IMG/VR virus record: IMGVR_UViG_3300044974_001280
Span: 62,001 to 126,000 of that record
Length of the DNA stretch: 64,000 nucleotides
Direction: 5' to 3' (one strand)
Shown here: piece by piece, positions 1-64,000 of the stretch
Layout: the number at the start of each line of letters is the position of its first letter
How positions within the stretch are numbered: the stretch's first letter is position 1
Program-made: the position numbers and the translations under genes
Notes under the pieces: generated by a model
Databases searched by the model: none
Told to the model about the DNA's origin: nothing
Seen by the model: only the letters and a program-made list of their open reading frames with translations

Positions 1-195
1 CTAGTCAGATTTGCCTTGTATCTGCCTTTGGAATGGAGAACAGGCAAAAAAATTCTTAAAGACACTTTTGGTCCTTTGCTCCCTTCTGCAATAATCGATA
101 GACCCAAGGAGGCCCTTAAAAATCCTTTAATCAAACAGGATAAAATCAAATACAGACTCTGGGTAGCGGATCTCTTTGAAAACAATCATATTTAA
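1..195 (+). CDS. 3' end of asparagine synthetase (AsnB)-like amidotransferase, truncated by window start
   Basis: Frame 1 reads LVRFALYLPLEWRTGKKILKDTFGPLLPSAIIDRPKEALKNP...HI* (TAA 193-195); ALxLP...KKILK..F..LLP..I..RPK is the typical Asn_synthase C-terminal signature. Not in the ORF track because it has no start. Confidence 0.65.
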   Translation, partial: LVRFALYLPLEWRTGKKILKDTFGPLLPSAIIDRPKEALKNPLIKQDKIKYRLWVADLFENNHI

Positions 196-206
196 AATCT
201 TTTGGA

Positions 207-214
207 GATATATA
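207..214 (+). promoter_or_regulatory. putative late promoter GATATATA
   Basis: Recurrent intergenic motif, 44 nt upstream of ATG 258; resembles the T4 late promoter TATAAATA. Confidence 0.6.
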
Positions 215-257
215 AGTCAGATGTTGCATCTACCTTATAAAAAACCAAAAGATTGTT

Positions 258-1001
258 ATGATTAAAAAGTTTTCTGAATTTAGAAATAGGGTCACACCAG
301 GTCCCGATGACCAACCTGAACTCAATGAAGGAATAGGAGATTGGCTAGGTCAAACCTTTGGCAGTATTTGGGGAGGAGCCAAGGATCTATTGACCAAAAA
401 AATAACAGCTCATCTGCTCAGTAAACTTGGTATCGAGGAGAATAGCATTTTCGCAGAGCTGGTGAGCAAATTCGTTCAGCAAATCCCAATCAGTGACTAT
501 TACGGTATTTTGTTCAATTCTAAACTGAACGCCAAATACTTGGCTCCCAAAATGGCTGAAGCGGCAATGGAATTTATTTCAGGCCAGGGTTACGATGGTA
601 TAGCTCAGTCTTTAGGTTTTAATCGTGATGGATTAATATACCAATTATTAAGGGAGACCTTCACTAACGAGGCAGCTAAATTGAATTTTAAAAAGAATTT
701 AGAAAATTTCTTCCTATCGGTGTTTCAAGGATTTCCATCCACTAGTGCGACTGAATTTGAAAAAAGTTTGACTAGTTCTGAAAAATCCGCCTTAACGAGG
801 CCTCTTCTTCAAACAGCCAAAGATAAAGGAATAAAGATGGATAAATCTGCTAGGGGAGAAGGAAATATTCTGACTAATTTCCTTACTAACATGCAGAATG
901 CTAACCAGGCTAACTCTGCCCAAATTGCATCTTCCTCAACCACTTACAATCAAGGTCTAACTGCTCAGCAGTATGAAGATTTAATAAAATTCAGATCTTA
1001 A
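258..1001 (+). CDS. hypothetical protein, probable head-internal protein
   Basis: 247-aa ORF; N-terminus MIKKFSEF...LNEG resembles T4 internal-protein capsid-targeting sequences. Confidence 0.55.
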   Translation: MIKKFSEFRNRVTPGPDDQPELNEGIGDWLGQTFGSIWGGAKDLLTKKITAHLLSKLGIEENSIFAELVSKFVQQIPISDYYGILFNSKLNAKYLAPKMAEAAMEFISGQGYDGIAQSLGFNRDGLIYQLLRETFTNEAAKLNFKKNLENFFLSVFQGFPSTSATEFEKSLTSSEKSALTRPLLQTAKDKGIKMDKSARGEGNILTNFLTNMQNANQANSAQIASSSTTYNQGLTAQQYEDLIKFRS

Positions 1002-1019
1002 AAATATAACCCCGAATTT

Positions 1020-1376
1020 ATGAACATTAACGACGTTGCCCAAAGAGAAATTTTAGATTTCAAACAGTTCAGAGGAAAGGTAATGGATGACACCTACAAA
1101 CCTTTCGATCCTCAGAATCAGAAGGACTCTTATTCTAGAACAGGACTGCACCCCATCAAAAGGGAACCTGCTTATGATTTCGTAGGGTACGCGGACGCCA
1201 TCTTTTCTCCTGACAAGGCTGGTATTGGCCTGCCTGGTTACAACGCAGGACAAAGCAGACAGTACATCAACGCTATCGGTGGTCCTGGTCTGGCACAAAC
1301 CCCTGCTACTAACGAGTCTGAAAATCAGGAAATTGACGAACCTATAATTTTAGGTCTCAGAGATTTTAGAGGCTAG
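1020..1376 (+). CDS. hypothetical protein
   Basis: 118-aa ORF in operon; similar motifs ILDFKQFRG and ILGLRDFRG at the two ends. Confidence 0.6.
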   Translation: MNINDVAQREILDFKQFRGKVMDDTYKPFDPQNQKDSYSRTGLHPIKREPAYDFVGYADAIFSPDKAGIGLPGYNAGQSRQYINAIGGPGLAQTPATNESENQEIDEPIILGLRDFRG

Positions 1377-1423
1377 GTTTGATTCAAGCCCGAAATTTTT
1401 TTTCATTCTGACGTAAGACGAGC

Positions 1424-2095
1424 ATGGAAAAAATTAGACTCGTTCACATTCTGACTGAATTAGATCACACAAGAGAAATAGCATCCGTAAATTCTCTATC
1501 GGTCTTGCCGAGTGTGGGAATAGAATACATTCAACAGGTAAATCAAAGATACACTGGTGACGATTGGAAGTTAGTTAAAGCTTTATCTCAAAATGAACAT
1601 ACCCGACACGGAGCAGGACATTATGGGGCTTTTCAATCTTTCAAGAAAGCCATTTTGGAAAATTTCACTCCTGATCTGGACGCCTTGATATTATGTGAGT
1701 GTGACTGCGTGCTTGAAGTATCCCCCGAGGCTTTCTTGATTAACGTTAAAAGAGGTTTAGAATTTTGTCAAACACACCAACTAAATTATTTTTCTTTGGG
1801 TGGGAGGTTTGCTTTAGGACATCTTCAATCTCCTATTTTAGAAACAGATCCCAGGTTCGAAGATTTTTACGTCACTAATAAAATTATTCTGGCCCATTGT
1901 ATAGTCTTAACCCCAATAGGCCGAGAATTTTATTTGAATGTACTGCAGGGAGATTCTTGGGACAGTCCAGATCTATGGTTTTTTGAAATCAATTGGAAGC
2001 ACGGCAATGATAGATTTGGTATTTCTTATGAGAGATCAGCCTTCCAGCATGAGGGACTTTCTCTCATTGATAACTGTTGGAAAGACTCACAATAA
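1424..2095 (+). CDS. glycosyltransferase, GT25-like (GT-A fold)
   Basis: GHYGAFQSFKKAI followed by ALILCECDC matches the GT25 pattern GxxGCxxSH...ALILEDD; later LAHCIVL and DLWF match the A-Y-hh and D-h segments. Confidence 0.55.
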   Translation: MEKIRLVHILTELDHTREIASVNSLSVLPSVGIEYIQQVNQRYTGDDWKLVKALSQNEHTRHGAGHYGAFQSFKKAILENFTPDLDALILCECDCVLEVSPEAFLINVKRGLEFCQTHQLNYFSLGGRFALGHLQSPILETDPRFEDFYVTNKIILAHCIVLTPIGREFYLNVLQGDSWDSPDLWFFEINWKHGNDRFGISYERSAFQHEGLSLIDNCWKDSQ

Positions 2096-2794
2096 CTCGA
2101 AATTTCTTTCGATCTCTTTTACGAAAAGATCTTTTGCAATTTTCAAGATACTAGACTCTGAACAAAAGTCGTCCAAAATTTCCATCACAGTCACTCTGGG
2201 TTTAGCTATGCTTCCGTTCGTCTCGAGTAGAATCTCATTAATGATGTATTCATAGGACAAAGAAAAATAGTTATTGTCCAGATCTATTTTCTTCATGATT
2301 ACTGCCTCTTGGGAAGAAATCTTGGCCTTAGACCAAAAGTGACAAAAGATCTCGTCAGTTGACATGTTTCTGATAATCAAAATTCCGCTATTGACGGGAT
2401 CTTTCTCTTTGTGAAAATTAAAGATCTTGATTTTATCTCTGATGTTATCCCAGAGAATAGATCCTATTTCCACATACCCATACAGGGATTCGAGAGCCTC
2501 GTTCACGATATGCAGGATCTGGTCTTTCTCGGTTGTTGTGTAATCCTCTCGATTGATCTCAGTCCAAATCTGATCTTGTCTGATCGATTTAACTGGAAGT
2601 TGTGGCTTCTCTTCCAGGAGCTGGCGAGCGAACTTGAGTTCACTTATCAAATCAAACACATTCTTGATAGCTGGATAGTAATCCTCCCTTTCTATATCTC
2701 TGTTAACTTGTTGGAGGAAATTCAGTAAAACGTATTGTTTGTGCTCAGTGTCAAAAGGTTTTGATAAAAACCAGGTAGATTCCAATAACTCCAT
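2087..2794 (-). CDS. conserved hypothetical protein, resembles a Bacteroidota uncharacterised family
   Basis: 235-aa ORF, TWF..PFDTEHKQYVLLNFLQQVN...YYP; upstream CATATATAAA on the minus strand; family resemblance from memory only. Confidence 0.6.
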   Translation of the reverse strand: MELLESTWFLSKPFDTEHKQYVLLNFLQQVNRDIEREDYYPAIKNVFDLISELKFARQLLEEKPQLPVKSIRQDQIWTEINREDYTTTEKDQILHIVNEALESLYGYVEIGSILWDNIRDKIKIFNFHKEKDPVNSGILIIRNMSTDEIFCHFWSKAKISSQEAVIMKKIDLDNNYFSLSYEYIINEILLETNGSIAKPRVTVMEILDDFCSESSILKIAKDLFVKEIERNFELL

Positions 2795-2855
2795 AATTTA
2801 TCTTTTTACTTCTGTTTATATATGCTGATTAAGATGAGAGTCTGATTTTCTCAGA

Positions 2856-2863
2856 GATATATA
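2856..2863 (+). promoter_or_regulatory. putative late promoter GATATATA
   Basis: Motif 30 nt upstream of ATG 2893; a divergent copy on the minus strand at about 2815-2824. Confidence 0.55.
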
Positions 2864-2892
2864 ACTCAGATCCAAAAATTTACCAGAAAGTT

Positions 2893-3327
2893 ATGAGAAT
2901 CCAAGATTATGGAAGCTATAGTGTCCAGAAGAATAAAAATTTTACCTCTGAGTTTACATTTACCTCGCAGTTGGGTTTTCTCGAGGTGAAAGTTATCAAC
3001 AGGCCGTCGGAGCTTCTTCAATACGATGATCTAGAATGTATTGTAGAATATGAAGCAGCGATTGAAAGAAAAAAAGAAGGGATCCAGGATCTAAATTTCA
3101 AGATTAATCTGATTGAGATGGAATTCAGAGTTGATGGCTATCCAGAGGACCCAGCAGAATATGATTTCGAAATTGTGCCTGGAGAAAATATAGATGCCAA
3201 ACTAGTTAAAATTCAGAAAGAAGAAATACTTATCCCCTCTAACCCCTCTTTTCTACTCTTGGATATGGGCAAATCTATGAGACCAGCCGATTTTAAAATG
3301 ACAGTGCACTTTGGAAAGAAAGACTAA
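2893..3327 (+). CDS. hypothetical protein
   Basis: 144-aa acidic ORF downstream of promoter motif. Confidence 0.6.
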   Translation: MRIQDYGSYSVQKNKNFTSEFTFTSQLGFLEVKVINRPSELLQYDDLECIVEYEAAIERKKEGIQDLNFKINLIEMEFRVDGYPEDPAEYDFEIVPGENIDAKLVKIQKEEILIPSNPSFLLLDMGKSMRPADFKMTVHFGKKD

Positions 3328-4213
3328 CAGGCTAATGCCTTTTTCTGAATACAATGAACTCTTCGAGTCCAATTCGGGCAGACGTCTGAATTTAGGCATA
3401 GTTGGACCTTTGGCCAATTGGTCTATGAAAATCCAGGCCTATCCAGAGCCTAATCATGGCATGATAGGTTATGCCATTCATGAAGACGAAATAGAATTTT
3501 CTTACAAGGATAAGAAGATGAAGGTTCCGAGCAAGTGCTGTCAGGTTAAGAAGAATAAAAATTCTTCCACTATCCATTTCCAGCCAGATCCCAGATGGAT
3601 TGGTCGTTCGGAAAACATAGAACTTCTGTCTGAATTTGCAGACACTTATCTTGAAGAGAAGCTGGGTGCAACGGCCAGAGAAGATGATTTGGTAGCAGGT
3701 GATATAGGCTTGGTCTTAGATTGTTTACACTTGGGGGACAGAGTATCGGAGTGTATATTGAAAAGACCTGGCCACTATGAAATTGAGTTGGCTGATGGTT
3801 CTCTGGTGGAGGTGAAGAAAAATACAGATTCTTTTTTTGACGACCTTAAATTTTATAAAGACTCGAACAAAAAAGAGTGGGACCTAAGATTGAAGAATGG
3901 ATCTGCCCATAAATCGATAGAATTCGTAACCCCCAAATGTCAATTAACAGAAACTGCAAAGACGTTTACCGAGCTTTTTGAAAAACCGATTGTTGCCTAT
4001 TTGATTTCCGTCATGTCCGAAAAAACTGATTCAGACCTGGCTGATCTGGCCCTAAATGATCTGAAAAAAACCATTAGAAGACCTCCTAAAGGGGACCAAA
4101 GATCGGCAGAATACAGAGATCATCAGAGACGGATAGAAGACACTCTCCAGGCCTTAACACACTCTTTTGACTTGCCAGACCTCCAAAGGTTGATCCAAAT
4201 TACCCGGAACTAG
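3311..4213 (+). CDS. hypothetical protein (alternative ATG start at 3335)
   Basis: 300-aa ORF; N-terminus RLMPFSEYNELFES resembles the capsid-targeting-like motif. Confidence 0.6.
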   Translation: MERKTNRLMPFSEYNELFESNSGRRLNLGIVGPLANWSMKIQAYPEPNHGMIGYAIHEDEIEFSYKDKKMKVPSKCCQVKKNKNSSTIHFQPDPRWIGRSENIELLSEFADTYLEEKLGATAREDDLVAGDIGLVLDCLHLGDRVSECILKRPGHYEIELADGSLVEVKKNTDSFFDDLKFYKDSNKKEWDLRLKNGSAHKSIEFVTPKCQLTETAKTFTELFEKPIVAYLISVMSEKTDSDLADLALNDLKKTIRRPPKGDQRSAEYRDHQRRIEDTLQALTHSFDLPDLQRLIQITRN

Positions 4214-4290
4214 AGGTAGAAACTTTCCGTCAACCTTTTCTATAAGAAACTAATCAATGAAATTCTTTAACGATCTTTCATAAGGAAAGA

Positions 4291-4935
4291 ATGAGCTGGA
4301 TTAAATCTTTATTTCGAAAAAAAAACACTATGCAGGAGTCTGAATCACTTCAAGAGTTAGAGAAAACCTATCAAGACAAGGATTTTCAATGGCTAAAAGG
4401 AGATAATATGGGAACCATAGAAAGGTACAAAGGTATCGTTTTAGACCCATCTCAAAATAAAACTTTCATTAATTTTCAATCTGGAGGACGCATCGACGTT
4501 CAGCTCGTAAGAGAATTTATGGACATTTTTCCGACTCAAAGAGTCGCTATCCAGGAAAATACCGCTCCTAAGATTCCTCAGATAGCATCTCCGGCAGTGG
4601 CTGAAAATCCAAATTCTTCCGGCAAAAACAAAAATGTAGTAACCCAGGTCAACCTGGAAAATTCACCGATATATACCTTGCTTCAGAAGCAAAAGCCCAA
4701 TTGGGTAAATGTAAATATAAGCTTAAAATTGAATTTACCAACCAAAACCCTCTATAACGTGCTATCTTCTTCTTTTGAGGATGCCGAAAAGGAAGTGGTA
4801 AATTTTGTGATTGAGGGATTGGAAATAGATGACATTAAGCAGGCTCTGGCTGATTCTATTTTGTCTTATTACGACAAGAAAAAAGGACCAACCTTGAATG
4901 AAAAAACGTATCAAGAAATCAATGACGGAGAATAA
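4291..4935 (+). CDS. hypothetical protein
   Basis: 214-aa ORF, two-domain look with a low-complexity linker. Confidence 0.6.
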   Translation: MSWIKSLFRKKNTMQESESLQELEKTYQDKDFQWLKGDNMGTIERYKGIVLDPSQNKTFINFQSGGRIDVQLVREFMDIFPTQRVAIQENTAPKIPQIASPAVAENPNSSGKNKNVVTQVNLENSPIYTLLQKQKPNWVNVNISLKLNLPTKTLYNVLSSSFEDAEKEVVNFVIEGLEIDDIKQALADSILSYYDKKKGPTLNEKTYQEINDGE

Positions 4936-5506
4936 AATTTTAGGAGAAACAGAATTCTTTCAATTTGTAGAAAGAGATTCCATGGCTGGACTGGTTCCCA
5001 AGTTCATGAATGTGGTGATCATGCCCTTTTTGTCAGACCCCCAGGGTTTGCCCATGTCGGTAGGAGTAATTGTTGAAAAAAACCCTTTCAGAGAAGGTAA
5101 TACAACCATGTGTCTGATTACTGGTAGTTCGGACGAAGCAGATCCTGATCTTTTGAGCACTGCCAAAAGAGAACTTAAAGAAGAGAGTGGTTTTGATGTG
5201 TCCGATAACGAGAGATGGTACTATCTGGGATCTGTTACTTCTTCCAAATTCGTAGACCATGAGCAGCCTTGTTTTGCAGTGGATGTGACAGAGATTACTA
5301 GAGGTAATCCCGAGCCCGACGGCAGCGAAAAGGAAGCTCAAATGGATTTTAAATTTATTTCTGCGAACGAGGTTGTCAAGGCCAAAGATATTTTCATTCC
5401 TGGCTTATTTTTAAAACTATTCAAGTACGTTTTAGGATTTGACATTCAGGACAAATCCACTAAACTAGATCTAAGTTCTCCAAAAGGTTATAAATTTTCA
5501 ATTTGA
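4922..5506 (+). CDS. Nudix hydrolase
   Basis: Nudix box variant GSSDEADPDLLSTAKRELKEESGF; ATG 4922 preferred over 4898 because it reduces the overlap. Confidence 0.85.
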   Translation: MTENKILGETEFFQFVERDSMAGLVPKFMNVVIMPFLSDPQGLPMSVGVIVEKNPFREGNTTMCLITGSSDEADPDLLSTAKRELKEESGFDVSDNERWYYLGSVTSSKFVDHEQPCFAVDVTEITRGNPEPDGSEKEAQMDFKFISANEVVKAKDIFIPGLFLKLFKYVLGFDIQDKSTKLDLSSPKGYKFSI

Positions 5507-5507
5507 T

Positions 5508-5840
5508 ATGAGTATTTCTAGAAAAGAAAGAAGGAAAGCCGCTCGTTCTTTAGGCTTGTTAAAGAATAAAGGGGACATAAATAGTTTCAGAGAAAGAGTT
5601 AGAAGATCTAACAATTTCGGCAATCAAATGCACATTTTACATTTAGAGAGAATGAGAAATCAAGAGTTGACAGCAGCATCTTCTTCCGAAGCTATAAGTG
5701 AGGAATCTGAAATTTTAGGACTGGCAAACTTTTCGAATCAGTCCCTTGAAAATATGAAATTTGATTTTCAAAACACAGATTACCTAACAAATTATGAAAT
5801 ATCTGCTTCTGCTTCAGAACCAGAATTGGAAAAAAAATAA
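5508..5840 (+). CDS. hypothetical protein
   Basis: 110-aa ORF with basic N-terminus (SRKERRK) and acidic C-terminus. Confidence 0.55.
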   Translation: MSISRKERRKAARSLGLLKNKGDINSFRERVRRSNNFGNQMHILHLERMRNQELTAASSSEAISEESEILGLANFSNQSLENMKFDFQNTDYLTNYEISASASEPELEKK

Positions 5841-5848
5841 AAATTAAG

Positions 5849-6169
5849 TTGGCCAGAGTTAAGTTTTTCCTGACCACCTATTCAGCCAAAGAAATAAAAA
5901 AAAAATTTGACTTTGAGCTGGATTTTCATGTTGTTGACATTCTGAAAATTGTCAGGGACTTGGGTTACAGTGTTAACTCTCTGTCTCAAGAATCCGAATT
6001 TATCATCAACCACGAAATTCAGAAGAAAATACTTCAAGGAATATATACAGACAGTATAAGTTATGTCCTGATTGTTCATAAAGAAATTAGTGAAATTTTT
6101 ATCGACAATCTAATTGAATTTTTGAACGGAATTGATCAAGATATAACATACACGATAGAATTGATTTAA
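5849..6169 (+). CDS. hypothetical protein
   Basis: 106-aa ORF (TTG start) filling the gap between neighbours. Confidence 0.5.
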   Translation: MARVKFFLTTYSAKEIKKKFDFELDFHVVDILKIVRDLGYSVNSLSQESEFIINHEIQKKILQGIYTDSISYVLIVHKEISEIFIDNLIEFLNGIDQDITYTIELI

Positions 6170-6186
6170 AAAAATTCTTTTGGTGA

Positions 6187-8169
6187 ATGTCTGGTTCTAC
6201 CACTCTTAATTTTACTCCTACCGCTGCCCAAACCCCGGGTAACACTCAATCTTTTTCAGCCACCCCTGGCTTTGTCAGACCTTATCCCTTTGGATCTGAA
6301 GAGTGGAGATATAAAAGTCTAGCTGCCGATGTTACCTCTAGATTTTCCAATCTAGGTTCGGTTGTTCCTGAGAAAGGGCCGACTGCTAGATCTCTATTTG
6401 CCCATGCAGCTAAATATGGTGCAACTTATGGCAAGTACAACCAGTTTCTTTTCTACTCTTTTAGTAACAACTCGAACGACTTCAGAGCGGAATATTACCA
6501 ATCCGAAACTGCCCAGTTCAATCCTAGAATTTCTTCCTTAGAATCTAAAAATCCTTCTGCCGGAGCTTTGGTGAAGGCAACTCAGCAGTTTATTTTTCAA
6601 AAAACACCAAACGATAAGAACGACAGCGGGCCTGCTGATAATACTGTTGCCCCTTCCCCCATCGTGGGAGGAGTAGCGGCTCCTTATTTTTGGAGTGATT
6701 TTCTGTATTGTAAATACTACGGAACCATTCCCAACAACTACATGATCACTCTTCGCAGATATCCTGCTCCTATGCGGGACAATCTGGATATTCCCAGTCA
6801 ATTAAAAGAATCTTCAATGTATGAAAAAGGAGTAGGAAGGCCCGTTGCCCAGGCGGTAACCTGGTGGGGTGGACAGACTGGAAACTCTTTAAATTCTATT
6901 ATTTCATTTTCTACAGGTTTAAATTGGGATTCAAAAACACAAGAAGAGATCTCAGACAACAAAGGATTCGATCAAGGTTTCTTCAAAACTGTGGTTGGAA
7001 GAGCTTTGGGCTCAGTTGCCGAGGGGGTAGCTGGAGATTTAGGACTTAATCTAGTGTCGGGGTTGGGCGATCTTTTAAACGTCATAGCCGCTTCTTCAGA
7101 GGGAGGAAATCAGCAGATAACTATGGCGAAAATTAACGCAGGCCTAAGAGATAAGTTTACGTCTGCCAATGGTCCTTTATCCGATTTTATTTTTACCCCT
7201 GTTGATACGGTCGATAAGACTTATTTCAGGGACAGGGGCTTGTCTTTTTCTGGCGGAGAGTATGGAGGAATTACCCTGAAATTTCACTATGAGCTTACCT
7301 CCCTCGGTCAAGTCAATACAAAAGCAGCGATGGTAGATATAATCGGCAACCTGCTGGCTTTGGGTACCAATTATGGAAATTTTTTGACCCCTGATGTCAG
7401 ATACGACAACACCTTCCCCGCCATTGGGTTTCCGGGAGGTGATGAAGGTTTAAGAAACTTTTATTCGGATCCTTTAAATTGGACTAAAACGGCTCTGAAA
7501 TATTTAGCGGATCCCAATGGAACTACCATGTCGGATCCCGAAAACCCTCTGGTTCAGCAATTTAAAAATTTTTCTAATCAGTTAGAGGGACAAGTGCAGC
7601 AATTGGCTTCCGCTTTGACCCAAACTTCCGGTGGAAATACGTTAGAAAATTTAAAGAAACAAGTAGACGGGCCTTTGGGTAATGTGCTGGCTTTTGCCTT
7701 GTCCGAAGACTTAATCGAAAAGATTCAGGTTCCTCTATCTCTTAAAACAGGTGCTCCTGTCGGAGAGTGGCATTTGGTAGTGGGTAATCCTATGAATCCT
7801 ATCGCCATGATAGGAAACCTCATTTGTTCTAACGTGACCATAGATTTTGGTGAAGTTTTAGGTCCTGATGATTTTCCAACCGAAATTACTGCTACCTTTG
7901 AACTTGACCACGGAAGAGATCGAGATAGGGGAGAAATTGAATCTATGTTCAACAGAGGGGACGGGAGATTGTATCAATCAACCCTGCCCACATACGCCAG
8001 TACTCAGTCTCTGGCCAGTCAGTCTAATGTTCTGGGTGAAAACATTCCTGTTTCCAATACGGATCCAACCCAGGCAAATCCCTTCCAATTAGTTTCTGGA
8101 ACCAATAGTGGGGGCCAACAAAATCCTGCTACTTTCAATGTTATCCCCCCAGTTTTACAGCCTCGTTAA
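6187..8169 (+). CDS. virion structural protein, probable baseplate/tail-tube junction (gp48/gp54-like)
   Basis: 660 aa; position immediately before gp53, hub and spike; C-terminal GNLICSNVTIDFG..LGPDDFPTEITATFEL resembles the tube-fold ending of gp48-type proteins. Confidence 0.45.
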   Translation: MSGSTTLNFTPTAAQTPGNTQSFSATPGFVRPYPFGSEEWRYKSLAADVTSRFSNLGSVVPEKGPTARSLFAHAAKYGATYGKYNQFLFYSFSNNSNDFRAEYYQSETAQFNPRISSLESKNPSAGALVKATQQFIFQKTPNDKNDSGPADNTVAPSPIVGGVAAPYFWSDFLYCKYYGTIPNNYMITLRRYPAPMRDNLDIPSQLKESSMYEKGVGRPVAQAVTWWGGQTGNSLNSIISFSTGLNWDSKTQEEISDNKGFDQGFFKTVVGRALGSVAEGVAGDLGLNLVSGLGDLLNVIAASSEGGNQQITMAKINAGLRDKFTSANGPLSDFIFTPVDTVDKTYFRDRGLSFSGGEYGGITLKFHYELTSLGQVNTKAAMVDIIGNLLALGTNYGNFLTPDVRYDNTFPAIGFPGGDEGLRNFYSDPLNWTKTALKYLADPNGTTMSDPENPLVQQFKNFSNQLEGQVQQLASALTQTSGGNTLENLKKQVDGPLGNVLAFALSEDLIEKIQVPLSLKTGAPVGEWHLVVGNPMNPIAMIGNLICSNVTIDFGEVLGPDDFPTEITATFELDHGRDRDRGEIESMFNRGDGRLYQSTLPTYASTQSLASQSNVLGENIPVSNTDPTQANPFQLVSGTNSGGQQNPATFNVIPPVLQPR

Positions 8170-8194
8170 TAAAAAAATGAACTCATAAAAACAG

Positions 8195-8782
8195 ATGTTA
8201 AATATAGATACTCTTGAAAGAAATAAAAGTATTTTCAATCCCAATAAAGATCTGCAAAATAACGGGATAGGAATTTGGGATCTAACCTCAAGTTCTATGG
8301 ATTTCACCAACATCAATTTGAAGTTGGAAAGATACTACACTTTGAGGGAAGAGTATCAAATGAGACCTGATCTATTGGCCTTGCAGGCCTACGGAAATTT
8401 AGCTTACACTGGTTCTTTGATGAAGGTTAATTTCATTTCGAATCCTTTTGCCATGCAGGAGGGCGATTTAATCGTGGTGCCGGTTGTAGATCAGATTGAA
8501 GCGACTTTTAATCTGAAACAAGCCACAATTCTCAAAGGCAACACTTCGGATAACCCCAACCAAAATTTCAGAGATGCTCAAGAACAAAAAAAATTCAGAA
8601 TTTCTAATTCCAGACAGCAGTTTTTAGAAAAAAGAAATGTCCCCAAGAATCCTCCAGCCCAGATTTTACCATCTAACATAGCCCAGGCTGAAGAAAGGCA
8701 GACAGTGAGAACCAATGTTGTGATTGGCTTAGCTCCTGACGTCAGCAATTCTTTGCCCAATCCTGCTGGTAATCCGAATTAG
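8195..8782 (+). CDS. baseplate wedge protein gp53-like (LysM-like)
   Basis: MRPDLLALQAYG....LMKVNFISNPFAMQEGDLIVVP is the gp53/LysM-like RPDxxAxxxYG...N.I.NP signature. Confidence 0.75.
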   Translation: MLNIDTLERNKSIFNPNKDLQNNGIGIWDLTSSSMDFTNINLKLERYYTLREEYQMRPDLLALQAYGNLAYTGSLMKVNFISNPFAMQEGDLIVVPVVDQIEATFNLKQATILKGNTSDNPNQNFRDAQEQKKFRISNSRQQFLEKRNVPKNPPAQILPSNIAQAEERQTVRTNVVIGLAPDVSNSLPNPAGNPN

Positions 8783-8794
8783 GACTAAAATCTT

Positions 8795-10294
8795 ATGGCA
8801 TCAGAATCTATTGTAATTAATAATTTCGCCCGACCCAGTCTGACCCTGGATGAGCTGGCTGTCCCCAATAGAAGTTCTCCGCCCAACGAGAATGTTTCTA
8901 TCTTAATGGACACTGACGAGAAATCTTTTGGAGGCTATCAGCCAGTTGTATTCATCAATGGTTCTTATGTAGAAAAATTTATTGAATCTTTTGAATTAGA
9001 CATGACTGGATTCATGCCTGTTTTAAGGTTCAAGTTTACTATGGAGGATCCCCTTTTTATTTCAGTAAACTACCCTAAAGACGGTGACGTTGTTTCTGTT
9101 TACCTGAGAAGCTGGGTTTCTGTGTACAAGCCTTTGAGAATGGATTTCAATGTGTTAAAAGTTCAATCTAGCCCTTCGGCCACTTATGAAGGTGAAGGAA
9201 TGACTTTCCAAGTTTTAGGAGAGACCAGAATTCCCAGGCTCTACAATGAGGTCTCTAAGGCTTTTAGAGGTAAAACATCCTATGAAACCCTTTTCGACGT
9301 GTCCCAAGAACTGGACCTAGGATTCTCGAGCAACGAAGCAGAGGTAACAGACGGAATGACTTGGATTTGTCCTAATATGTCCTACTACGATTTTATTCAA
9401 GAAGTTGTGAGCAGGTCATATAAGGACGACAGAAGTTTCTTTTTCTCTTTTATTGATTGTTACTACAACCTGAATTTCATCAATCTCAACAACCAATTGA
9501 CTGCTGATGATCCTCTTCAAACGGCTATGGTCATTCGAGGAATGGGCTCTAGAGAAACTGACGACACCTCTTTTCCAGGAACTGAATTGGTTGAATACGA
9601 GCTCCCTTTATTTCTCAACAACCAAAAAGGAAACAACGATTTGCCCTTTTTTATTACTGGCTACACCCTATTGTCGGATGCCGGCAACATTGCAAACAGA
9701 ACTGGTTACGTCCAGGAAGTACAATTTTGGGACGAGGGTTTAGAAGCCGAAGACCAGTTGGAGAAATACATTAAATACACCATTGAGAGTATCACAACTG
9801 AGAATGTGGGTGAAAACATGATTCTCCAAAAAGGAAGACCGAAAGAAAAAGATTATCAGAGGGAATACCGCAAAAACTGGTACGGGGTTCTGAATAATTT
9901 TGAGGACGGTGGGGTGCATCAAAATTTCATCCAGGCTCTAGCCCAAAACACCCTGAATCTAGAGGATGTAAGTAAGTTTGTGCTCCAGGTAAGGACTGTT
10001 TCTTACTATCCAGGGTTTTACAGAGGTATGGTGCTGCCGGTCGGCATCTACGTTAACAAGCAAGGTCTCAGGAAAGAAAATGTAGGGGTAAACGAAAATC
10101 AAAATCCAGAGCAATCAATCAATCCCGTTTTAGACACTTTTCTCTCTGGTGTTTATGTGCTAATCGGATTCCAGGTCAAATATGATCCTATCAATGGACT
10201 TTATATGCACTTGAATTTAACCAAGAGGGAATGGACACTAAACAGTGCTGGCCAGTTCCCGAAATTTTTTCCAATCAATTTCATTTCGGGATAA
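8795..10294 (+). CDS. baseplate hub protein (gp27/gpD-like)
   Basis: 499 aa between gp53 and spike; C-terminal LSGVYVLIGFQVKY...LNLTKR typical of hub proteins. Confidence 0.5.
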   Translation: MASESIVINNFARPSLTLDELAVPNRSSPPNENVSILMDTDEKSFGGYQPVVFINGSYVEKFIESFELDMTGFMPVLRFKFTMEDPLFISVNYPKDGDVVSVYLRSWVSVYKPLRMDFNVLKVQSSPSATYEGEGMTFQVLGETRIPRLYNEVSKAFRGKTSYETLFDVSQELDLGFSSNEAEVTDGMTWICPNMSYYDFIQEVVSRSYKDDRSFFFSFIDCYYNLNFINLNNQLTADDPLQTAMVIRGMGSRETDDTSFPGTELVEYELPLFLNNQKGNNDLPFFITGYTLLSDAGNIANRTGYVQEVQFWDEGLEAEDQLEKYIKYTIESITTENVGENMILQKGRPKEKDYQREYRKNWYGVLNNFEDGGVHQNFIQALAQNTLNLEDVSKFVLQVRTVSYYPGFYRGMVLPVGIYVNKQGLRKENVGVNENQNPEQSINPVLDTFLSGVYVLIGFQVKYDPINGLYMHLNLTKREWTLNSAGQFPKFFPINFISG

Positions 10295-10297
10295 ATA
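10290..10297 (+). promoter_or_regulatory. putative late promoter GATAAATA
   Basis: Overlaps the stop of the hub gene, 19 nt before ATG 10316; one mismatch to T4 TATAAATA. Confidence 0.55.
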
Positions 10298-10315
10298 CAA
10301 TAAGAAGAACTTACG

Positions 10316-12775
10316 ATGGGTATTCAGGCAACAGATAGAGACAGGACCCTTTTTCTGAAAGGGTTTAAACTTTCAGATCAAGGAAAAAACGAAGACCCTA
10401 CCTATTTAGGTTTTAAATTCGTTTTTGACTTTGGCACCTTGCCCGTCGATCCCACCTACGGTTGGGCCCCGAGTCCTTTGCTCAGAAAAAATAGCTACAC
10501 CTCCGGTAACGGAGCCTCTTTCGCCTCGGGTCTGGAAAATCCATTTGGCCAACCTCAATATGATTTTGGGGGATCTGGAGGACCAATTTATTATTCTGCC
10601 TATGAATATTTGCTGCAAAGAGAAGCTAATTTTGGTCCTTCAAACAGATTAAAAAGGGCTAATGCCTTACTGCAGTTTCAAGGTTTGTTGAACACTATTA
10701 ACACAAATTCACCTTGGTTTTTTCAGTCTATCACAGGGTTAGATTCCCTGAGCCAAGTCCCTATTTCTGGTTTTCAAACGGAAGAAGGATTTGATGATTT
10801 TAACACTCAAAGGACAGCAGGAAAAAAAATCGAGGTAACCTGTTTGGAATCCATCAACCTGAGAATTTCAGCTCTGGCCAATTTGTACAACCAGGCAGTT
10901 TTTGATGCCGATAATATGAGATGGCTGGTACCTCGCAATTTGCGTAAATTCACGATGTGGATTTTTGTGACCGAAATCCGGAATTTCTTTAAGACCTCTC
11001 GATTGACCGGCTCCTCTACGGTTTTAGCCACTCTTGATAATTTGAGTAACGTGCTGACAACCGATAGAAATCCAGGTTCTAACATTAAGACTACAGATTT
11101 ACCTGGCAACTATTCAGTGAACGGAATTGACTTTCAGCCCATAGAAAACATCTCAGGTAATCCTGGTAATTCTTTCACCAGTTTTGTATCAAATGTTTTT
11201 GGTCAATCGGGTTTACAAAATGATGTAGCTGCTTTTAGAAATCAGCAAGACCAAAGTGGTATTAAACCGGTTTTAGTTTACGAGTGTCAACAGTGTGAAT
11301 TCGACTTTAGTAACAGTACTCCTTTAAAATCTTCGGTGGATATGGGAAGTAGCAGCGCCGAACCGGAAGGACAGAGTTTTACTATCCATATTGGTAAAGT
11401 AAGAACCAAGAATCAATATCCTAACATCAGACAAGATAAAAAACCTTTGATTCTGGCAGACGGTGCGACTCAGGATCGTTCCTCTGTCGAAATCAGCGAT
11501 GATTCCCTCTCTGTAGAAGCTATTGCCTCTCTGGGGAATGAGTTGATTACCAATTTTACTTCGGCGGCTGTCAATGATTTAATCAATGAAGGAATCAATC
11601 AGTTCGTTTCCCCAGCCTTAGGTGGGATTAGTCAGGGATTACTAGGAAACATTTATTCATTCAATCCTTCGGAACTCGGTCGTCTGTTCGGCACAAACGG
11701 GTTTACCTTTAACGGGGCCCAAGATTTTCTAAATGGAGCGGCAGACGTGGGCATCGATAACATTTTCAAAGGAGACTTACCAAATCCCCAGAAATTAGGT
11801 CTAGGTGGACCTCCCCAGAGGGTTTATCCTCCTCTGTCTCCACCTGAGGACGTTTATCCTAGAGTGCCCGGAACTGATCAGGGGGTTCCCGATAGAGTCT
11901 ATCCAGCCCCGGGTGGGGATGTTTATTCAAACGTACCTGGAGCAGATCTAGGGGTTCCCGGCAGAGTTTACCCAGCCCCGGGTGGAGATGTTTATTCAAA
12001 CGTACCTGGAGCAGATCTAGGAGTTCCAGATAGAGTCTATCCAGCCCCGGGTGGAGATGTTTATTCAAACGTACCTGGAGCAGATCTAGGGGTTCCCGGC
12101 AGAGTTTATCCAGCCCCGGGTGGAGATGTTTATTCAAACGTACCTGGAGCAGATCTAGGAGTTCCAGATAGAGTCTATCCAGCCCCGGGTGGAGATGCTT
12201 ATTCAAACGTACCCGGAGCAGATCTAGGAGTTCCAGATAGAGTCTATCCAGCCCCGGGTGGTGATGTCTATCAAGATGTACCTGGAGCAGATCTAGGAGT
12301 TCCCGATCGGGTTTACCCAGCCCCGGGTGGTGATGTCTATCAAGATGTACCTGGAGCAGATCTAGGAGTTCCAGATAGAGTCTATCCAGTCCCGGATGGT
12401 GATGTCTATCAAGATGTACCTGGATCAGATCTAGGAGTCCCCGATCGGGTTTATTCTGCCCCTGCTATCAATGTCTATGAAGACCAAATAAATCCCAGTT
12501 CACTACAGCCGGAGAGGATTTATCAGCAAGAACTCCTACAAAACATTGCAGGGGAATTAAGATCTCCTGAAAATTCTTTTTCTCAACCACCAAGTCCGGT
12601 TTACGAATCCCCCAGATTTCAAACCCCCGTCGGAAATTTAGGTCAAATTTATCCCGTAACAGTTGGGGATTTTATCGTAGAACCCCCTCTAAATCTAGGG
12701 AACAATAAACCGGAGAACAAGTTTAATATTAGTTTAGGAACTTTTAATCCTCCACAGGAAGAAGTTGAACCTTAA
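10316..12775 (+). CDS. baseplate/tail-associated structural protein with C-terminal 23-aa Pro/Gly/Val repeats
   Basis: 819 aa; globular N-terminal ~370 aa (EDPTYLGF, PWFFQSITGL, IEVTCLES), then repeat tail; lies in the baseplate cluster. Confidence 0.55.
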   Translation: MGIQATDRDRTLFLKGFKLSDQGKNEDPTYLGFKFVFDFGTLPVDPTYGWAPSPLLRKNSYTSGNGASFASGLENPFGQPQYDFGGSGGPIYYSAYEYLLQREANFGPSNRLKRANALLQFQGLLNTINTNSPWFFQSITGLDSLSQVPISGFQTEEGFDDFNTQRTAGKKIEVTCLESINLRISALANLYNQAVFDADNMRWLVPRNLRKFTMWIFVTEIRNFFKTSRLTGSSTVLATLDNLSNVLTTDRNPGSNIKTTDLPGNYSVNGIDFQPIENISGNPGNSFTSFVSNVFGQSGLQNDVAAFRNQQDQSGIKPVLVYECQQCEFDFSNSTPLKSSVDMGSSSAEPEGQSFTIHIGKVRTKNQYPNIRQDKKPLILADGATQDRSSVEISDDSLSVEAIASLGNELITNFTSAAVNDLINEGINQFVSPALGGISQGLLGNIYSFNPSELGRLFGTNGFTFNGAQDFLNGAADVGIDNIFKGDLPNPQKLGLGGPPQRVYPPLSPPEDVYPRVPGTDQGVPDRVYPAPGGDVYSNVPGADLGVPGRVYPAPGGDVYSNVPGADLGVPDRVYPAPGGDVYSNVPGADLGVPGRVYPAPGGDVYSNVPGADLGVPDRVYPAPGGDAYSNVPGADLGVPDRVYPAPGGDVYQDVPGADLGVPDRVYPAPGGDVYQDVPGADLGVPDRVYPVPDGDVYQDVPGSDLGVPDRVYSAPAINVYEDQINPSSLQPERIYQQELLQNIAGELRSPENSFSQPPSPVYESPRFQTPVGNLGQIYPVTVGDFIVEPPLNLGNNKPENKFNISLGTFNPPQEEVEP
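11897..12449 (+). repeat. 69-bp coding tandem repeat (about 8 conserved copies plus degenerate flanks)
   Basis: CCAGCCCC recurs at 11903 and 11972 (period 69); encodes VYPAPGGDVY(SN/QD)VPGADLGVP(D/G)R. Confidence 0.95.
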
Positions 12776-12793
12776 AACCTTGAGTAATCACAC

Positions 12794-13462
12794 ATGGCAA
12801 ACCCCCGACTTTATTTAGGCCAGATAGTAGATATTGACGACCCTAGAAAATCTGGTCGAGCCCGAATCAGGGTTTTTGGATTATTTGATGGCTTGGAGCA
12901 TGAAGATATACCCTGGGCAAGTCAGATAAGCGGGGTTTCTTTTGGCAGGGGAGGAGCTGGAACCATCTCCATCCCAAAATTGGGATCTATAGTGGTAGTT
13001 CAGTTCGATGGTCAAAATTATTACAAGATGAATTACTACGGGGAGAAGGACTATGCCCAAGACATGCTGGACGAGATAGCAGATTCCTACGAGGGAGCAC
13101 AGGTCATCATGTATGACACCGAGGCTGAGCCTGGATCTTTAACCCTATTTTACACCAAAAAGAAAGGAGCTGTTTTCTCTTTGGGTGATGCCAAAATTCA
13201 ATTTGATACTCAGGATGGGGGCCAGCTTAGAGTAATTATCGAAATGGGTGGAGATCAAATTAGAATGGAGAATAACAAGGTGATCGTCAACTCCAATAAT
13301 ATTGAGCTGGGTGAAGCTGCGGCTCAGGCTCTCATTAAAGGTAACACTTTCCAAGCCTACTTTAATTCACACACCCATATTGGCAATCTGGGCGCTCCAA
13401 CTTCTCCTCCCGTAGTACCTTCTACTCCAGATCATCTATCCACAGTTTCTAAAACAAGATAA
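12794..13462 (+). CDS. baseplate central spike, gp5 N-terminal OB-fold / P2 gpV-like
   Basis: YLGQIVDIDDPRKSGRARIRVFG...IPWA...IPKLGSIVVVQF (gp5 OB fold); C-terminal FNSHTH (HxH apex motif). Confidence 0.85.
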   Translation: MANPRLYLGQIVDIDDPRKSGRARIRVFGLFDGLEHEDIPWASQISGVSFGRGGAGTISIPKLGSIVVVQFDGQNYYKMNYYGEKDYAQDMLDEIADSYEGAQVIMYDTEAEPGSLTLFYTKKKGAVFSLGDAKIQFDTQDGGQLRVIIEMGGDQIRMENNKVIVNSNNIELGEAAAQALIKGNTFQAYFNSHTHIGNLGAPTSPPVVPSTPDHLSTVSKTR

Positions 13463-13464
13463 AA

Positions 13465-16131
13465 ATGTCAGCTCTTCCAGATAGGATTTTATCTCCAGAG
13501 CAAGTTCAGCAGATCGTCGAAAAATCGCTGGAGACCTTCTCGAAAATAACAGGTCAAGATAACTTGAAAAGTTCTTCTCCTCAATTTTTAGGAATTGGGG
13601 TTTTGGTTTTTTTAGAAATTAAAACTTTTGAAAGAACCCTGGCCCTATTATTGTCTCCTCTGATTCTGGGCAATAAAATAGTTTCAGAAGCTTTAACCTT
13701 AGCTAGACCTCTTAGATTTATCAGAGAAAATTTGGGTCAAGTTCAAGAGATAATACAAAATCCGATTCAATTTGTCCTAGATGAAGGTATCAACGATAAT
13801 TTGAAAGATTTTCCCTTTCCGTTATATCTGTGGTGGAAAAAATCAGGTTCCCCTAACATCGAACTTTTAAATGGATTGATAGAAGAAAACTCAGAGCCCT
13901 CCGCATTACCAGAGAGTGAATTCAATTACACTTTGATAACAGGGGATTTTGAAAACCCAGCTCCTGGGTTTATAACTTCGTCGGATCCCGACCCTGCTAA
14001 TCTAACCTCGGTCAAGATCAGTTCTACTAGTATAAATCCAGATGAAAATCCACCTTTGAGTTTTCTACAGCCTGGGGACATCATTTCAATCGATGCTATA
14101 GGTTTTCAAACGGCCTATTCTGTCTCTGCCATCGAAGAACAACCCGGCTATTCTCTCTTGCTCCTGCAGAGGGTTGCCTCAAACTCTCAAGATCTTCCGG
14201 CCACAGACAGAACTGTTTATTCCCCCAATACTCAAAGCTCCTCGATTCGGATCAATCGCAGAATTTCTTTTCGTAGATTTTTAACACCCGAAGGCACCAT
14301 TATTGTTCCTTTCAGTGAACTTGGAATTTTGTTTCCTCTGGTCAGAGACATCTCCCTTGAGATTGGAAATTTCGATAAACTGTCTCCGGACAACCCTTCC
14401 CGTCTTTTGATCGATTTTTTTGAAACCAGAAGTGGTTTAGATTTCAATAAGGTACTTCTAGATATGTCCAAGGGAATTTACCCGGAGATAGATTTGGAGG
14501 CTTTACAGAATGGAGACGAGCTTGAATTTTATAAACAGCAACTCGTCTCTGTGGTTAAATTAGTGGATCTAGGCATTCAGAATCCTTTTTTCTTGGTCAA
14601 AATCATTCTAAATTATTTTGTACTTCTTGCGTTACCTTTCAAGGCCTTAGTTGGAGCCATGTCCCTAGTTGGGCAGAAAATTTTGAACCCTGTTGCTCTT
14701 ATTCAATTTGTCTTCGAAAATTTGGCCGACCCTGGAAAATTTTTCTGCAAAATTCTAGGTCAGTCTTTTATTGATTTTCTTCAGCCCTTGATCGAGCCAC
14801 AGATTCCTGCTGATATCGGGTGGAAAAATTTAGTTCAAGACCCCAATGATTCCAACAAAGGTTTTCTACCTCTTTTTACTGATCTGGTGTGTGGTGACTA
14901 TCAGAGAAAATTATCTCAATATCAGCCCAATGAAGCTTTTTTTGCCCAACAGGGAGCTACGCCAACGTCTCCTGAACCCAATCCAAGTATTCAATTGGAT
15001 TACACCAAGACCGATGATTTTATTCCTTCGGCTGGAGAAATTTCATACGGGGCTTCATCCTTAGCTGAAGTTACGACTTTCAGGGTCAGTACTTCCACTT
15101 CAAACGTGGATTCAAGTACTGCATATTTGCTTTCCTTAAAACCAGGGGATCAATTTTATCTGTCCACTTCGGAGGGTTTCCAGTATTATAGGCTGCAAAA
15201 TAGAACTCTGGTCTCCGGGGAGCAAGCAACTTTCTTTGAACTGAACGTTACCCCAATTTCAGAATCTGTTGTTCTGGAACAAAGATTAGCGGGTTTTAGA
15301 AGCACTGTCGCTCCAACGGGGATAAGTTCAGAACTTCAGGCTTCTTTAAACATCGATAACCCGGATCGAGAATTTTTGTTTATTATAGAAAATTATCTTC
15401 CGCCTAGAGCTATTTTTATCTGGGATGGGATTAAAGGAGTCCTAAGTTTGGCCATAGGGCTGGCAAATACCTCTCCGGCCTTAATCCGAACCATCCTGTC
15501 TGAACTTATCAAATCATCAGGATCTGAACAAATCTCTAGTCCTACGAACGTTTCTGCTTCTCTGGTTGCCTCTTTGATCAACACCAATAGGTTGAATGAT
15601 AGAGGGAATTATGAATCGAACGAGGACCGAGATGCGGCCCGAGAATTTCTTTATGAGTTAGTCGTCCAGAATGGTCCTGACGTTGGTGGATTCATCCAAA
15701 GGTATTTTTCTGATTTGCAACAGTCCAGAACAGAGGAGGGTTTACCAACTGTTGTTTATAAATCCGAGTTAACTCCACCTCAGGCCAATGAACTTTTAAA
15801 GTCCACGTATTCTCTGTCTCAATTGGGAGAACACATCGAGGTTTTGACCCGAATTCTGTATGAATTAACTCCCTATGATAGACCTGGAGATCTCATTCCT
15901 AAATCAACTCCTTTACCGACTGTTTATGCTGTATCTGACCAGGGACTGAGGTATGTTCTGGCAGAAGGGAGTCTTTGGAGAGCCTTTGAAATCTGGAATT
16001 TACTGACAGCAGGAGTGCTTGATCAAACAGAGAACAGAGTTCAGGTGGGCGCTTTCAGACAAGCCGTCCTAAATAATCTGAAATTTATCAATGAAGTTCT
16101 GCTGCCCAAGATTTTTGAAGTTGAGAGTTAA
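13465..16131 (+). CDS. large hypothetical protein with internal duplication and hydrophobic helices
   Basis: 888 aa directly after the spike gene; two helical+beta units (LSFLQPGDII / LLSLKPGDQF). Confidence 0.6.
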   Translation: MSALPDRILSPEQVQQIVEKSLETFSKITGQDNLKSSSPQFLGIGVLVFLEIKTFERTLALLLSPLILGNKIVSEALTLARPLRFIRENLGQVQEIIQNPIQFVLDEGINDNLKDFPFPLYLWWKKSGSPNIELLNGLIEENSEPSALPESEFNYTLITGDFENPAPGFITSSDPDPANLTSVKISSTSINPDENPPLSFLQPGDIISIDAIGFQTAYSVSAIEEQPGYSLLLLQRVASNSQDLPATDRTVYSPNTQSSSIRINRRISFRRFLTPEGTIIVPFSELGILFPLVRDISLEIGNFDKLSPDNPSRLLIDFFETRSGLDFNKVLLDMSKGIYPEIDLEALQNGDELEFYKQQLVSVVKLVDLGIQNPFFLVKIILNYFVLLALPFKALVGAMSLVGQKILNPVALIQFVFENLADPGKFFCKILGQSFIDFLQPLIEPQIPADIGWKNLVQDPNDSNKGFLPLFTDLVCGDYQRKLSQYQPNEAFFAQQGATPTSPEPNPSIQLDYTKTDDFIPSAGEISYGASSLAEVTTFRVSTSTSNVDSSTAYLLSLKPGDQFYLSTSEGFQYYRLQNRTLVSGEQATFFELNVTPISESVVLEQRLAGFRSTVAPTGISSELQASLNIDNPDREFLFIIENYLPPRAIFIWDGIKGVLSLAIGLANTSPALIRTILSELIKSSGSEQISSPTNVSASLVASLINTNRLNDRGNYESNEDRDAAREFLYELVVQNGPDVGGFIQRYFSDLQQSRTEEGLPTVVYKSELTPPQANELLKSTYSLSQLGEHIEVLTRILYELTPYDRPGDLIPKSTPLPTVYAVSDQGLRYVLAEGSLWRAFEIWNLLTAGVLDQTENRVQVGAFRQAVLNNLKFINEVLLPKIFEVES

Positions 16132-16142
16132 TTTTCATTGAG

Positions 16143-16150
16143 GATATATA
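16143..16150 (+). promoter_or_regulatory. putative late promoter GATATATA
   Basis: Motif 26 nt upstream of the S1-like gene. Confidence 0.55.
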
Positions 16151-16175
16151 GAGCGTCATTTTAAACTCTTATCTA

Positions 16176-17339
16176 ATGAATTCTATTTTCGAACTCAAAA
16201 AAATCGAAGTTCCATTTTTTGACTGGTCCATTCCCAATAAATTCAAGGTGAACCAGAAATTAAAAACACACAAAGACTGTAAGGTCTATTGTCATGCCCC
16301 TTATGCCGAAGAGCTTTATCGACACATGATGGGTTCTGTCTCGGGGGTCAATGCAGGAAAAGACCTCGTCCCTGGCAATCTTTACGAATGCCGTGTTTTC
16401 TTAGTAACTGAAACCCACGCCTTGGCTCAGACCAGGGCAGGTCAAACCGTGTATATCGATCTTAAGAAGGAGGACAAAGATGCCCACAGATTGGGTATCT
16501 CGGGTATTGATTTTACCGTGGGTACCGACATTCAAGCCACCGTACGTCAAATTGGCCCCTCTTACTACGGCTCTGTGGTAGAAAGCTACATCCAAGGTCT
16601 CAAGGCAGAGTTTTTCGATCAAATCAAGAAAGAGAGTATTGCCTACGAGGCCAAAGTTGAATCTGTCAATAAAGGAGGTTACATCGTTGATGTAAACGGT
16701 ATTAAGTGTTTTCTGCCTGGGTCTTTAGCTGCTGCTAACAAGATCACCGACTTCGATGCCTACATCGGAAAAACTTTTCACGTCATGATCGATGGCTATG
16801 TTCAAGAAAAGGACATATTTGTTGTTTCTTACAAAAAATACATTCAAAAGATCATGGATCAAAAGATCCAAGAACTAGATCTGATGAAAAAATATAAGGG
16901 GCACGTCACTGGTACTTCGGCCTTTGGAGTCTTTGTTGAGTGGGAAGAAATCTACACGGGATTGATTCATAAAACAGAATTCGAGAATCAGATTGTGATA
17001 GGGTTTAAACCAGGAGACGAGATAGAGTTTTACATCAAAGAAATCAAGGATGACAATAAGGTTACCTTGACTTTTGGAGAACCTATTGAAAAAACCAAAA
17101 AAGTTTACGAGCTCAAAAAGAATGTTGACGAGGGAGTGGCCGAAGTTATCACCGCCTTGGTCAAATACCGCAGAAAGAACGGAGCCTTGATAGAATTAGT
17201 ACAAGAAGGTTTATTGGCTATGATTCCTCAGGACAAACTGGGAAAAGAGAGCAAAAACATGAAGACCGGAGATGAAATTCAAGTTAAGGTTTATGCCGTT
17301 GATCCTGTGATGAATAAAATTTACGCCATGCCAGCCTAA
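16176..17339 (+). CDS. rpsA: ribosomal protein bS1-like multi-S1-domain protein
   Basis: EAKVESVNKGGYIVDVNGIKCFLPGSL...VVSYKK (bS1 domain-2 type), KGHVTGTSAFGVFVE...TGLIHKTEF (domain-3 type) and further OB repeats (GDEIQVKVYAVD); about 4 S1 domains in 387 aa. Confidence 0.8.
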   Translation: MNSIFELKKIEVPFFDWSIPNKFKVNQKLKTHKDCKVYCHAPYAEELYRHMMGSVSGVNAGKDLVPGNLYECRVFLVTETHALAQTRAGQTVYIDLKKEDKDAHRLGISGIDFTVGTDIQATVRQIGPSYYGSVVESYIQGLKAEFFDQIKKESIAYEAKVESVNKGGYIVDVNGIKCFLPGSLAAANKITDFDAYIGKTFHVMIDGYVQEKDIFVVSYKKYIQKIMDQKIQELDLMKKYKGHVTGTSAFGVFVEWEEIYTGLIHKTEFENQIVIGFKPGDEIEFYIKEIKDDNKVTLTFGEPIEKTKKVYELKKNVDEGVAEVITALVKYRRKNGALIELVQEGLLAMIPQDKLGKESKNMKTGDEIQVKVYAVDPVMNKIYAMPA

Positions 17340-18730
17340 TGAATTCGCACTTCCAGAAGGCCCAGGCTCTAACCTCGGTCGTTTTAGGTTTTGAATTTGA
17401 GTTTTACTCCGAGATGACTCGGGGAAGAATAGTTGAATCACTGTCGAAGGAGCTGGGCAAAAAAGTTCAGCTCTCTTCTAAATATCATTCTAAAATACCG
17501 GTTACTTCCTCGAGTTTTAAATTGGAACCCGATTATTCAGGAGGTAATAACATGAACGAATTGATCACAGGTCCCTTGCCCTATTCAGAAGCTATTCCCA
17601 TTTTAATCAAGACCCTCAGATGGATAGACGCCCATGGCTGGACCACAGATAAATGTGCCTTTCAGTTCTCTATCAGTTTTGACCCTCGAAACAGAGCCCT
17701 GGAAAAAATTGAAAAACTAGATAGACTGAAATTCATCCTGGGGATTGATGAGGGAGTCATCTATTCTCAATTCGGCAATCGGACTGGCAATGTTTATGCC
17801 AAATCAATCAAAAAAATCGTGCCCAGAAATAGGTTTTCTATTTTAGAGAACATTTCTAGCATAGATCCCAAACTCTTTAAAACCCCCGATGAAAAATATT
17901 ACGGAGCTAATTTTTCCAAACTGCCCAAAGGCTACTTGGAAATCAGATATCTAGGAGGCACGGACTACGAAAAGAAAATCCCGGCCATCCGAGAAGTTGT
18001 CGATTACGTGTCACTATTTCTCCATGACATCTTGTCTGGCAAAAGAGGATACACTCGTCAGGATCTGGAAAAACTCCAGGAGATGATGAGACAACACACA
18101 AAGGTGGTCAAAAGCTTTTCTAATCCAGATTCTTTCTTCTCCAATTTTCCGGATTTTCACGTCCTGATCGATCTCAAGGGCTACGAGGAAAACGTTAAAA
18201 CCTACTGGTCCCACATCAGAGAGAAGATTTTTGATCTCATCGTAGAAGGAGGAGTGACCTCTTGTTTCTTTAATTACGACACCTCCATCGGTCGATTTCA
18301 GATTAAGGATGCCAAGAGCAGGAATGGATTGATTATCAAAGATCTGGACATCTTCGACTCCTCCTTTAAAAATGCGAAACTTGAAAATTGCAAAATTTAC
18401 AGCTGTCAAATCAAGGACGCAGAGCTGCATAACTGCGAGTTGATGACCAGCTCTAAGATCAAAGATTCTAAATTTCAGAATTCTATTGCCAACTACGGCA
18501 ACCTCTTGGAGGATTGCTACATCGACTGTCCCGGTCAAAACATCGACTGCCAGATCAAAGGAGGTATTCTCAGAAATGGTGATCTGGGCAGAAATGCTCT
18601 GGTGAGTGAGCAGACCCAGAAGGTGAAGGATTTCAACGACATCAGAAATAATCGCTTTATTACCGATTCCAGGCTCAAAAATCTGAACGATCCGGTGAAG
18701 AAAATCAGATTCAAAAATATCAACTACTGA
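17339..18730 (+). CDS. putative amidoligase (COOH-NH2 ligase / Amidoligase_2-like) with C-terminal pentapeptide-like repeats
   Basis: LGFEFEF, FKLEPDYS, ELITGPL, KYYGANF, YLEIRYLGG follow the amidoligase motif order; tail NAKLENCKIYSCQIKDAELHNCEL has 5-residue periodicity; TAATG overlap with the S1 gene. Confidence 0.6.
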   Translation: MNSHFQKAQALTSVVLGFEFEFYSEMTRGRIVESLSKELGKKVQLSSKYHSKIPVTSSSFKLEPDYSGGNNMNELITGPLPYSEAIPILIKTLRWIDAHGWTTDKCAFQFSISFDPRNRALEKIEKLDRLKFILGIDEGVIYSQFGNRTGNVYAKSIKKIVPRNRFSILENISSIDPKLFKTPDEKYYGANFSKLPKGYLEIRYLGGTDYEKKIPAIREVVDYVSLFLHDILSGKRGYTRQDLEKLQEMMRQHTKVVKSFSNPDSFFSNFPDFHVLIDLKGYEENVKTYWSHIREKIFDLIVEGGVTSCFFNYDTSIGRFQIKDAKSRNGLIIKDLDIFDSSFKNAKLENCKIYSCQIKDAELHNCELMTSSKIKDSKFQNSIANYGNLLEDCYIDCPGQNIDCQIKGGILRNGDLGRNALVSEQTQKVKDFNDIRNNRFITDSRLKNLNDPVKKIRFKNINY

Positions 18731-18731
18731 C

Positions 18732-19514
18732 ATGACTCTAGAAGAACTAATTCAGGAAATCAAGGACGATTTATCGGTCAGTTGCTCTCTGCCCTACAAC
18801 CTTAACGACCAGGAGATTCAAAGGATTATCAGAAGAGCCAAAGCTTGGATGTATGATAATTACCAGTATGCGGTGGAGAAAAGGTACTTCGTGCTCGGGG
18901 GAGCTTTCTTTCAAACTCCCCAGTTTAGAAACACTAGACAGGTTCAGTTGCCTGATAAAATAGTGACAGTTTTTGACGTCAGAGAAACCAACGGCAACGG
19001 TATCTCAGGCAATCCAGATAAAGATTTCGGGGATTCTAAATTGATTGGCTCCGAGTTGCTGCTGTCCCCCTTTACTGGGGACAATCTGGTCTACAGAACT
19101 GTCATGTATTCTTATTTTGACTTGGCTCGGGCTTATCTATTACCGACTTACGCCTTTAACTGGAATAAGAACACCAAGAAATTGACAATTTTAGGCAGGG
19201 ACCCGGTCAGGGGAAATAATAGTTCTTCACCCCAGAGTAACGCCGGCTATAACCTGACTCAGGCGGTAGTGGTAAGCTGCTTCGTGGCCATCGAAGACTA
19301 CGAACTTTTTTCCGACGAACTATTTATCAGATATTGCCGAGCCCAAGCCAAAAATTCTCTGGTCAAACTTCTGAGCGCCTTTGACTATAACCTGCCGGGG
19401 GGAGTTAGAGTTAACACTCAAGCTCTGTCTGCTGAAGCTCAAGCAGAGATGACTGAGGTGATGGCAATGATAAATGGGGAAAATTCGACGAGTTATTTTT
19501 TGCAATGGAGTTAA
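18732..19514 (+). CDS. neck protein gp13-like
   Basis: LNDQEIQRIIRRA.....Y...E and FIRYCRAQAK......FDYNLPGGVRVN...L..EA match the T4 gp13 family (LPGG motif). Confidence 0.75.
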   Translation: MTLEELIQEIKDDLSVSCSLPYNLNDQEIQRIIRRAKAWMYDNYQYAVEKRYFVLGGAFFQTPQFRNTRQVQLPDKIVTVFDVRETNGNGISGNPDKDFGDSKLIGSELLLSPFTGDNLVYRTVMYSYFDLARAYLLPTYAFNWNKNTKKLTILGRDPVRGNNSSSPQSNAGYNLTQAVVVSCFVAIEDYELFSDELFIRYCRAQAKNSLVKLLSAFDYNLPGGVRVNTQALSAEAQAEMTEVMAMINGENSTSYFLQWS

Positions 19515-19624
19515 CTTATTAATAGGTATTTAACATATATGTCAATCGAGTTTTGGATCTATGACGAAAAGGGCAACAAATCTGTGAAATAGAACACATC
19601 CTTTTTTCCTCCTAATTCAATCGG

Positions 19625-19632
19625 GATATATA
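19625..19632 (+). promoter_or_regulatory. putative late promoter GATATATA
   Basis: Motif 17 nt upstream of gp25 ATG. Confidence 0.55.
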
Positions 19633-19648
19633 AGGGGAATTCTTCCCC

Positions 19649-20020
19649 ATGATAGAAATTTACAACAGAGATCCCGAAGACCCTAACTACAAGTCAGATG
19701 TTCTGGAAATTACAGATCCGATTGAGATCTGTATTGGTCAGCTAAAAATGATGCTGCTGACCAACAAGGGAGAGGTGCTAGGAGATCCTTCTTTTGGATT
19801 GGGCTTGGAAGAATTGGTCTTCACAATGGGTCTTTCTCAGAAGACCTTGACCGATGAAATAGATCGGCACATCCGTAATTACGTGCCCCTTTTCAACCAG
19901 TTGGGGGGATATTTTACCGTTGATTTTTACCTGGGGACTGCAAGAGACATAGTTTTTCTGAATTTTTTCATTCCCAGTTATGGTGGCAAGAGTCCATTGG
20001 TAACTCTAAAAGTAACTTAA
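19649..20020 (+). CDS. baseplate wedge subunit gp25-like
   Basis: QLKMMLLTNKGEVLGDPSFGLGLEELVF is the gp25/GPW signature. Confidence 0.85.
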   Translation: MIEIYNRDPEDPNYKSDVLEITDPIEICIGQLKMMLLTNKGEVLGDPSFGLGLEELVFTMGLSQKTLTDEIDRHIRNYVPLFNQLGGYFTVDFYLGTARDIVFLNFFIPSYGGKSPLVTLKVT

Positions 20021-20027
20021 AACAAAA

Positions 20028-21758
20028 ATGGCAAGCAATATATTTCAGAAGAACAATATTCTTATTCGGGGTCTGTTAAACGACACGTACAATTTTCTCC
20101 AGTTGACCTACAGTCAAACCCGAAACGTTTTCACGGTTGCCTCTGCCTGGGGTCAAATCCTTTTCGTGTTAGAAAACATCTCCCAACTGATCCTGTACTT
20201 TATCGAGGACTCTATCACCGAGTTGAACATCTATCAGGCAACGAGGGATTATTCCGTCAAAAGTTTGGCCCGGATAGCAGGATACGATCCGGCTAGAGGT
20301 ATGGCAGCACAGGGAGAAGTAGCTGTTTCCTGGAATCTAAAAGGGACTGATGTGGGAGGAGCGGCAGTTCTTTTATCAGGTCGTCCTAGAATCCAGTGTG
20401 AGCAGAACGGACAGATCTACACCCTGATCCTCAATGGGCCTTCAGTCAAGGTTCCCCTGTCTAGAGGTTCTACTTTTGCCTTTAAAATTGTCCAGGGTTC
20501 CTTTATCACCAACACTTTCACGGGAACCGGAGCCGCCCTGCAAAGTTACAATATCTATTCTAAATCGGGCACTTTAATCGACCAGTTTTACGTGGACGTT
20601 TTTGTCAACGATGTGCCCTGGAAGAAATATTTCTCTCTGTACGATATTCCTTTAAATGGCAGGGGATTTCTTTGTCGGTCTGGCATCACCGAGGGGATAG
20701 ACATTTACTTCGGGAACGGCAACTTCGGGCAGCCTCCTTTAAGGGGTAGTTTGATTCGGGTCGAATTTTTGCAAACCTCTGGTTTTACCGGCAATATTAA
20801 ATCGAGACGAGATCTGCAATTGACTTATAGATTTTTGGACTCTGGAACGGATCTCTTCGGGAGAGAAGTTAATCTGAATGATTATCTGACCATAGCAGGA
20901 GTTATCGATCCCTCTTTCGGTTCTGATCCAGAACCGGTGGCTTTAACTCGCCTGGTAGCTCCTAAAACCTCGAGAGCTTTCGTGTTTGCCAATGCAGAAA
21001 ATTACGAGATCTACCTGCAAAGATTCAACCTCTTTTCCCAAATTCAGGCTTTCAGCACCTTCGGAGATCAGTTTTTGGACGATGACAATGTGGTGTACCT
21101 TTTTCTGATCCCGAATGTGACTGTGGATTTGCTACTGGGACAAGACTATTTCGATGTGCCTGCCGAAAATTTTGTGCTGAGTCAATCCCAAAAACTAAGG
21201 ATTCTCAATTTACTGGAGGACTCGGGTCAAATGCTGGCCACAACTGTTGTGAAGATTCTGGATCCTCAAATTCAAAACTTTGTTGGCAACCTGATTTTAT
21301 CGATCTTTGAGGGTTATGATCCAGAGATCATTCAGGACAAATGTAGAACTGCTATCTCGGAATACTTCTTGAATCTGAAGAGAAGAGACAGAATTCCCAA
21401 ATCTGACATTATTGCCATTGTGGAAGGGATTGAAGGGGTTGACTCTGTTTCTTTCTACTTCGTAGGGCAGGCCAACGAGGAGTACCATGCCTCGGTTGAT
21501 AATTTACCAAATGTTTCCACTGCCCAATTAAATCGGTTAATAGGTCTAGATGTTTATGGAGACATTATTATCAATTCAGGAGAACTGATCCTGATGAGGG
21601 GTGGGTGGACAGATCGCTACGGCACGACTTATGAGGTTGGCATTGTTCCGGGTAAGCCCTCTGCCCTGAATATAAACATCTCCTCGATCAATCCTAGAAA
21701 TTTATCAAATCAGCTCAATTCAGAAGAGAGAGCTAGAATTATAGCCCAAAATAGATAA
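20028..21758 (+). CDS. baseplate wedge subunit gp6-like
   Basis: ATRDYSVKSLARIAGYDP, IYFGNGNFGQPP..GS.I.V.FL.TSG..GN, GSDPE....R..AP; follows gp25. Confidence 0.85.
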   Translation: MASNIFQKNNILIRGLLNDTYNFLQLTYSQTRNVFTVASAWGQILFVLENISQLILYFIEDSITELNIYQATRDYSVKSLARIAGYDPARGMAAQGEVAVSWNLKGTDVGGAAVLLSGRPRIQCEQNGQIYTLILNGPSVKVPLSRGSTFAFKIVQGSFITNTFTGTGAALQSYNIYSKSGTLIDQFYVDVFVNDVPWKKYFSLYDIPLNGRGFLCRSGITEGIDIYFGNGNFGQPPLRGSLIRVEFLQTSGFTGNIKSRRDLQLTYRFLDSGTDLFGREVNLNDYLTIAGVIDPSFGSDPEPVALTRLVAPKTSRAFVFANAENYEIYLQRFNLFSQIQAFSTFGDQFLDDDNVVYLFLIPNVTVDLLLGQDYFDVPAENFVLSQSQKLRILNLLEDSGQMLATTVVKILDPQIQNFVGNLILSIFEGYDPEIIQDKCRTAISEYFLNLKRRDRIPKSDIIAIVEGIEGVDSVSFYFVGQANEEYHASVDNLPNVSTAQLNRLIGLDVYGDIIINSGELILMRGGWTDRYGTTYEVGIVPGKPSALNINISSINPRNLSNQLNSEERARIIAQNR

Positions 21759-21759
21759 A

Positions 21760-22290
21760 ATGGCTCAAGACTTTTCCCCCTATTTTCCTCGGGACTCTGT
21801 TGAATCCTATACCCAGAGCGGATTGAAATTTAAATCCACTACTCCCTCTTTTGAAACAACCACCGATCTGTACCTTTCTCCTCTGAAAGCTCAGGAAAGG
21901 TCCTACAATCTAGGATGCAGTGGTTATAGAACAGCTATCACAAATTCGGTAGGACAAGTTCAGTACGCTCCTTGCACCAGCTTCTCCGAGTATCAGACTA
22001 TCATGAACCAAATGACAACGGTCAACAAGGCCCGAAGATGGTACGAGTTTGATCCACTGGAAACAATCAACGGGATTGAATCCTCGATCAATGATATCAC
22101 CTACGAAGGATTTAACTACAAAGAACAGCTGTTTGAAAGAACCATGTCGAACGTACTGTTTAAAGATCCCACCAAAAATTTGATTCTAAATTATTTTCAA
22201 CGGGTTGTTTTTGCCCTGATCGAAAACGTGAAACAGATTCGTAATTATTTTAACTATACGGTTCCGTACAACAATAGGAGAGTTTTCTAA
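21760..22290 (+). CDS. hypothetical baseplate-cluster protein
   Basis: 176-aa ORF tightly packed between gp6 and gp7-like genes; small Cys motif GCSG...YAPC. Confidence 0.6.
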   Translation: MAQDFSPYFPRDSVESYTQSGLKFKSTTPSFETTTDLYLSPLKAQERSYNLGCSGYRTAITNSVGQVQYAPCTSFSEYQTIMNQMTTVNKARRWYEFDPLETINGIESSINDITYEGFNYKEQLFERTMSNVLFKDPTKNLILNYFQRVVFALIENVKQIRNYFNYTVPYNNRRVF

Positions 22291-22292
22291 CT

Positions 22293-25200
22293 ATGGCAAA
22301 TCTGAATCTTAAATTTTTCAATAAAAGAGGCCAGCCCCTTAATTTAATTTATGTGGGACCAACCGGCTCTAGCCAGTTAGACACGATCTTTAGATACTCG
22401 GCCAATTCCACTACCTCCCTCCCCACCAACGGAACCTTTTCTCTACTCGATCTATCAACAGGTTCTATTTACCTGAATGTGACGGACCTAAGTGGTTACA
22501 ATATTACTAGCTGGGTCTCTTCTGTGCAGGAATCGCTCACCTCAGGAGCTAAAGTTAATCTGACCCTCTCGTACGCTCCTGCCCAGACCCTGCTCTGCAC
22601 TCTGTCTGCCGCCAGCCTGGCTGGGTCTATCGTCACTCTAACTGTGGCCCAGACCATCGGATCTCCTTTTATTTCTTCGGGGACTCCGGTTACCTTTACC
22701 ACAACCTACCAGAATTTGCCAGGTGGTTATTTTTCGGGAAATGTCTATTTTGATGAAATTTCGGCCGGTCTATATGAGAACGAGCAAATCTTCGTGGTCC
22801 AAGAATTCTACGATCCCTCAACCAATCAACCCTTTTTAGGGTTTCCCCACACGGGTGCTACTGGTTCCTCCTCTAATCCCCTGTGGAGAACTCGGTGGGA
22901 AAACAACACCTACGGTAACGTAGATGTAACCGAAATTATTTTCACCTACCAAATAGTCGATAATGATCCTGAAATCGGAGGCTCCCCTTCGATTCTAAAC
23001 TATCAGAACATAGTCATTCCTGTGATTAAGGATTCTCAGGACTATCTGGTGAACGGTCTTGTGTACACCGATGAGAACTCCACTCCCTCCCGAGCCCTTC
23101 AGGTGAACGTAGCCATCAATTCTGGCAATCTGGCGGCCAATGTCTACGAAAGAAAATTGATTATAGAAGACATCACGTACGGGATTACTGCTCCTCAAAA
23201 AATAGCTGAAATTCTTTTCTATGGCCAAATCATAGCCGAGGATTCAAGACTTGATGTTTTGACCCAAAATTTGGGCAGGGCTTTCTTTGGTTCCGACTCG
23301 GTCATCCTCCGAGATCACGATCCCTTCGAGATTCTGCCCAACTACGTTGAGATCAACGAGAAGAGAAAAGAGTTAATGGTGGCGGGGGAGGATATTTTTC
23401 CCTATATCGGAAGTTATAGGGGTTTGATTGGAGCTTTGAAATTTTTTGGTTATCAGGATTTGAGGATCAAAGAGTACTGGCTCAATTTGAATTACGGTCA
23501 GGTGTCCCTGCAGCCCCTGCAGCAGAACCAAATCTTTTTAAACAACAATTACGTTACTCCCTTCCCCAATCAACAAAGCCTGATTGCGGACGTTCTGGAG
23601 AACGAAAATAGTGGTAAATACAGACTAGTTCAGACCTGGGGACCAAATGAGGATGGGGAGTATGTGCTGGATGTTGCCAGCGAGGCAACTCTGGTTCCCT
23701 CTAGAACTTACAAAAAAACCTCGTTATTCGGTCTGTACTACGATTTGGTCACCACGACGGATCAGGTTGATCCCTATGGCTATCCTATTGTTCAAGAAAC
23801 CTTCCTCTTTACCCAGGAGGAAGTGCTCCTAAAACTTTTTGCTCTCAAGGAAAGACTGAAACAAAGTTACCTGCCTCTTAATGCCAGAATAGTGGATATC
23901 ACTGGAGAGGGCGTTTATTACAATGTGTACAACACCAGAGAATGGACCGATTTCATGGACCGCACCGACGTCGAATCGGGCAACAATTTTGATTTCATTG
24001 TCAATCCGGACTTTGGTTTCCTAGAGGATCTCAGAGCTTTTGGAGTCAGAGAAAATCCAGCCGGAATTCAGGCTCCTGCCAATTACGAAGACGTGATCGA
24101 TATTGAGGTTTACGTTGTTGGTGGAACTGGTGATGCCTTTAGGTTTGTGTCTGCTGCTGGAACTCCGGCTTCCCTGTTTTCTGCTTCTGGTTTTAATCCC
24201 AATTTGACCCTATTCGAAGGCAAAAGCTACAACTTCAATCTAGTTACCTCTGGTTTTGATTTTTTCATTACCACCGATAGTGGATTAACCGAGGTTGATC
24301 CTTTGGGCGTCGTCAATAATGGAGCAGTAGGAGGCCCACTAACGCTGAAGGTCAATCCTCAGGAACAGAACACACTCTACTACTTCTCGAGCGTCAACAC
24401 AGCTAGATTAAATGGCTCCATCTCGATCCAGCCCGATTCAGTCTCTGACTTGGGCAATATCATCCCCCCTTTAGTTAACAATCAACAGTACACCTCCTCC
24501 CAGAACACTTCTCTGCTGACTGCGATTTCGAATTTTTACTTCTTGAAAGAAAACGGCAAAGTAGTTCAATTGGGGGATGGTCTGACGGATCCTGTTTCTT
24601 ACCTGAATCCCACGACCGGTGAGCCCTACGAGAATCCCCTGGGCATGCCTCTGATTTTAGAACTGGTGGTAGATCGATGGGCGTGGGATGAGATGGGTCA
24701 AAACTGGAACGATCTGAGTCTACCCTCATACACAAGCCAACAGGCAGCCCTGACCTGGGGAACTATCGATTTTTCCGCCTATAATGAAGTCGAATGGATC
24801 ATCCAGAAATCTTCGACCCAATCGGGATCTGGTTATTCTTTTTCATTCAGGGGATTTGTGGCTGATTACTACAAACTTGCTCATTTCGTACCCTACACCG
24901 GGGAATACGAGGTTACTTGTCTTCTCTACGATGCCTTCAATTTTGTGAATCGGAGAATAGTTAAAACTGCCTTGACCGTTGCTCCAAAAGAGATCACGAT
25001 TGATGCCTGGACGAGATACAGAGAGAATGAGATCTACCTCTGGGATCAAACCATCAGAAGTTGGGATGCCTATCAGTCTATCTGGGAATATCCTGCCGAA
25101 GGCCAAACCTATGACGAATTGACTCGAGAAATTCCTGCTGCCGTTTTAGATTTTGCCGTCTATGGTAACAACGCCAACCAGGGTCAAAACCTACAGGTTC

Positions 25201-26363
25201 AGGCGACGATTCCTGCAGTTGGAGCTTCTGGAAGCTTTGTTTTGAACCAGAATATTCTCCCCGTGAGTGCTGCCTATTCTCTGTACATTTCGGGTAGCCA
25301 GTATGGGTTCATGAACATCTTTACCTCACAGCCCCATGGATTTCAGGCGGGGTCTCAGGTTTATCTGGCTGGTTTCATGCCCGAATTGAACTACAGTTGG
25401 GACGTCATCATTCCTTCTGGTTCAACAGGATACAATTTTCAAATTCCCTATATTCTGGGTGCTACTGCAGGAGTGGGGCTGACTGGAGGCACTGGCTCTG
25501 TCTCTGGAGCTACGGCCTACTACGTGGACCCTTCTTATTGGACCAATCAAAGGGTCACAGGTCAATCCGAAATCTCTGTTACTGTCAACGGCAGAGAAAT
25601 AGGTGCAACAAGCGGAGGGTCCAATCTTCAAGCCACGGTCAGTGCCCTTATCGAAACGATCAACTCGGTCGTGACACAGCCAGATTATTTTGCCCAGTGT
25701 CCAGCACCTGATGCTTCCCCAGCCCAAATCACGATCACCTCGGACGTCGATTCCGGTAACATCGGAAACGGAGATATTCTCTCTGTTTCTGTTAATGGCT
25801 CCCTAATTCTGGTCAGTTCTGATTCTCAACTGACAGGGGGTGCAACAGCCTCGACTGATTACGTCTCTTGGGATCCTCTGAGTGGTCAATTCCCGGTCGA
25901 GGCTCTCAAATACTATGGCACCAAAAATTTGACCTGGGACACATTTAATCAATCAATCTGGGACGAAGCCTATGCCCACGGTTGGTATAATTTCGAATAT
26001 CAGAACGGTTGGTTGGGTGGATTTGAGATCCACTCTGTTAAAGTCGGGGACCACCTTAAAATCTCAACAGGGGCTGAACCCTATCCTTTCCCAGTTGGTG
26101 TGACTTTTGGTGGAACTGGGACCAGTGGCTCTTTGACTTTGGCTTCCGCAGCCGAACAGCTTAATTCCTCCCCTGATCCTAGTATCACCAACTTCTATTA
26201 CCGGGTGATGCCTTCAAATTATGCTGGATCTTTAACAACCGTCGGCCCAGTTGATGTTGTTTTGACCTCTTTCGCAGCCACGGGTGGAACTGGAAGCGTG
26301 CCCCCGACAGCTCCTCCCGTCTGCGTGCCCGAACCACTGATGAATATCCCTATTTTAATTTGA
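22293..26363 (+). CDS. large baseplate wedge protein, gp7-like
   Basis: 1356 aa after gp6; IFPYIGSYRGLIGALKFFG...IKEYW resembles the gp7/P2 gpI (K/I)G(T/S)xxG motif; PKD-like YTGEYEVTCLLYDAFN; Trp-repeat segments. Confidence 0.55.
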   Translation: MANLNLKFFNKRGQPLNLIYVGPTGSSQLDTIFRYSANSTTSLPTNGTFSLLDLSTGSIYLNVTDLSGYNITSWVSSVQESLTSGAKVNLTLSYAPAQTLLCTLSAASLAGSIVTLTVAQTIGSPFISSGTPVTFTTTYQNLPGGYFSGNVYFDEISAGLYENEQIFVVQEFYDPSTNQPFLGFPHTGATGSSSNPLWRTRWENNTYGNVDVTEIIFTYQIVDNDPEIGGSPSILNYQNIVIPVIKDSQDYLVNGLVYTDENSTPSRALQVNVAINSGNLAANVYERKLIIEDITYGITAPQKIAEILFYGQIIAEDSRLDVLTQNLGRAFFGSDSVILRDHDPFEILPNYVEINEKRKELMVAGEDIFPYIGSYRGLIGALKFFGYQDLRIKEYWLNLNYGQVSLQPLQQNQIFLNNNYVTPFPNQQSLIADVLENENSGKYRLVQTWGPNEDGEYVLDVASEATLVPSRTYKKTSLFGLYYDLVTTTDQVDPYGYPIVQETFLFTQEEVLLKLFALKERLKQSYLPLNARIVDITGEGVYYNVYNTREWTDFMDRTDVESGNNFDFIVNPDFGFLEDLRAFGVRENPAGIQAPANYEDVIDIEVYVVGGTGDAFRFVSAAGTPASLFSASGFNPNLTLFEGKSYNFNLVTSGFDFFITTDSGLTEVDPLGVVNNGAVGGPLTLKVNPQEQNTLYYFSSVNTARLNGSISIQPDSVSDLGNIIPPLVNNQQYTSSQNTSLLTAISNFYFLKENGKVVQLGDGLTDPVSYLNPTTGEPYENPLGMPLILELVVDRWAWDEMGQNWNDLSLPSYTSQQAALTWGTIDFSAYNEVEWIIQKSSTQSGSGYSFSFRGFVADYYKLAHFVPYTGEYEVTCLLYDAFNFVNRRIVKTALTVAPKEITIDAWTRYRENEIYLWDQTIRSWDAYQSIWEYPAEGQTYDELTREIPAAVLDFAVYGNNANQGQNLQVQATIPAVGASGSFVLNQNILPVSAAYSLYISGSQYGFMNIFTSQPHGFQAGSQVYLAGFMPELNYSWDVIIPSGSTGYNFQIPYILGATAGVGLTGGTGSVSGATAYYVDPSYWTNQRVTGQSEISVTVNGREIGATSGGSNLQATVSALIETINSVVTQPDYFAQCPAPDASPAQITITSDVDSGNIGNGDILSVSVNGSLILVSSDSQLTGGATASTDYVSWDPLSGQFPVEALKYYGTKNLTWDTFNQSIWDEAYAHGWYNFEYQNGWLGGFEIHSVKVGDHLKISTGAEPYPFPVGVTFGGTGTSGSLTLASAAEQLNSSPDPSITNFYYRVMPSNYAGSLTTVGPVDVVLTSFAATGGTGSVPPTAPPVCVPEPLMNIPILI

Positions 26364-26387
26364 ACAAGACATAAAAAGTAAGAAAAA

Positions 26388-29300
26388 ATGGCATTTTACA
26401 TTCTAGAAGCCGCCACAGATTCGGCAGAAAATATTTGGGCAGTAGGAAGAGATCTATCCCTGTTCAACGGCCAGGATTGGGAGTATTTCAATTCTTCCAA
26501 CTCGGTGGTTCCTGACAATTCTCCCTACTACCTAGATACGAGAACTATCTCAATCGACGAGTATGACGTTAAATGGGTAGGTTGCGCTATTGCTCCTAGT
26601 ACGTCACAAGTTTTGGTTTTCAGTGTTGCCAATACGGATGCTGCCACTGGGTCAAATTGGACCCTATCTGACTTTAACCTGCCTCCCGGGGGTCTCTGGG
26701 AGGTGGGGGAAATCTATGCCAGTCCTTATGGAGATGAGGTTTTAGCTTACATTACGGGCCTTAACGGAGGAGCTGGAACGGGAGCAACTTGCACTCCTGG
26801 CATTACAGGTGGTTATCTCTGGAGGTACAACAAGGTTCTTCAGGAGTGGTCAGAGGTGGCACCCGGGTACATCTGGCCAACAATCTATGAGATTGCAGCG
26901 AAAGGGCTGGATGGGGTAAATTGGGAGTATTATCTTGCCACTTCAGATGGTCTACAAATTATTCCACCAGGAACTTTGGACTATGAAGTTCTACAGGATG
27001 GCACATTTTTTTTGCCTGGCTTGAAGAAACTCAATCCCTATAATTCATCTGTCCCCACCAGTCAGGTGTATTCTATTTCTTTTGACGAGAATGGGAATTA
27101 TTGGTTAGGAACAGACAGTGGATTAACTTACTGGGATGGGAAAAAATTTTATAACTGGACGGTTCCCCTTAATAACTCCGTGACTAAAGTTACTTCTAGA
27201 CCCTATGGTCATGTTTTTTTTAGATGTGGCGATCCCTTCTTTGATCTTTCTTTGTCTGATGGCTTTTTTCATTTTAACGGTGACAGTTTCAGTCAATTTA
27301 ACACTGGAAATTCCGCTCTTCCCAGCGATAGGGTAGTTGATTTGCTGTTGGTCCATAACAAAGTTGAAAAAAACGGGCTCTCGGTTTATCCCAACGACCT
27401 CTGGGTAGTGAATGGTAATAACGTTACCCTCTTCGATTATAATTTACCCCATGTCTACGCCAGCAGCAATTACACAGGAACTACAGGCTGGAATTTTCTA
27501 TACTACACTCCTGGGTCAACCGGAGCAACAACCGATGCTGCAAACCTCCCCAAAACACAAAGATACGATTGGGTTTATCCTTCTTGGCAAGGCTATGATA
27601 ACCAAAAAATTGTCTTAAATCATCCTGGAATGGATCCAAGAAGTCTCTTCCTGACGACAAACTTTAAGGATCTAGCAAACGGGCAGGCCGAGAATCAAAA
27701 TTATTGGAACTGGGGATCTGTCCCAACTTACGACCAGAGTTTGACGGCCGGAAGAATTCCTTCTTCGGATTGGGTTGTCGGTATAACAGGGAGCTCATCC
27801 CCCTTTTTAACTCAGCCCTCTATCAGCTTAACTGCAACAACGAGGTATTCCCATTTGAATGTAGTTGGAGGTTTCATGATTGGTGAAAATGCCTACTTGG
27901 GTGCTTCAAGTAACACTGAAGATTTTGTTTTGCAAAACACTAATGATACCTCATTCTTTCCTGGAAATGAATTCATGGGTTTTTTATCTTTTTACACAGA
28001 TGGTGGACAGGTTCAAGGAGCAATTCCTTTTAGGGGTGCCAATACCAAGATCTTAGATGTAAAAAGATCTTTTGATGGAAAAACTGTTTACGCCTTAGGG
28101 ATCTATAATTATTTTTTAGAAGCTGGTAAATTTACTTGGGGCTCTTCTTATCCAACGGCAGGAGGAATGTCAGTCACTGGAGTGACAGGTCCCACTGGTG
28201 GGCCCATTGGATTTAGCAATATGGCCTCACCCGGTGCAACTTCTGATTACAGCTACCCTTGGATCCTGAATGCACCAACCTCAGCTACCTCGGGTTTATA
28301 CATTCCTGATTTTTCTGTTGTTAATGATACCACTGCTTTTTTCATAGCTGAAATCGATTATGAAATAGGCAATCAAATTAGCTATGGCGGCATTGATTTT
28401 TCCTCTGAAACTGCATCCGAAGTTTTTTGTCTCAAAAAATTCAGGTATTTTCCTGGTGCCAGTTCAGATTATGATACTCAAACCGGAGGCCCAACTGGTT
28501 ATTTTCCATCGGGTGTTAATTACCCCGGTACTGCCTCTTTGGCGGTGGGTGAAAATTCAATTAGAATCATGGGGAATATCCAAGGTGGGTTTGCAACTTT
28601 GGCAAGGGACTATGAAAATATTTTAGATGCTCCATCCTGCCCTTCTTTCTTCTTCAGTAGTATTTCAGGAGGTTCTTATACTAACAGCTCTTTTGTTTTG
28701 GAATTAAACGAAGATTTTTCTTTGAGAGGAGTTCAAACGATCGGCATGACTGGTCCTAATTCCTATACCGATACTATCAGTACCGTTCCCAATGCCCAGA
28801 CTTTTCTACTGTCAGGAACTTCAACCAGCGATGTTAGCTACGGGAATCTCAATTTGACCCACCCCAATCCAGGTTTTTGTTTCCCGTGGATACTTCTGTC
28901 TCTTCCTTCTTTCACTGGTATTACTGGTTCTTTCATCAGCAATCATACTTCTAATGGTTCTTCTTTTCCCAGCTGGAGGCCTACGATAGGCACATTCTCG
29001 AGCGATTCTTCCTATTACGCTGGTTTTATCTATACCGGGAATGCAATCACTACTTCAGGAAGCACTTCTTTGACTTTTGAAGGAGCTTCGGGAGCACTTT
29101 CCGTCGGTCTTTTGTCCATCTCTCCCGGTGGAATAGTAAGACAGGAATCTTCTTATGAAATACTACCTTCCTCCTACCAGGCGGTTGATTCCTCTTTTCT
29201 GAGTGGTGTTCAGGGTCTCAGTACAGGAGATAGTTATTACCTGAGTGTTTTTTATCCAACTGTGCCTGGAGTAACGGGAGGGGGAAATCACATTTTTAAA

Positions 29301-30056
29301 AGATCTATCTCAGGAACTTATGTTGATGAATTTTCCACTGTTTCTTTGGATAGTTCAACGGTCCAATCTCCTCTTGTTTTTTCAGTCTATCCAAATTTAG
29401 ATCTGTTCCTAGCAGGTTCCGTAACAGGTCAAACCGGACCAACTGGACTTCCATATCCCCCTCTGGATGGATTTCCTTTTGTTTCTTTTTCTGAGAGCTA
29501 TAAGGCACCCAAAGGGATAGATCTAGGTAACATTATTTCTAGAGCTGGGTCCGGAGCTTGGACCTGGGCCGATGTTCATAATTCAGAGAGAGATTTATAC
29601 GTGCCCATGCTTTCCACTGTTTTCTTTTCAAACTACGGATCCCAAATTTTCGGAAAACAAAATAACAGATGGGTGCTGACCGACGCCAGAAATGGGAATG
29701 TTATTCTGGATGTTAAATTCACCCCTTATTTTATTTACACCTTTACCTCCTCGGGCTACTACAGTTTACAAAACACTGTTGAAGATGCTGCCGGCAACAT
29801 TTACGAAATTTCAAAACCTGCTTTCATCAAGGTTGTAAACCAATCAATTCCTAGAGCCGATGACCCTAACCCTTTGCTGGTAAATTCCGCCGACTATGGA
29901 TACATTAAACCCTCCAAAGAATTACAAAACCAGATTTGGGAACTCAATCAGGATCTTCTAGAAGAACAGATAGTTATCAGAAGAGAAAGCGCCATTCCTT
30001 TTGGCTCGGGACTGGTCATTAAAAGTGATGCTAATTCAACTTTTAGGGAAACCTAA
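26388..30056 (+). CDS. tail/baseplate-associated beta-propeller protein (Reg_prop-like blades, C-terminal PKD-like)
   Basis: YFNSSNSVVPDN, VYSISFDENGNYWLGTDSGLTYWDG, FNTGNSALPSDRV are two-component-regulator-propeller-type blades; YTFTSSGYYSLQNTVEDAAGN is PKD-like. Confidence 0.6.
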   Translation: MAFYILEAATDSAENIWAVGRDLSLFNGQDWEYFNSSNSVVPDNSPYYLDTRTISIDEYDVKWVGCAIAPSTSQVLVFSVANTDAATGSNWTLSDFNLPPGGLWEVGEIYASPYGDEVLAYITGLNGGAGTGATCTPGITGGYLWRYNKVLQEWSEVAPGYIWPTIYEIAAKGLDGVNWEYYLATSDGLQIIPPGTLDYEVLQDGTFFLPGLKKLNPYNSSVPTSQVYSISFDENGNYWLGTDSGLTYWDGKKFYNWTVPLNNSVTKVTSRPYGHVFFRCGDPFFDLSLSDGFFHFNGDSFSQFNTGNSALPSDRVVDLLLVHNKVEKNGLSVYPNDLWVVNGNNVTLFDYNLPHVYASSNYTGTTGWNFLYYTPGSTGATTDAANLPKTQRYDWVYPSWQGYDNQKIVLNHPGMDPRSLFLTTNFKDLANGQAENQNYWNWGSVPTYDQSLTAGRIPSSDWVVGITGSSSPFLTQPSISLTATTRYSHLNVVGGFMIGENAYLGASSNTEDFVLQNTNDTSFFPGNEFMGFLSFYTDGGQVQGAIPFRGANTKILDVKRSFDGKTVYALGIYNYFLEAGKFTWGSSYPTAGGMSVTGVTGPTGGPIGFSNMASPGATSDYSYPWILNAPTSATSGLYIPDFSVVNDTTAFFIAEIDYEIGNQISYGGIDFSSETASEVFCLKKFRYFPGASSDYDTQTGGPTGYFPSGVNYPGTASLAVGENSIRIMGNIQGGFATLARDYENILDAPSCPSFFFSSISGGSYTNSSFVLELNEDFSLRGVQTIGMTGPNSYTDTISTVPNAQTFLLSGTSTSDVSYGNLNLTHPNPGFCFPWILLSLPSFTGITGSFISNHTSNGSSFPSWRPTIGTFSSDSSYYAGFIYTGNAITTSGSTSLTFEGASGALSVGLLSISPGGIVRQESSYEILPSSYQAVDSSFLSGVQGLSTGDSYYLSVFYPTVPGVTGGGNHIFKRSISGTYVDEFSTVSLDSSTVQSPLVFSVYPNLDLFLAGSVTGQTGPTGLPYPPLDGFPFVSFSESYKAPKGIDLGNIISRAGSGAWTWADVHNSERDLYVPMLSTVFFSNYGSQIFGKQNNRWVLTDARNGNVILDVKFTPYFIYTFTSSGYYSLQNTVEDAAGNIYEISKPAFIKVVNQSIPRADDPNPLLVNSADYGYIKPSKELQNQIWELNQDLLEEQIVIRRESAIPFGSGLVIKSDANSTFRET

Positions 30057-30757
30057 AATTTTCCTTTGTTACTTCCGGTTCCTCCAGTTCCCCGGTACTT
30101 CCATTCCTCGTATCTTTTGACGATTTCTTTTAGAATTTTACTTCTGACGATGTCATCATCTGTAAAGACGAATTCTCCTACCCCCTCTACATCTCTTACC
30201 ATATCTACGAACATGGGCAAAGCAACTTTCTCGTATGAGATGTCGTGCTGAGTTACGTCCCCTGCTAGTAGAACTTTAGAATCGTTGCCCAGTCTAGAAA
30301 CATAAAGCATGAGTTGCTTCATATCACAATTTTGAGCCTCATCCAGAATCATCATGGATTTATCAAAGGTTGCTCCCCTGAGATAGGCTAGAGGTCTAAA
30401 TTCAATCTGCTTTTCAATGAAAAGCTGAGCTAATTTTTCTTTGGAAATGATTTTTTCCATGGTGATCAGAAAACTTTCCATGTAGGGACCTATTTTATCG
30501 TTGACGTCTCCTGGTAAAGAACCTAGTTTTTCCCCTGATTCCTGGATCGGCTTAGTGAAAATAATTCTTTCAATCTCAGATTTCTGTAAAAGCTTCAAGG
30601 CTGTGTAACAGGCAGAAAATGTTTTAGAAGTTCCTGCAGGTCCCCAACAAAAGGTTATGGTGTTGTGGATGATGGTGTCAGAGTAGAGTTTTTGCTTAGG
30701 AGAAAGAGAAATATCTCTAAAATCTTTGTTAACGAGTTTTGATTTTCCGATGGGCAT
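30053..30757 (-). CDS. phoH: PhoH-like ATPase
   Basis: GPAGTSKT Walker A, EKLGSLPGD, PLAYLRGATF, ILDEAQN, SRLG, GDVTQHD. Confidence 0.95.
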   Translation of the reverse strand: MPIGKSKLVNKDFRDISLSPKQKLYSDTIIHNTITFCWGPAGTSKTFSACYTALKLLQKSEIERIIFTKPIQESGEKLGSLPGDVNDKIGPYMESFLITMEKIISKEKLAQLFIEKQIEFRPLAYLRGATFDKSMMILDEAQNCDMKQLMLYVSRLGNDSKVLLAGDVTQHDISYEKVALPMFVDMVRDVEGVGEFVFTDDDIVRSKILKEIVKRYEEWKYRGTGGTGSNKGKF

Positions 30758-30779
30758 TTTTGAGTGTTAAAAAATAGTA

Positions 30780-30791
30780 GGATATATATCC
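30780..30791. promoter_or_regulatory. palindromic GGATATATATCC, putative bidirectional promoter
   Basis: 12-bp perfect palindrome carrying GATATATA on both strands, midway between divergent starts 30757 (-) and 30817 (+). Confidence 0.55.
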
Positions 30792-30816
30792 AAAACAAAT
30801 ACAATAAAAAAAGACC

Positions 30817-31713
30817 ATGTCAACAGTAAGTACAACTTCAATCCTAGGTTCTGATTCCATTTCAGCTTCCAGAATCACCATTAACTCTAATTTTCTGCTG
30901 CTGGAAAATTGGATTAATCAATATGTGAATGTTTTTGGGGTTGATTCAACCAACGGAATCCTAGATTTATCAGCAGCTTCTACCGGCAGGATTTCCGCCA
31001 AAACAGGAAGATTTGATCAACTGACCATCCCTGCCGGAGGCACTGGTTTGGCTCAGATCAATTCCAGTGGGATTGGACAATTTGTTGGGGTTTCTACAGC
31101 TACTTTGACAGCCAGCGGGGTCACTACATTTTCTGGTCCCTTCACTTCGTCAAACACAGCCACTTTTAATTCTACAACCAACCTATTCGGGTCGACCTCA
31201 CTGAATAACGCCTTTATCATCCTTAGCAGCGGTCATTTTGTGGGACAAAACACCACCTATGCCACTGGAGCTACTGCAGGAACTCCTTTCGCAGCAAGTA
31301 GTGTTGGAGGAGGTGGAAGATCTAGTTCTTTAGCAGTTCCTTATCAAATAACAGGGACAGAAGACATTATCTATGCTGATTGCAGTAGTGGTTGGTTTAT
31401 GACAGTAGGTACTACAGGTAGCACTGTTTCTAATTTAACCGCGGGAACCCGAATCACTATCGTAAATACTGATAATTCTGGGGGTTTTATTGCAACAGGA
31501 CTTCAAAATTCCGGAGCTTATTATACTGGATTTAACACAGATTCAAGTTACGGCGGGTTTCCCGTTTCAAGTCCTAGTTCTGGTATAGCCTGCGATGCTG
31601 GTTACCCTTATCAATCTTCTATCACTTTACAATGGGAACCTAGAATTGCACAAGGGACAGGAACTGAAGAAGGATCTTGGGTGGTATTGTCAGCAACCAA
31701 TATGACCTGGTAA
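30817..31713 (+). CDS. short fibre-like structural protein with gp9/gp10-like N-terminal motif
   Basis: ILGSDSISASRITINSNF N-terminus; Ser/Thr/Gly-rich beta-strand body; C-terminal SITLQW...WVVL knob-like ending. Confidence 0.55.
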   Translation: MSTVSTTSILGSDSISASRITINSNFLLLENWINQYVNVFGVDSTNGILDLSAASTGRISAKTGRFDQLTIPAGGTGLAQINSSGIGQFVGVSTATLTASGVTTFSGPFTSSNTATFNSTTNLFGSTSLNNAFIILSSGHFVGQNTTYATGATAGTPFAASSVGGGGRSSSLAVPYQITGTEDIIYADCSSGWFMTVGTTGSTVSNLTAGTRITIVNTDNSGGFIATGLQNSGAYYTGFNTDSSYGGFPVSSPSSGIACDAGYPYQSSITLQWEPRIAQGTGTEEGSWVVLSATNMTW

Positions 31714-31734
31714 CCAAGGAATTAAAAAAACAAC

Positions 31735-33948
31735 ATGGCCAAAACCCCATTTATCAGACCTCTCCAAACTCAGGGTGGAACCTTCTATGCCTTTTCATCA
31801 GCTGCCGAGGATCTTTCTTTTACCTTCAATAATTCAATCAACAAATTCAAATTTTCGAAATTTGCCCTGCTGAACATTCCCCAGATAAATTCGGGGGATC
31901 CTTTAGGTAATTCTTTGAAATTGAATGCTCCCGATAGTGCCTTCATTGATAAGGCCACGAACGCACAAGAGATAATCACCACGAATCAGAATGTCAATTT
32001 TTCACAGAGCTTTCAATCCTATTGTTTGAATTTAGAAACAACGATTTTAAGTGGATCTGATTATGATTCCACCCTGAAGCAAAACGTTTCTGAACGGGTC
32101 TTTTGGAAGTGGTTGAAGGAGCTAGGAGGTATTCGATTCCAGCCTGCCGCTTCTTCCCAGGTAGTTTCATCATTAGATCAAAACACAGTAGTTACGATCA
32201 ACAATTTACCAGTTACTCAAAAAAGATACGTAGAAGGTGACCCATCAGGAGGAACTGGTTCTTTCGGTTTAACTGGTGCCACTTACAATAGGGTGGTTCA
32301 ATACATTGGGAATTTAGATATAGTTAATTCAGTTAAAAATAACAATAACACCTATTCAGAAGTGTATGTGCTCGTTCCTACTCGAGACGGTAACACTCCT
32401 ACGGTCCTATTTAAGAACGTCGTGGACAGTAATTACCCCATGGATTATTCATGGACTAATAATCCAGCGGACCCCTTAAATGATGAATATTTAACTGGCA
32501 GAGCTTATGATGAACTGAATCCCAGCGGATTGACCAACCTAGCCATTTTCGACGAAGATGTGTTGGGTCAACCCCAAGTGACATATACTGATACTTCTAA
32601 CGGAGCTACTGGAGATGGCAACTGGTATGCACCTCGGGCAATTGCAGACACATATTTCACTGATGCAACCTTTACTGATCCAACCGCCCAGATTCTTGAA
32701 AAATCATATCAAGGAGCTTCTTCAGGGAATGGCTATCAAAAGTATGTCAGAACTTTATTGGATTCGATTGGAATAGATTTTGATCCTAGTTCCTATAAAC
32801 AGATAGTAGATGATCCAGCTATTTCGACTTTAGAAGAATTTAATGCGACTTCTTTGTCTAGTGATTTTTCATTTAATGCTGTTTTAATATACTATGATGT
32901 TTATGATCCTGCCTTTCCGGCAGATTCTGCTACCAATCTTTACGGCGTTCTGTTTCTAGATGATGTTCAGCCCACGGGGGCTGGAACCGATGAAATACCA
33001 GGTTTCAAAAAATACAAGCCCAACCCTGTTACCAAGTTGAACGGTAATTCTTATGGTTTAAAGCTGAATATCAAATTTGACGTTGATATAGACCAAACCG
33101 GGGTTGAACAAGCAATCAATGATTATTCTCCCTTTTCACTAAGTATGTTCATGGATGCGGTGAATGTCCTTCAAGACGCTTCTGCCACCCTTAACAACAC
33201 GGCAGCTATTTATGCTTCTCTGGAAGACCGTGTCAATGCCCTAGAAAATCTGGTGTTGTCCTCAGAAACGACTTTTACTTTTGATCGCAGAATTTCACAA
33301 CTAGAAAATGCACTAGCAGCTAATCAGGCCCTTTTTAACAACACTCAGGCCGTCATGGGCTTAATAAATCAGAACTACGAGTTAATCAGAGCCATAATCA
33401 ACAACGAGACCTCCGTTGAGATTTCTTACAATTTAGATTTGATTCGACAAGGTAGTGGCATTATTGTGGACCGGTCAGTTCCAAACGAACTCAGAATTAT
33501 CAACGATAATCAGGATTACAATGTTGGTCCTCAAAATGGCACTGTTACTCTTCAGAATTTATCTCCCAATACGATTCAGCTTCAGACCTTCGGTAACTAC
33601 CTCAAACACGTTAACAACGGCGTGCCTATCAACCTATCTCAAGATTTGGTGATCAGAATTGATGATTATACTCTGACAAATTGGAAAAGAGGTCAGCTCA
33701 TGAGATTCTCTTTTGGAGACCAGATAGTTCCTGGCGATTACAACGTTACCTTCTTGACCAATGCGGTAGGAAACTTCCCTCTCAGTAATCCAACTAGGGT
33801 TCCATATTCGACCCTTATCATTTCTCTGGTGAATAGTGATTTTGCTAGTCAAGATTATAAACCGGTCATAGATATAGTGTGTGTCGATCCTAACAATTTG
33901 ATTTTCCAAGCGGACATTGTCGGTAGAAGTTTCACAAATAACCCATAA
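31735..33948 (+). CDS. virion structural protein (tail/baseplate associated), central coiled coil
   Basis: 737 aa in the structural operon; LEDRVNALENL...RISQLENAL heptads. Confidence 0.55.
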   Translation: MAKTPFIRPLQTQGGTFYAFSSAAEDLSFTFNNSINKFKFSKFALLNIPQINSGDPLGNSLKLNAPDSAFIDKATNAQEIITTNQNVNFSQSFQSYCLNLETTILSGSDYDSTLKQNVSERVFWKWLKELGGIRFQPAASSQVVSSLDQNTVVTINNLPVTQKRYVEGDPSGGTGSFGLTGATYNRVVQYIGNLDIVNSVKNNNNTYSEVYVLVPTRDGNTPTVLFKNVVDSNYPMDYSWTNNPADPLNDEYLTGRAYDELNPSGLTNLAIFDEDVLGQPQVTYTDTSNGATGDGNWYAPRAIADTYFTDATFTDPTAQILEKSYQGASSGNGYQKYVRTLLDSIGIDFDPSSYKQIVDDPAISTLEEFNATSLSSDFSFNAVLIYYDVYDPAFPADSATNLYGVLFLDDVQPTGAGTDEIPGFKKYKPNPVTKLNGNSYGLKLNIKFDVDIDQTGVEQAINDYSPFSLSMFMDAVNVLQDASATLNNTAAIYASLEDRVNALENLVLSSETTFTFDRRISQLENALAANQALFNNTQAVMGLINQNYELIRAIINNETSVEISYNLDLIRQGSGIIVDRSVPNELRIINDNQDYNVGPQNGTVTLQNLSPNTIQLQTFGNYLKHVNNGVPINLSQDLVIRIDDYTLTNWKRGQLMRFSFGDQIVPGDYNVTFLTNAVGNFPLSNPTRVPYSTLIISLVNSDFASQDYKPVIDIVCVDPNNLIFQADIVGRSFTNNP

Positions 33949-33965
33949 AATACAGAGAAAATAGT

Positions 33966-36900
33966 ATGGCAGGTACTCAAAATAGTGTCAGTTCTCTGGT
34001 AGCTCAGTTTCTTAGGCTCCAGAAAAACTCGATTGAAATCATCAATGGTCTTAACGAGGTTGCAACCTCCACTAACGACACAGTTCAAATAGAAATGTTG
34101 GACGAGGCTGGATTTCCCAGCAACGTTTCAATTCCGGCCTATGGTTATTTAAGGAGCCAGATCCAGAGACTAGATTCCAACATTCAGTCCTTGGCTGGGC
34201 TTGGCGATAATTTCTCAACGGTCAGAAACCCTGATGGGACTTATTCACAAATCTACAAATCAGAACCTCTCAGAGATCCAACCCCTCTGGTAAACTTACA
34301 AGTACCCAGCACTTTTTCTGCCAGGGACAACTGGTTTTTTGAAAGTTTTCTTTCTCCTTTACTCTACATCAGTCTGGACGTAACTGGGCAAATACCCGAT
34401 GACGCAGATCGAATTTTGGTGAAGAGAATCATCGCCAACACCGACACGGATGATAAAAAAGCCTATTTTGACACCAATCTGAAAGGAAGAAATGAAATTT
34501 CAGAACAAAATTTTATTTCAGAACTCACCGGAGCAGGCATCAATTATTTTGTGGACGAGGACATAATTCCACTGCCTCTTCGCACTATTAGAAATCAGGG
34601 CTCGTTTGGGGTTCTTTCTTTTTACGATGACACTGTTAGTACAACAGATGCTAACGGTCAGACTGTACAAGAAACGAGAAGGAATTACAAACTTAACTCT
34701 GTTCAGTACACCGATACCAGTACGGGAGTTCAAAACGGTAGAACTTTAAATGTCGGGAATGTTTTATTAACCTCAGATGGCACTAGATACGAGATTACTT
34801 CTATTAACATCAGTCAAACTTCGGTCCAACTTAAAAGAATTTCTGGCTATCAGCCTGTTCAAATAGGTAATAACTCCTTGAGCCTATTGTCTACCCAGTT
34901 CAATGCACGATTTGTAGACGTCAACGTTGGTTACGATGAGAGGCAAGGTGTTTTCTTTAAAAAGATCGACGACAATTACAATATAGTTGCTTCTAACTGG
35001 TCCCCTGGCATTGTTTTTTTCAGCAATGAACTCAGAATCAATACCACCAGCGGGGTTCAGACTCTCGAACAATTTTATTTGACCTCGGTGGCAGATCTGG
35101 GGCAGCAGCTACTGGCGATGGCAAAAGAGAAAAAAATCTCGGCCGTGAGCGGCCTCGTGCCGGAACCCCCTAGTATTGTAAACAGTAATTTCAAAGTTGT
35201 TCAGATTAACACTCAGCTAACCCAAGGCACCGATATTCAAACTCTGAATCAAAAGGTGGCTTTAAAAGCAACCCTCCAAAGTGAAATAGCTCAGCTCGAT
35301 ACGGCGATCAACACCAATCGAGCACAGATTAATAGTTTGAGTACTACCTCTGTAACTCCATTCTCTAAGACTTCAGGCAACAGTTTAACATCCTCAATCG
35401 ATACCAGTCTGAGAACAACAACCCAAAATTCTCAAGCTCTAACAGCCAACCTAAACTCTTTAACCCAACAAAGAGTTCAAAAACAGCAACTGTTGGCTTC
35501 TGTTGTTAGCGACATTAACACCCTATCTACAAGTACCCCTCAACTAACTGTAGATCCAAAGTATAGGGTAAGGGGATTTTGGGCTATTCCTCCTCCCAGA
35601 ATCAATCCTTCGACAGGGTCTCAACAAGTTATCCAATTTATTATAGAATACCGTTATTTATCAGATTCTGGTATTTCTCCGGCTGTTCAACAAATTAATT
35701 TCCTAGATAACAACGGTCAACAGAAAACAGGCTCCTTTAGTAATTGGAACAGAGTTATTACAGACATAAGAACAAAAATTTATGATCCTAACACTGGCAC
35801 TTATACCTGGGCTCCTGAATTAACTGATGATGCAGATGCCAACAACATTAACCAATTGGATATTCCTATCACCAGCGGAGAACAAGTGGAAATTAGAATT
35901 AAATCAGTTTCAGAGGCAGGATGGCCAGACAACCCCTTAACTTCCGACTGGTCAGATAGTGTTATCATCGGATTTCCTGCCGATGCCAGCACCCAAAACA
36001 CGGCTGCTGCGGTAACAACTAATTTAAAAGACGAGGCTGTTTTGGCAATCCAACAGGATTTGTCTTCTAAAGGTCTAGACAATCTGTTGTCAAGACAGTT
36101 CACTGCTGGATCAAAAGTTTTTGTTTTGGATACTCCTGCAATTGCAAGTGGATTTTACGACTCGAACGGAAATCCAGTCGACTTGTTTCAGAAATTAACA
36201 GATCTCCAGAATGAGATCGTTTCACTAAGAGCAACGATTGAAAGAAGTGTTGGCGTTCTTGAGGTTCAAATTGTAGATTCTGCAGGAAACAGCCAAATTA
36301 TTACAAGTGGGCAAACTATCAAACTTAATGCAGGTTACACTAACCAAATTTTTACTAGTCCTCTTACTTCTGATGCAGGAAAAATCGCTTCTTCTATTTA
36401 TCAGCTTAAATTGATTAACACAGCAGCTGGAATTCTAGAACTTTCTTCGGTTGTGCCAGGTGGACTTAACACAGTTGCTGGCTCTTCTACAACTTACTCT
36501 CTGCCAGAAGGTTACAATCAGAGTCTGAGGTACGGTGAAATTGGTATTTCTATTACATCACTAACTCCAGCCGATATTATTCCTCCTGGATCTACCGGCA
36601 ACGCCAACGATGAGTCTTTCCAGCAGCTTAGACAAGCTGCCCCTTATATGTCGGGTAACGCCAACAGCCAGTTTATTTACCCCAGATGGAAAAGTGTCGG
36701 TCTAGATCAGGATCTGTATGTTAGCACGCAGCCCTATTCAGCGGGTTACAATTACCAAGGAAATGGCCAGGGTCTACCACAGAATGGCTCATCCTTGATT
36801 CCCTATGACCCTTCCGTGTCCACTGTCCCTACAGCTTCAGGCACAGGTCCGGCGGTTTGGAATGGTAATTATACTGGCTCTACGGGTAGTTATGCGGGAG

Positions 36901-37541
36901 TTGGCGGTGGCTATCTGAGCGAATTTTGTATTCATAAAGATCACCCAGCTTTGGTGACAGGTCAAACTTTTACTAATTTAGTTAAACCCAATTTTGCCGG
37001 TGGTGTGGTAGTGTACCCGGCCTTCAGACAATCCGATTATTTCTATTATGATGCGAATCTACCCAACTACTGGAAGCAGATTTCATACAGTCCGGTTACA
37101 GATGATTTTGTACAGGGACCTACTGCTACTAGAGAAGATTCTATGTTTCCTTTAAAGTGGGGTTTTGAAAGTTCTGATGAATGGCTGATTGGCAGATATA
37201 GTTGTGGCTCTTATTTCTTTTTAGGTCCCGTAACTTCATCCGTAGTTCAGGTTCAAGGTTCAACTTCTTTGGCATTCCAGCCAGTCCAGCAGGGTTCAAA
37301 TAATGCCATTATTATCCCTATTATCTTTCAATTTAGGACAACTGATAAGTTAGGTTATATTGGTGGATTTAGGGCAGATGGTAATCCAACCAATATTGTT
37401 TATACAAAAAAAATGGGCATTGATATTCAGGTAAAAAATCAAAGTCCTTTTTCTTTCGATCTAGAAGCGACAGGAAAATACAAGAATGACACCCTTTCTT
37501 CTCCTAATTTCTCTTCGCAAGGTGGTTTGAACGTTGGATAA
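33966..37541 (+). CDS. large virion structural protein with coiled coils and FN3-like segment
   Basis: 1191 aa; heptad segments; VEIRIKSVSEAG...SDWS is an FN3-like C-terminal strand. Confidence 0.55.
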   Translation: MAGTQNSVSSLVAQFLRLQKNSIEIINGLNEVATSTNDTVQIEMLDEAGFPSNVSIPAYGYLRSQIQRLDSNIQSLAGLGDNFSTVRNPDGTYSQIYKSEPLRDPTPLVNLQVPSTFSARDNWFFESFLSPLLYISLDVTGQIPDDADRILVKRIIANTDTDDKKAYFDTNLKGRNEISEQNFISELTGAGINYFVDEDIIPLPLRTIRNQGSFGVLSFYDDTVSTTDANGQTVQETRRNYKLNSVQYTDTSTGVQNGRTLNVGNVLLTSDGTRYEITSINISQTSVQLKRISGYQPVQIGNNSLSLLSTQFNARFVDVNVGYDERQGVFFKKIDDNYNIVASNWSPGIVFFSNELRINTTSGVQTLEQFYLTSVADLGQQLLAMAKEKKISAVSGLVPEPPSIVNSNFKVVQINTQLTQGTDIQTLNQKVALKATLQSEIAQLDTAINTNRAQINSLSTTSVTPFSKTSGNSLTSSIDTSLRTTTQNSQALTANLNSLTQQRVQKQQLLASVVSDINTLSTSTPQLTVDPKYRVRGFWAIPPPRINPSTGSQQVIQFIIEYRYLSDSGISPAVQQINFLDNNGQQKTGSFSNWNRVITDIRTKIYDPNTGTYTWAPELTDDADANNINQLDIPITSGEQVEIRIKSVSEAGWPDNPLTSDWSDSVIIGFPADASTQNTAAAVTTNLKDEAVLAIQQDLSSKGLDNLLSRQFTAGSKVFVLDTPAIASGFYDSNGNPVDLFQKLTDLQNEIVSLRATIERSVGVLEVQIVDSAGNSQIITSGQTIKLNAGYTNQIFTSPLTSDAGKIASSIYQLKLINTAAGILELSSVVPGGLNTVAGSSTTYSLPEGYNQSLRYGEIGISITSLTPADIIPPGSTGNANDESFQQLRQAAPYMSGNANSQFIYPRWKSVGLDQDLYVSTQPYSAGYNYQGNGQGLPQNGSSLIPYDPSVSTVPTASGTGPAVWNGNYTGSTGSYAGVGGGYLSEFCIHKDHPALVTGQTFTNLVKPNFAGGVVVYPAFRQSDYFYYDANLPNYWKQISYSPVTDDFVQGPTATREDSMFPLKWGFESSDEWLIGRYSCGSYFFLGPVTSSVVQVQGSTSLAFQPVQQGSNNAIIIPIIFQFRTTDKLGYIGGFRADGNPTNIVYTKKMGIDIQVKNQSPFSFDLEATGKYKNDTLSSPNFSSQGGLNVG

Positions 37542-37544
37542 ATA
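37537..37544 (+). promoter_or_regulatory. putative late promoter GATAAATA
   Basis: Overlaps the upstream stop, 47 nt before the giant ORF. Confidence 0.5.
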
Positions 37545-37590
37545 GAGAGTAGATTAAACAGAATGATAGAGTTACTAAACCAGAATCTAA

Positions 37591-40500
37591 ATGCCAAATT
37601 GTTATAATTACTTAGTAAGTCAGGTAGGTTTACAAGCAGCAACTTATGATTACCAAGATTGTGTTGATGGGTCAACCGAACAACTTAATGTGGGAGCGGG
37701 TGCAACCGCTTCAATTTGTGCTATAGAAAATTCTGTTTTATTTATTATTGGTGAAGAAGGTGGGGTCTCACAAGAAAGCTCTTGTGGTTCGATTACCCCA
37801 ACTCCCACCCCCTCTATTACTCCCACCCCTACGCCTACACCATCGGTAACGAGTACCGTGACTCCAACCCCTACTCCAACTCCGTGTCTTACTTCGGCTC
37901 CTTGTTATGTCTATGAATATGAAAATTTCGACAATTTTTCAGTTGATCTAGAAAGTTGTTCCTGCCGACAGGAAGTTCTAAGCTTTGGACCTGACCAAGG
38001 ACTTACAGGGGGAACAGGATCTTTTGGTTTTTTTATAGGGGTAGCCCAGCCTGAAGTAAAAGGAGGAACGGCCGATTTCATCGGATCCACGGGACCCATT
38101 CAGAACAGTGTTGTCCCCGAAGATGCATGTTACTGCATGCAAGTTGTTAACATCTCTTACACCCAAACAGGATTTATTTCTTATACGGGTTGTAACAATC
38201 TGACAATATCAACGACGCTCAGCCCTAGAACAAGGATTCAGGTTTGTTATAAGGGGATCAATGCTGCTTTTAATGTAATTCCTGTCCCTGGATATAATTC
38301 AGGTTGTTGGAATACCGTAGTAGGATGTTCCCCAGGGGGTTTTTGTGGTTTTGAATGTAGATGTTATGAGTACAACAACACAACGGGAAATACTATTGCT
38401 GTCAATTATATTGATTGTGAAGGTGCAGTTCAAGCCATTGATCTTTCCACAGGTGATTCGGGAAGGTTGTGTGCCCGGGCAATTGTAGATAACGTTTCTA
38501 TTTTTACTAATGCCACTACTTGCGGATACAACAATTCTGCTCCTCTTTGTACAGGAGGAGTCTGTCCTACTCCTACTCCTACCCCAACCCCCACCCAGAC
38601 TCCTACCAACACTCAGACCCCCACCAATACTCAGACCCCCACCAATACTCAGACCCCTACCAACACCCCGACTCCTACCAACACCCAGACTCCTACCAAC
38701 ACTCAGACCCCCACCAATACTCAGACCCCTACCAACACCCCGACTCCTACCAGCACCCAGACTCCTACCAACACTCAGACTCCTACCAACACTCAGACTC
38801 CTACCAACACTCCAACCTCGAGCGTTACCCCTACCAACACCCAGACTCCTACCAACACCCAGACCCCTACCAACACCCAGACCCCTACCAACACCCAGAC
38901 TCCTACCAACACCCAGACCCCCACCAATACTCAGACCCCTACCAACACCCAGACTCCTACCAACACCCAGACTCCTACCAACACCCAGACTCCTACCAAC
39001 ACCCAGACTCCTAACTCAACCCCTTCTCAAACACCTAGCGTTACGCCCAGCGTAACTCCTACTGTTACCCCTACCAACACCCAGACCCCTACCAACACCC
39101 AGACCCCCACCAATACTCAGACCCCTACCAACACCCAGACTCCTACCAACACCCAGACCCCTACCAACACCCAGACTCCTACCAAAACTCCAACAAACAC
39201 CCCCACAAAAACCCCTAATAACACACCATCACAAACACCAAGCGTCACCCCAACCAATTCACCCACCCCTTCAAATACTCCAACTGTTTCTCCTTCCCCT
39301 GCCGGATCCACTGGATGTCCTCCTCAAGACATTTCTTGGAGTTTTTGGAATTTAAATAATATATTTGATAGGGTAGGTAGATTTTATGAAAATAACAATA
39401 CGGGGAACAGTCAGATTGCCACTGTTACCGTTTCGTCCACTCAACCCAACACTTCCTATTATAATGTTACAAATACCCCATATTTTGCTTTACTTTGTCC
39501 TAAAAATCCCCAGCTGACTGAAGCTTTGGGCCTGAATGTAAATCAGGTAACGGGAACGGAAGTATACACTTTCACTTTCGATAGACCAGTTACGGATCCT
39601 TCTCTAGCAATTTACTCTCTTGGAAGTGGAGGAACAACGGGAGTTGCTCAATTCACCAGTAACTTAGAAATTGTCTGTGTTCTGCAGGACCCAACCCTCT
39701 CTTTCCCATTAACTAAAACTGGTCCTAACGAAGTAACGGGAAATGAAAGTTTTGGAACTATTTATTTTCCAGGTACTCACACATCTATAAGTGTATCGAT
39801 AACTAATGCAATGGCTGTTAATTTCGTTTGGGGTATTTGCACTCAGGAACCCCCACCTTGTGAAGTTGATCTGATTATTGCATACGACATTTCAGTTTCA
39901 GCTGGCACTAACACCCCATACAATGGATCAATCATTGCAGAAAGACTAGTTTCTCTCCAGATAGTCAATAATTTTATCAATGAAATAAATTCGGGTAAAG
40001 TAAGAGTTGCAGCTTATTCTTGGTCAGATGTGTCTCCTGACCCCCAAATTCAGCCTTCTCTGAACAGTTTGCAGTTTTCATCTAATTATAACCAGATCTA
40101 TAATTATTTCTGCCAACAGTCGGTTTCTTATCCTTCCTGTCTGGACTATTCAGGGGTTTCTTTTCCTGGTGGTACCAATCCAGGATTGGGGATTAATACA
40201 GCTATTAGCCTGGCAACTTCCTATGGTAGACCCAATGCCAAGAAAGTTCTTGTTTTAATAGTTGATGGAAATCCGAGTACAAATCCTAGTTCACCTAATG
40301 CTTATCTTTTACAGCAAGCTACACTTTTCAAACAGTTGTCTCTTTATGGCATGCCTGGAACTTCAGAGATAGTTGTCATTGGAGTTGGTGGGAATTCTGA
40401 TGATCCAAATTTTACTGCTTGTTCGGTTAGCATTTCAGGAATTCCTACAGATTTGTGCTATTCATCTGCCTTATATTCCCAAGTTGCTTCCAATGACCCA

Positions 40501-43500
40501 ATCACAGGGAATCCAATGATGATCAACCTGGTGGGTCCAGGCCCAGGTCCTTCTTCCATCCAAAGTCTTTATAACAATACCCCAGGCCTACAAACTATTT
40601 ACAACGCCGCTCTTCAAGCTACTAATTTTATCTGCCCCAATAGCCCCTGTACTCAGGCTAATCTTTTCGTCAATGGGGATTTTCAAAATTCTGTAGCTTC
40701 CCAAACGGGTGGTTCTGTAGTAGGTTGGTCCCTTAGCAACGTGGATGTTAGAAGCATTAGATCAGCTTATTTTCCTAATTTCTTTGGCCCGAATTCAGAC
40801 AACGTCTTTATTAATTTATCCTCCTGTGCAGCCTTTGGGACCGTTCAACAAGCTTTAACACTCACTCCTGGTACTGTCTATATTTTAAGTTATAACATTG
40901 GCGCTAATAAACAAAATCTTGCTGACAATTCTTCGAGAACTGTTCAGGTTAGACTAAATGGGACTTTGTTATCCACTAATAACATACTCCCTAGTGCAGT
41001 AATCGGGACTACTTCCAATAACCCTTTCTTTGATTTTGGATGGGAAACTAAATCTGTTATTTTTACTGCTACCCAAATTTCAAATACTATCCAATTTAGG
41101 GGAAGCTCTCCAAATACTTGTTTCGGACCGGTTTTAGATAATGTTTGCTTGGTTGAGTCCAGTGCTTATCCAGTTCCATCCCCCACTCAGACTCCCTCAC
41201 AAACACCAACTCCCAGCATAACCCCGACAAACACCCCAACTCCTTCTACCACACCAATCATTTGTAATTGCTATAATTACTATAATGATAATGATCCGTG
41301 TCCACTTCCTGTAGTTGCCTGGTCCACTAAGCCTCTATCTGATCTGGGCCCTGGCGATTTTATTTATAACACCCCGAATTTAGCAGATCCTTTTAGCAAC
41401 TCTGCCAATTCTTTTTATGCTTTTGGACAGGACCCGTGTGATTTAGAGCCCCGCTGGCTTTTGCTAGGAACTGCATCGTCGGGACAAATTTCACTGTCTG
41501 GTGTTTGTGATGTTACCCCAACTCCAACCCCCTCCTCAACTCCAACCCCAACTCCTTCCGTATCTGACAATTTAGGAGTGTATACGGTGTTCATGAATAT
41601 CGAAGGGGCTTCGAGTGAGTCTTTTTCAGGAGAACCTGAAATACCAGGACCTACTCAAACCGCTAGTTCAACCCCAACCCCGAGTATCACCGCTTCTCCA
41701 ACCCCAACTTCGAGCGAGACCCCAACTCTAACTCCAACCCCAACGGAGACTGGAACCCCGACTCCAACCCCAAGTGAAACTGCTACTCAAACTCCAACCC
41801 CGAGCGAAACTGGTACCCCGACTCCAACTCCAACTAATAGTTTAACCCCTTCTGAATCTGCAACTCCTTCTCCAACCCCTACCCCAACGGTTACCCCTAC
41901 TGTATCCCCTACTCTTTCTCCTGTTGGTACTTGGTATCCCTTATACGGTAGGGGTAACGGGTACATCACTAGCCAACAAGCCTGTGATGCACATCTAATA
42001 GGTGAGCCTTGCGAGGTTTCATATGCCGATTGCGATCCCTCGGTAAATTTTGTTTCATTTTCTGTGCTTCCGGGGGAAAGTGGAACTTTCTGTGCCCAGT
42101 GGATAGTTTCAGATCCTTGTGATATAGTTTCACAGCAAGGAGGATGCACCAATCCTGGAGGAACTGGGTATATTTGCGCACCTCCTCCTACCCCTACTTT
42201 AACTTCTACTAGTCCTGCCCCTTGTTGTATAACTGCTAATAAATTCATTTCTCCACCCTTTCCTAATAACGTTTTTCCTAGTACAAGTTGGTTGTATAGA
42301 TCAATTAATTGGAATGGTGTTACTATTACAGCTTCAACTACAACACCTAATGCACTGAGAATCGCGGCACCCGAACCTACTTACGGTTGCGACATTCAGC
42401 AAATTATTTTCGATTCCTATAATAACAAATATTCAGGATTGATCGATACTTTCTACTCTTCGCCGGTTAATGCTAATTATACCCTGAATTTCAGCCAACC
42501 AATTTCTACAATTACTTTAAGGATTTTGTACCTTAGTGTAGATGAAAACAGTAATTCAGAGTTTATCTATTTTACAACAAACACTGGAACTCCTAGTCTA
42601 GAACCAGTTATTTGGTGCGGTGATAGATCAAGTTTTGAAATAGGAACCAATGTAAACGGTAGCTATATAAAAAATCTCTTAACAACCGTTCCTGGCAATT
42701 ATGACGATGAGGTTTCTCTGGTTGTGGAAATTAAGAACCCCTTGGGCTTCTCAAGCCTAACCTTAACTAATGTTTGGCCACCTAATCCAGGCAGCAGCAG
42801 TCCAGCGGGAGTTGGTTTTGATATTTGTGAGTGCTCAAACCCTACTGCCACTGTAACCCCGAGTGTCACCCCTACTAACACCCCGACACCTAGTATCACT
42901 CCTACTAACTCCCCAACCCCTAGCATTACTCCTTCTATTAGTGTAACACCGAGCGTCACCCCTACTAACACCCCGACTCCGAGTATCACTCCTACTAACA
43001 CCCCGACCCCGAGTATCACTCCTACTAACACCCCGACCCCGAGTATCACTCCTACTAATACTCCGACCCCTAGTACCACCCCTACCAACACACCAACCCC
43101 GAGTATCACCCCTACCAACACACCAACCCCGAGTATCACCCCTACTAGCACCCCGACCCCGAGTGTTACCCCGAGTGTTACCCCTACTCCTATTATTTAC
43201 GATTGTATCAGATGGTGTATCGCAAACACAAATTCGTATCCCGTTACTATCACTGTTACCAGATGCGATGGCACTTCACAACCTTTTTCCCTTTCTGCTT
43301 TTTCTGAAATCTGCAATATCTGCCTCAGAAATGTGACCACCATTGCGGGTGTTATAGCAACCGATACAGGTAGACTTTGCACTTTCTTACCCAAACTTTT
43401 TGATTACAATTCTTCCTTTGGAGTTCTAAGAACAAATCCAAAATTAACAGGAAATGTGAAATTAACACTGGACTCTAATGGTTCAGTTTGGATGAATTCA

Positions 43501-46500
43501 ATGGATGCAAATCCAGTTCTTAGCGATCAAAGATTCAAAAAATACCGAGTTTCGGGACAAAACGCCTATTCTAAAGATCTGTACAGATTCTTCATGAACG
43601 GAACCGTGCCAGAAAATGTTATTTTTGAAGTTGCAAAACTTACTGATGGGGAGGACCGGCCAGTGGAAGGCTTTAGCTCTCAGTACGATTTCTTCTATGG
43701 CTCTGGTGCCTCTACACTTGTTGATAGAAATTACAACGAGAATTTCCGGTACTTCCAGCCATTGTGGTTGCGGGATGAGATTCCAGATTTCTTTGTCATC
43801 TTTAAAATCCCGGGGCCTTTGAGTTATCCGTATTCGACAAACCAAACCGAAATTCTGAGCGGGACCCAGTACAAAATTATTCAAGACGTCAATTCACCTG
43901 ATCCTTTTGTCATCTCTTATGGGGTTGATAATTTTGCCCGGCCTATTTTGTATAGGGCTGGAGAATTTATGGTTGGAAATTCTGTTTACTCAACCTACGA
44001 AATTGTATCAGGATCTGGTAAAGTTGTGCTAATGAACGAGACTCTTTTCCAGCCTGAAGTTGATGACGTTAATTCATACTTCAACAGTAAAATCCTTCCA
44101 AACGCGGCTGCTATAGCAACTTTTGATCTTCGAGAGGACACCGTTATAGGTAAATATATTAGATCTATCATTAACGATCCTGGATTTTCTTCAGCTCCTT
44201 TGGATTTCTCCTATCAGCTTAATGCCTTTACTTACTACCAAGGAGTAGATATCAAAACAGGTAGTTATAGTAAAAAAGGGGAGTTGATGTACGATTTCTT
44301 GATTTCCAACAACTCCACCCCCCAGATAGATTTCGAGAATTATGTGACAGGAGGTTTTGAGAGAAATGGGATCATAATTCCCAATTTATTGAATTTAGAA
44401 TTTCTCTTTAATGATCCTGATTCTGATTTATATTCCATCAACAGATATTTTGGTCTGTATGTTTCCAGAAATGATTTAGGAAGTTTTAAATTGAATGGAG
44501 ATTTCTTCTATCAATATCGTAACCTGTCCGGCAACAACAATCTACCTAAACCTTCCACCAATAATGTCGGATATGCTAGTAGTACTGACCCTAATTATTT
44601 GAGTAGCACGACCGGAGTCAGACTTTTCTATCAAGAGGCAAATTCTTGGATTCCTGGCTCCTATGATGTAAATGTTTTAGAGCCACAGAAGCTTTTCTAT
44701 ATCACCGATAAAAACGACAAATTTTATTCCCTCCTCAGAAATGAAAATTACGATTCCACCACCCAAACTTGGTCCAACAACACCCCGGTAAGTGGTCAAT
44801 TCGGACCTCTTTTGCCTTCTGGTAATTTCGGAACTGAGTCGAATATGGAAATGAAATCCGGTAATTTAGTTGTGTTCAATAGGCAACTAAATCTACTTGA
44901 TTTTACCGGCCCCAATGAAAGAATAGGTGGTTTTTCGGGTTTTTTACCTGAATCTTCCGGTCACGCCAACATTAATATCCAGTTTTTATCAACTTTTAAT
45001 AGCAGTACTCCAGTTACCTTCAAGATCATTTGGCCGAATGGAACTAGAGGACCTTTAAATGAAAAATACGACCTGATTCAATCTTCCTTATTGGGAGGCA
45101 GCGTTCTCAATTGGCAGGCTGGAAGTTCTTATAACAACGGCAACACCCACTATTTCAATTTCTCTCAGGGCCAAACGTCCCAAGTCGCATCTTCGTTTGT
45201 TCAATGTGTTCTCTCCATCAGCAGCACTATCTGGGATTCTGCTAATTCTGACAATAACGCTATCATTAGAGCCAGAAACAGCGGAGCGAATTACAACACA
45301 GATTTTAAGATTGCAGTCTTTTCTGACTATGATTCTTTTGAGTCTTCTTATGCCGGAATTTGGTCCAGCACGGCCGGCTATTCCGCAGGTCAAATTGTCT
45401 CCTATTTTAATGTCTACTACACAGCTTCTTCTGCCATTACAGCCCCAAGTTCCGGCAACACGAATCCTCCTCCTACGGAGGATAACACTTGGCAAAATTA
45501 CTTCACCTTTACAACTTCAGGTCTGATTAAAATTGAGAACTATGACGTTTCAGCTTTAGATAGAAATCTGAATTTCGTTGGTGGTACTGATTTCTCTAAA
45601 TCTAGAGTTGCCTTTTCAATCAACGAGAAAGATAAAATTACCCCTGGCAAATGGATCGAAGTGGAAGGAGGTAGGGGAGTGGTAGGTTCCGTTTCTAGAA
45701 TTTCCTCGGTTACCAGATACGTCGACCGTCCAATCTACAATAATAATCCCTCCTTGACTTCGGGCACCGTGACTGAATTCAGGGGCTACAATGAATTTTT
45801 GGTCGCAAGTTTGGAAGATACTAAAGCTATTATCAGCCTGGGTAGTGATGGCAATTTCAATGTTTGGGATGTAGCTACTCTCTACTCAGGTGCTTTCAGT
45901 TTCTTCGATCTGAAAGATTTTGACTACGATTTTCTATCCTCTAAATACGGAGAAACACCAACCCCTGAATTCCATCGATATTTCCAACTTGTTCCTGATC
46001 AACCTGGTCAAATCGTAGAGGGTGTAAAATACATCGTAAGGAGTGGTGAAATACTGGTTGATAAAGGTTCACCCACGGAGAGGATTTTAGGCCCAGGCTC
46101 TGCCTTTATTGGCACTACGGTCAACTATTTCCAGGATATATTATTCTCTGAAACTGGAACTCTTTCTGTCGTGTATCCAGCAGTTTTCAGCCAGGTTGGT
46201 TGGGTAGACCCTCAGACCCCCTACCCTACAACAATTGTCCCCGAGCAAAATCTGAACTCGTTTGAGGGTTTTTACGGAATTCAATCCATCTCTAACGAAA
46301 TGCCGATCCCAAATCCTCTTGAAAAGGCAGAGTTATTTGAATATGGTAAGCTTGAAACAGAATACCAGTATCTCTGGGAAAACTTCACCCAGACCCGGGC
46401 CAATTTTTCTAGAATAGTGCCTTTCGTGAACAAATGGGGATTCTTAGGTGGCACCGACGCCAGGGGCAATGTTTACAGACTGAATTCTTCTCCTGCATTC

Positions 46501-48927
46501 AGCCCCACCAATTTTTCCCCTAGTTTTCAGAAAGAAAGCCCAGATCCTCGATATCTGACCCACGAGTGGTTGATTCTTCAGGGGGTTCCTCCTCAGTTCC
46601 CAATTGATGATATTTCAAAACAGAAAAGTTATCTGCCGGGCGAGGTTGATTTTCAGAAATTGCGTAGTGGCAATCCTAATTACGCCCTGTACTTTAATTC
46701 ATTCTTTACTGTCTCAACCGCAGATTATCCAGCTCCCTACTACAGCCTGAAATATCAGGGGTACGAATACTTTAGCAACCTCAATTTCAATTATGCCACC
46801 GGTTTTTATGAAACGGTCTTTAGGGGAGTAAAGATAGTACTGAAGAAAAGAAGCAGTGTTACGAACCCCAAATCAGAGCTTGAAAAATACATTATCAACT
46901 ACAGAGGGTATGAAAATTACAATTTCTCTGCCATCCTCAAAGTTGTGCCGGAGGATGATTCTGAAATCCAAAGTCCAGTTAGGTATGAGTTTATTGAAAA
47001 CGTGCAACAAAAATGTGTCCTCTTGGTAGTGTACGTCGTCATTAAAGATTACAGAGCTTTACCTTTGGGGTCGACTGGAGGAACTGGAGGAACACCCTAC
47101 CTGGATTATCTGCTGATGTATTGCATGAGTGACAAGAAAGAGGCCACGGACGTTGGAACAACAGGAGCTACGGGTCCTACTGGATCACCTCTCTACGATA
47201 TTGCTGATATCAAGTTGTCTGCGGCCTTGAATCTCTCCACTACTTCAGACAGTTCAGTTACTCTATTTTCTAATTCTGGAAAAATCTTCACCATTGAAAA
47301 TCCAGATTTTGACACCGATTTAAGAGAAGAGATCAATTTGTTTTACCCAATAGGATCTACCGGGTCCGTCTCCGATACCGGACCTGGTAGTTTCTACGTC
47401 CCCAGTCAGTCTTACACTTACCCCTGGCCAGTTGGAAGATCCCAAAATTTAGTTGATTTTCAAGCTATCGAGCCAGGAGCCTATGAATTCCAAATTCCCT
47501 TTGCGTTCTCCTCGCCAGTTACAATCCCAGTAGGACCAAGATCAGCCTACGCTAATTATCCAGTTTTTCAAGTAGACGGGGGAGAAGATTATTTCGACTT
47601 TATTCTAAAAAGAATTTCCCTATCCCAAATTTATTTGCGTGTTAATAACGAAAGCCCCTATATTAGTTATACTACTTACGATTGGGATCCGATTGCTGAA
47701 AGTACCCTGGTTTCTCAGAATTCTTTTCAAGTTTCTTTTACTGAGCCAACTGCTCTCTATAAACCAACTGGCTTATATCCAGTCAAGAGCTACGAAGGGC
47801 CTCAAACTCTAGGCACTAGTGTTGTTACCAGTTATCAGATTGAAAACGGTGGTTCCGAGCTGGCCAGTGATATTTTAAGGTATGGAGGCGCATACGAACC
47901 TTTGTTTAAGAAGGTGCTCAGATTCAAGGGTGATAAAACGGATTCAATCTCCGGCAACCCAGGGGCAGACATTACTTTCAGAAACTGTACCTTTGCCCCC
48001 GAGCAAGAAGGATTTGGTCTCATAGAAAATCTGGCTTTTTCTAAAGTCTCTCTGGATCAAAATATTCTTCAGGCTTCTCAGAATTTGCCACAAGGACCGG
48101 TGTTTCCTTTAGTGGGTCAATCACCAATTTCCTACAAGAATTTCTCAGTCTTCCTTTCCAGCTGGGATCCTGGCTACTACAATCTTTGGACCTCGGCTAC
48201 AACCCAGAATCCAGTTGCCGGAACTAGATCGATGAAGGAGAACAAAAGTTTTCTGGGTTCAAAGATGATGCAGACCCCCTACACTGTTACCATCTACACT
48301 TTCATCACTCTAGAACTGGTGAGAACATCAGGCAACACCAATGTCGATGCGATTAACACTCAGGCGGTTGCCGCGGTTCCTGCCATTCAAAATTTAAACC
48401 CCTCCACTTCTAACACTGGGGTAGGACAATTAGGAAATTATCTCAGTAATGTTGATTTACCCGTTTTCGATCAAGACATCTTCCCCCAAGTGGAAATCTT
48501 CTGGCAAAGGAACGAAATTTCCAACACCGTCATCGGTTCTATCAGATTGGATAGGATCTTAAGAAGGTATCTGTTAAATTCCGGGGTTAGCCAGGTTTTC
48601 GTCGACAACATGGTGAGCGAGTTTGGATTGGGGAATCCCAACAGCATCTACGACGATATCAACACCTACATTGACCAGAATATAGTTCCTATCTACGAAG
48701 GGATTACTTTTGATCTGTTTGTCAAGAAGACAGGAGAGGCGTTAACAACAACTGAATTATTGGTAAGAGGAGATCTTATTAATCCAGATCGGATCAGATA
48801 TGGTTACTATCAACAAAATAACTACAGATTAACTAAAATCACCGATTTGATTTACTCTTTCGAATATCCTCTAACGGTCGGTCAAAATTATTCCTTGACT
48901 TTCTCCTTCAGAATCCAGAAAATTTAA
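37591..48927 (+). CDS. giant modular adhesin/tail-fibre-like structural protein
   Basis: 3778 aa: repeated Cys modules (CYxY..YxDC..C), Thr/Pro linkers, vWA domain (DISVS MIDAS, GGTN, LIVDG; about 39865-40635), DUF642/CBM-like domain (NLFVNGDF...FGPVLDNV; about 40657-41160), CBM5/12-like [15 protein letters not shown] (45361-45495), non-repetitive C-terminal ~1840 aa from about 43396. Confidence 0.75.
38566..39300 (+). repeat. 18-bp coding tandem repeat, mucin-like (TPTNTQ)n
   Basis: ACTCCTACCAACACCCAG-type units repeated more than 25 times with synonymous variation and interruptions. Confidence 0.95.
42856..43191 (+). repeat. 30-bp coding tandem repeat ([10 protein letters not shown])n
   Basis: CCTACTAACACCCCGACCCCGAGTATCACT-type units recurring with period 30. 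Confidence 0.9.
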
Positions 48928-48941
48928 TTTTTAAGAGTCTG

Positions 48942-48949
48942 AATATATA
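48942..48949 (+). promoter_or_regulatory. putative late promoter variant AATATATA
   Basis: GAATATATACAG 19 nt before ATG 48968; the same 12-mer occurs at 53312 and 6039. Confidence 0.5.
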
Positions 48950-48967
48950 CAGAAAGACATTCTTCCC

Positions 48968-50452
48968 ATGCCTACTTTGAACATTCTTAATCTAAATCTG
49001 GGGGATTCCCAAGAAGATATCAGGAACAAGGTTAATGCAAACTTTGAGTCCTTGATCCAAAATGGAGGTGGACCCCAAGGTCTGCAAGGAGAGATTGGAC
49101 CTCAAGGTCCAGTAGGTCCTCAGGGACCTCAGGGTGATCCTGGTCAGCAAGGACTGAGGGGAACTCGTTGGTATGTTCAACCCTCGTTTCCGGCGGGTGG
49201 AACTTCCGATCCCGTAATTGAAGGTGATTATTGGGTAGACACTTTCAATCAGAATTCTATTTTTGAGTACACTGCAGCAGGATGGACAGATACAGGGTTC
49301 GATCTTCAATCCACGGAGGTCTTTACTACTTTAGTCGGAATTTCAGGCCCGAGTGGTTCTAAGAATGCGGTCGTTTTCAACTCCCCTTTTCCTAATTTAA
49401 ACACCCTAGTTTTAAGCGATGCGGTGTCGGTGCCCCAAACCACCAATCCCACCTATGCGAAACTTCTGATCTCAACCAACTCGTCCTCTGATTACCCTCT
49501 CCTGGAATTTTCGAAAACCAACGCCACTGGAGCTGGTACACCACAGGACTACAACAGACACCCACAATTTAGGTGGTTAAACCCCAGCTCTTCCAACTAT
49601 AATTTGCTGTTTACTGTTCCTCAAGACAGCATGGAATTCAGAGCAGGAGGCTCGATGCTAGTTCAAAGCTCCGCCTCTTCCCTTCAGTTTTCTTCAGCCA
49701 ATACTTTGTCTTTAACCTCGGCTGCAACTATGACTGTTACCTCGGCCTCGGTCATGAATTTTTCATCAGGTTCCCAGCCGATGAATTTCAGTTCTCAGAA
49801 CTACAATCTTTCATCATCCTCTTTGAGTTTATCTGTGCCTCTGAGTTTGACCTCCAGTGCAAGTGGCTATGCCATGACTTTTAACAACTCCGGTTCAGGA
49901 TCAGGTCTCTTGTTATCAGGAACATCGACCAGCACTAGTCAGTTTTTGGCCAATTTTGCCTCAGGGGGATCCAGTAAATTCTCAGTTAGGGCGGATGGAA
50001 AGATTTTCGTGTCTCAATTAGGATCTGCTTTTAGATCTCTTTCCTCTACCTATGATAATTCTGCGACTATCTCCGCCACAACTTACTATTATTGGTATTT
50101 GGGAACAAATATTATCCAGACTGGAAACCTTCTTCTTTTCGATACTTCTTCCTCTCCTTCAGATAAGGGACTAGCCCTTCCTGTCGGGGGTACCGTCTCT
50201 AATAGCTGGACTCAGTATCTAGGAAATTATGAATCTATCCAATTAAGAGTTATTAGTACAAACTCGAACAATTTGGTCAAAAGTGTTGCTTTGTGGACAG
50301 GCTCAGGAACCATTAATGCGGGTTCTAACACGGCGGCTACTTTTGCCAGTGGTCAAAGTTTTGTCGATTTCACCATCATTAGGCTCTCTTCCGATACTGA
50401 TTATCAAGTTTATTATTCAACCTGTGGTGGACTCTGCGGTAAATTAGCATAA
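48968..50452 (+). CDS. tail fibre-like protein with short collagen segment
   Basis: LGDSQEDIRNKVNANF attachment motif, (Gly-X-Y) run GPQGLQGEIGPQGPVGPQGPQGDPGQQGLRG, Ser-rich beta region. Confidence 0.7.
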   Translation: MPTLNILNLNLGDSQEDIRNKVNANFESLIQNGGGPQGLQGEIGPQGPVGPQGPQGDPGQQGLRGTRWYVQPSFPAGGTSDPVIEGDYWVDTFNQNSIFEYTAAGWTDTGFDLQSTEVFTTLVGISGPSGSKNAVVFNSPFPNLNTLVLSDAVSVPQTTNPTYAKLLISTNSSSDYPLLEFSKTNATGAGTPQDYNRHPQFRWLNPSSSNYNLLFTVPQDSMEFRAGGSMLVQSSASSLQFSSANTLSLTSAATMTVTSASVMNFSSGSQPMNFSSQNYNLSSSSLSLSVPLSLTSSASGYAMTFNNSGSGSGLLLSGTSTSTSQFLANFASGGSSKFSVRADGKIFVSQLGSAFRSLSSTYDNSATISATTYYYWYLGTNIIQTGNLLLFDTSSSPSDKGLALPVGGTVSNSWTQYLGNYESIQLRVISTNSNNLVKSVALWTGSGTINAGSNTAATFASGQSFVDFTIIRLSSDTDYQVYYSTCGGLCGKLA

Positions 50453-50453
50453 C

Positions 50454-52562
50454 ATGTCTTTCAATTCAAAATACATTTTTCCAGGGGACGACAAGAACGA
50501 AATCCTGTCCAAGATTAATTCTAATTTTGCCCAAATCTATTTTAATGCGATAGGAAGTCCAGGACCGTTGGGAGAATTTGGACCCACGGGTATGATTGGA
50601 CCTGTGGGATTAGACGGTTTACCTGGAGCGACAGGTTCGCCTGCAGCAAGGTGGTTTTTTTCTCCTGAGCCCCCATTATCCACAGAATCTTCAACTGATG
50701 ACATCTGGGTTAATATTGGGATCACTGGATTTCAAAGTGTCTATTTCTATGATGGCACCAATTGGGTTGATACTGGAGAAAGTATTCTGCAGGACTCTGA
50801 ATTTGAAGCAATCACCGGAGTATCGGGACCAGGTGGAAGCACAACTCATAATAGCATTGTCTTCCCAGGACCTTCGGCCTCTGATTACAGCCTAGTTATT
50901 TCTGATGCTGTTGGAACTACCTCCAATGTCAATCCGAACCTCTCGAAACTAATGGTAAGTACGGCTCCTGTGGTTAATATAAAAGTTGGTTCTTTTTTGG
51001 CAGGAGGGGTTGTTTTTTATGTTAATCCTGCTGGTAATGGGGGTTTGGTCTGTGCGCCAAACAACCTGAATACTACTTATGCTTGGGGATGCGCTGGAAC
51101 TAATATTTCTGGTACATCTTCAGCCTTAGGTACAGGAGCAGCAAATACAAATTTGATTTTATTTGGGTGTGCTACTAGACCTATTGCCGCCAGCGTCTGT
51201 GCAGATCTTTCTCTTAATGGATTTTCCGACTGGTATCTTCCTAGTTACGATGAAATGTTTTTAATGTATCAAGAACTACAGCCTTTAGACCCTGCTTCTT
51301 TTGCTGGTACTTTTTGGACAAGTACACAGTTAAACCCCGGACTGGCTAGTGTTTTAAATTTTGGTGTCTCAGGATTTTCAAATAAATCAAATTCCAGACT
51401 GGTGAGGCCAGTAAGAACTTTTACATTAAATGACATTGGAACTGTTCAATATCCGATTTTAGGGTTCGATAAAACCTTTGTAGGATCTGTCTCCATTCCA
51501 TCTTTTAATTGGACTGTTCCAACTGCAGAATCTTATGATATCACTTTTAGCAATCCGGGAGAAACTAGAATTTTATTAGGAACTACTGGTAGTTTTTCTG
51601 CTACCGGGGGATCTGGGGAATCTGTGATACTAGCCGGCAATACTTTTGTGCAACTGACTTCTCAAAATCAAATCACTTTTGAATCTTCTACGGGAGCCAC
51701 TGGCAGCTTGACCCTGGCTACACCCTCTACGATTTTGATGAATTCTGCTAACAAGATACTGACTAGTAACAGTTTGTCGTATCAGAATCTGGCCGATTCA
51801 TCCGGTCTGACCGCAGATGCCAGCACCTTGATCGACGTCTCGGGAAATCAGGGATTGAATATTCAAATTTTAGGTTCTTCGACCGGAACCCCTATTTATA
51901 CTTTTAGAAATCCTGCGGGGTATAGAATTTTAGAAAGTAGAAGCAACAATCTAACGATGATTGGTGAAACTGGCCCCTCTGGTTCCGCTTCTGGCTGCCT
52001 AGTGAAGAAAATAGATGTTGTTGATTCATATAGTCTGAATGGAAGAAGCGGAAGCCAATTTTCTGCTAATGGATTTTTGAATAATTATGCTTCATTAGAA
52101 ATAAATGGTAATAATTCTGATGTTATTTGTATTAAGGCTTATTACGCATACTTGTTAACTCCAGATGCAAACACTCCCACCGCAAACGGAGAATACTATT
52201 CCATTTATTTACAGTTAAGTGGGTTTCAAAATATTACAACAGTTGATCCTGTAAATCCTGGTATGGGTATTTCTTTTTCTAATACATCAAGGAGAATTTT
52301 CGACATTTTTCTAGAGGATGAGTCGGGAATTTGGCCGTCTGGCTACATATCTTTTGGTGGCATTAGAACTGTTTATGCAGGTGGAAGTTCCTCTGTATCT
52401 ATTAGTAATTCATCTTTCAGATGCTACCATATTAGATTAATTTTTATAAACAACGAGTCTATCTTTTATCAGTTTAACTATTCGGGCACTGCCAATAGAT
52501 GCGGTTATATCCCTTATGTTTATACCAATCCAGTTTCTGGAGGGGGCGGAATTGGTAGCTAA
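50454..52562 (+). CDS. tail fibre-like paralogue with collagen segment and inserted DUF1566 (Lcl/CLec-like) domain
   Basis: PGDDKNEILSKINSNF, collagen run, then GGVVFYV...GFSDWYLPSYDEM...FWTST...VRPVRTF (about 50976-51422). Confidence 0.75.
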   Translation: MSFNSKYIFPGDDKNEILSKINSNFAQIYFNAIGSPGPLGEFGPTGMIGPVGLDGLPGATGSPAARWFFSPEPPLSTESSTDDIWVNIGITGFQSVYFYDGTNWVDTGESILQDSEFEAITGVSGPGGSTTHNSIVFPGPSASDYSLVISDAVGTTSNVNPNLSKLMVSTAPVVNIKVGSFLAGGVVFYVNPAGNGGLVCAPNNLNTTYAWGCAGTNISGTSSALGTGAANTNLILFGCATRPIAASVCADLSLNGFSDWYLPSYDEMFLMYQELQPLDPASFAGTFWTSTQLNPGLASVLNFGVSGFSNKSNSRLVRPVRTFTLNDIGTVQYPILGFDKTFVGSVSIPSFNWTVPTAESYDITFSNPGETRILLGTTGSFSATGGSGESVILAGNTFVQLTSQNQITFESSTGATGSLTLATPSTILMNSANKILTSNSLSYQNLADSSGLTADASTLIDVSGNQGLNIQILGSSTGTPIYTFRNPAGYRILESRSNNLTMIGETGPSGSASGCLVKKIDVVDSYSLNGRSGSQFSANGFLNNYASLEINGNNSDVICIKAYYAYLLTPDANTPTANGEYYSIYLQLSGFQNITTVDPVNPGMGISFSNTSRRIFDIFLEDESGIWPSGYISFGGIRTVYAGGSSSVSISNSSFRCYHIRLIFINNESIFYQFNYSGTANRCGYIPYVYTNPVSGGGGIGS

Positions 52563-52571
52563 TTTTTTGTT

Positions 52572-53285
52572 GTGGAAAAAATTTTTTACGAAGAAGGAAA
52601 GGAATTCAGGTATCAAATAGGGGAGGTAATCACCACTTGGCCTTGGCCCATGCTAACTTACGCATCCGCTAGAGAATTTTTATTAGATCCTGATTGTCAG
52701 CAAATTTTTTCTAAATATCAAAACGTCTATATTTACGGGCATTTCCTGTGGAAAAATTTTCAGACGTGGGATCTTGATTTGGGTTTGGCCTGTGATTTTA
52801 ATATCGCGGATTGGTCACGAATTTCTGCAGATCTCCACAAGCTTTACAATCTAGCTCTAAATAGACACTGTCTTCTCGTGGATATCACTGTTTCACATCT
52901 CAATGTTGCCTGTCTTTTACCAACCAAATCCGATCTAGTTGAACACAATCAAAACACACCAGCTTCTGAATGGAATTTTCCCAGAATTAGCCCGCCCCTG
53001 CAGGGAAAATATTCCCATAAATATGTAAAAATAAGCAGAATGGAAAAAAAGATAGGGGACACAATTCAAGTTTTTGATTATAGAGATTCCCCCCGAACTG
53101 CACAAAAAACTTCCCTCTTATTTGGTGAACATCTGGTTATGATTGATTTTTCTGAAGTTGATTTACACGATAAAATCATCAAAAGGATAGCAAATTCTGA
53201 AAAAAATCTTCTGATCAATTTCATGACAGTTTCTGATTTTTTAAGTCTAACCGAACTAGAATTTATTCAGATCCAGAATTACTGA
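52572..53285 (+). CDS. putative Pol-beta-superfamily nucleotidyltransferase-like protein
   Basis: VYIYGHF.....TWDLDLGL (hG...DhDh) and later LLVDITV (third Asp); GTG start. Confidence 0.45.
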   Translation: MEKIFYEEGKEFRYQIGEVITTWPWPMLTYASAREFLLDPDCQQIFSKYQNVYIYGHFLWKNFQTWDLDLGLACDFNIADWSRISADLHKLYNLALNRHCLLVDITVSHLNVACLLPTKSDLVEHNQNTPASEWNFPRISPPLQGKYSHKYVKISRMEKKIGDTIQVFDYRDSPRTAQKTSLLFGEHLVMIDFSEVDLHDKIIKRIANSEKNLLINFMTVSDFLSLTELEFIQIQNY

Positions 53286-53312
53286 CCCCGTAGTTCGTTT
53301 TTTTCTGGACCG

Positions 53313-53320
53313 AATATATA
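53313..53320 (+). promoter_or_regulatory. putative late promoter variant AATATATA
   Basis: 22 nt before ATG 53342. Confidence 0.5.
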
Positions 53321-53341
53321 CAGAGGATTTAAATTTTTTTT

Positions 53342-53587
53342 ATGCAAACCCCTTTGACCCAAGATGAAATGATCTCGGCAGAAGATCTAAAAATACAATT
53401 CTCTAGAGTGTTAGAAGACATCTCTATTGTGGATGGTAAAATCAAGAATCTTCAAACAGAGGCGGGTCATCTCCTGACCAAACTTGAAAATTTAAGAAAT
53501 TCAGAAAAAGCTTTTATGACCAGATTGTCCGATAAATATGGATCGGGTGCTTTGGAACCCTTCAAATTAATCTATCACCGTGAATAA
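53342..53587 (+). CDS. small coiled-coil hypothetical protein
   Basis: 81 aa, heptads ending LSDKYGSGAL. Confidence 0.6.
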   Translation: MQTPLTQDEMISAEDLKIQFSRVLEDISIVDGKIKNLQTEAGHLLTKLENLRNSEKAFMTRLSDKYGSGALEPFKLIYHRE

Positions 53588-54407
53588 AATAGAATCCGGA
53601 TCTAACACAGTCGTTGTATCTTTATTTTTCTTCATTTTGCTTCTTCTAGCAGGTCTTTTTTTGCTGAGACAATACGAATTGACCCAAGAAGCAGAACAAG
53701 AAGCTGCCCGAAACTACAATAATTATTTAGCGAAGCAAGATTCGGTTCGTATTCTCAGCTCTTCTTTCGGGAGTGTGCTGGCAGAAAAATCTGCTCTCAA
53801 ACTGAAATACGATGAATTATCTCAGGATAATAAAGATCTGATAGACAGACTAGAGCTGGCGAATAATAAAAAGCCAAGCGTTATTATTCAAACGGAAGTA
53901 GTTTACAGAGATACCGGAATTTCGGTACCCACTTCAACAATTATCAGAGACAGCACAAAACAGCTAGTCTTCAAACACCAACCGAAATTACCTGGTAATA
54001 ACTTTCTCTCCCTCACAGGACAAATCCCTTATCGCATAGTGACAGATTCAGTCCTTAACCCGGATGGTTCATATCAACTGAATTTCAGACTTGTTTCTCA
54101 GCCCGTTGTTTTGAATTTTGAGCAAAAAATTGATCTAGTCACTGGTCTTTATACTGATCCAAAAACAGGAAGAGTTTATGTCAGGGCAACCACAGATTTT
54201 CCGGGAATCAGTTTCTCCGATCTACAAGCTCTGGAGATGATTGACGATTCTGCTACTCGTCAAGCTCTCAAAAAAGCCAGAAAAAAGTTTGGGGTGGGGA
54301 TAAATTTTGGTTGGTCGATAGCAGCAGGAAGAAGCGGTTATATCATGGGCCCAGGTATCACTGTCGGACTGACCTACACCCCAACCTTCCTCCAATTCGG
54401 GAGATAA
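53580..54407 (+). CDS. membrane-anchored coiled-coil protein, possible spanin-like lysis protein
   Basis: N-terminal TM (VVVSLFFFILLLLAGLFLL), coiled coil, C-terminal amphipathic hairpin KKFGVGINFGW...GPGITVGLTY. Confidence 0.5.
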   Translation: MNKIESGSNTVVVSLFFFILLLLAGLFLLRQYELTQEAEQEAARNYNNYLAKQDSVRILSSSFGSVLAEKSALKLKYDELSQDNKDLIDRLELANNKKPSVIIQTEVVYRDTGISVPTSTIIRDSTKQLVFKHQPKLPGNNFLSLTGQIPYRIVTDSVLNPDGSYQLNFRLVSQPVVLNFEQKIDLVTGLYTDPKTGRVYVRATTDFPGISFSDLQALEMIDDSATRQALKKARKKFGVGINFGWSIAAGRSGYIMGPGITVGLTYTPTFLQFGR

Positions 54408-54410
54408 ATA
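54403..54410 (+). promoter_or_regulatory. putative late promoter GATAAATA
   Basis: 12 nt before ATG 54422. Confidence 0.5.
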
Positions 54411-54421
54411 TAATAATCTAC

Positions 54422-56947
54422 ATGGCCTTTACCACAACTTCTAAGTACGTTCAGCTCACCCCTTATTTGGTGCTGGAATACATGTATGCTGACCAACCTA
54501 ATCCGGAAACCTACAATGTTAACAGTGGTAACCCGACAGTTTCTTTCAACAAGTTAATTAACGGTATTTTGGAGTACAAGGGATCACCCATGAACGATGT
54601 TCAGATTTACAACTGGGATGAAAACTATAGCGTGACCCAGAATACATCTTTAGACAGTGTTGTTCAAGTATCGGAAAATTCTTTTATTTCTCTGAATCCC
54701 AATTTGATTGTTCCTTACAACGACTTCAACCCTAAATTAACACCTACTGCCGACCTGCCTATAGTTTTTCCTTCGGACATCTCGGTTGTTTATGACTCTG
54801 TGAGGTACCACATTCTCCAGGGTTACAATCTAGAAAACATCGATGGTCTGGTGCTAAGTATTGCATATCTAGGTCAAGATGGTAGCTATGTCACTTTCTC
54901 TCAGGTTCAACTGAGCTCGGGTAATGCACAAAACTACACTTTCAACCCAGTTCCTTTAACTATCGGTTCGAATATTTACAACAAGTACTTTGAGATCAAG
55001 ATCCCCTCTTTTGTGGATATGAACAATCAGTTTTCCGTCGCCTCTGCCCAGAATAAACCCAACACTTTGGCAGGAAAAACCAGTAAAAACGGCCAGGGAT
55101 ATGTCAATGGAGCCCCAATGAGAATCAACGTGTGGCAAATTTTAGACACAACCCAGGTCAACGGATACAATAAACTTGGTTCAAACCTTTATGCAACTTT
55201 GTCTCTTGAAACTGAAGACCCGTTTAAAAATGTGGGTGCCTATATTGCTCCAGCCGACACGGGGGATTTCTTCGAGTATTTTGCCACCGACGATGGAGGC
55301 TTCATTGAAAATTTTATTCTCTTTCAAAATTCTATTGGCAATCAATACTACATCGATCACAAGATTGAGACCATTGAACAAATTGGAGCTGCTCTTCTGA
55401 TAACCGACAATTTTTCAACCCTTCAGACAACTGCCTACGACCTACCTCTCCTTTACAGACCCATTGTCAGAAACTCAGCCCTTGCTTCCAGTTTTACCCT
55501 TAGATACACCATGACCCTGGTCAACAGTCTAAATCAAACGAGACTAGTCAGAATAGCAACCTACACTTCTAACGATCCTGCCAAATACGGAACCTATATT
55601 GCTCCCCTTCAACTTTCGATCTATCCTCAAACTCAAAAGATCTACAATAAACTAGCCACCCAATCTAATATTGCTGTTCCTGCAAATACTATTGCACCCC
55701 AAGAGATCATTAAATATCAGAATGTGTTTTTTGAAAGGAATCTGGTTAACACCACTCTGACAAATCTGGTGGTTAAGGGAAACATCATCACACAGGCAGA
55801 TGCTGGTGCCACTGACGGTCTAGCCTATGGTTTAGGACAGGCCTACGTTACCATCCTGCCTTTTGACAACTACTACAAATTCACTTTTTTCAAGAAAAAT
55901 CCCGATGGCACAACTGATCTAATTGATCTCACCTCCTCGGGCACTTTTAAACTTGTTTTTATAGACAACCAGAACAATAAACTTTTTGCTCCTTCCATCT
56001 CAGACAAAAATCTGGCCAATTCCGCCAGAGGTGAGTTGGCATTTAAGTTGGATCAAAGTCTGGCAACTCAGGTTTTAACTTTCAGCAATCGAAGATTTTA
56101 CATCTCAAATCAGCCCATTCAAGCTGAAACCAACACTGTGCTAGGTCAAAACGCAGTTCCAAAATTGACAGGTATTAAAAACAAGTTGGCCAAAAAATCT
56201 CTTGCCCTAGGCAATTCTATTTCCGATATTCAACTGGCAGCAACTGAGGTTGTGAATGCCAACACAAATCTAGGTACCGCCAGGATTTCTGCTAATTCTG
56301 CTTCCGTCCTGTACTATGGCAATTGGCTGAAGGATGGTGAACCACTTCCAACCCCAGGTATCACCGGTCAAAATGTTGTTCAAGATTCTATTCTGTTGCA
56401 AAAGAACCCTCAGATTTCAATTGGGGGATCTAATCCAAATGAGAGTGCGTCAGTGGTACAGAACAGCAAGAGTTCTTGGCAAAACTTTGCCCCTGCGGCA
56501 GGGACCGATTCAAGCACAGCAACTTCTTCTAACACAGGAGGGCAAAACACCACTGGTTCCGCTAATTCGCTTTCTGTCTTGGGCCTGGCAGCTTTTAAAT
56601 CGGCTATTGCTTCTGATGTTCAGGGTAAGATCTCTCTTGGCTGGACCACGGCAGAAATTATTGATTATTTCCTCAACCCCGGAGCAGCTGGATTCCAAAT
56701 TTACTCTGGCATTACAAAACAGATCTTTACTGATGCGGTCACCGGTATTTTCAACAATTTTGATCTGGCCCTGCTGAATGAATATGGCAATACAGGAGGG
56801 GGTAGAACAAACGGAGGTCCAGCCTCCGGAGGAGGTAGTACCACCAATCAAAGCGGGCAGGATAGCGGCAGCGCATCTCCTGCCTTTCCTCCTTCGAGCG
56901 GCGGATCCCCTAGGCCCAGACCCGATAGGGGATTAGGAACTTTATAA
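54422..56947 (+). CDS. large hypothetical (probable virion) protein
   Basis: ORF 54311-56947; ATG 54422 (MAFTTTSKY) preferred because it follows the promoter motif and avoids overlap; low-complexity Gly/Ser C-terminus. Confidence 0.6.
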   Translation: MAFTTTSKYVQLTPYLVLEYMYADQPNPETYNVNSGNPTVSFNKLINGILEYKGSPMNDVQIYNWDENYSVTQNTSLDSVVQVSENSFISLNPNLIVPYNDFNPKLTPTADLPIVFPSDISVVYDSVRYHILQGYNLENIDGLVLSIAYLGQDGSYVTFSQVQLSSGNAQNYTFNPVPLTIGSNIYNKYFEIKIPSFVDMNNQFSVASAQNKPNTLAGKTSKNGQGYVNGAPMRINVWQILDTTQVNGYNKLGSNLYATLSLETEDPFKNVGAYIAPADTGDFFEYFATDDGGFIENFILFQNSIGNQYYIDHKIETIEQIGAALLITDNFSTLQTTAYDLPLLYRPIVRNSALASSFTLRYTMTLVNSLNQTRLVRIATYTSNDPAKYGTYIAPLQLSIYPQTQKIYNKLATQSNIAVPANTIAPQEIIKYQNVFFERNLVNTTLTNLVVKGNIITQADAGATDGLAYGLGQAYVTILPFDNYYKFTFFKKNPDGTTDLIDLTSSGTFKLVFIDNQNNKLFAPSISDKNLANSARGELAFKLDQSLATQVLTFSNRRFYISNQPIQAETNTVLGQNAVPKLTGIKNKLAKKSLALGNSISDIQLAATEVVNANTNLGTARISANSASVLYYGNWLKDGEPLPTPGITGQNVVQDSILLQKNPQISIGGSNPNESASVVQNSKSSWQNFAPAAGTDSSTATSSNTGGQNTTGSANSLSVLGLAAFKSAIASDVQGKISLGWTTAEIIDYFLNPGAAGFQIYSGITKQIFTDAVTGIFNNFDLALLNEYGNTGGGRTNGGPASGGGSTTNQSGQDSGSASPAFPPSSGGSPRPRPDRGLGTL

Positions 56948-56956
56948 TTCATTAAC

Positions 56957-57517
56957 ATGGCGATACTAAATGTCAGATCGAATAGTTTTTATTTCAATTT
57001 CCCGAAAGGATTTTTTCCCGGCTCGGTAGAGACCAAGTGGGTTGATTATCTGAAAAAACAGCCCACCCCCTACGATACCCTGACCTCTTATATGAACAGC
57101 AGTATTCAATCTGTCTCTTTTCCGACCATGAACATTGATTTAGTGTCACAAACCAGAAATCTCGGCAAACAGATTAATTACCAGAGTGCAACCCCTGTGC
57201 AGGATTTATTCTCCAGAGATTTCTCTGTTTCTTTTAGGATCAGTGAAGGATTTGTGAATTACTTTATCATGTTGGAAACTGTCTTAGATAAACTGGCCTT
57301 TCAAAACGATGCCCTGTTCACTCCTATCTTACCTCTTCGAATCTTAGATAATGAGGGGGGAGTAGTTATTTCAGTTCTTTTTAAAGAAGTAACTCTTACC
57401 TCAGTCAACAACATTGATTTAAATTACACCGCTAATGCCCCTACAGTTTCAACTTTTACCGTGGGCTTTAAATGTAATTTTATGGAACTGAATTCAGAAG
57501 TCCAGAAAACAAATTAG
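56957..57517 (+). CDS. tail tube-fold protein (gp19/gp3-like tail completion)
   Basis: 186 aa; IQSVSFP...FSVSFRISE...NY...LRILDN.G....VLFKEV.LTS...IDLNY...TFTVGF follows the tube/terminator fold pattern. Confidence 0.5.
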   Translation: MAILNVRSNSFYFNFPKGFFPGSVETKWVDYLKKQPTPYDTLTSYMNSSIQSVSFPTMNIDLVSQTRNLGKQINYQSATPVQDLFSRDFSVSFRISEGFVNYFIMLETVLDKLAFQNDALFTPILPLRILDNEGGVVISVLFKEVTLTSVNNIDLNYTANAPTVSTFTVGFKCNFMELNSEVQKTN

Positions 57518-57524
57518 ATATATA
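57517..57524 (+). promoter_or_regulatory. putative late promoter GATATATA
   Basis: 19 nt before ATG 57543. Confidence 0.55.
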
Positions 57525-57542
57525 AGTAAAACAAACACATCC

Positions 57543-57788
57543 ATGAAAAAATTCTCAGAACTAGCCAGAGTAAATGAAATGAAATACGGTCAGCCGATGT
57601 ACGGGGAAAGTGACCTGAAGCAGCATATGAAAAATCTTCTAGTTGCCGCCTCGGGTAACGATCAAAGGGTCTTAAATGATATAGTGGATTGTCTTACTGA
57701 TGAGCAGATGAAAAAATGCTACGATAATTTGGTGAAAGTTTATAATTACACGGGTAAAGTTGGGGAAGCAGTCCCAGCAAACCTTTAA
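57543..57788 (+). CDS. small hypothetical protein, probable head-internal protein
   Basis: MKKFSELARVNE N-terminus, close to the T4 CTS MKTYQEFIAE pattern. Confidence 0.55.
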   Translation: MKKFSELARVNEMKYGQPMYGESDLKQHMKNLLVAASGNDQRVLNDIVDCLTDEQMKKCYDNLVKVYNYTGKVGEAVPANL

Positions 57789-57798
57789 ATCTGTTTAG

Positions 57799-58485
57799 GT
57801 GTCCAATCCAATTTACGTTGGGATAGATTTTTCTCTTAATTCCCCTGCCTATTGTTTGTATAAAAATGGCAACTACAGTTGGCTGTCTATTACTAGATCA
57901 GATAGAACCCAGCAATCTCTTATTAAATCCGCAATCAAACCCTATTCTGTCTTAGAGCAAATGCCTGATGTGCATTTGCTTTTTTTGAATAAATTGTCAT
58001 TTCCTGATTCTTATCCGGAAAAAGAAAGAGCAAAGATGCAGAACTACATCCAAATTGTAGACACCCTGTGGCATCATCTTATTTCTCAGTTAGAGCCTGA
58101 AGATGAACTAGTGATTGCGATGGAGGGTTTGAGCTTTGCCTCTAACGGAAATTCGTTAATTGATATTTCTATGGCTACGGCCCTACTCAGAGAAAGAATA
58201 ATCACGAGGACTGGCTTCGACAACTTTTATGTTTATTCTCCTACTGCCATTAAAAAATATGCCTATAAGGGAAACTGTAAAAAAGACGAGCTCTATCATG
58301 CCCTGTTAGAAAAAAGAGATCTTGAGACTGGTCTGAACAATTTCTTAGATACATTGAGAGCAGGAGCTTCCACTTGGATCTCATCCAGTAAGGTAGTTCA
58401 AAAGCCTCTCGATGATCTAATCGATGCCACCTGGATCTGTCTATACCTCATGTCATCAGAAAAAAAATTTTCAAAGGATATATAA
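57799..58485 (+). CDS. RuvC-like (RNase H fold) nuclease / Holliday junction resolvase
   Basis: YVGIDFSLNSPA, IAMEGLSF, SPTAIKKYA.KGN.KKD, DDLIDA give the D-E-D-D catalytic set. Confidence 0.75.
   Translation: MSNPIYVGIDFSLNSPAYCLYKNGNYSWLSITRSDRTQQSLIKSAIKPYSVLEQMPDVHLLFLNKLSFPDSYPEKERAKMQNYIQIVDTLWHHLISQLEPEDELVIAMEGLSFASNGNSLIDISMATALLRERIITRTGFDNFYVYSPTAIKKYAYKGNCKKDELYHALLEKRDLETGLNNFLDTLRAGASTWISSSKVVQKPLDDLIDATWICLYLMSSEKKFSKDI
58477..58484 (+). promoter_or_regulatory. putative late promoter GATATATA
   Basis: Overlaps the RuvC-like stop, upstream of gp32. Confidence 0.45.
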
Positions 58486-58550
58486 AAAGGGGTGAAACTT
58501 TTTATTATTCTCTCCATTAAAAGATCAAACTTAAAAAAATTAAAGAAATT

Positions 58551-59549
58551 ATGGAAAATTTAGACATTTTTAATTTAGATTTGGACAATTTTATTACGAA
58601 ATCTAAGGAAAAAGAGGGCAAGGACCTTGAATTCTACAAGCCTTACCCAGAATCAGGTAAAGATGGAGTCTACAAATCTCTCATCAGATTTTTACCCAAT
58701 CAGGCAGATCCTGCCAAATCCAAGATCCACAAATATTATGTGTATTTGACCGATCCAAAAACTGGCGAGGGATTTTCAGTTGACTGTCCATCAACGGTGG
58801 GTAAAAAATCCATCTTAAAAGATATTTTCTGGAAGCTCAAGAATTCACATTCTGCAGCCGATCAGGAATTGGCCAAAGGGTTCAGTCGAAAGGAAGATTA
58901 CTATTCCTTGATTCAAGTTGTTCAGGACAAGAACAATCCAGATCTTGAAGGTAAAATCATGATCTTCAAATTTGGCAAAAAATTAAATGAAACTCTGGAG
59001 GCCCAATTAAAACCCGAATACGGAGAACCCTGTAATCCATTTGATCTGTTTGGAGGTAAACTCTTCTCTGTTCACTCTAGAAAAGTTGGGGAGTGGAACA
59101 ACTACGATCTTTGTTCTTTTGTAGGTGATAAATGTCCTATTGAAATCAATGGCAGAAAAATGAAGAAAACACCGGAAGATATGAGGGTGATCCTTGAATA
59201 CCTGGAAACAGGTCCTAAGAATCTTACCGCCTTCGATTATAGAGAGTGGGACGAGGACACAACTCAAAGGGTAATGAATGTCATTAAAAACACAGTACCC
59301 GATGGAAGGTTAGTCAACGAAATCTTGGCTGGTGTTAACAAATCAGATTCTAAAAGTTCTGGAGGTGGATATTCGGTCCCTACAGCTTCCCCTGTTTACC
59401 AGCCTACGACGAACGACATTTTTGAAGAAGCTTCTTCAACCTCGGTGGGCAAAAGTCCAGAACCCGAAGAAAAGACTAAAGCAGGAATCAAGAGACCATC
59501 TTCACCTGTCTCTGCTTCCACTTTGGATGATCTTTACGCAGATCTTTAA
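58551..59549 (+). CDS. single-stranded DNA-binding protein gp32-like
   Basis: LIRFLP, DCPSTVG, VVQDKNNPDLEGKIMIFKFGKKL, NPFDLFGG, NYD; acidic tail TLDDLYADL. Confidence 0.9.
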   Translation: MENLDIFNLDLDNFITKSKEKEGKDLEFYKPYPESGKDGVYKSLIRFLPNQADPAKSKIHKYYVYLTDPKTGEGFSVDCPSTVGKKSILKDIFWKLKNSHSAADQELAKGFSRKEDYYSLIQVVQDKNNPDLEGKIMIFKFGKKLNETLEAQLKPEYGEPCNPFDLFGGKLFSVHSRKVGEWNNYDLCSFVGDKCPIEINGRKMKKTPEDMRVILEYLETGPKNLTAFDYREWDEDTTQRVMNVIKNTVPDGRLVNEILAGVNKSDSKSSGGGYSVPTASPVYQPTTNDIFEEASSTSVGKSPEPEEKTKAGIKRPSSPVSASTLDDLYADL

Positions 59550-59567
59550 TTTTTAATGTGTTGGGGT

Positions 59568-59602
59568 AAGAGGAGAACCTGGGGAGGTTCTCCTCTTTTT
59601 TT
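59568..59602 (+). terminator. Rho-independent terminator after gp32
   Basis: 13-bp stem AAGAGGAGAACCT / AGGTTCTCCTCTT, GGGG loop, followed by a T-run. Confidence 0.85.
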
Positions 59603-59616
59603 AATTTACAGGATCT

Positions 59617-60681
59617 ATGGAACTAGAAAGAATTAAATCTCTGATTGGACATTCACTCCATAATGCCTTTCCGGGTGAAGGTGGAAAACAGAAAATTTTT
59701 CAAGCCGGTAATAGATTAAATTTTTCTTGTCCCTATTGTGGTGATAGTGACGATGCCAGAAAGAAAAGAGGCAATTTTTACACCAACACTTTTGCCTACA
59801 AATGTTACAACGGAGGATGTGGGGTTTTCAAAGATGGGTACGCTTTTTTTCGCGATTTTGGAGTGGCCTCAGATTTGACTCAAGAAGAAAAAAAAGATAT
59901 TCTAGATATCATTAGAGAAAATAAAGAAAAAAGAAAAACTTTATATGGTTCTTTTGATTTTTCTCTGCTTTTCAATCTTGATTTCAAGAAATATGTCATT
60001 TCCCGAAAGGAATTGATGAAAAGACTTTCTCTAGTGGAAGTAGAAGGTTCTCAAGTCGAATCATATTTACGCCGTAGGAATCAGCCTACAGATCACAGAT
60101 TTGCCTGGGACCCTAAACAGGAGAGATTATTTCTATTTAATTTGACCAATCATAATGAGGTGGTGGGTCTCCAATTGAGAAACATGTCCCTGCAAAAGGG
60201 GGGATCTAAATATTACACTTACAAGTTGTCCGGCATTTGGGAAAAGCTTTTAGGGGTTAGAGATGTCGAGTTCTTGAAACAATGCACAAAGATAGATCCA
60301 GTTTCCCATGTGTTCAACCTCTTTCAGGTTTCTTTTGACCACACCATCACCATCTTCGAGGGGCCAATGGATGCCTGGCTTTGGAAGAATTCAGTTGCCC
60401 TTTGCTCCGTAGAAAACAAATTTCCTTTCGAGTTTGATGATGTCCGATATTGGTATGACTGGGATGATGCAGGCAGAAGGAAAACATCGGAGCTTCTGAC
60501 GCAAGGACATTCTGTTTTTAACTGGAAAAAATTTCTGGAAGAAAATTCTATACCTGAAAATAGAAAATGGGATTTGAATGATCTAGTTAATTATTTGAGA
60601 GAAAAATCAATTAAAATAAAAAGATTCGATGGATACTTTACCTCCGAGGTACTAGATCTAGTTTCGTTCGTTACAACTTAA
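59617..60681 (+). CDS. DNA primase gp61-like
   Basis: Zn ribbon LNFSCPYCGDS...YKCYNGGC; TOPRIM IFEGPMDA, YDWDDAG, WDLND. Confidence 0.9.
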   Translation: MELERIKSLIGHSLHNAFPGEGGKQKIFQAGNRLNFSCPYCGDSDDARKKRGNFYTNTFAYKCYNGGCGVFKDGYAFFRDFGVASDLTQEEKKDILDIIRENKEKRKTLYGSFDFSLLFNLDFKKYVISRKELMKRLSLVEVEGSQVESYLRRRNQPTDHRFAWDPKQERLFLFNLTNHNEVVGLQLRNMSLQKGGSKYYTYKLSGIWEKLLGVRDVEFLKQCTKIDPVSHVFNLFQVSFDHTITIFEGPMDAWLWKNSVALCSVENKFPFEFDDVRYWYDWDDAGRRKTSELLTQGHSVFNWKKFLEENSIPENRKWDLNDLVNYLREKSIKIKRFDGYFTSEVLDLVSFVTT

Positions 60682-60884
60682 TGTTCATCAACTACACACC
60701 AGAGGAGAAACCAAAATCACCTCCCAAACTAAAATTTCCTTGTACCTTGCACGAGGTTCAAGATCTGGACAATTTAGAAAACATTGAAGAAAACTTTCAA
60801 ATGCCAAAACCTGTCAAAAAAGTAAATCGCTGCCAGATGGTAGAGCTAGGAAAAAATAAAAAGAGCAAAGGAGGCTTATTTTAA
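60681..60884 (+). CDS. small hypothetical protein
   Basis: 67 aa, TAATG-coupled to primase. Confidence 0.5.
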   Translation: MFINYTPEEKPKSPPKLKFPCTLHEVQDLDNLENIEENFQMPKPVKKVNRCQMVELGKNKKSKGGLF

Positions 60885-60888
60885 CACT

Positions 60889-61329
60889 ATGTCGTCAGAA
60901 AAAGATTTTGTCAAACTATTCGAAGAGGAAAGAGCCGATTGGAGAGAAAAAATTCAGGGGATTTCGTTCAGTCTTAAAAACATTCATACCGTGGCGGAAG
61001 CCCAGATCGATCTTTTTACTACTCGACAAATCCTGATTGAATATGGCTTTAAGTTAGCAACCATCGTTACCAAACTGTCCTCCAAAGAAAGACAGGAGAG
61101 GGCTAGAAAAATGAAGGATTACCAGGAGAACAAAGATGTTCGGTATGGTTCTAATGATTTAAAAACAATGATAGAGGGTGAGGTGGCCGAGATTAATCAG
61201 AAAATTGAACTAGTTGAGGGCCATAGAAAATATATTGATCAAACAGTTCAAACTGTAGACCATATGCTATATGGGATCCGTCAAAGAATAGCCTTGGAAG
61301 ATTACCTCAGGGGTAATACAATCAAATAA
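60889..61329 (+). CDS. uvsY: UvsY-like recombination mediator
   Basis: 146-aa helical protein directly before UvsW; RYGSNDLKTMIEG...LYGIRQRIALEDY parallels the T4 UvsY C-terminal half. Confidence 0.65.
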   Translation: MSSEKDFVKLFEEERADWREKIQGISFSLKNIHTVAEAQIDLFTTRQILIEYGFKLATIVTKLSSKERQERARKMKDYQENKDVRYGSNDLKTMIEGEVAEINQKIELVEGHRKYIDQTVQTVDHMLYGIRQRIALEDYLRGNTIK

Positions 61330-61338
61330 GGAAAAGAC

Positions 61339-62862
61339 ATGTTAAAATTTTTAGTGTCAGATGATAAACAATGGTTGTTACTGAATTCTTTGACCCCTGA
61401 AGTCGAAAAAAAGCAGGTTGAGATTTCTCTGACCCGAAAGGTAAACAATTGGTTCTTTCATCCCTTGGTAAAGAAAAAACTGTGGGATGGTTCCATCAGT
61501 TTCGTCGATAAAAGAGGACCGGTGTGGAAAGTTCCAACGGGTCTTTGGATGGAGATTCATAAATTAGGAAAAGAATACGGTTACGAGGTGGAGATTGAGG
61601 GACTGGAGGACCTTATTTTTTCAGACCTGACACTGGAGGAATTTACCTCTTGGGTCAATGAATTTTTTGCCAATAAGGAGATGAAACCCAGGGACTACCA
61701 GATTGAGGCAGCCTGGAAGATTGTTAAATTTAGGTATTCTGTGTCGGAGATAGCAACCTCTTCGGGTAAGACACTGATTGCCTTCATGATTTTTGCCTTT
61801 CTCAAGCAGAGGGGCATGATAAAAAAGTTTTTAATTGTAGTTCCTAGTACTAACCTTGTGTTTCAGGGCAATGACGATTTCATTGACTACGGGATCGATG
61901 AATTGGGGGTTAAGATCCAACAGATAGGAGGAGGCAGTAAAATGAGAGAAGGCTGCGATCTGATCATTGGCACCTTTCAATCTCTGGTCAAGCAGGAAAA
62001 GGAATTTTTCGAGGACGTGGATGCTGTTTTTGTGGACGAGTGTCACCATTCCAATTCAGTTTCCATCAAAAAAATTCTATCCAAATGCATGCACACGGGG
62101 TGGAGATTTGGTCTAACCGGAACCTTGACCAATCGGTCTTCTGCCGATCACCTGACCATCCAGCAGTATCTGGGCCCCGTGTTGGTCGAGATCTCTCCTG
62201 ATTTTCTTTTTCGGAACGACCACGCCACCCCTGTTTCTATTAAGGTTGTGATCCTCGATTGGCTAGATCAGGAGATCAAGGATAAACTTGCCCAGTTGAA
62301 ATTCTCTGCCCAGAATTTAGAGGGCAACGACATCTACAACATCGAAAGAAAATTGGTGATAGAGAGTGAAAAAAGAATTTCATATATCGTTGATTTTATT
62401 TCGAAAACATCCAAGAACTCCCTGGTGCTTTTTCAGTCCGTAAAGGATGAATACGGAAAGCAAATCTGGAATAGACTGAGAGAAATAGATAGTACGAAAG
62501 AGGTTTTCTACGTGGATGGAGACACTGATGAAAAATTAAGGGAGGAATACAAAGAGAGAATGAAGGACGGAGAAAATAAGATTCTGGTAGCAACCTTTGG
62601 TACATTTTCAACTGGAATTTCGATCAACAATCTTCATAACATTTTCTTGGTTGAATCATACAAAAGCGAGGTTTTGATCAAGCAAAGTCTGGGCAGGGGT
62701 ATGAGAAAAATGGAGGGCAAGGAGAAAGTGAACGTAATCGATTTTGTGGATGACTTTTCTACTCCTAAATACCTTAACTACCTGATGAAACACGGGGACG
62801 TTCGAATGCAAATTTATAAGAAAGAGAAATTCAAATACAAAGTCTTCAAGGTTAAATTGTGA
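61339..62862 (+). CDS. uvsW: UvsW-like SF2 DNA helicase
   Basis: PRDYQ, ATSSGKT, VDECH, FGLTGT, ATFGTFSTGISINNLHNI, KQSLGRGMR. Confidence 0.92.
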   Translation: MLKFLVSDDKQWLLLNSLTPEVEKKQVEISLTRKVNNWFFHPLVKKKLWDGSISFVDKRGPVWKVPTGLWMEIHKLGKEYGYEVEIEGLEDLIFSDLTLEEFTSWVNEFFANKEMKPRDYQIEAAWKIVKFRYSVSEIATSSGKTLIAFMIFAFLKQRGMIKKFLIVVPSTNLVFQGNDDFIDYGIDELGVKIQQIGGGSKMREGCDLIIGTFQSLVKQEKEFFEDVDAVFVDECHHSNSVSIKKILSKCMHTGWRFGLTGTLTNRSSADHLTIQQYLGPVLVEISPDFLFRNDHATPVSIKVVILDWLDQEIKDKLAQLKFSAQNLEGNDIYNIERKLVIESEKRISYIVDFISKTSKNSLVLFQSVKDEYGKQIWNRLREIDSTKEVFYVDGDTDEKLREEYKERMKDGENKILVATFGTFSTGISINNLHNIFLVESYKSEVLIKQSLGRGMRKMEGKEKVNVIDFVDDFSTPKYLNYLMKHGDVRMQIYKKEKFKYKVFKVKL

Positions 62863-62871
62863 ACAAGTTGG

Positions 62872-62879
62872 GATATATA
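62872..62879 (+). promoter_or_regulatory. putative late promoter GATATATA
   Basis: 19 nt before ATG 62898. Confidence 0.55.
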
Positions 62880-62897
62880 AATCAAAAAATCAGATTT

Positions 62898-63452
62898 ATG
62901 ACTCCCAGATTAAAAAACTTTTCCATGTTTTCTGAGGCAATAAACAGAGAAAGAAGCAGGTTTAGATCCAATTTTGATAAAGAGGACGATTGGAGTAAGT
63001 TCGAAGAAATAGAGAGAAGGATAGAGGATCGATATTCAAGAAAAGAATCGGAAACGGGAATTGGTGAATTTTCAGATTCGGGAGCCAGAGCAAGATTTCA
63101 AGCTATGGCAGAAGATCCGAGTGGAGCTCCGCTAAGATTGGTCCGAATGGGCCTGTCCCTTGTTCAGAAGGTGGCTAAATCTATTGTTGATGTTTTTAAA
63201 ATGCCTTTTAGAGGTGGGGATTCTCTGGAGAGTCTTAAGAGACAAAAGAAAGATATGCTAGAAAAATGGGGTGAAACCATTACAAAAAGTGGCAGAAACA
63301 CAAGAGAAGACTATGAGGATTTCTATAGTAGAGCCTACGATAGTGGCAGAAGAACATTTGGAGATGATTTTGATCTAGATTCTCCCAGCTCTGAAGAAGG
63401 CAGGGTGTATTCAAGTTACATTAAAGGGGCCAGAAGATTTTACGATATTTGA
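62898..63452 (+). CDS. hypothetical protein, probable head-internal protein
   Basis: ATG 62898 (MTPRLKNFSMFSEAINRE) preferred over GTG 62859; highly charged. Confidence 0.55.
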   Translation: MTPRLKNFSMFSEAINRERSRFRSNFDKEDDWSKFEEIERRIEDRYSRKESETGIGEFSDSGARARFQAMAEDPSGAPLRLVRMGLSLVQKVAKSIVDVFKMPFRGGDSLESLKRQKKDMLEKWGETITKSGRNTREDYEDFYSRAYDSGRRTFGDDFDLDSPSSEEGRVYSSYIKGARRFYDI

Positions 63453-63454
63453 GC

Positions 63455-64000
63455 ATGATTTATACCTACACACAATATATGGAATTAAATGAAGGAGGGG
63501 CTGCTATTGGCAGTTCTAGAAAGATCCGAGAGGATGAAGTGGCCAAAACTTTGACCCACTTAGGGGAAGCCCTTTTTCCCTTGCTGGGCGATGGAAAATT
63601 AAACAGGGACTTTTTGCTCATTGGCAGCATTGGAAAAAAAGAAAGTCCAGATGACACTTCCGGGGACGTGGATTTGGGAGTTTCTAAACCCTTCCTGGCC
63701 CAAAAATGGGGTGTTCCTGAATCCAAGGTGTTGGATGTAATGACCGAGAAACTGAAGGACCAACTCCCCGACATTTTGGGTTACAAACCGGAGATCAAAA
63801 TGTTTAAAGGGATCAACATAGTCAGCGTTGAATGGCCCATTGAGGGGAACATCAAGAACGGCACGGTTCAACTTGATCTGATTCCAATTGCGGATATGGA
63901 TTGGGCTAAATTTATTTTTTACTCCCCGGACCAGAGAAAAAAAGAATCCAAGTATAAATCTGCCCACAGGAATTGGCTTTTCCAGGCCATTCTTTCGGCC
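63455..64000 (+). CDS. Pol-beta-superfamily nucleotidyltransferase, truncated by window end
   Basis: Manually translated open frame MIYTYTQYMELNEGGAAIG...LLIGSIGKKESPDDTSGDVDLGV...VQLDLI...SAHRNWLFQAILSA; hGS-x(n)-DhDh plus third Asp; no stop in window so absent from the ORF track. Confidence 0.75.
   Translation, partial: MIYTYTQYMELNEGGAAIGSSRKIREDEVAKTLTHLGEALFPLLGDGKLNRDFLLIGSIGKKESPDDTSGDVDLGVSKPFLAQKWGVPESKVLDVMTEKLKDQLPDILGYKPEIKMFKGINIVSVEWPIEGNIKNGTVQLDLIPIADMDWAKFIFYSPDQRKKESKYKSAHRNWLFQAILSA

What the first reader, a model, noticed from the sequence alone, without database searches (positions are those of the whole stretch)
258..63500. Family of T4 capsid-targeting-sequence-like N-termini marking putative injected proteins
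Seen: unrelated ORFs start with K/R-x-F/Y-x-E/Q-F/Y followed by (L/I/V)NE or FES: MIKKFSEF...LNEG (258), RLMPFSEYNELFES (3311), MKKFSELARVNE (57543), RLKNFSMFSEAINRE (62898), MIYTYTQYMELNEGG (63455); weaker in MRIQDYGSY (2893). Most lie just downstream of the late-promoter motif. Established: T4 internal proteins use a 10-aa CTS (MKTYQEFIAE) that is removed after Glu by the gp21 protease. Inference: a shared address tag loads a varied cargo into the head for injection into the host.
Basis: partly seen in the sequence, partly recalled or inferred. Interest (0 to 1): 0.6.

Follow-up and report, generated by a model that had tools for sequence, protein, structure and literature searches.

The report
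T4-like capsid address tags, jumbo phage
A 230-kb uncultured phage of Bacteroidota puts a short T4-like "address and cut-here" leader on about twenty unrelated proteins, and its own head scaffold is built of 14 copies of the same motif, so its packaged (probably injected) proteins can be read from sequence alone.

Summary
The window is bases 62001-126000 of a 230,445-bp IMG/VR phage whose capsid protein is about 43% identical to that of the Lak megaphages; it probably belongs to the 'moraphages'.

- **Motif.** N-termini carry a two-part leader: hydrophobic-[KQ]-[KNS]-F/Y-x-x-F/Y/W, then 0-16 residues later [LIVM]-[N/F/x]-Glu.
- **Enrichment.** It is 4-12-fold enriched at N-termini against interior positions and against composition-preserving shuffles. 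The enrichment repeats in a complete relative and in 61 related loci.
- **Likeness to T4.** A matrix trained only on relatives ranks T4 IPIII, IPII and IPI 2nd-4th of 125 T4 ORFs.
- **Protease and scaffold.** The genome encodes a gp21-family (S77) protease with the T4 catalytic His and Ser. It is fused to a scaffold of 14 tandem Y-S-E-Y-L-A-E units, the same shape as the tag.
- **Capsid protein.** Its propeptide carries the same modules.
- **Cargo.** The proteins are unrelated to each other: adenylate kinase, an ATP-grasp enzyme, a Pol-beta-fold nucleotidyltransferase and five peptidoglycan enzymes. Most sit behind the RGATATATA motif shared with structural genes.

Targeting and cleavage are well supported by sequence. 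Packaging and injection remain untested. This is a new variant of a known kind.

The parts
258..329 (+). Tag of ORF 258-1001 (247 aa): MIKKFSEF, a Pro-rich linker, then LNE|G. The predicted propeptide is 24 aa.
   Evidence: The matrix gives p=0.0002 and the strict score is 7.9. Of 47 orthologues, 35 keep the aromatic pair. The linker to [VILM]NE varies in length and the conserved Gly-rich body starts after the Glu.
206..214 (+). Promoter-like AGATATATA before ORF 258.
   Evidence: The consensus RGATATATA lies a median 27 nt before the ATG of 47 genes, among them the portal, protease, sheath and baseplate genes.
1050..1070 (+). ILDFKQF inside the N-terminus of ORF 1020-1376. It is tag-like and a doubtful member.
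   Evidence: The matrix gives p=0.010. The aromatic pair is kept in 46 of 46 orthologues, but a following phi-x-Glu occurs in only 1 of 46.
2893..2919 (+). RGATATATA lies at 2855-2863.
   Evidence: It is not significant by the matrix (p=0.16). Of 26 orthologues, 24 keep an aromatic pair but only 2 have phi-x-Glu after it.
3335..3367 (+). Tag of ORF 3335-4213 (292 aa): MPFSEYNELFE|S. The predicted propeptide is 11 aa.
   Evidence: The matrix gives p=0.0056 and the strict score is 8.5. The G002 orthologue begins ...VLNFKDFILNE|SDSGG. LFE is the commonest P3-P1 in the ORF 63455 family.
57543..57578 (+). Tag of ORF 57543-57788 (81 aa): MKKFSELARVNE|M. The second aromatic residue is replaced by Leu. 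RGATATATA lies at 57516-57524.
   Evidence: The matrix gives p=0.019. The G002 orthologue begins MKKFTDLKQLNE|MKYGQP, and the body is 71% identical from the residue after the Glu.
60889..60924 (+). Possible variant tag MSSEKDFVKLFE|E of ORF 60889-61329.
   Evidence: The matrix gives p=0.0022 and the strict score is 7.1. The G002 orthologue keeps DF-x-K-I-F-E. It is uncertain.
62898..62936 (+). Tag of ORF 62898-63452 (184 aa): MTPRLKNFSMFSE|A, with a second Glu at aa 18. RGATATATA lies at 62871-62879.
   Evidence: The matrix gives p=0.0027 but the strict score is low. The G002 orthologue begins MNIKSFDDFIAE|N, the same shape as the T4 CTS, while the bodies align only from aa 80.
63455..63493 (+). 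Tag of ORF 63455-64387, which runs off the window (310 aa): MIYTYTQYMELNE|GG. The cargo has a Pol-beta-like nucleotidyltransferase fold.
   Evidence: Of 120 homologues, 104 have the conserved GG[AS]A start, preceded by LFE (71), LNE (13), IFE (13) or INE (3). Of those 104, 102 have an aromatic pair in the leader. In the AF2 model (pLDDT 91.3) aa 1-20 are low-confidence and lie outside the fold. Foldseek matches Pol beta, lambda and TdT.
12794..13462 (+). Context: a gp5-like baseplate hub protein of only 222 aa. Only its N-terminal part matches (aa 5-77 of phrog_430), and no lysozyme domain was identified in it.
   Evidence: This bears on why tagged peptidoglycan enzymes might be carried in the virion. 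That link is inference.

Best explanation
The N-termini are capsid targeting sequences of the T4 type, and each has two separable modules.

- **Address module.** This is a short helix-prone element, hydrophobic-[KQ]-[KNS]-F/Y-x-[E/D/Q]-F/Y/W. It mimics one unit of the phage's own scaffold. The scaffold is the C-terminal part of the prohead protease ORF and holds 14 tandem 14-residue repeats, each starting Y-S-E-Y-L-A-E. The capsid protein propeptide carries the same element. The address would dock the protein onto the scaffold core while the prohead is built.
- **Cut module.** This is [LIVM]-[N/F/x]-Glu, placed 0-16 residues further on. The gp21-family serine protease would cut after the Glu inside the prohead. 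The leader and the scaffold repeats (cut into 14-mers) would leave, and the mature cargo would stay in the head with the DNA.

The cargo would be delivered with the DNA at infection. It includes an adenylate kinase, an ATP-grasp enzyme, a Pol-beta-fold nucleotidyltransferase, five peptidoglycan-binding or peptidoglycan-cutting proteins and many unknowns.

**Shown by sequence:** the motif and its enrichment, its likeness to the T4 CTS, the protease with its catalytic residues, the repeat scaffold, the conservation pattern, and the shared promoter-like motif.

**Inferred:** docking on the scaffold, cleavage, retention in the head, and injection.
For: 1. **Enrichment.** The motif is enriched at N-termini in this genome. 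The same holds in a 99%-complete relative, G002, where the regex hits 20 times against 1.6 expected. G002 also has 25 tagged N-termini at p<=0.01 against 3.4 expected, and 14 against 2.2+/-1.5 in the shuffle test. It also holds in 61 related loci, 164 against 7.5.
2. **Cross-validation on T4.** A clade-trained matrix ranks IPIII, IPII and IPI 2nd-4th of 125 T4 ORFs. The T4 record gives MKTYQEFIAE for ipII and ipIII and MKTFKEFTST for ipI.
3. **Cut site.** A phi-x-Glu lies within 14 aa of the first aromatic residue in 12/17 tagged N-termini against 69/261 controls (P 3e-4). In G002 the figures are 18/25 against 81/319 (P 4e-6). There the commonest spacing is that of T4 Y-Q-E-F-I-A-E, P2 is Asn in 11/18, and P1' is mostly S, A or G.
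4. **Protease.** Peptidase_S77 scores above its cut-off. T4 His85 and Ser140 align to invariant His and Ser. Conserved VYE|S and C-x-NE|S follow the domain.
5. **Scaffold.** There are 14 in-register repeats, with 9-14 motif matches (12-14 in nearly all) in 50 of the 51 relatives' protease ORFs. All 14 exceed the interior 99th percentile of the tag matrix, and 10 exceed the 99.9th.
6. **Capsid protein.** It is in the Gp23 family. The only Glu residues in its first ~140 residues are at 6, 8, 18 and 43, three of them in INE|A, IIE|Q and LNE|S. Two sit behind aromatic pairs. The start aligns with the T4 gp23 propeptide, and the LNE|SA stretch is conserved in the six relatives' capsid proteins inspected.
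7. **Conservation stops at the cut.** In 104 of 120 homologues of ORF 63455 the leader varies but keeps the aromatic pair and [LI][FN]E, and an invariant GGAAI follows at once. Five adenylate kinase orthologues whose N-termini could be read all keep F-x-x-F-L-[NL]-E|RE[LI]PD before the kinase domain.
8. **Unrelated cargo.** Only one paralogous pair is found among the tagged bodies.
9. **Co-regulation.** ATATATA lies within 80 nt upstream of 10/24 tagged genes against 37/254 others (P 0.002). The same motif precedes the portal, protease, sheath and baseplate genes.
10. **Charge.** Tagged proteins are more basic, median pI 7.8 against 5.6.
11. **Tagged versus untagged enzymes.** Tagged peptidoglycan enzymes are paralogues of untagged lysis-type genes.
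12. **Literature.** The T4 CTS targets diverse internal proteins to the scaffolding core (PMC3012670). T4-type and phiKZ-type prohead proteases all cut after Glu (PMC5694885).
Against: - There are no virion data. The phage is uncultured, so packaging, cleavage and injection are untested.
- Under the strict null, about 4-5 of the 18 best-scoring N-termini are expected by chance. Single members therefore cannot be called from score alone; this applies to 57543, 62898, 60889 and the ClpB-like protein.
- Exact adjacency of the aromatic pair and phi-x-Glu is not itself enriched (3 against 1.05).
- About 30% of tagged N-termini lack a nearby phi-x-Glu.
- The ClpB-like homologue in relative G005 has no tag.
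- A more distant relative (LR756500.1, 44% capsid identity) has no tagged genes next to its capsid gene.
- The AF2 model of the protease-scaffold ORF is of low confidence (pLDDT 51.8), so the helical repeat is only suggested.
- The docking test could not be run.
- An adenylate kinase or an 821-aa AAA+ protein is unusual head cargo.
Confidence: 0.72

Rival explanations
1. The motif is an extended recognition site or propeptide of the prohead protease, carried by head-core or structural proteins. These are processed or degraded during maturation, as T4 gp22, gp67 and gp68 are. On this reading the motif is neither an address nor a mark of injected cargo.
For: The scaffold repeats and the capsid protein propeptide carry the same modules. 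The three or four genes just after the capsid gene are conserved across the clade and may be core proteins.
Against: The spacing between the aromatic pair and the Glu site varies from 0 to 16 residues within one orthologous family, which fits two separable modules better than one recognition site. Tagged proteins include folded enzymes whose conserved bodies begin right after the cut. Such bodies are not expected to be degraded.
Confidence: 0.15
2. The motif is a short linear motif that binds some other hub. Candidates are the phage's ClpA/ClpB-like unfoldase or a sliding clamp. Its purpose would be unfolding, turnover or recruitment rather than capsid loading.
For: The genome encodes an 821-aa ClpB-like AAA+ protein. 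Motif copies also occur internally and at a few C-termini. T4 clamp-binding tails are also short and aromatic; this last point is my own knowledge.
Against: This reading does not explain the Glu-ending site, with conservation starting exactly after it. Nor does it explain the likeness to the scaffold repeats and the capsid propeptide, or to the T4 CTS. C-terminal enrichment is weak: 6 against 4.8 here and 12 against 6.1 in G002.
Confidence: 0.07
3. The pattern is a by-product of composition or translation initiation. A-rich and T-rich codons after the start codon favour K, N, I and F in a host without Shine-Dalgarno sites.
For: N-termini here often begin MKK or MKN, and leaders are A-rich.
Against: Shuffling residues 2-30 within each protein keeps composition yet never reaches the observed counts in 200 trials. 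The i/i+3 aromatic spacing and the following Glu site are positional. The pattern is conserved in orthologues whose other leader residues differ.
Confidence: 0.03
4. The motif is an export or periplasm-targeting signal for cell-wall enzymes.
For: Five tagged proteins have peptidoglycan-binding or peptidoglycan-hydrolase domains.
Against: The tag has no hydrophobic core and no lipobox. ATP-dependent cytoplasmic enzymes carry the same tag: adenylate kinase, ATP-grasp and the nucleotidyltransferase.
Confidence: 0.03

Closest known systems
T4 capsid targeting sequence (CTS) of internal proteins IPI, IPII and IPIII (and Alt), removed by the gp21 prohead protease
   Same: Both are N-terminal leaders of 10-25 aa on otherwise unrelated proteins. 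The core is [K]-x-[YF]-x-E-[F], followed by [IL]-x-Glu and a cut after the Glu. Both genomes have a gp21-family protease. The T4 IPs score 2nd-4th of 125 T4 ORFs with the matrix from this clade. The role in T4 is described in PMC3012670 and PMC5694885.
   Different: T4 has a handful of tagged proteins, while this genome has roughly 15-25. The cargo here includes recognisable enzymes. P2 is mostly Asn or Phe (LNE, LFE) rather than Ala. The distance between address and cut site is variable. The host is Bacteroidota, and the capsid protein is only distantly related to gp23. Nothing has been tested at the bench.
T4 prohead core: gp21 protease and gp22 scaffold, two separate genes
   Same: Both have an S77 protease with the same catalytic His and Ser. 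In both, the scaffold is rich in phi-x-Glu sites and is cut to small peptides. T4 gp22 also begins ...EQLIAE|A.
   Different: Here protease and scaffold are one 676-aa ORF. The scaffold part is 14 near-perfect 14-residue repeats, each a copy of the tag-like unit, and 50 of the 51 relatives' protease ORFs examined carry such repeats (9-14 motif matches). I found no description of such a repeat scaffold in the papers searched.
Propeptides of head and ejection proteins in giant phages phiKZ, 201phi2-1 and SPN3US
   Same: These are jumbo phages with many head-internal proteins processed after Glu by a T4-related protease. Their propeptides are thought to target proteins to the prohead (PMC5694885).
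   Different: Their cut motif is A/S/G-x-Glu, and most propeptides are over 100 aa with no shared short tag. Here the tags are short and share a consensus, as in T4.
Encapsulin cargo-loading peptides
   Same: Both are short terminal peptides that load diverse enzymes into an HK97-fold shell. This comparison rests on my own knowledge.
   Different: Encapsulin peptides bind the shell itself, are usually C-terminal, and are not removed. No scaffold or protease is involved.

Membership tests
T4-type capsid targeting sequence (CTS) | A short leader at the extreme N-terminus of otherwise unrelated proteins | tested here: met
   The motif starts within the first 12-14 residues, 19 times against 1.5 expected. 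The bodies share no similarity except for one pair.
T4-type capsid targeting sequence (CTS) | Sequence likeness to MKTYQEFIAE | tested here: met
   The matrix trained on this clade ranks T4 IPIII, IPII and IPI 2nd-4th of 125 ORFs. Exact-shape examples are F-S-D-F-L-I-E (adenylate kinase), F-C-N-F-L-N-E, and F-D-D-F-I-A-E in G002.
T4-type capsid targeting sequence (CTS) | The leader ends in a hydrophobic-x-Glu site of the prohead protease | tested here: met
   The site is present in 12/17 and 18/25 tagged N-termini, against about 26% of controls. In 104 of 120 homologues of ORF 63455 it is present, with conservation starting at P1'. About 30% of tagged N-termini lack it.
T4-type capsid targeting sequence (CTS) | A gp21-family (Peptidase_S77) prohead protease with catalytic His and Ser in the same genome | tested here: met
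   The Pfam score is 33.5 bits against a cut-off of 27. His and Ser align with T4 H85 and S140 and are invariant in relatives. The residue numbers come from my own knowledge.
T4-type capsid targeting sequence (CTS) | The tag brings the protein into the prohead core and is cut off there | not testable with these tools
   This needs virion mass spectrometry or a tag-reporter packaging assay.
T4-type capsid targeting sequence (CTS) | The cargo is ejected into the host with the DNA | not testable with these tools
   This is inferred from T4 only (PMC3012670).
Gp23-type major capsid protein with a cleaved N-terminal propeptide (context) | The Gp23 fold family, with a propeptide bearing Glu-ending sites | tested here: met
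   The Pfam Gp23 match has E 2.4e-39 and starts at aa 96. Sites INE6, IIE18 and LNE43 are present, and there is no further Glu through at least residue 140 (the stretch inspected). Cleavage itself is not testable.

The most novel reading that the evidence does not exclude
The address half of the tag is a free-standing copy of the scaffold's own repeat unit. Cargo would be loaded by homotypic co-assembly: tag, capsid propeptide and 14 scaffold repeats all use the same aromatic helix. This would answer what a T4-type CTS binds. It would also let the whole packaged and injected protein set of uncultured jumbo phages (moraphages, perhaps Lak relatives) be read from sequence. That set would include enzymes such as an adenylate kinase, a nucleotidyltransferase and wall hydrolases, delivered ready-made into the host.
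Probability: 0.35. Interest if true: 0.8.

Novelty: new variant of a known kind. Interest (0 to 1): 0.66.

Why it matters
If the reading is right, three things follow.

- **Predicting packaged proteins.** A simple sequence rule predicts which proteins an uncultured jumbo phage carries in its head and probably injects. For huge phages known only from metagenomes this cannot otherwise be learned.
- **Mechanism of the CTS.** The protease-scaffold fusion with 14 tag-like repeats gives a concrete, testable mechanism for how a T4-type CTS finds the prohead core. That question is left open in the T4 papers consulted, which say only that the CTS takes proteins into the scaffolding core.
- **Cargo.** The predicted cargo list suggests that these phages arrive with ready-made enzymes: wall hydrolases alongside a gp5-like hub protein in which no lysozyme domain was identified, a nucleotidyltransferase, and an adenylate kinase.

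The tag could also serve as a packaging handle for engineering once a relative is in culture.

Tried and rejected
- **Database look-ups.** Megablast of the window's first 8 kb against phage records found nothing. A second 100-base query was a wasted call. Pfam found nothing for most cargo.
- **Motif discovery.** The first EM script timed out. Uncapped EM drifted to a diffuse motif covering 90% of the sequences and was discarded. The capped version was used.
- **Strict regex.** A pattern requiring the aromatic pair to abut phi-x-Glu is not enriched (3 against 1.05). The two modules are therefore treated as separable.
- **C-terminal tags.** Enrichment is weak (6 against 4.8; 12 against 6.1 with P 0.02), so no claim is made.
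- **Complex prediction.** It gives no evidence either way.
- **AF2 of the protease-scaffold ORF.** The model has pLDDT 51.8. The repeat region is drawn as long helices, but confidence is too low to lean on.
- **ClpB-like protein as cargo.** Its own tag is weak (p 0.02), and the G005 homologue lacks one. It is left as possible.
- **Distant relative LR756500.1.** The capsid propeptide is similar, but the neighbouring genes are not tagged, so the reach of the system beyond this clade is open. Lak phages were not analysed, because reading them would need a recoded stop codon that I did not establish.
- **Atlas leads.** The leads for ORF 3335 (Rep_trans, score 0.85) are too weak to use.
- **Finding orthologues.** Single-protein pattern scans for the adenylate kinase and the ClpB-like protein found almost only near-identical copies. 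Whole-record searches of five relatives were used instead.

Full report
**What the window is**

The window is bases 62001-126000 of a 230,445-bp IMG/VR virus record. Nearly all genes are on the + strand. The window holds a T4-like baseplate and tail module, with a gp6-like wedge, a gp5-like hub, gp25/gp53-like proteins, fibres and a 3778-aa ORF.

Just upstream of the window lie three head genes:
- a likely portal gene (assigned from its size and position only; Pfam found no family for it);
- a 676-aa ORF with a Peptidase_S77 (T4 gp21) domain;
- a Gp23-family capsid protein.

The closest cultured-name relatives by capsid protein are the Prevotella Lak megaphages and a 462-kb uncultured phage, at about 43% identity. 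IMG/VR holds at least 80 relatives with 70-85% capsid identity. Size, predicted host phylum and gene content (DnaJ, ClpA/B-like protein, prohead core protease) fit the recently named freshwater 'moraphages'. That paper does not discuss capsid targeting (PMC12619734).

All the quoted N-termini are present. There are two small corrections. The ORF given as 3311 (TTG) more likely starts at the ATG at 3335. ORF 62898 is the ATG within a GTG-started frame.

A crude gene call of the whole genome (280 ORFs) shows about 28 similar N-termini, on both strands.

Statistics:
- A capped EM motif search on the first 25 residues returns I-K-N-F-[SK]-E-F-[LR]. Its likelihood is well above shuffled N-termini and interior segments.
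- A descriptive regex starts in the first 12 residues 19 times against 1.5 expected from the interior rate.
- To avoid circularity I trained a position matrix only on relatives, using the genes just after their capsid gene. In this genome it gives 11 N-termini at p<=0.001 (0.3 expected) and 24 at p<=0.01 (2.8 expected).
- That matrix rewards Met. I therefore repeated the test without the upstream columns, without the three training orthologues, and against shuffles of residues 2-30 of each protein. Eighteen N-termini score >=6 against 4.5+/-2.1, and nine score >=8 against 1.8+/-1.3. No shuffle of 200 reaches the observed counts.

The family is therefore real, at about 4-6-fold over a strict null. 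Roughly a quarter of the borderline calls will be chance.

**Replication**

I fetched a 99%-complete relative, G002 (270,629 bp, capsid 73% identical), and analysed it the same way. The regex hits 20 times against 1.6 expected. Twenty-five N-termini are tagged at p<=0.01 against 3.4 expected. Fourteen score >=8 against 2.2+/-1.5 in the shuffle test. In 61 related loci around the capsid gene the regex hits 164 N-termini against 7.5 expected. Those are largely orthologues and so are not independent.

**Is it T4 CTS-like?**

The T4 record gives MKTYQEFIAE for ipII and ipIII and MKTFKEFTST for ipI. The matrix trained on this clade ranks these three 2nd-4th among 125 ORFs of half the T4 genome.

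After the aromatic pair comes a hydrophobic-x-Glu:
- In this genome it lies within 14 residues in 12/17 tagged N-termini, against 69/261 others (P 3e-4).
- In G002 the figures are 18/25 against 81/319 (P 4e-6).
- The commonest spacing there is exactly that of T4: aromatic-x-x-aromatic-hydrophobic-x-Glu. P2 is Asn in 11/18, and P1' is mostly Ser, Ala or Gly.

T4-type and phiKZ-type prohead proteases all cut after Glu (PMC5694885). The [L/I]-x-Glu rule for T4 is from my own knowledge.

**The protease, the scaffold and the capsid protein**

The S77 domain aligns with T4 gp21, and the residues at T4 His85 and Ser140 are invariant. Directly after the domain come the conserved sites VYE|S and C-x-NE|S. 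They recall gp21 self-processing.

The rest of the ORF is the surprise. It holds 14 tandem 14-residue repeats, each beginning Y-S-E-Y-L-A-E. That is an aromatic pair followed by Leu-Ala-Glu, the same shape as the tags and as T4's Y-Q-E-F-I-A-E. Fifty of the 51 relatives' protease ORFs examined carry 9-14 matches to the repeat motif (12-14 in nearly all). All 14 repeats exceed the 99th percentile of interior positions under the tag matrix, and 10 exceed the 99.9th. AF2 draws the repeat region as long helices, but at low confidence.

The capsid protein starts MKLINE|AEIFDTWAPIIE|Q and later has YCHYHSLNE|SA. These include the only Glu residues in its first ~140 residues. The start aligns with the T4 gp23 propeptide, and the LNE|SA stretch is conserved in the six relatives' capsid proteins inspected.

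The same two modules thus occur in three places: the scaffold, the capsid propeptide that must meet the scaffold, and the tags.

**Conservation pattern**

For ORF 63455, 120 homologues (46-93% identical) were recovered. In 104 of them a variable leader keeps the aromatic pair (102/104). It ends in LFE (71), LNE (13), IFE (13) or INE (3), and an invariant GGAAI follows at once. Conservation starts exactly at the predicted new N-terminus.

The AF2 model of this protein (pLDDT 91.3) puts residues 1-20 outside the fold at low confidence. The body resembles Pol beta, lambda and TdT-type nucleotidyltransferases. It has an invariant Gly-Ser ... Asp-x-Asp.

The adenylate kinase has a 22-residue add-on before its P-loop domain. 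All five orthologues whose N-termini could be read keep F-x-x-F-L-[NL]-E|RE[LI]PD.

Orthologues of ORF 258 keep the pair and a [VILM]NE site, with a linker of very variable length. The G002 orthologues of ORFs 3335 and 62898 have textbook tags, although the bodies align only from residue 60-80.

ORFs 1020 and 2893 keep an aromatic pair but almost never a following Glu site. I treat them as doubtful.

**Cargo and regulation**

The tagged bodies share no similarity, apart from one paralogous pair with a repeat domain.

Recognisable cargo:
- an adenylate kinase and a RimK-type ATP-grasp enzyme;
- a GH24 lysozyme and two PG_binding_1 proteins;
- a GH19-like paralogue of the untagged PG_binding_1 plus GH19 protein that I take to be the endolysin;
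- a paralogue of a second untagged 200-aa gene of unknown function next to that endolysin candidate (no Pfam family);
- the nucleotidyltransferase;
- possibly a ClpB-like AAA+ protein.

The window's gp5-like hub protein is only 222 aa, and only its N-terminal part matches; no lysozyme domain was identified in it. Virion-borne wall enzymes would therefore make sense. That link is inference.

Tagged proteins are more basic than the rest, with median pI 7.8 against 5.6.

A promoter-like RGATATATA lies a median 27 nt before 47 genes, among them the portal, protease, sheath and baseplate genes. ATATATA lies within 80 nt upstream of 10/24 tagged genes against 37/254 others (P 0.002). More tagged genes are second in such operons.

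**Mechanism and rivals**

The best reading is a T4-type CTS with an address module and a cut module. I propose that the address works by mimicking the scaffold repeat.

- The main rival is that the motif is only an extended protease site on core proteins. The variable spacing between the modules argues against this, and so do the folded, conserved enzyme bodies.
- Composition or translation bias is excluded by the shuffle tests.
- An export signal does not fit the ATP-dependent cytoplasmic enzymes.
- Binding to another hub does not explain the Glu site, the scaffold likeness or the T4 likeness.

No tool here can show packaging, cleavage or injection.

**Verdict**

The system is a new variant of a known kind. 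It has the logic of the T4 CTS and gp21. It differs in that it lies in a distant Bacteroidota jumbo-phage clade and has a much larger, enzyme-rich cargo set. It also has a protease-scaffold fusion made of tag-like repeats, which I did not find described in the papers searched.

Noticed in passing
G000:C1:51463-53493 (L002:3464-5494), about 8.5 kb upstream of the window: The prohead protease (S77) is fused to a scaffold-like region of 14 tandem 14-residue repeats, each starting Y-S-E-Y-L-A-E (42-bp DNA period). Fifty of 51 relatives' protease ORFs carry 9-14 matches to the repeat motif (12-14 in nearly all). Each repeat is a tag-like unit with a Leu-Ala-Glu site.
   Followed up: yes
window 206-214, 2855-2863, 16142-16150, 19624-19632, 48941-48949, 57516-57524, 62871-62879 and others; 47 genes genome-wide: A promoter-like RGATATATA with no visible -35 element lies a median 27 nt before the ATG of structural and tagged genes. 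In five genes, four of them tagged (for example the adenylate kinase and the GH24 lysozyme), the motif ends only 4 nt before the ATG. That suggests leaderless or near-leaderless mRNAs.
   Followed up: partly
window 63455-64000 (gene ends at genome 126387; L124:655-1584): The cargo protein has a confident AF2 model (pLDDT 91.3). Its fold resembles Pol beta, lambda and TdT nucleotidyltransferases, with an invariant GS...DxD. It belongs to a family of more than 300 phage proteins with no Pfam family. Another gene caller starts it at Met9, which would remove the tag. Orthologues argue for the first ATG.
   Followed up: partly
window 12794-13462: The gp5-like baseplate hub protein is only 222 aa, and only its N-terminal part matches a known family (aa 5-77 of phrog_430); no lysozyme domain was identified in it. 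Five tagged proteins elsewhere in the genome carry peptidoglycan-binding or peptidoglycan-hydrolase domains.
   Followed up: partly
window 37591-48927: A single 3778-aa ORF lies in a stretch with strongly negative GC skew (-0.18 to -0.20 over 36-44 kb). It is followed by two ORFs with collagen-like Gly-x-y runs (48968-50452, 50454-52562). These are presumably fibre proteins.
   Followed up: no
G000:C1:166327-168792 (-): The ClpB-like AAA+ protein lacks the usual N-domain. It begins with a weak tag (LRLFE|S) and has two more motif copies near its C-terminus (aa 689 and 703). The homologue in relative G005 has neither.
   Followed up: partly
G000:C1:147039-149174 (-): Two untagged ORFs (217 aa and 73 aa) are 72% and 90% identical to parts of the tagged repeat-domain protein at 148157-148939. 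They look like partial duplications or decayed copies. Short low-scoring ORFs with repeated 'PTHRLGCP' lie nearby.
   Followed up: no
G000:C1:162987-163481 (-), 133330-133806, 183636-183821; G002 152352, 202905, 252163: A few small proteins end, rather than begin, with a strong copy of the motif (for example ...ILSFKDFIKKTRK). C-terminal enrichment overall is weak (P 0.02 in G002, not significant here).
   Followed up: partly
L125 (LR756500.1, 462 kb, 25% G+C): In this more distant relative the capsid protein propeptide is alike (MIKLINEAEI...) and the protease ORF is also long (632 aa) with a few Y-x-x-Y-V-x-E units. The genes beside the capsid gene are not tagged.
   Followed up: partly

What the first reader, a model, noticed from the sequence alone, without database searches (positions are those of the whole stretch)
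16143..17339. Phage-encoded ribosomal protein bS1 homologue inside the baseplate cluster under a late-type promoter
Seen: about 4 S1 domains (host bS1 usually has 6) with a novel N-terminal extension, heading a tightly coupled S1 - amidoligase - gp13 operon. Established: bS1 recruits mRNAs through A/U-rich leaders, and some huge phages encode bS1. Inference: late-expressed phage S1 replaces or supplements host S1 to bias ribosomes towards the short A-rich late leaders needed for massive structural protein synthesis.
Basis: partly seen in the sequence, partly recalled or inferred. Interest (0 to 1): 0.65.

Follow-up and report, generated by a model that had tools for sequence, protein, structure and literature searches.

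The report
Phage-encoded short ribosomal protein S1
A large lake-water phage that probably infects Bacteroidota carries a shortened, four-domain copy of ribosomal protein bS1 that keeps the host-type parts used to dock on the small ribosomal subunit and sits in a conserved late baseplate/neck operon; it is a well-supported example of a kind of gene already reported in huge phages.

Summary
Window 16176-17339 (+) encodes a 387-aa protein with four S1/OB domains. A GATATATA promoter-like motif precedes it at 16143, and its stop overlaps the start of an amidoligase gene, which is followed by a T4 gp13-like gene, all inside a baseplate cluster.

The protein is a shortened bS1, not a full equivalent (77.8 bits against a 577-bit rpsA cut-off). 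D2 matches host d2, D3 is a generic central RNA-binding repeat, D4 matches host d6, and D1 is divergent.

The "novel N-terminal extension" is not novel. Its invariant F-x-W motif matches the N-terminal helix of Bacteroidia bS1 (FLANFNWHNF in Flavobacterium johnsoniae), which contacts uS8 in a cryo-EM structure. The helix that follows, plus D1, is modelled onto uS2 at the canonical bS1 site (ipSAE 0.79; best control 0.00).

The gene, promoter motif and gene overlap are kept in 14 relatives. The family has 945 detectable members on contigs up to 400 kb.

Docking on host 30S in late infection is therefore plausible, but only modelled. The proposed bias towards late leaders is not supported, because putative early and late phage leaders are equally A-rich and lack Shine-Dalgarno sites. 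Possible rpS1 in huge phages (Al-Shayeb 2020) and late phage bS21 (Chen 2022) are published precedents.

The parts
16143..16150 (+). GATATATA promoter-like motif, 33 nt upstream of the S1 start (phage-specific, probably middle/late promoter element)
   Evidence: RATATATA occurs 13 times against 3.47 expected in the window. Genome-wide it lies within 90 nt upstream of 39 of 183 genes in 0-190 kb and 0 of 70 genes in 190-224.5 kb. It precedes portal gp20, prohead protease and neck-like genes. It is conserved 32-51 nt upstream of S1 in 12 of 14 relatives.
16151..16175 (+). Short A/T-rich leader without a Shine-Dalgarno sequence
   Evidence: Sequence read. Genome-wide, SD words are at or below background, with A at 44-60% and G at 8-11% between -19 and -3.
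16176..17339 (+). Gene for the 387-aa shortened bS1 homologue (P0001), stop codon included
16212..16241 (+). Residues 13-22: F-x-W motif (PFFDWSIPNK; F15 and W17 invariant), matching the uS8-contacting N-terminal helix of Bacteroidia-type bS1
   Evidence: Invariant columns. Host F[D/N]W lies 139-140 aa upstream of FLPGS in 15 of 16 Bacteroidia-type bS1. hhalign scores 22.6 against shuffles of 10.0 +/- 2.4, with 0 of 120 reaching it. F. johnsoniae FLANFNWHNF contacts uS8 (PMC13000457).
16242..16298 (+). Residues 23-41: phage-family segment (VNxKIKT...KVYCH). It is longer than the host loop, and residues 31-39 are modelled as a strand against uS2.
   Evidence: Alignment; shared with Lak phage homologues; interface residues listed.
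16299..16340 (+). Residues 42-55: helix (Y43 and A44 invariant, L47 nearly so) modelled on the Phe32-equivalent of uS2. It is the counterpart of the bS1 N-terminal uS2-binding helix.
   Evidence: Helix 42-55. Contacts of L47/Y48 with uS2 residue 34, mapped to E. coli Phe32. Weak profile match to the host pre-d1 helix (4 of 200 shuffles reach the score).
16371..16580 (+). D1 (residues 66-135): divergent OB/S1 fold. Its loop 2 (A88-T91, with G89 and Q90 invariant) is modelled at the uS2 Zn-pocket residues.
   Evidence: Fold. No specific match to any host domain. Interface.
16635..16838 (+). D2 (residues 154-221): orthologue-like copy of bS1 domain 2 (KGGYxVDxxGIKCFLPGS)
   Evidence: hhalign D2 to d2 scores 62.4, probability 97.6%. 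PDB and NCBIfam alignments place it on bS1 d2.
16881..17078 (+). D3 (residues 236-301): canonical RNA-binding S1 repeat (FGVFVEW...GLIHKTEF; F250, F253 and H265 invariant), of the central d3-d5 type
   Evidence: Best Pfam S1 stretch at 239-298. hhalign scores best to d5 (50.8), then d4 (37.1). Invariant residues.
17136..17336 (+). D4 (residues 321-387): S1/OB domain most like host bS1 domain 6
   Evidence: hhalign D4 to d6 scores 43.0, probability 92.9%. Fold.
17339..18730 (+). Translationally coupled downstream gene: viral Amidoligase_2 family protein with C-terminal pentapeptide repeats (463 aa)
   Evidence: Pfam match. Exclusively viral named clusters. Overlap with the S1 stop is conserved at -1, -8 or -11 nt in relatives (with gene calls).
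18732..19514 (+). T4 gp13-like neck/head-tail adaptor gene, last gene of the unit
   Evidence: PHROG 211 at E 5.9e-10. Orthologues carry PF26809 Phage_T4_gp13.
12794..13462 (+). Upstream baseplate hub OB-domain protein (gp5/V type); context
   Evidence: PHROG 430 at E 1.6e-15; PF04717.
13465..16131 (+). Variable 888-aa gene between the hub and S1 (290-888 aa and 27-35% identical in relatives); context
19625..20020 (+). Next GATATATA motif (19625-19632) and gp25-like baseplate wedge gene (19649-20020), marking the start of the next transcription unit

Best explanation
The gene encodes a shortened, phage-adapted copy of the host's ribosomal protein bS1, derived from a Bacteroidia-type bS1.

It keeps the two N-terminal elements that anchor Bacteroidia bS1 to the 30S subunit. 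These are the aromatic F-x-W helix, which contacts uS8, and the following helix plus first OB domain, which sit on uS2. It also keeps the characteristic second domain. The four RNA-binding domains d3-d6 are reduced to two: one central-type repeat and a d6-like domain.

It is transcribed from a phage-specific RATATATA promoter, together with an amidoligase and a neck protein, inside the baseplate cluster. That places it with the virion genes, probably late in infection.

The most likely mechanism is that it occupies the bS1 site on host 30S subunits, replacing or supplementing host bS1. This would sustain or re-tune initiation on Shine-Dalgarno-less, A-rich messages during mass production of virion proteins.

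Shown here: homology, domain make-up, conservation of the anchor motifs, operon structure and conservation.
Modelled only: uS2 docking.
Inferred: the uS8 contact, late timing, and any effect on which messages are translated.
For: Homology:
- Pfam S1 at E 2.7e-15.
- Best structural match is ribosome-bound bS1, 9gut_B, at E 1.6e-20.
- Co-linear profile alignment: phage 32-383 to host-type bS1 20-367 of 594, probability 97.4%.
- D2 matches d2 at 97.6% and D4 matches d6 at 92.9%.

Anchor 1 (uS8 helix):
- F15 and W17 are invariant in 38 family members.
- F[D/N]W lies 139-140 aa upstream of the d2 FLPGS motif in 15 of 16 Bacteroidia-type bS1.
- hhalign scores 22.6 against shuffles of 10.0 +/- 2.4, with 0 of 120 reaching it.
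- The same helix, FLANFNWHNF, contacts uS8 in the F. johnsoniae 30S cryo-EM structure, where the bS1 N-terminus is stably associated with uS2 and uS8 (PMC13000457).

Anchor 2 (uS2 site):
- Complex model of residues 1-145 with a Saprospirales-order uS2 gives ipSAE 0.79, 0.78 and 0.79, against a best control of 0.00. That mark was reached by 58 of 80 solved complexes and 2 of 110 mismatched pairs. The runs agree in at least 92% of contacts, and partner pLDDT is at least 78.
- 7 of the 9 uS2 residues known to touch bS1 in E. coli (PMC10123108) fall in the predicted interface, which covers 34 of 253 residues.

RNA binding: canonical S1 residues F250, F253 and H265 are invariant.

Context:
- There is no Shine-Dalgarno usage, and leaders are A-rich.
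- The promoter motif precedes portal, protease, neck and baseplate genes and is absent from 190-224.5 kb.
- Operon, promoter and gene overlap are conserved in 14 relatives and on 332-399 kb contigs.
- The family has 945 detectable members.
- Short metatranscriptome contigs lie on S1 and on the S1/amidoligase junction.

Host: one family member is binned with a Saprospirales MAG.
Against: - It is far below the rpsA equivalog cut-off: 77.8 against 577 bits. The putative host-lineage bS1 scores 516-542 bits.
- D1 has no specific sequence similarity to host d1.
- The uS2 model may reflect memory of solved bS1-uS2 complexes, and it shows likeness, not binding.
- By hand count, family-invariant residues are not clearly enriched at the modelled interface: 9 of 35 against a 21% baseline.
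- The F-x-W segment is low-confidence in the monomer model, and its uS8 contact was not modelled.
- Early-region and late-region phage leaders have the same composition, so a preference for late messages has no visible basis.
- The RNA evidence is low-depth contigs, and DNA carry-over is not excluded.
- Placement in a virion-gene operon fits other roles as well.
Confidence: 0.55

Rival explanations
1. Competitive blocker or specificity switch. The protein docks at the bS1 site through the conserved anchors. Because it has only two RNA-binding-type domains instead of four, it displaces host bS1 and lowers translation of host messages that need full bS1 unwinding. Unstructured A-rich phage messages would still be read. 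This would be host shut-off, not stimulation.
For: Both anchors are retained while two of the central repeats are lost. From established knowledge, N-terminal fragments of E. coli S1 compete with the full protein for the ribosome; this was not tested here. The first 106 residues are sufficient for 30S contact (PMC10123108).
Against: There is no measurement of any effect on translation. In E. coli the first three or four domains are reported to retain S1 activity on the 30S (established knowledge, not tested here), so a four-domain protein need not be defective. Late expression is an odd time for shut-off.
Confidence: 0.15
2. Off-ribosome RNA-binding protein. The S1 repeats would act as an RNA chaperone, an mRNA protector or a translational or processing regulator of late transcripts, without stable incorporation into 30S.
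For: S1 domains are common in non-ribosomal RNA-binding proteins, and both Mizuno 2019 and Al-Shayeb 2020 warn about this. The protein scores far below the rpsA cut-off. D1 is divergent. Four-domain S1 homologues exist that are not classical ribosomal S1: the match to the 391-position PRK06676 model is co-linear over residues 152-381.
Against: This does not explain strict conservation of the Bacteroidia-specific F-x-W anchor, or of the helix that maps onto the uS2 site. It also does not explain the specifically d2-like domain, which in bS1 is not a general RNA-binding module (PMC10123108).
Confidence: 0.15
3. Virion-delivered factor. The protein is made late with baseplate and neck proteins, packaged into or attached to the particle, and released into the next host cell. 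It would act on ribosomes at the very start of infection.
For: It has a fixed position inside a structural operon, between the hub and the neck protein, in every relative examined. It sits behind the same promoter motif as virion genes. The first 12 residues are variable and acidic.
Against: There is no direct evidence and no virion proteome for this clade. A phage bS21 gene also sits among structural genes and is simply expressed late (PMC9723584). Genes in structural modules are not necessarily virion components.
Confidence: 0.08
4. Purely structural OB-fold protein of the baseplate or neck that descends from S1 but no longer deals with RNA or ribosomes.
For: Baseplate context; OB folds are common in hub proteins.
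Against: Canonical RNA-binding residues and both ribosome-anchor motifs are invariant. The best structural matches are ribosome-bound bS1. No PHROG structural family matches.
Confidence: 0.04

Closest known systems
Bacteroidia-type ribosomal protein bS1 (e.g. Flavobacterium johnsoniae bS1; Saprospirales-order bS1 found here, L016 and L074-L078)
   Same: Tandem S1 domains in co-linear order. Both have an N-terminal F-[D/N]-W helix (the uS8 contact), a second helix and first OB domain at the uS2 site, and a d2 signature (GGxxVxxxGxxxFLPGS). Both work in an SD-less, A-rich initiation context.
   Different: 387 aa with 4 domains, against about 580-600 aa with 6. Two of the central RNA-binding repeats are missing. 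D1 is divergent. There are about 24 extra residues between the F-x-W motif and d2. It scores 77.8 bits on the rpsA model against 516-626 for the bacterial proteins. It is encoded by a phage inside a baseplate operon.
'Possible rpS1' of huge phages (Al-Shayeb et al. 2020, PMC7162821), including the Lak megaphage and LR7565xx homologues
   Same: Same kind of gene in the same kind of phage: huge, Bacteroidota-linked and lacking Shine-Dalgarno sites. Direct homologues at 25-36% identity are found in Lak and LR7565xx genomes. Lak copies share the whole N-terminal module.
   Different: That paper left open whether these are true rpS1. It did not describe the anchors, the domain make-up or the structural-operon position. 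The present family is a distinct, tightly conserved freshwater group (55-74% identity).
Phage-encoded bS21 of freshwater Bacteroidetes phages (Chen et al. 2022, PMC9723584)
   Same: A ribosomal protein of the initiation region, encoded among structural genes and highly expressed late. Hosts include Saprospiria. The same hypothesis of substitution into host ribosomes was proposed there.
   Different: It is a different ribosomal protein. No bS21 was found in this 230 kb record. In F. johnsoniae bS21 stabilises the bS1 N-terminus (PMC13000457), so the two phage strategies may target the same corner of the 30S.
Four-domain S1 homologues of Firmicutes type (NCBIfam PRK06676)
   Same: Similar length (about 390 aa) and four S1 domains. 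The match is co-linear over residues 152-381.
   Different: The score is far below that model's cut-off (75.4 against 368 bits). The phage protein has the Bacteroidia-type N-terminal anchors.
bS1 of jumbo cyanophage PhiMa05 (PMC13157829)
   Same: A phage-encoded bS1 annotated in a cultured jumbo phage.
   Different: There it is part of a set of six ribosomal protein genes of recent cellular origin, next to bL21 and bL27, not inside a baseplate operon.

Membership tests
Ribosomal protein bS1 (rpsA) | Several tandem S1 (OB-fold) domains | tested here: met
   Pfam PF00575 at E 2.7e-15 with 3 stretches. Four OB folds in the model. Top fold matches are bS1 chains.
Ribosomal protein bS1 (rpsA) | Full-length equivalence: six domains in Gram-negative-type bS1, and a score above the curated rpsA cut-off | tested here: not met
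   TIGR00717 scores 77.8 bits against a cut-off of 577. All other rpsA models are also far below cut-off. It has four domains instead of six.
Ribosomal protein bS1 (rpsA) | bS1-specific second domain (d2/OB2) next to the anchor domain | tested here: met
   hhalign D2 to d2 scores 62.4, probability 97.6%, and no other host domain scores above 14.5. It aligns to E. coli residues 112-177.
Ribosomal protein bS1 (rpsA) | N-terminal helix plus first OB domain that bind uS2 | tested here: inconclusive
   The model supports it: ipSAE 0.79 against 0.00 for the best control, a mark reached by 58 of 80 solved complexes and 2 of 110 mismatched pairs. 7 of 9 known uS2 contact residues are recovered. But D1 has no specific sequence match to d1, and a model does not demonstrate binding.
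Ribosomal protein bS1 (rpsA) | Bacteroidia-type N-terminal aromatic helix (F-N/D-W) that contacts uS8 | tested here: met
   This holds at sequence level only. F15 and W17 are invariant. The motif is shared with 15 of 16 Bacteroidia-type bS1 at fixed spacing. hhalign scores 22.6 with 0 of 120 shuffles reaching it. The structural role comes from PMC13000457. The contact itself was not modelled.
Ribosomal protein bS1 (rpsA) | Physical presence on the 30S subunit and a role in mRNA recruitment | not testable with these tools
   This needs co-sedimentation, pull-down or cryo-EM, and translation assays.
Phage-encoded ribosomal protein homologues (Mizuno 2019; Al-Shayeb 2020) | Encoded on a bona fide phage genome, not on cellular contamination | tested here: met
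   The source is a 230 kb IMG/VR virus record. It carries T4-like portal, prohead protease, sheath-like, hub, gp25, gp6 and gp13 genes. The same operon occurs on 14 viral contigs.
Phage-encoded ribosomal protein homologues (Mizuno 2019; Al-Shayeb 2020) | Conserved as a gene under constraint, not a decaying fragment | tested here: met
   945 homologues were found. The top 120 are all 345-403 aa, most of them 383-397. Mean column identity is 67%, with long invariant stretches.
T4-type late promoter control | A conserved short A/T-rich element upstream of late (virion) genes, and expression late in infection | tested here: inconclusive
   The motif is enriched, correctly placed and conserved. It also precedes RimK-like and ClpB-like genes. 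Timing and the factor that reads the motif are unknown.

The most novel reading that the evidence does not exclude
This phage clade may remodel the corner of the host 30S subunit that selects SD-less messages, and do so in more than one way.

First, a shortened bS1 would plug into the uS2/uS8 site.

Second, it may be chemically modified, or accompanied, by the amidoligase that is translationally coupled to it. The same genome also carries a RimK-like ATP-grasp ligase behind the same promoter motif, and RimK is the enzyme family that extends ribosomal protein bS6.

Third, the S1 homologue may be carried in the virion with the baseplate and neck proteins, so that it acts on ribosomes as soon as the next cell is infected.
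Probability: 0.1. Interest if true: 0.85.

Novelty: new member of a known kind. Interest (0 to 1): 0.5.

Why it matters
Whether phage-encoded ribosomal proteins really enter host ribosomes, and what they do there, is still open for bS1. The published huge-phage survey said explicitly that true rpS1 could not be told apart from other S1-domain proteins.

This analysis gives concrete, testable reasons to treat this family as a ribosome-docking bS1:
- It keeps the Bacteroidia-specific uS8 helix.
- It keeps the uS2-site helix and loop.
- It keeps the d2 domain.
- It has lost half of the RNA-binding arm.

Bacteroidia initiate translation without Shine-Dalgarno pairing, and bS1 stimulates that initiation. 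A purified F. johnsoniae translation system and 30S cryo-EM already exist. The idea can therefore be tested directly by adding or swapping this protein.

The family is abundant in lakes: 945 homologues and at least 18 lake metagenome runs hold this phage. The mechanism would therefore matter for carbon turnover by Bacteroidota.

Tried and rejected
1. I first inferred that the F-D-W motif was specific to Saprospirales (6 of 6 against 0 of 30). That was wrong. Loci had been returned only for the 30 best rpsA scorers of the phylum sample. Of the 10 lower scorers, 9 carry the motif, and F. johnsoniae has it as well. It marks Bacteroidia-type bS1 in general, so it does not pin the host to one order.

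2. The PDB entry 28jw/9tvu, 'Ribosomal protein S1 homologue', looked like a possible phage precedent. It is the Chlamydomonas chlororibosome protein.

3. Simple truncation to d1-d4, as the co-linear alignment suggests, is rejected. The domain-wise scores show D4 is d6-like and D3 is a generic central repeat, so the loss is internal.

4. The profile match of the N-terminus to bS1 lacking the F-x-W motif was only weak: 12.4 against 7.9 +/- 1.8, with 4 of 200 shuffles reaching it.

5. I looked for enrichment of invariant residues at the modelled uS2 interface. By hand count, 9 of 35 are invariant against a 21% baseline, which is not convincing.

6. Megablast of 13000-20000 against phage records found no match. 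No PHROG family matches the S1 protein.

7. No bS21 and no tRNA genes were found in the 230 kb record, which is about 85% complete.

8. uS2 was not found in the incomplete Saprospirales MAG, so a uS2 from an order-level relative was used.

9. Reads: only short, low-depth metatranscriptome contigs were available. No transcription start, strand or expression level could be read from them.

10. For the Lak phage locus only, ORFs were listed with TAG read as Q. This follows the published recoding of Lak phages, which is own knowledge. The Lak S1 ORF itself has no such codon and reads the same under table 11. No other code was used for the window.

Full report
**Observation**

The window lies at 62001-126000 of a 230,445-bp IMG/VR virus record that is about 85% complete. 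It is held by at least 18 lake-water metagenome runs.

The ORF at 16176-17339 (+) encodes 387 aa.

Pfam finds S1 domains (PF00575, E 2.7e-15, three stretches). An AlphaFold2 model built on 38 family members (pLDDT 78) shows four OB/S1 folds, at about 69-133, 157-218, 239-299 and 324-386. They follow a disordered stretch (1-41) and a helix (42-55).

The S1 stop codon shares a base with the ATG of a 463-aa Amidoligase_2/pentapeptide protein (17339-18730). A gp13-like gene follows 1 nt later (18732-19514). Orthologues of that gene carry PF26809 Phage_T4_gp13.

A gp5/V-type hub lies upstream (12794-13462). A gp25-like gene (19649-20020) and a gp6/J-like wedge (20028-21758) lie downstream.

**What the protein is**

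All sequence and fold searches point to bS1 and not to other S1-domain proteins:
- The best NCBIfam matches are eleven rpsA models.
- The best PDB sequence matches are bS1 chains, aligned over d2-d3.
- The best fold match is ribosome-bound bS1, 9gut_B, at E 1.6e-20.

It is not an equivalog, however. It scores 77.8 bits on TIGR00717 against a cut-off of 577. Real bS1 from the putative host lineage scores 516-542 bits, and other bS1 of the phylum score up to 626.

A profile-profile alignment against 31 host-phylum bS1 is co-linear, phage 32-383 to host 20-367 of 594, with probability 97.4% and E 1e-11.

Scoring each phage domain against each host domain refines this:

| Phage domain | Best host match | Score / probability |
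|---|---|---|
| D1 | none specific (best is d6) | 15.8 |
| D2 | d2 | 62.4 / 97.6% |
| D3 | d5, then d4 and d1 (generic central repeat) | 50.8, 37.1, 34.0 |
| D4 | d6 | 43.0 / 92.9% |

The protein therefore looks like a bS1 that lost two of its central RNA-binding repeats. It does not look like one that was cut at the C-terminus. The canonical S1 RNA-binding residues of D3 (F250, F253, H265) are invariant in the family.

**The N-terminal 'extension' is the host-type ribosome anchor**

The first 12 residues vary. F15 and W17 are invariant, as are Y43 and A44; L47 is nearly invariant.

The bS1 of a Saprospirales MAG, and of five genomes of its order, all carry [D/E]-[F/Y]-D-W in their N-terminal extension. 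The spacing is almost fixed, 140 residues upstream of the d2 FLPGS motif.

My first conclusion, that this was order-specific, was an artefact. Loci had been returned only for the 30 highest rpsA scorers of the phylum sample, and none of those has the motif. Nine of the ten lower scorers do have it, and two of them read FLANFNWHNF.

That string is the helix at positions 11-20 of F. johnsoniae bS1. A 2026 cryo-EM study placed it against uS8 and described the bS1 N-terminus as stably associated with uS2 and uS8 (PMC13000457).

The phage N-terminus aligns to these host N-termini at the motif with an hhalign score of 22.6. Column shuffles give 10.0 +/- 2.4, with a maximum of 20.5, and 0 of 120 reach the observed score (the six-sequence set gives a similar result). 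P0001 reads FDWSI, identical to four host sequences.

Lak megaphage homologues share the whole N-terminal module (SFNW...VNKNIKTK...KVFSHESYAQELY). The module is therefore old among huge phages of Bacteroidota. The phage has about 24 more residues between the motif and d2 than the hosts do (164 against 140).

**uS2 docking test**

- The score was ipSAE 0.79, 0.78 and 0.79 in three runs. The best of three controls was 0.00.
- The mark was reached by 58 of 80 solved complexes and 2 of 110 mismatched pairs.
- The runs agree in at least 92% of contacts, and partner pLDDT is at least 78.
- The tool's own caveat applies. bS1-uS2 complexes have been solved, so a pass shows likeness and does not show that this copy binds.

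I mapped the experimentally known E. coli contacts onto the uS2 used, by alignment. These contacts are uS2 Met6, Arg7, His18 and Phe32, the Zn-pocket residues Asp188, Asn203, Asp204 and Asp205, and Arg208 (PMC10123108). Seven of the nine fall in the predicted interface, which covers only 34 of 253 residues.

Phage L47 and Y48 sit on the Phe32 equivalent, as Phe5 and Phe9 of E. coli bS1 do. The D1 loop A88-T91 (G89 and Q90 invariant) sits at the Zn-pocket residues, where E. coli Lys43 inserts.

**Promoter and operon**

RATATATA occurs 13 times in the window against 3.47 expected. It occurs 46 times on the + strand and 11 on the - strand of the genome, mostly 10-75 nt upstream of ORF starts.

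It precedes the T4-like portal, the prohead protease, a neck-like protein, a peptidoglycan-binding protein and the gp25-like gene. It also precedes a RimK-like ATP-grasp ligase and a ClpB-like ATPase. A topoisomerase-like gene lacks it.

It lies within 90 nt upstream of 39 of 183 genes in 0-190 kb, and of 0 of 70 genes in 190-224.5 kb. That second region is full of small genes, and a different element, TATATTTR, is commoner there (6 of 70 against 2 of 183). TATATTTR resembles the Bacteroidota -7 promoter element (own knowledge).

'Late-type' is therefore a fair label, but timing was not measured.

In 14 relatives at 55-70% S1 identity:
- The order hub, variable gene, S1, amidoligase, gp13, gp25 is kept.
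- The S1 stop overlaps the amidoligase start by 1, 8 or 11 nt.
- The motif lies 32-51 nt upstream of S1 in 12. The other two have an over-extended ORF call that covers the motif (gene calls).

The distant LR756500 genome keeps the gene order but not the motif or the overlap.

Two freshwater metatranscriptome runs hold short contigs inside S1, across the S1/amidoligase junction (17178-17425) and inside the amidoligase. This is compatible with transcription but weak.

**Translation context**

The genome does not use Shine-Dalgarno sites. SD words are at or below background, with A at 44-60% and G at 8-11% between -19 and -3. This matches Bacteroidia, where upstream adenines guide initiation and bS1 stimulates it (PMC13000457). 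It also matches the correlation reported for huge phages with possible rpS1 (PMC7162821).

Leaders in the motif-rich and motif-poor regions are alike, with A at 46% and 50% and G at 11% and 8%. Nothing in leader composition would let the protein favour late over early phage messages. A phage-versus-host difference was not tested.

**Comparison with what is known**

- Al-Shayeb et al. 2020 reported S1 genes in huge phages and cautioned that true rpS1 is hard to confirm. Homologues of this protein lie in their genomes and in Lak phages.
- Chen et al. 2022 described phage bS21 among structural genes of freshwater Bacteroidetes phages, including those of Saprospiria hosts. It is expressed late, and they proposed the same substitution hypothesis.
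- Mizuno et al. 2019 showed incorporation into ribosomes for phage bS21 and bL12, but left S1 aside because the domain is promiscuous.

This finding is therefore a well-characterised new member of a known kind. What the analysis adds is the domain make-up, the retention of both Bacteroidia-type anchors, and the conserved late-operon setting.

**Verdict**

My best explanation is a host-derived, shortened bS1 that docks at the uS2/uS8 site of host 30S subunits during virion production (confidence 0.55).

The rivals are a competitive blocker (0.15), an off-ribosome RNA-binding role (0.15), a virion-delivered factor (0.08) and a purely structural OB protein (0.04).

Noticed in passing
G000:C1:161302-162768 (L063), outside the window: A RimK-like ATP-grasp ligase (PF08443, E 7e-33) sits behind the same RATATATA motif at -32. 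RimK is the enzyme family that adds glutamates to ribosomal protein bS6, which in Bacteroidia helps hide the anti-SD. This could be a second ribosome-directed function of the phage.
   Followed up: no
window 17339-18730: The gene coupled to S1 belongs to an exclusively viral Amidoligase_2 family with C-terminal pentapeptide repeats. Its overlap with the S1 stop is conserved across relatives. Its substrate is unknown. It could modify S1, a virion protein or a host protein.
   Followed up: partly
G000:C1:190000-224500, outside the window: This region holds about 70 small genes (median 125 aa) with no RATATATA motif. It has a different upstream element, TATATTTR (e.g. 'cgtatatttataccataaataaaaa'), which resembles the Bacteroidota -7 promoter. 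It is probably the early region, read by host polymerase.
   Followed up: partly
window 13465-16131: The gene between the hub and S1 is the only variable member of the cluster. It is 888 aa here and 290-492 aa on L010 and L012, with only 27-35% identity in close relatives whose neighbours are 60-90% identical. It may be a fast-evolving spike or host-recognition protein.
   Followed up: no
window 37591-48927: A giant 3778-aa ORF lies in a stretch with strongly negative GC skew (-0.34 to -0.18). Parts of it match a 1331-aa ORF next to the S1 homologue of LR745206.
   Followed up: no
L003 (LR745206.1) 7608-8699: The S1 homologue of this 635 kb phage matches only from residue 152 onwards. Its N-terminus is different and more host-like (…KEYDDLCKLYESTM…), without the F-x-W motif. 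This suggests separate acquisitions or N-terminal swaps among huge-phage S1 genes.
   Followed up: no
G000:C1:166327-168792 (L064, minus strand), outside the window: A ClpB-like double AAA+ ATPase (AAA_2 at E 8e-59, plus ClpB_D2-small) sits behind the RATATATA motif at -29.
   Followed up: no
L014 (CALAZP010000190.1) and G001: A 64 kb contig with the same S1 operon is binned into an 'uncultured Saprospirales bacterium' MAG. This is a weak host hint from binning only. The MAG's own bS1 (L016) is a separate six-domain gene scoring 523.7 bits.
   Followed up: partly
window 30781-30790: The motif is palindromic here (GATATATATC) and lies between divergent genes (30053-30757 on the - strand and 30817-31713 on the + strand). 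It may therefore serve both strands.
   Followed up: no

Follow-up and report, generated by a model that had tools for sequence, protein, structure and literature searches.

Why does one tetrapeptide, G-x-T-G, recur across mutually unrelated structural proteins of a jumbo phage? We addressed this question in a window of 64,000 nucleotides (positions 62,001 to 126,000 of the IMG/VR record IMGVR_UViG_3300044974_001280), for which a preliminary description had proposed virion-wide glycosylation with G-x-T-G as the recognition sequence. The features concerned, with their numbers of G-x-T-G, are as follows.

1424..2095, plus strand: 223-aa glycosyltransferase of predicted GT-A fold, GT25-like, candidate modifier (model and feature search)
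22293..26363, plus strand: 1356-aa protein in the gp7 position, downstream of a gp6-like wedge gene; 8 against 0.8 expected
26388..30056, plus strand: 1222-aa protein with two beta-propellers, likely a receptor-binding baseplate protein (structure and homologue evidence); 12
30817..31713, plus strand: 298-aa Gly/Thr-rich tail protein; 2 against 0.73, not significant alone
31735..33948, plus strand: 737-aa tail protein; 3 against 0.21 (p = 0.001)
33966..37541, plus strand: 1191-aa protein (phrog_29329) conserved in PTm1, PAU, Lak and huge phages; 2
37591..48927, plus strand: 3778-aa giant structural protein; 12
38581..39185, plus strand: tandem array of an 18-bp unit (33.6 copies) that specifies a mucin-like linker, (TPTNTQ)n
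41657-41828 and 42856-43172: 30-bp arrays inside 37591..48927
48968..50452, plus strand: fibre protein of 494 aa whose canonical collagen run consists of GPQ/GPV triplets without Thr; 0
50454..52562, plus strand: 702-aa fibre protein; 6
52572..53285, plus strand: 237-aa ORF directly 3' of the fibre gene, with weak protein Atlas feature matches
54311..56947, plus strand: 878-aa structural protein, borderline; 2 against 0.43 (p = 0.076)

The baseplate module includes an Amidoligase_2 gene, and the capsid module has an AsnB-like gene next to it.

G-x-T-G enrichment in the distal tail

Composition predicts 7.3 G-x-T-G in the nine distal-tail proteins; 47 are present. Shuffles that preserve local composition by permuting residues inside 10-30-residue blocks give 7.5-9.4 +/- 2.9 (maximum 21; z = 13-15); the hand counts of the preliminary description were reproduced exactly for every gene, and the enrichment it suggested holds against such shuffles. 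The signal belongs to this tetrapeptide: variants in the same proteins reach 1.5x (GxSG), 0.7x (GxAG), 1.1x (GTxG), 1.4x (TGxG) and 1.0x (GxGT), and G..G lacking Thr occurs about as often as expected (71 vs. ~68). The DNA pattern GGNNNNACNGG occurs 50 times in frame 0, 4+4 times in the other frames and 16 times on the minus strand, and the codons for the motif Gly and Thr vary; the signal therefore acts at the protein level. Charged residues make up 2.8% of x and the flanks (15.3% background), and aromatic residues 1% (14.3% background).

The families that carry the motif are unrelated, as had been claimed: all-against-all BLASTP finds a single shared part, the N-terminus of 48968/50454, and hhalign detects no homology among the motif-bearing families, every pair scoring at most 2% probability. 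Across the window, proteins that are non-structural or belong to the inner virion contain 4 copies vs. ~2.9 expected, and the UvsW GLTG and the one PhoH copy reported earlier are indeed present. The term "virion-wide" does not survive: the gp23-like capsid protein is not enriched (1 vs. 0.5 expected), and no copy occurs in the proteins of the inner baseplate, hub and neck. G-x-T-G is limited to externally placed tail parts.

Distribution among phages and turnover of sites

In 35 related genomes, the proteins downstream of gp6 are enriched 3.3-11.9x for G-x-T-G, and 120 homologues of the 26388..30056 protein contain 1381 copies vs. 135 expected (~10x). The enrichment is specific to this phage lineage and is lacking in T4 (distal tail, 6 vs. 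4.7 expected), in PTm1, PAU, MaF61 and LR756500 (pooled, 20 vs. 14) and in the huge-phage outgroups (LR745206, 2 vs. 1.9). The motif is really over-represented, 6-10x, and evolutionarily maintained in the outer baseplate/fibre proteins of a whole freshwater jumbo phage lineage.

Individual sites differ widely in conservation. In the alignment of 121 homologues of the 26388..30056 protein, the motif falls in 90 columns, three of them occupied in at least 80% of members (86-97% for these most conserved sites) and 64 in <10%; ~80 other positions turn over, and homologue pairs at 35-45% identity have only 35% of motif positions in common, though misalignment of variable loops exaggerates this turnover. 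The number per homologue nevertheless stays steady (mean 11.6, variance 6.6), so that in its evolution the motif behaves as a sequon would. Non-alignable inserts of homologues are also enriched (59 vs. 7.8 expected). The earlier suggestion of repeated acquisition is supported, in that non-homologous tail proteins have gained and lost the motif many times.

The other genes show the same mixture. Among the eight sites of the 22293..26363 protein (aa 22, 188, 610, 1043, 1062, 1065, 1273 and 1331), 188 and 1043 are retained in 11/11 relatives and the rest turn over; site 198 of the 30817..31713 protein is retained in 11/13 relatives, and sites 172, 178 and 290 of the 31735..33948 protein in 12/12, 10/12 and 12/12. 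Both motifs of the 33966..37541 protein (aa 875 and 971) fall within its variable C-terminal part. The 50454..52562 orthologue in relatives has four motifs at differing positions, and 48968..50452, an internal negative here, has an orthologue with three motifs in one relative.

We propose, at a probability of about 0.4, that G-x-T-G is a sequon for modification of Thr, probably by O-glycosylation. Under this proposal, the tetrapeptide would be a lineage-specific short linear motif, selected in flexible, uncharged loops of outer baseplate/fibre proteins, and a phage-encoded enzyme that reads it in trans and modifies the Thr hydroxyl would be the most economical explanation.

Structural setting and the loop/turn alternative

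In the one protein modelled, the earlier placement of the motif in loops is borne out: 8/8 G-x-T-G sites in the AlphaFold model of the 26388..30056 protein are assigned by DSSP to coil or fall at the end of a strand. The N-terminal half resembles a Bacteroides HTCS propeller (4a2l, E 1.5e-21). The C-terminal half is predicted to form a second propeller with motifs in its loops; they return every four strands, in the loop between strands 2 and 3 of one blade after another. The modelled sites lie at loop/strand junctions of moderate to high pLDDT, some of them in long or low-confidence loops of 7-13 residues, and the right flank is typically a small residue followed by an aromatic/hydrophobic strand.

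This setting lends substance to a second reading, the main rival, which we regard as possible but tentative: that G-x-T-G is an intrinsic loop/turn motif with nothing attached, capping or starting beta-strands through glycines at positive phi and hydrogen bonding by the Thr side chain, and kept in a distal tail built from beta-propeller/beta-sandwich repeats that need it. The three sites at 86-97% and the recurrence per blade argue against a sequon, since structural signature motifs behave in this way; at conserved sites, moreover, G, T and G are strongly kept (entropy 0.2-0.5 bits, in contrast to a variable x and a variable left flank rich in indels) and beta-branched Thr is strictly preferred (83% vs. 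6% Ser). A motif with a purely structural role would account for the blade placement and the Thr preference just as well. The Asp-box (S-x-D-x-G-x-T-W), a beta-hairpin signature of sialidase-type propellers that also occurs in unrelated folds, offers a precedent: it too is a short G-x-T motif found once per blade. However, the Asp-box flanks (Ser -4, Asp -2, Trp +3) are missing here, the Ser/Asp positions being unenriched and Thr being followed by Gly instead of Trp, and the Asp-box is common throughout life, G-x-T-G enrichment being confined to one phage lineage. A favourable turn should also be enriched in T4, PTm1, PAU, MaF61 and huge-phage tails, which reach only ~1x; the families share no detectable module; most positions turn over at constant count; and the motif occurs in non-hairpin settings, namely collagen-like runs, Pro/Thr linker edges and the 7-13-residue loops.

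Candidate enzymes and precedents

For the proposed Thr modification, the GT-A glycosyltransferase encoded at 1424-2095 is the top candidate enzyme. The earlier assignment of this gene as GT25-like stands at the level of predicted fold: in the model (pLDDT 93.9), the top Foldseek match is human COLGALT1 (E 2e-9, TMq 0.67), GT25 Lgt enzymes are also among the best, a protein Atlas language-model feature search flags the product, and an invariant E92-C93-D94 occupies the place of the DxD/EDD motif. At the sequence level it does not stand, as Pfam, NCBIfam and PDB-sequence searches gave no match. This lack of a family match, together with the ~20 kb between the gene and the nearest motif gene, so that it does not adjoin its putative substrates, argues against its being the modifier. 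In favour of such a role, a copy of 39% identity forms part of a 1596-aa polyprotein whose other domains (GT1, two methyltransferase, GT9 and GT2) make it look like a glycan assembly line. The GT25-like protein could act on DNA or host glycans instead. The gene is conserved across the lineage; because motif and glycosyltransferase are both universal there, their co-occurrence, which had been suggested as a check, has no discriminating power. The only GenBank phage homologue, in LR756501.1 (33% identity, 7 kb from gp6), argues against the pairing: its baseplate neighbours are unenriched (1 vs. 1.7 expected), and a second region has 5 vs. 2.3.

Known systems offer partial parallels. The precedent invoked earlier for Gly-X-Thr glycosylation is sound: GPT triplets of C. 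difficile BclA3 are O-GlcNAcylated by SgtA, which also accepts Ser (PMC7157674). B. anthracis BclA and C. difficile BclA3 resemble the phage proteins in having Thr at Y of G-X-T-G, and a soluble cytoplasmic glycosyltransferase acting on an external fibrous surface substrate is common to BclA3 and to the role proposed for the phage enzyme. BclA3, however, has long uninterrupted GPT repeats and a glycosyltransferase gene that adjoins the substrate gene, whereas the phage has mostly lone tetrapeptides in beta-rich domains of eight proteins and its candidate lies far off; and the rarity of Ser at the phage sites, given that SgtA accepts it, argues against a sequon. GLT25D1/COLGALT1 (GT25; PDB 9evk/9evj) recognizes Xaa-Hyl-Gly in loops; its narrow cleft admits nothing but loops and leaves room for no residue other than Gly behind the acceptor (PMC12987934). 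It shares with the phage enzyme the GT-A fold and an acidic metal motif in the same place, and a loop-presented hydroxyl residue at Y with an obligatory Gly after it would explain the T-G core. The two differ in sequence (~15% identity, no PF01755 match for the phage protein), in size (a single 223-aa domain vs. two lobes of ~620 aa), in metal motif (E-C-D vs. E-D-D) and in acceptor, which for the phage would be Thr instead of hydroxylysine. Four core glycosyltransferase orthogroups have been reported in a related freshwater jumbo-phage lineage (PMC12619734). As summarized there, mycobacteriophage glycosyltransferases also decorate virion proteins, the glycans being carried C-terminally by capsid and tail-tube subunits (Freeman et al. 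2023); here, by comparison, the capsid is unenriched and the putative sites are tetrapeptide-defined, internal baseplate/fibre loops.

The arguments for a short linear motif hold equally for a reader in trans other than a glycosyltransferase: a kinase or some other enzyme that modifies Thr, a protein that cements the tail or chaperones its assembly, or a repeated low-affinity contact with a host surface polymer. We consider this unlikely. The 52572-53285 product possibly is a minimal Pol-beta-type nucleotidyltransferase, a speculative alternative Thr modifier, to judge from its G-H-x10-D-L-D-L and later hDh motifs and from weak Atlas feature matches to NTP_transf_2 clusters (~153 shared features), but these fall below the reliability guide of the tool and Pfam gives no match. 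The amidoligase and AsnB-like genes in or beside the virion modules would also fit such a reader, but amidoligases and AsnB-type enzymes use carboxylates, not Thr, and no candidate binding partner was found.

A still less probable reading, to which we give little weight, takes the motifs as pieces of a collagen-like/polyproline-II (G-X-Y)n triple helix that registers trimeric fibre chains. Triplet periodicity is visible near the sites (Gly up at -6, -3, +6 and +9; Thr at -4, -1, +5 and +8), and ~14/47 sites are chained, as in TGVTGPTGG (nt 28179-28199) and GQTGPTG (nt 29427-29447) of the 26388..30056 protein and in GLTGGTG (aa 137), GSTGGTGGT (aa 3160) and a 10-letter run (aa 3189; nt 47155-47184) of the 37591..48927 protein, which additionally has Thr/Pro-rich linkers, Cys-rich modules and a vWA-like region. 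The 50454..52562 protein has a short collagen-like stalk (aa 34-63, with two of its six motifs) followed by an Lcl_C domain, and both it and 48968 have tail-fibre PHROG matches and weak Pfam Collagen matches. Yet those Collagen scores are under the family threshold, about two thirds of all sites are lone triplets within beta-rich domains, G..G without Thr is unenriched, and the long collagen run in 48968 lacks both Thr and motif.

That the enrichment is an artefact of composition, low-complexity G/S/T patches or a DNA motif, as Gly/Thr/Ser-rich proteins with low-complexity linkers might suggest, is refuted by the block shuffles, the unenriched permuted and Ser/Ala versions, the frame specificity with varied codons, and the conservation of motif positions among homologues at 35-60% identity.

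Returning to the proposed sequon, we infer the attachment itself, the attached group and the responsible enzyme. By analogy with GLT25D1, the enzyme would capture G-x-T-G as an extended stretch of a cytoplasmic chain that is still unfolded or just folding, and the motif Thr would receive a sugar. The outcome would be a receptor-binding apparatus decorated with glycans.

Enrichment of GxTG in the distal-tail proteins

The tetrapeptide G-x-T-G (GxTG) occurs 47 times in the nine large proteins encoded between 22293 and 56947, against 7.3 expected. The preliminary description had counted the motif by hand in seven of them and had anticipated an excess over shuffled sequence; a recount reproduced every one of its figures exactly, and shuffling in blocks of 10, 15, 20 or 30 residues, which keeps local composition, gave 7.5–9.4 ± 2.9 copies and at most 21 (z = 13–15). 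The remaining ORFs of the window together hold 4 copies, with about 2.9 expected. The genes concerned are as follows.

1424-2095, candidate modifying enzyme (GT25-like), 223 aa
Starting at 22293, 30817, 31735 and 33966, four motif-carrying tail proteins
26388-30056, 1222-aa protein with two beta-propellers
37591-48927, giant 3778-aa protein
48968-50452, 494-aa fibre protein
50454-52562, 702-aa fibre protein
Starting at 54311, 878-aa motif-carrying protein

The excess is specific to the arrangement of the residues: in the nine proteins GxSG stands at 1.5x, GxAG at 0.7x, GTxG at 1.1x, TGxG at 1.4x and GxGT at 1.0x of expectation, and G..G with a third residue other than Thr shows no excess. Block shuffles and permuted motifs together rule out local richness in G, T and S. 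At the DNA level the pattern GGNNNNACNGG is found 50 times in frame 0, 4 times in each of the other two frames and 16 times on the opposite strand, and the GxTG sites use every Gly and Thr codon; selection therefore acts at the peptide level, and a DNA-level motif is ruled out. Artefacts of composition and of DNA are excluded.

The residues around the 47 sites are also constrained: T, P, V or I precedes the motif at −1, S, G or P occupies +4, and charged residues are nearly absent from −1 to +6. In 121 homologues with 1393 sites between them, x is one of V, A, I, P, T, S and G; charged residues make up 2.8% there, against 15.3% in the background, and aromatic ones 1% against 14.3%. Chains such as GLTGGTG account for about 14 of the 47 sites, and the others are isolated tetrapeptides; contexts in the tail proteins include SVTGVTGPTGGPIG and FTGITGSF. 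These flanks do not match the Asp-box consensus S-x-D-x-G-x-T-W/F, and identity with the Asp-box is ruled out: neither Ser at −4 nor Asp at −2 is in excess, charged residues account for a fraction of 0.09 at −2, and position +3 is Gly by definition.

Lineage-restricted distribution and turnover of sites

The excess recurs throughout a freshwater lineage of at least 80 contigs with genomes of up to 430 kb. Orthologues of the 1222-aa protein at 45–58% identity carry 8–16 motifs, with neighbouring proteins similarly in excess; 120 metagenome homologues of this protein hold 1381 GxTG against 135 expected (10x), with GxSG at 1.1x; and 35 further genomes, on contigs of up to 430 kb and with gp6 at 59–84% identity, show 3.3–11.9x enrichment in the proteins encoded downstream of gp6. 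Even the motif-poor members P0080 and P0108, both represented by short contigs, are enriched about 3x. Outside the lineage the counts lie near expectation: 6 versus 4.7 in T4 gp7–gp12, wac and gp34–gp37; 20 versus 14 in PTm1, PAU, MaF61 and LR756500.1 combined; 2 versus 1.9 in LR745206.1; and 1 versus 1.6 in LR756504.1. A general property of myovirus tails is thus ruled out by T4 and five outgroup phages.

The motif had been taken as the mark of a candidate virion-wide system, but it is not virion-wide: the capsid protein carries 1 copy against 0.5 expected, and the inner baseplate, hub and neck proteins carry none, so that GxTG is a feature of the distal tail. We discount an apparent depletion in inner virion proteins (9 versus 28 expected), as only four orthologous families stand behind the figure.

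The carriers are not related to one another by any detectable common domain. All-against-all BLASTP linked only the N-termini of the two fibre proteins (48968 and 50454), hhalign among five family profiles gave probabilities of at most 2%, and neither search found a shared cryptic domain; alignment of the propeller blades to each other produced no convincing repeat. The giant protein has Cys-rich modules, a vWA-like segment (~aa 770-900), a conserved C-terminal half and three Thr/Pro linker arrays built from 18-bp and 30-bp tandem DNA repeats, and its GC skew falls to −0.34 over the linker DNA. The 237-aa ORF directly behind the fibre gene (52572-53285) shows a G-H-x10-D-L-D-L pattern, and its protein Atlas features weakly resemble those of Pol-beta-type nucleotidyltransferases. 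A version 93% identical to it occurs in a contig (L150) in which the 1222-aa protein has an orthologue (L016) of only 56% identity, which makes the tail region mosaic. Among the fibre-region genes, 53580-54407 encodes a 275-aa protein with an N-terminal transmembrane helix and overlaps the assigned start (54311) of the 878-aa ORF, for which the gene call in another contig (L054) starts later and gives 841 aa.

Within families, a few nearly invariant sites coexist with many transient ones. Three positions of the 1222-aa protein, each with x free, are almost fixed among its homologues: residue 138 (motif kept in 116 of 121), residue 364 (117 of 121) and residue 1014 (104 of 120). The G, T and G columns at near-fixed sites have entropies of 0.2–0.5 bits, and the indel-rich columns to their left 2–3 bits. 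The families of 22293, 30817, 31735 and 33966 behave in the same way. The eight best-conserved columns retain G in 85%, T in 83% (S in 6%) and G in 75%, and decayed sites are mostly GxTA, GxTS or GxSG. Of the 90 alignment columns of the 1222-aa family in which any member has the motif, 64 show it in fewer than 10% of members, and homologue pairs at 35–45% identity have about a third of their motif positions in common. The number per protein averages 11.6 with a variance of 6.6, below Poisson; misalignment of loops somewhat inflates the apparent turnover. Stretches of 1222-aa protein homologues that cannot be aligned to the query are still in excess, with 59 copies against 7.8 expected. The fibre proteins, which evolve fast, behave likewise: the 494-aa fibre protein has no motif and a relative's orthologue three; the 702-aa fibre protein has six, and its orthologue four at other positions.

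A GT25-like candidate enzyme and its genomic setting

The gene at 1424-2095 had been called GT25-like, which stands as regards its predicted fold, a GT-A fold closest to GT25 members, and fails as regards membership of a sequence profile. Pfam, PF01755 Glyco_transf_25 included, gave no match even at E ≤ 10 to the protein or to any of 38 homologues, nor did NCBIfam, or a PDB sequence search with a profile of the 38-sequence family. A protein Atlas language-model feature search led to GT25 clusters. The AlphaFold model (pLDDT 93.9, pTM 0.91) has as its first Foldseek matches in the PDB human COLGALT1, a collagen hydroxylysine galactosyltransferase (9evk and 9evj, E 2e-9 to 3e-8; TMq 0.67 for 9evk), followed by GnT-I, POMGNT1, a bacterial beta-1,4-galactosyltransferase and LH3; among Swiss-Prot models GnT-I (GT13) comes first, with procollagen GalT1/2 and the LOS galactosyltransferases LgtE, LgtB, LpsA and Lic2B near the top. 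GT-A enzymes carry a DxD motif, and the invariant E92-C93-D94, directly after strand 87-91 of the model, occupies the same place; judged by position only, we infer that it is equivalent to E435-D436-D437 of GLT25D1. In its published complex GLT25D1 reads Xaa-Hyl-Gly by backbone contacts, and its cleft accommodates loops alone, with no residue other than Gly behind the acceptor (PMC12987934), an acceptor rule that provides a ready rationale for a T-G core in loops.

The gene is kept throughout the lineage, ~19 kb upstream of gp6. In a distant T4-like contig (L049), a 39%-identical copy forms one domain of a 1596-aa protein (L049:1605-6395) composed of GT1, GT25-like, Methyltransf_24, GT9, Methyltransf_25 and GT2 domains; its place inside a polyprotein of several glycosyltransferases and methyltransferases makes it part of glycan-building machinery. 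The polyprotein gene adjoins a tubulin/FtsZ-like gene and a portal gene (L049:1605-6395, 6737-8044). Among GenBank phages a homologue is present in LR756501.1 alone (33% identity, inside a 1140-aa ORF, 7 kb from gp6), and the two regions read in that phage hold 1 GxTG versus 1.7 and 5 versus 2.3 expected, a result that counts against a link between enzyme and motif. Because enzyme and motif are both universal in the lineage, phyletic profiling of one against the other is uninformative within it. The enzyme could equally serve modification of DNA or of host glycans. Sugar genes found in ~110 kb of genome walked were limited to a faint GT2-like ORF (L139:19063-20205) and a PfkB kinase. About 25 kb upstream of the window in the same phage type, two adjacent Portal_T4 paralogues (L140:1345-2949 and 2955-4580) lie beside a PfkB-family sugar kinase. 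An Amidoligase_2 plus pentapeptide-repeat protein lies inside the baseplate/neck module (17339-18730). Just before the window, the capsid gene and the GT25-like gene are separated by one for an AsnB-type glutamine amidotransferase (L022:7369-8772); the Amidoligase_2 and AsnB-type proteins may be further, putative modification enzymes. The baseplate gene block also has, at its middle, a gene for an S1 RNA-binding-domain protein (16176-17339).

The source contig, IMG/VR UViG_3300044974_001280, of which the window spans 62001-126000, measures 230,445 bp, another contig with the same GT25-like protein 267 kb, and near-identical DNA was absent from GenBank phages. The gene content includes a T4-type core (gp25-, gp5- and gp6-like baseplate genes, PhoH, gp32 and UvsW), and just before the window come genes for a gp23-like capsid protein and a prohead protease. 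The closest cultured relatives, at 21–37% protein identity, are the Bacteroidota phages Tenacibaculum PTm1, PTm5 and pT24, Flavobacterium MaF61, Chryseobacterium MA9V and Prevotella Lak, with Sphingomonas PAU and uncultured huge phages in the same range; the hosts of the lineage are probably Bacteroidota. Contigs covering 5–30 kb downstream of the window (L054, L139 and L141) encode an Hc1 histone-like protein, HSP20, DnaJ and another copy of UvdE, besides the faint GT2-like ORF, features that have been reported for 'moraphages'. Freshwater 'moraphages' have genomes of 200–307 kb, Bacteroidota-type gene content with predicted Bacteroidota hosts, Hc1, heat-shock/DnaJ genes and several glycosyltransferases, four orthogroups of which are core (PMC12619734); Hc1, HSP20 and DnaJ together with genome size are consistent with a place for the phage in this lineage.

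The octamer RATATATA occurs 13 times in the window against 3.5 expected, a number reached by 0 of 100 shuffles, and is probably the promoter element of the lineage.

RATATATA: 207, 2856, 4668, 6040, 16143, 19625, 30781 (both strands), 48942, 53313, 57517, 58477, 62872

Twelve copies lie on the gene strand, mostly 20–40 nt upstream of start codons, and because they precede structural and replication genes alike, the element fails to discriminate the timing of glycosyltransferase expression. The T4 late promoter TATAAATA is absent as a marker of that timing, and its consensus shows no excess.

Modification in trans or an intrinsic turn

The main contest is between a sequon read in trans and an intrinsic turn motif. 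We put the probability that the Thr of GxTG is modified in trans at about 0.4. This reading draws on the restriction of the motif to one lineage, its presence in non-homologous families, the turnover of positions while the count is maintained, and the variety of contexts, namely collagen-like runs, edges of Pro/Thr linkers, long loops and inserts; enrichment in the putative substrates and maintenance by selection, which characterize an O-glycosylation sequon system, are both found. Its leading version, O-glycosylation by the GT25-like enzyme, is by itself rather unlikely: a phage relative of collagen galactosyltransferase would put O-glycans on the Thr of GxTG in eight different baseplate and fibre proteins, and the number rather than the position of the sites would be selected, as in a glycan shield over the receptor-binding apparatus of an abundant lineage of jumbo phages in fresh water.

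That GxTG is a purely structural turn motif is possible rather than probable. A model of the last 683 residues of the 1222-aa protein is beta-propeller-like (mean pLDDT 74.4), and the N-terminal half of the protein matches the sensor propeller of a Bacteroides hybrid two-component system. Of the eight motif sites in the model, every one is predicted to lie in coil or to coincide with a strand's first or last residue (local pLDDT 66–92), and sites 786, 844, 961 and 1014, with 899 in some relatives, recur once per four strands, that is, in the equivalent loop of successive blades of the model. This once-per-blade periodicity favours the structural reading, as do the very high conservation of some sites and the strong preference for Thr over Ser; against it stand the same lineage specificity, unrelated families, varied contexts and shifting positions at constant count on which modification in trans draws.

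Reading of the motif by some other trans-acting factor is unlikely, and a role in collagen-like registration very unlikely. The 47 sites do show a weak triplet register, with Gly in excess at −6, −3, +6 and +9 and Thr at −4, −1, +5 and +8, but about two thirds are single triplets, and a purely collagen-like role does not fit so many isolated sites. Long uninterrupted (G-X-Y)n runs are confined to 48968 (aa 33-66) and 50454 (aa 34-63), the only proteins matched by Pfam Collagen PF01391, at 17.4 and 17.1 bits, below the gathering score of 27.2. Generic collagen periodicity is ruled out, as G..G without Thr is unenriched and the true collagen run of 48968 is free of the motif. The remaining probability falls to an artefact or to something not considered.

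Eukaryotes and viral glycan shields offer well-known cases of short linear motifs read in trans; to our knowledge, none has been reported as a genome-wide trait of phage tails. If GxTG is structural, it would be a new signature for loops, on a par with the Asp-box, helping to annotate otherwise unannotatable proteins. If it is a glycosylation sequon, it would be the first defined for the proteins of a phage virion, would supply a sequence rule to predict modified sites in uncultured phages, and would give a function to one of many orphan phage glycosyltransferases. Such a sequon would also imply a glycan-coated adsorption apparatus in a widespread freshwater lineage, with a bearing on host recognition, protease resistance and antigenicity.
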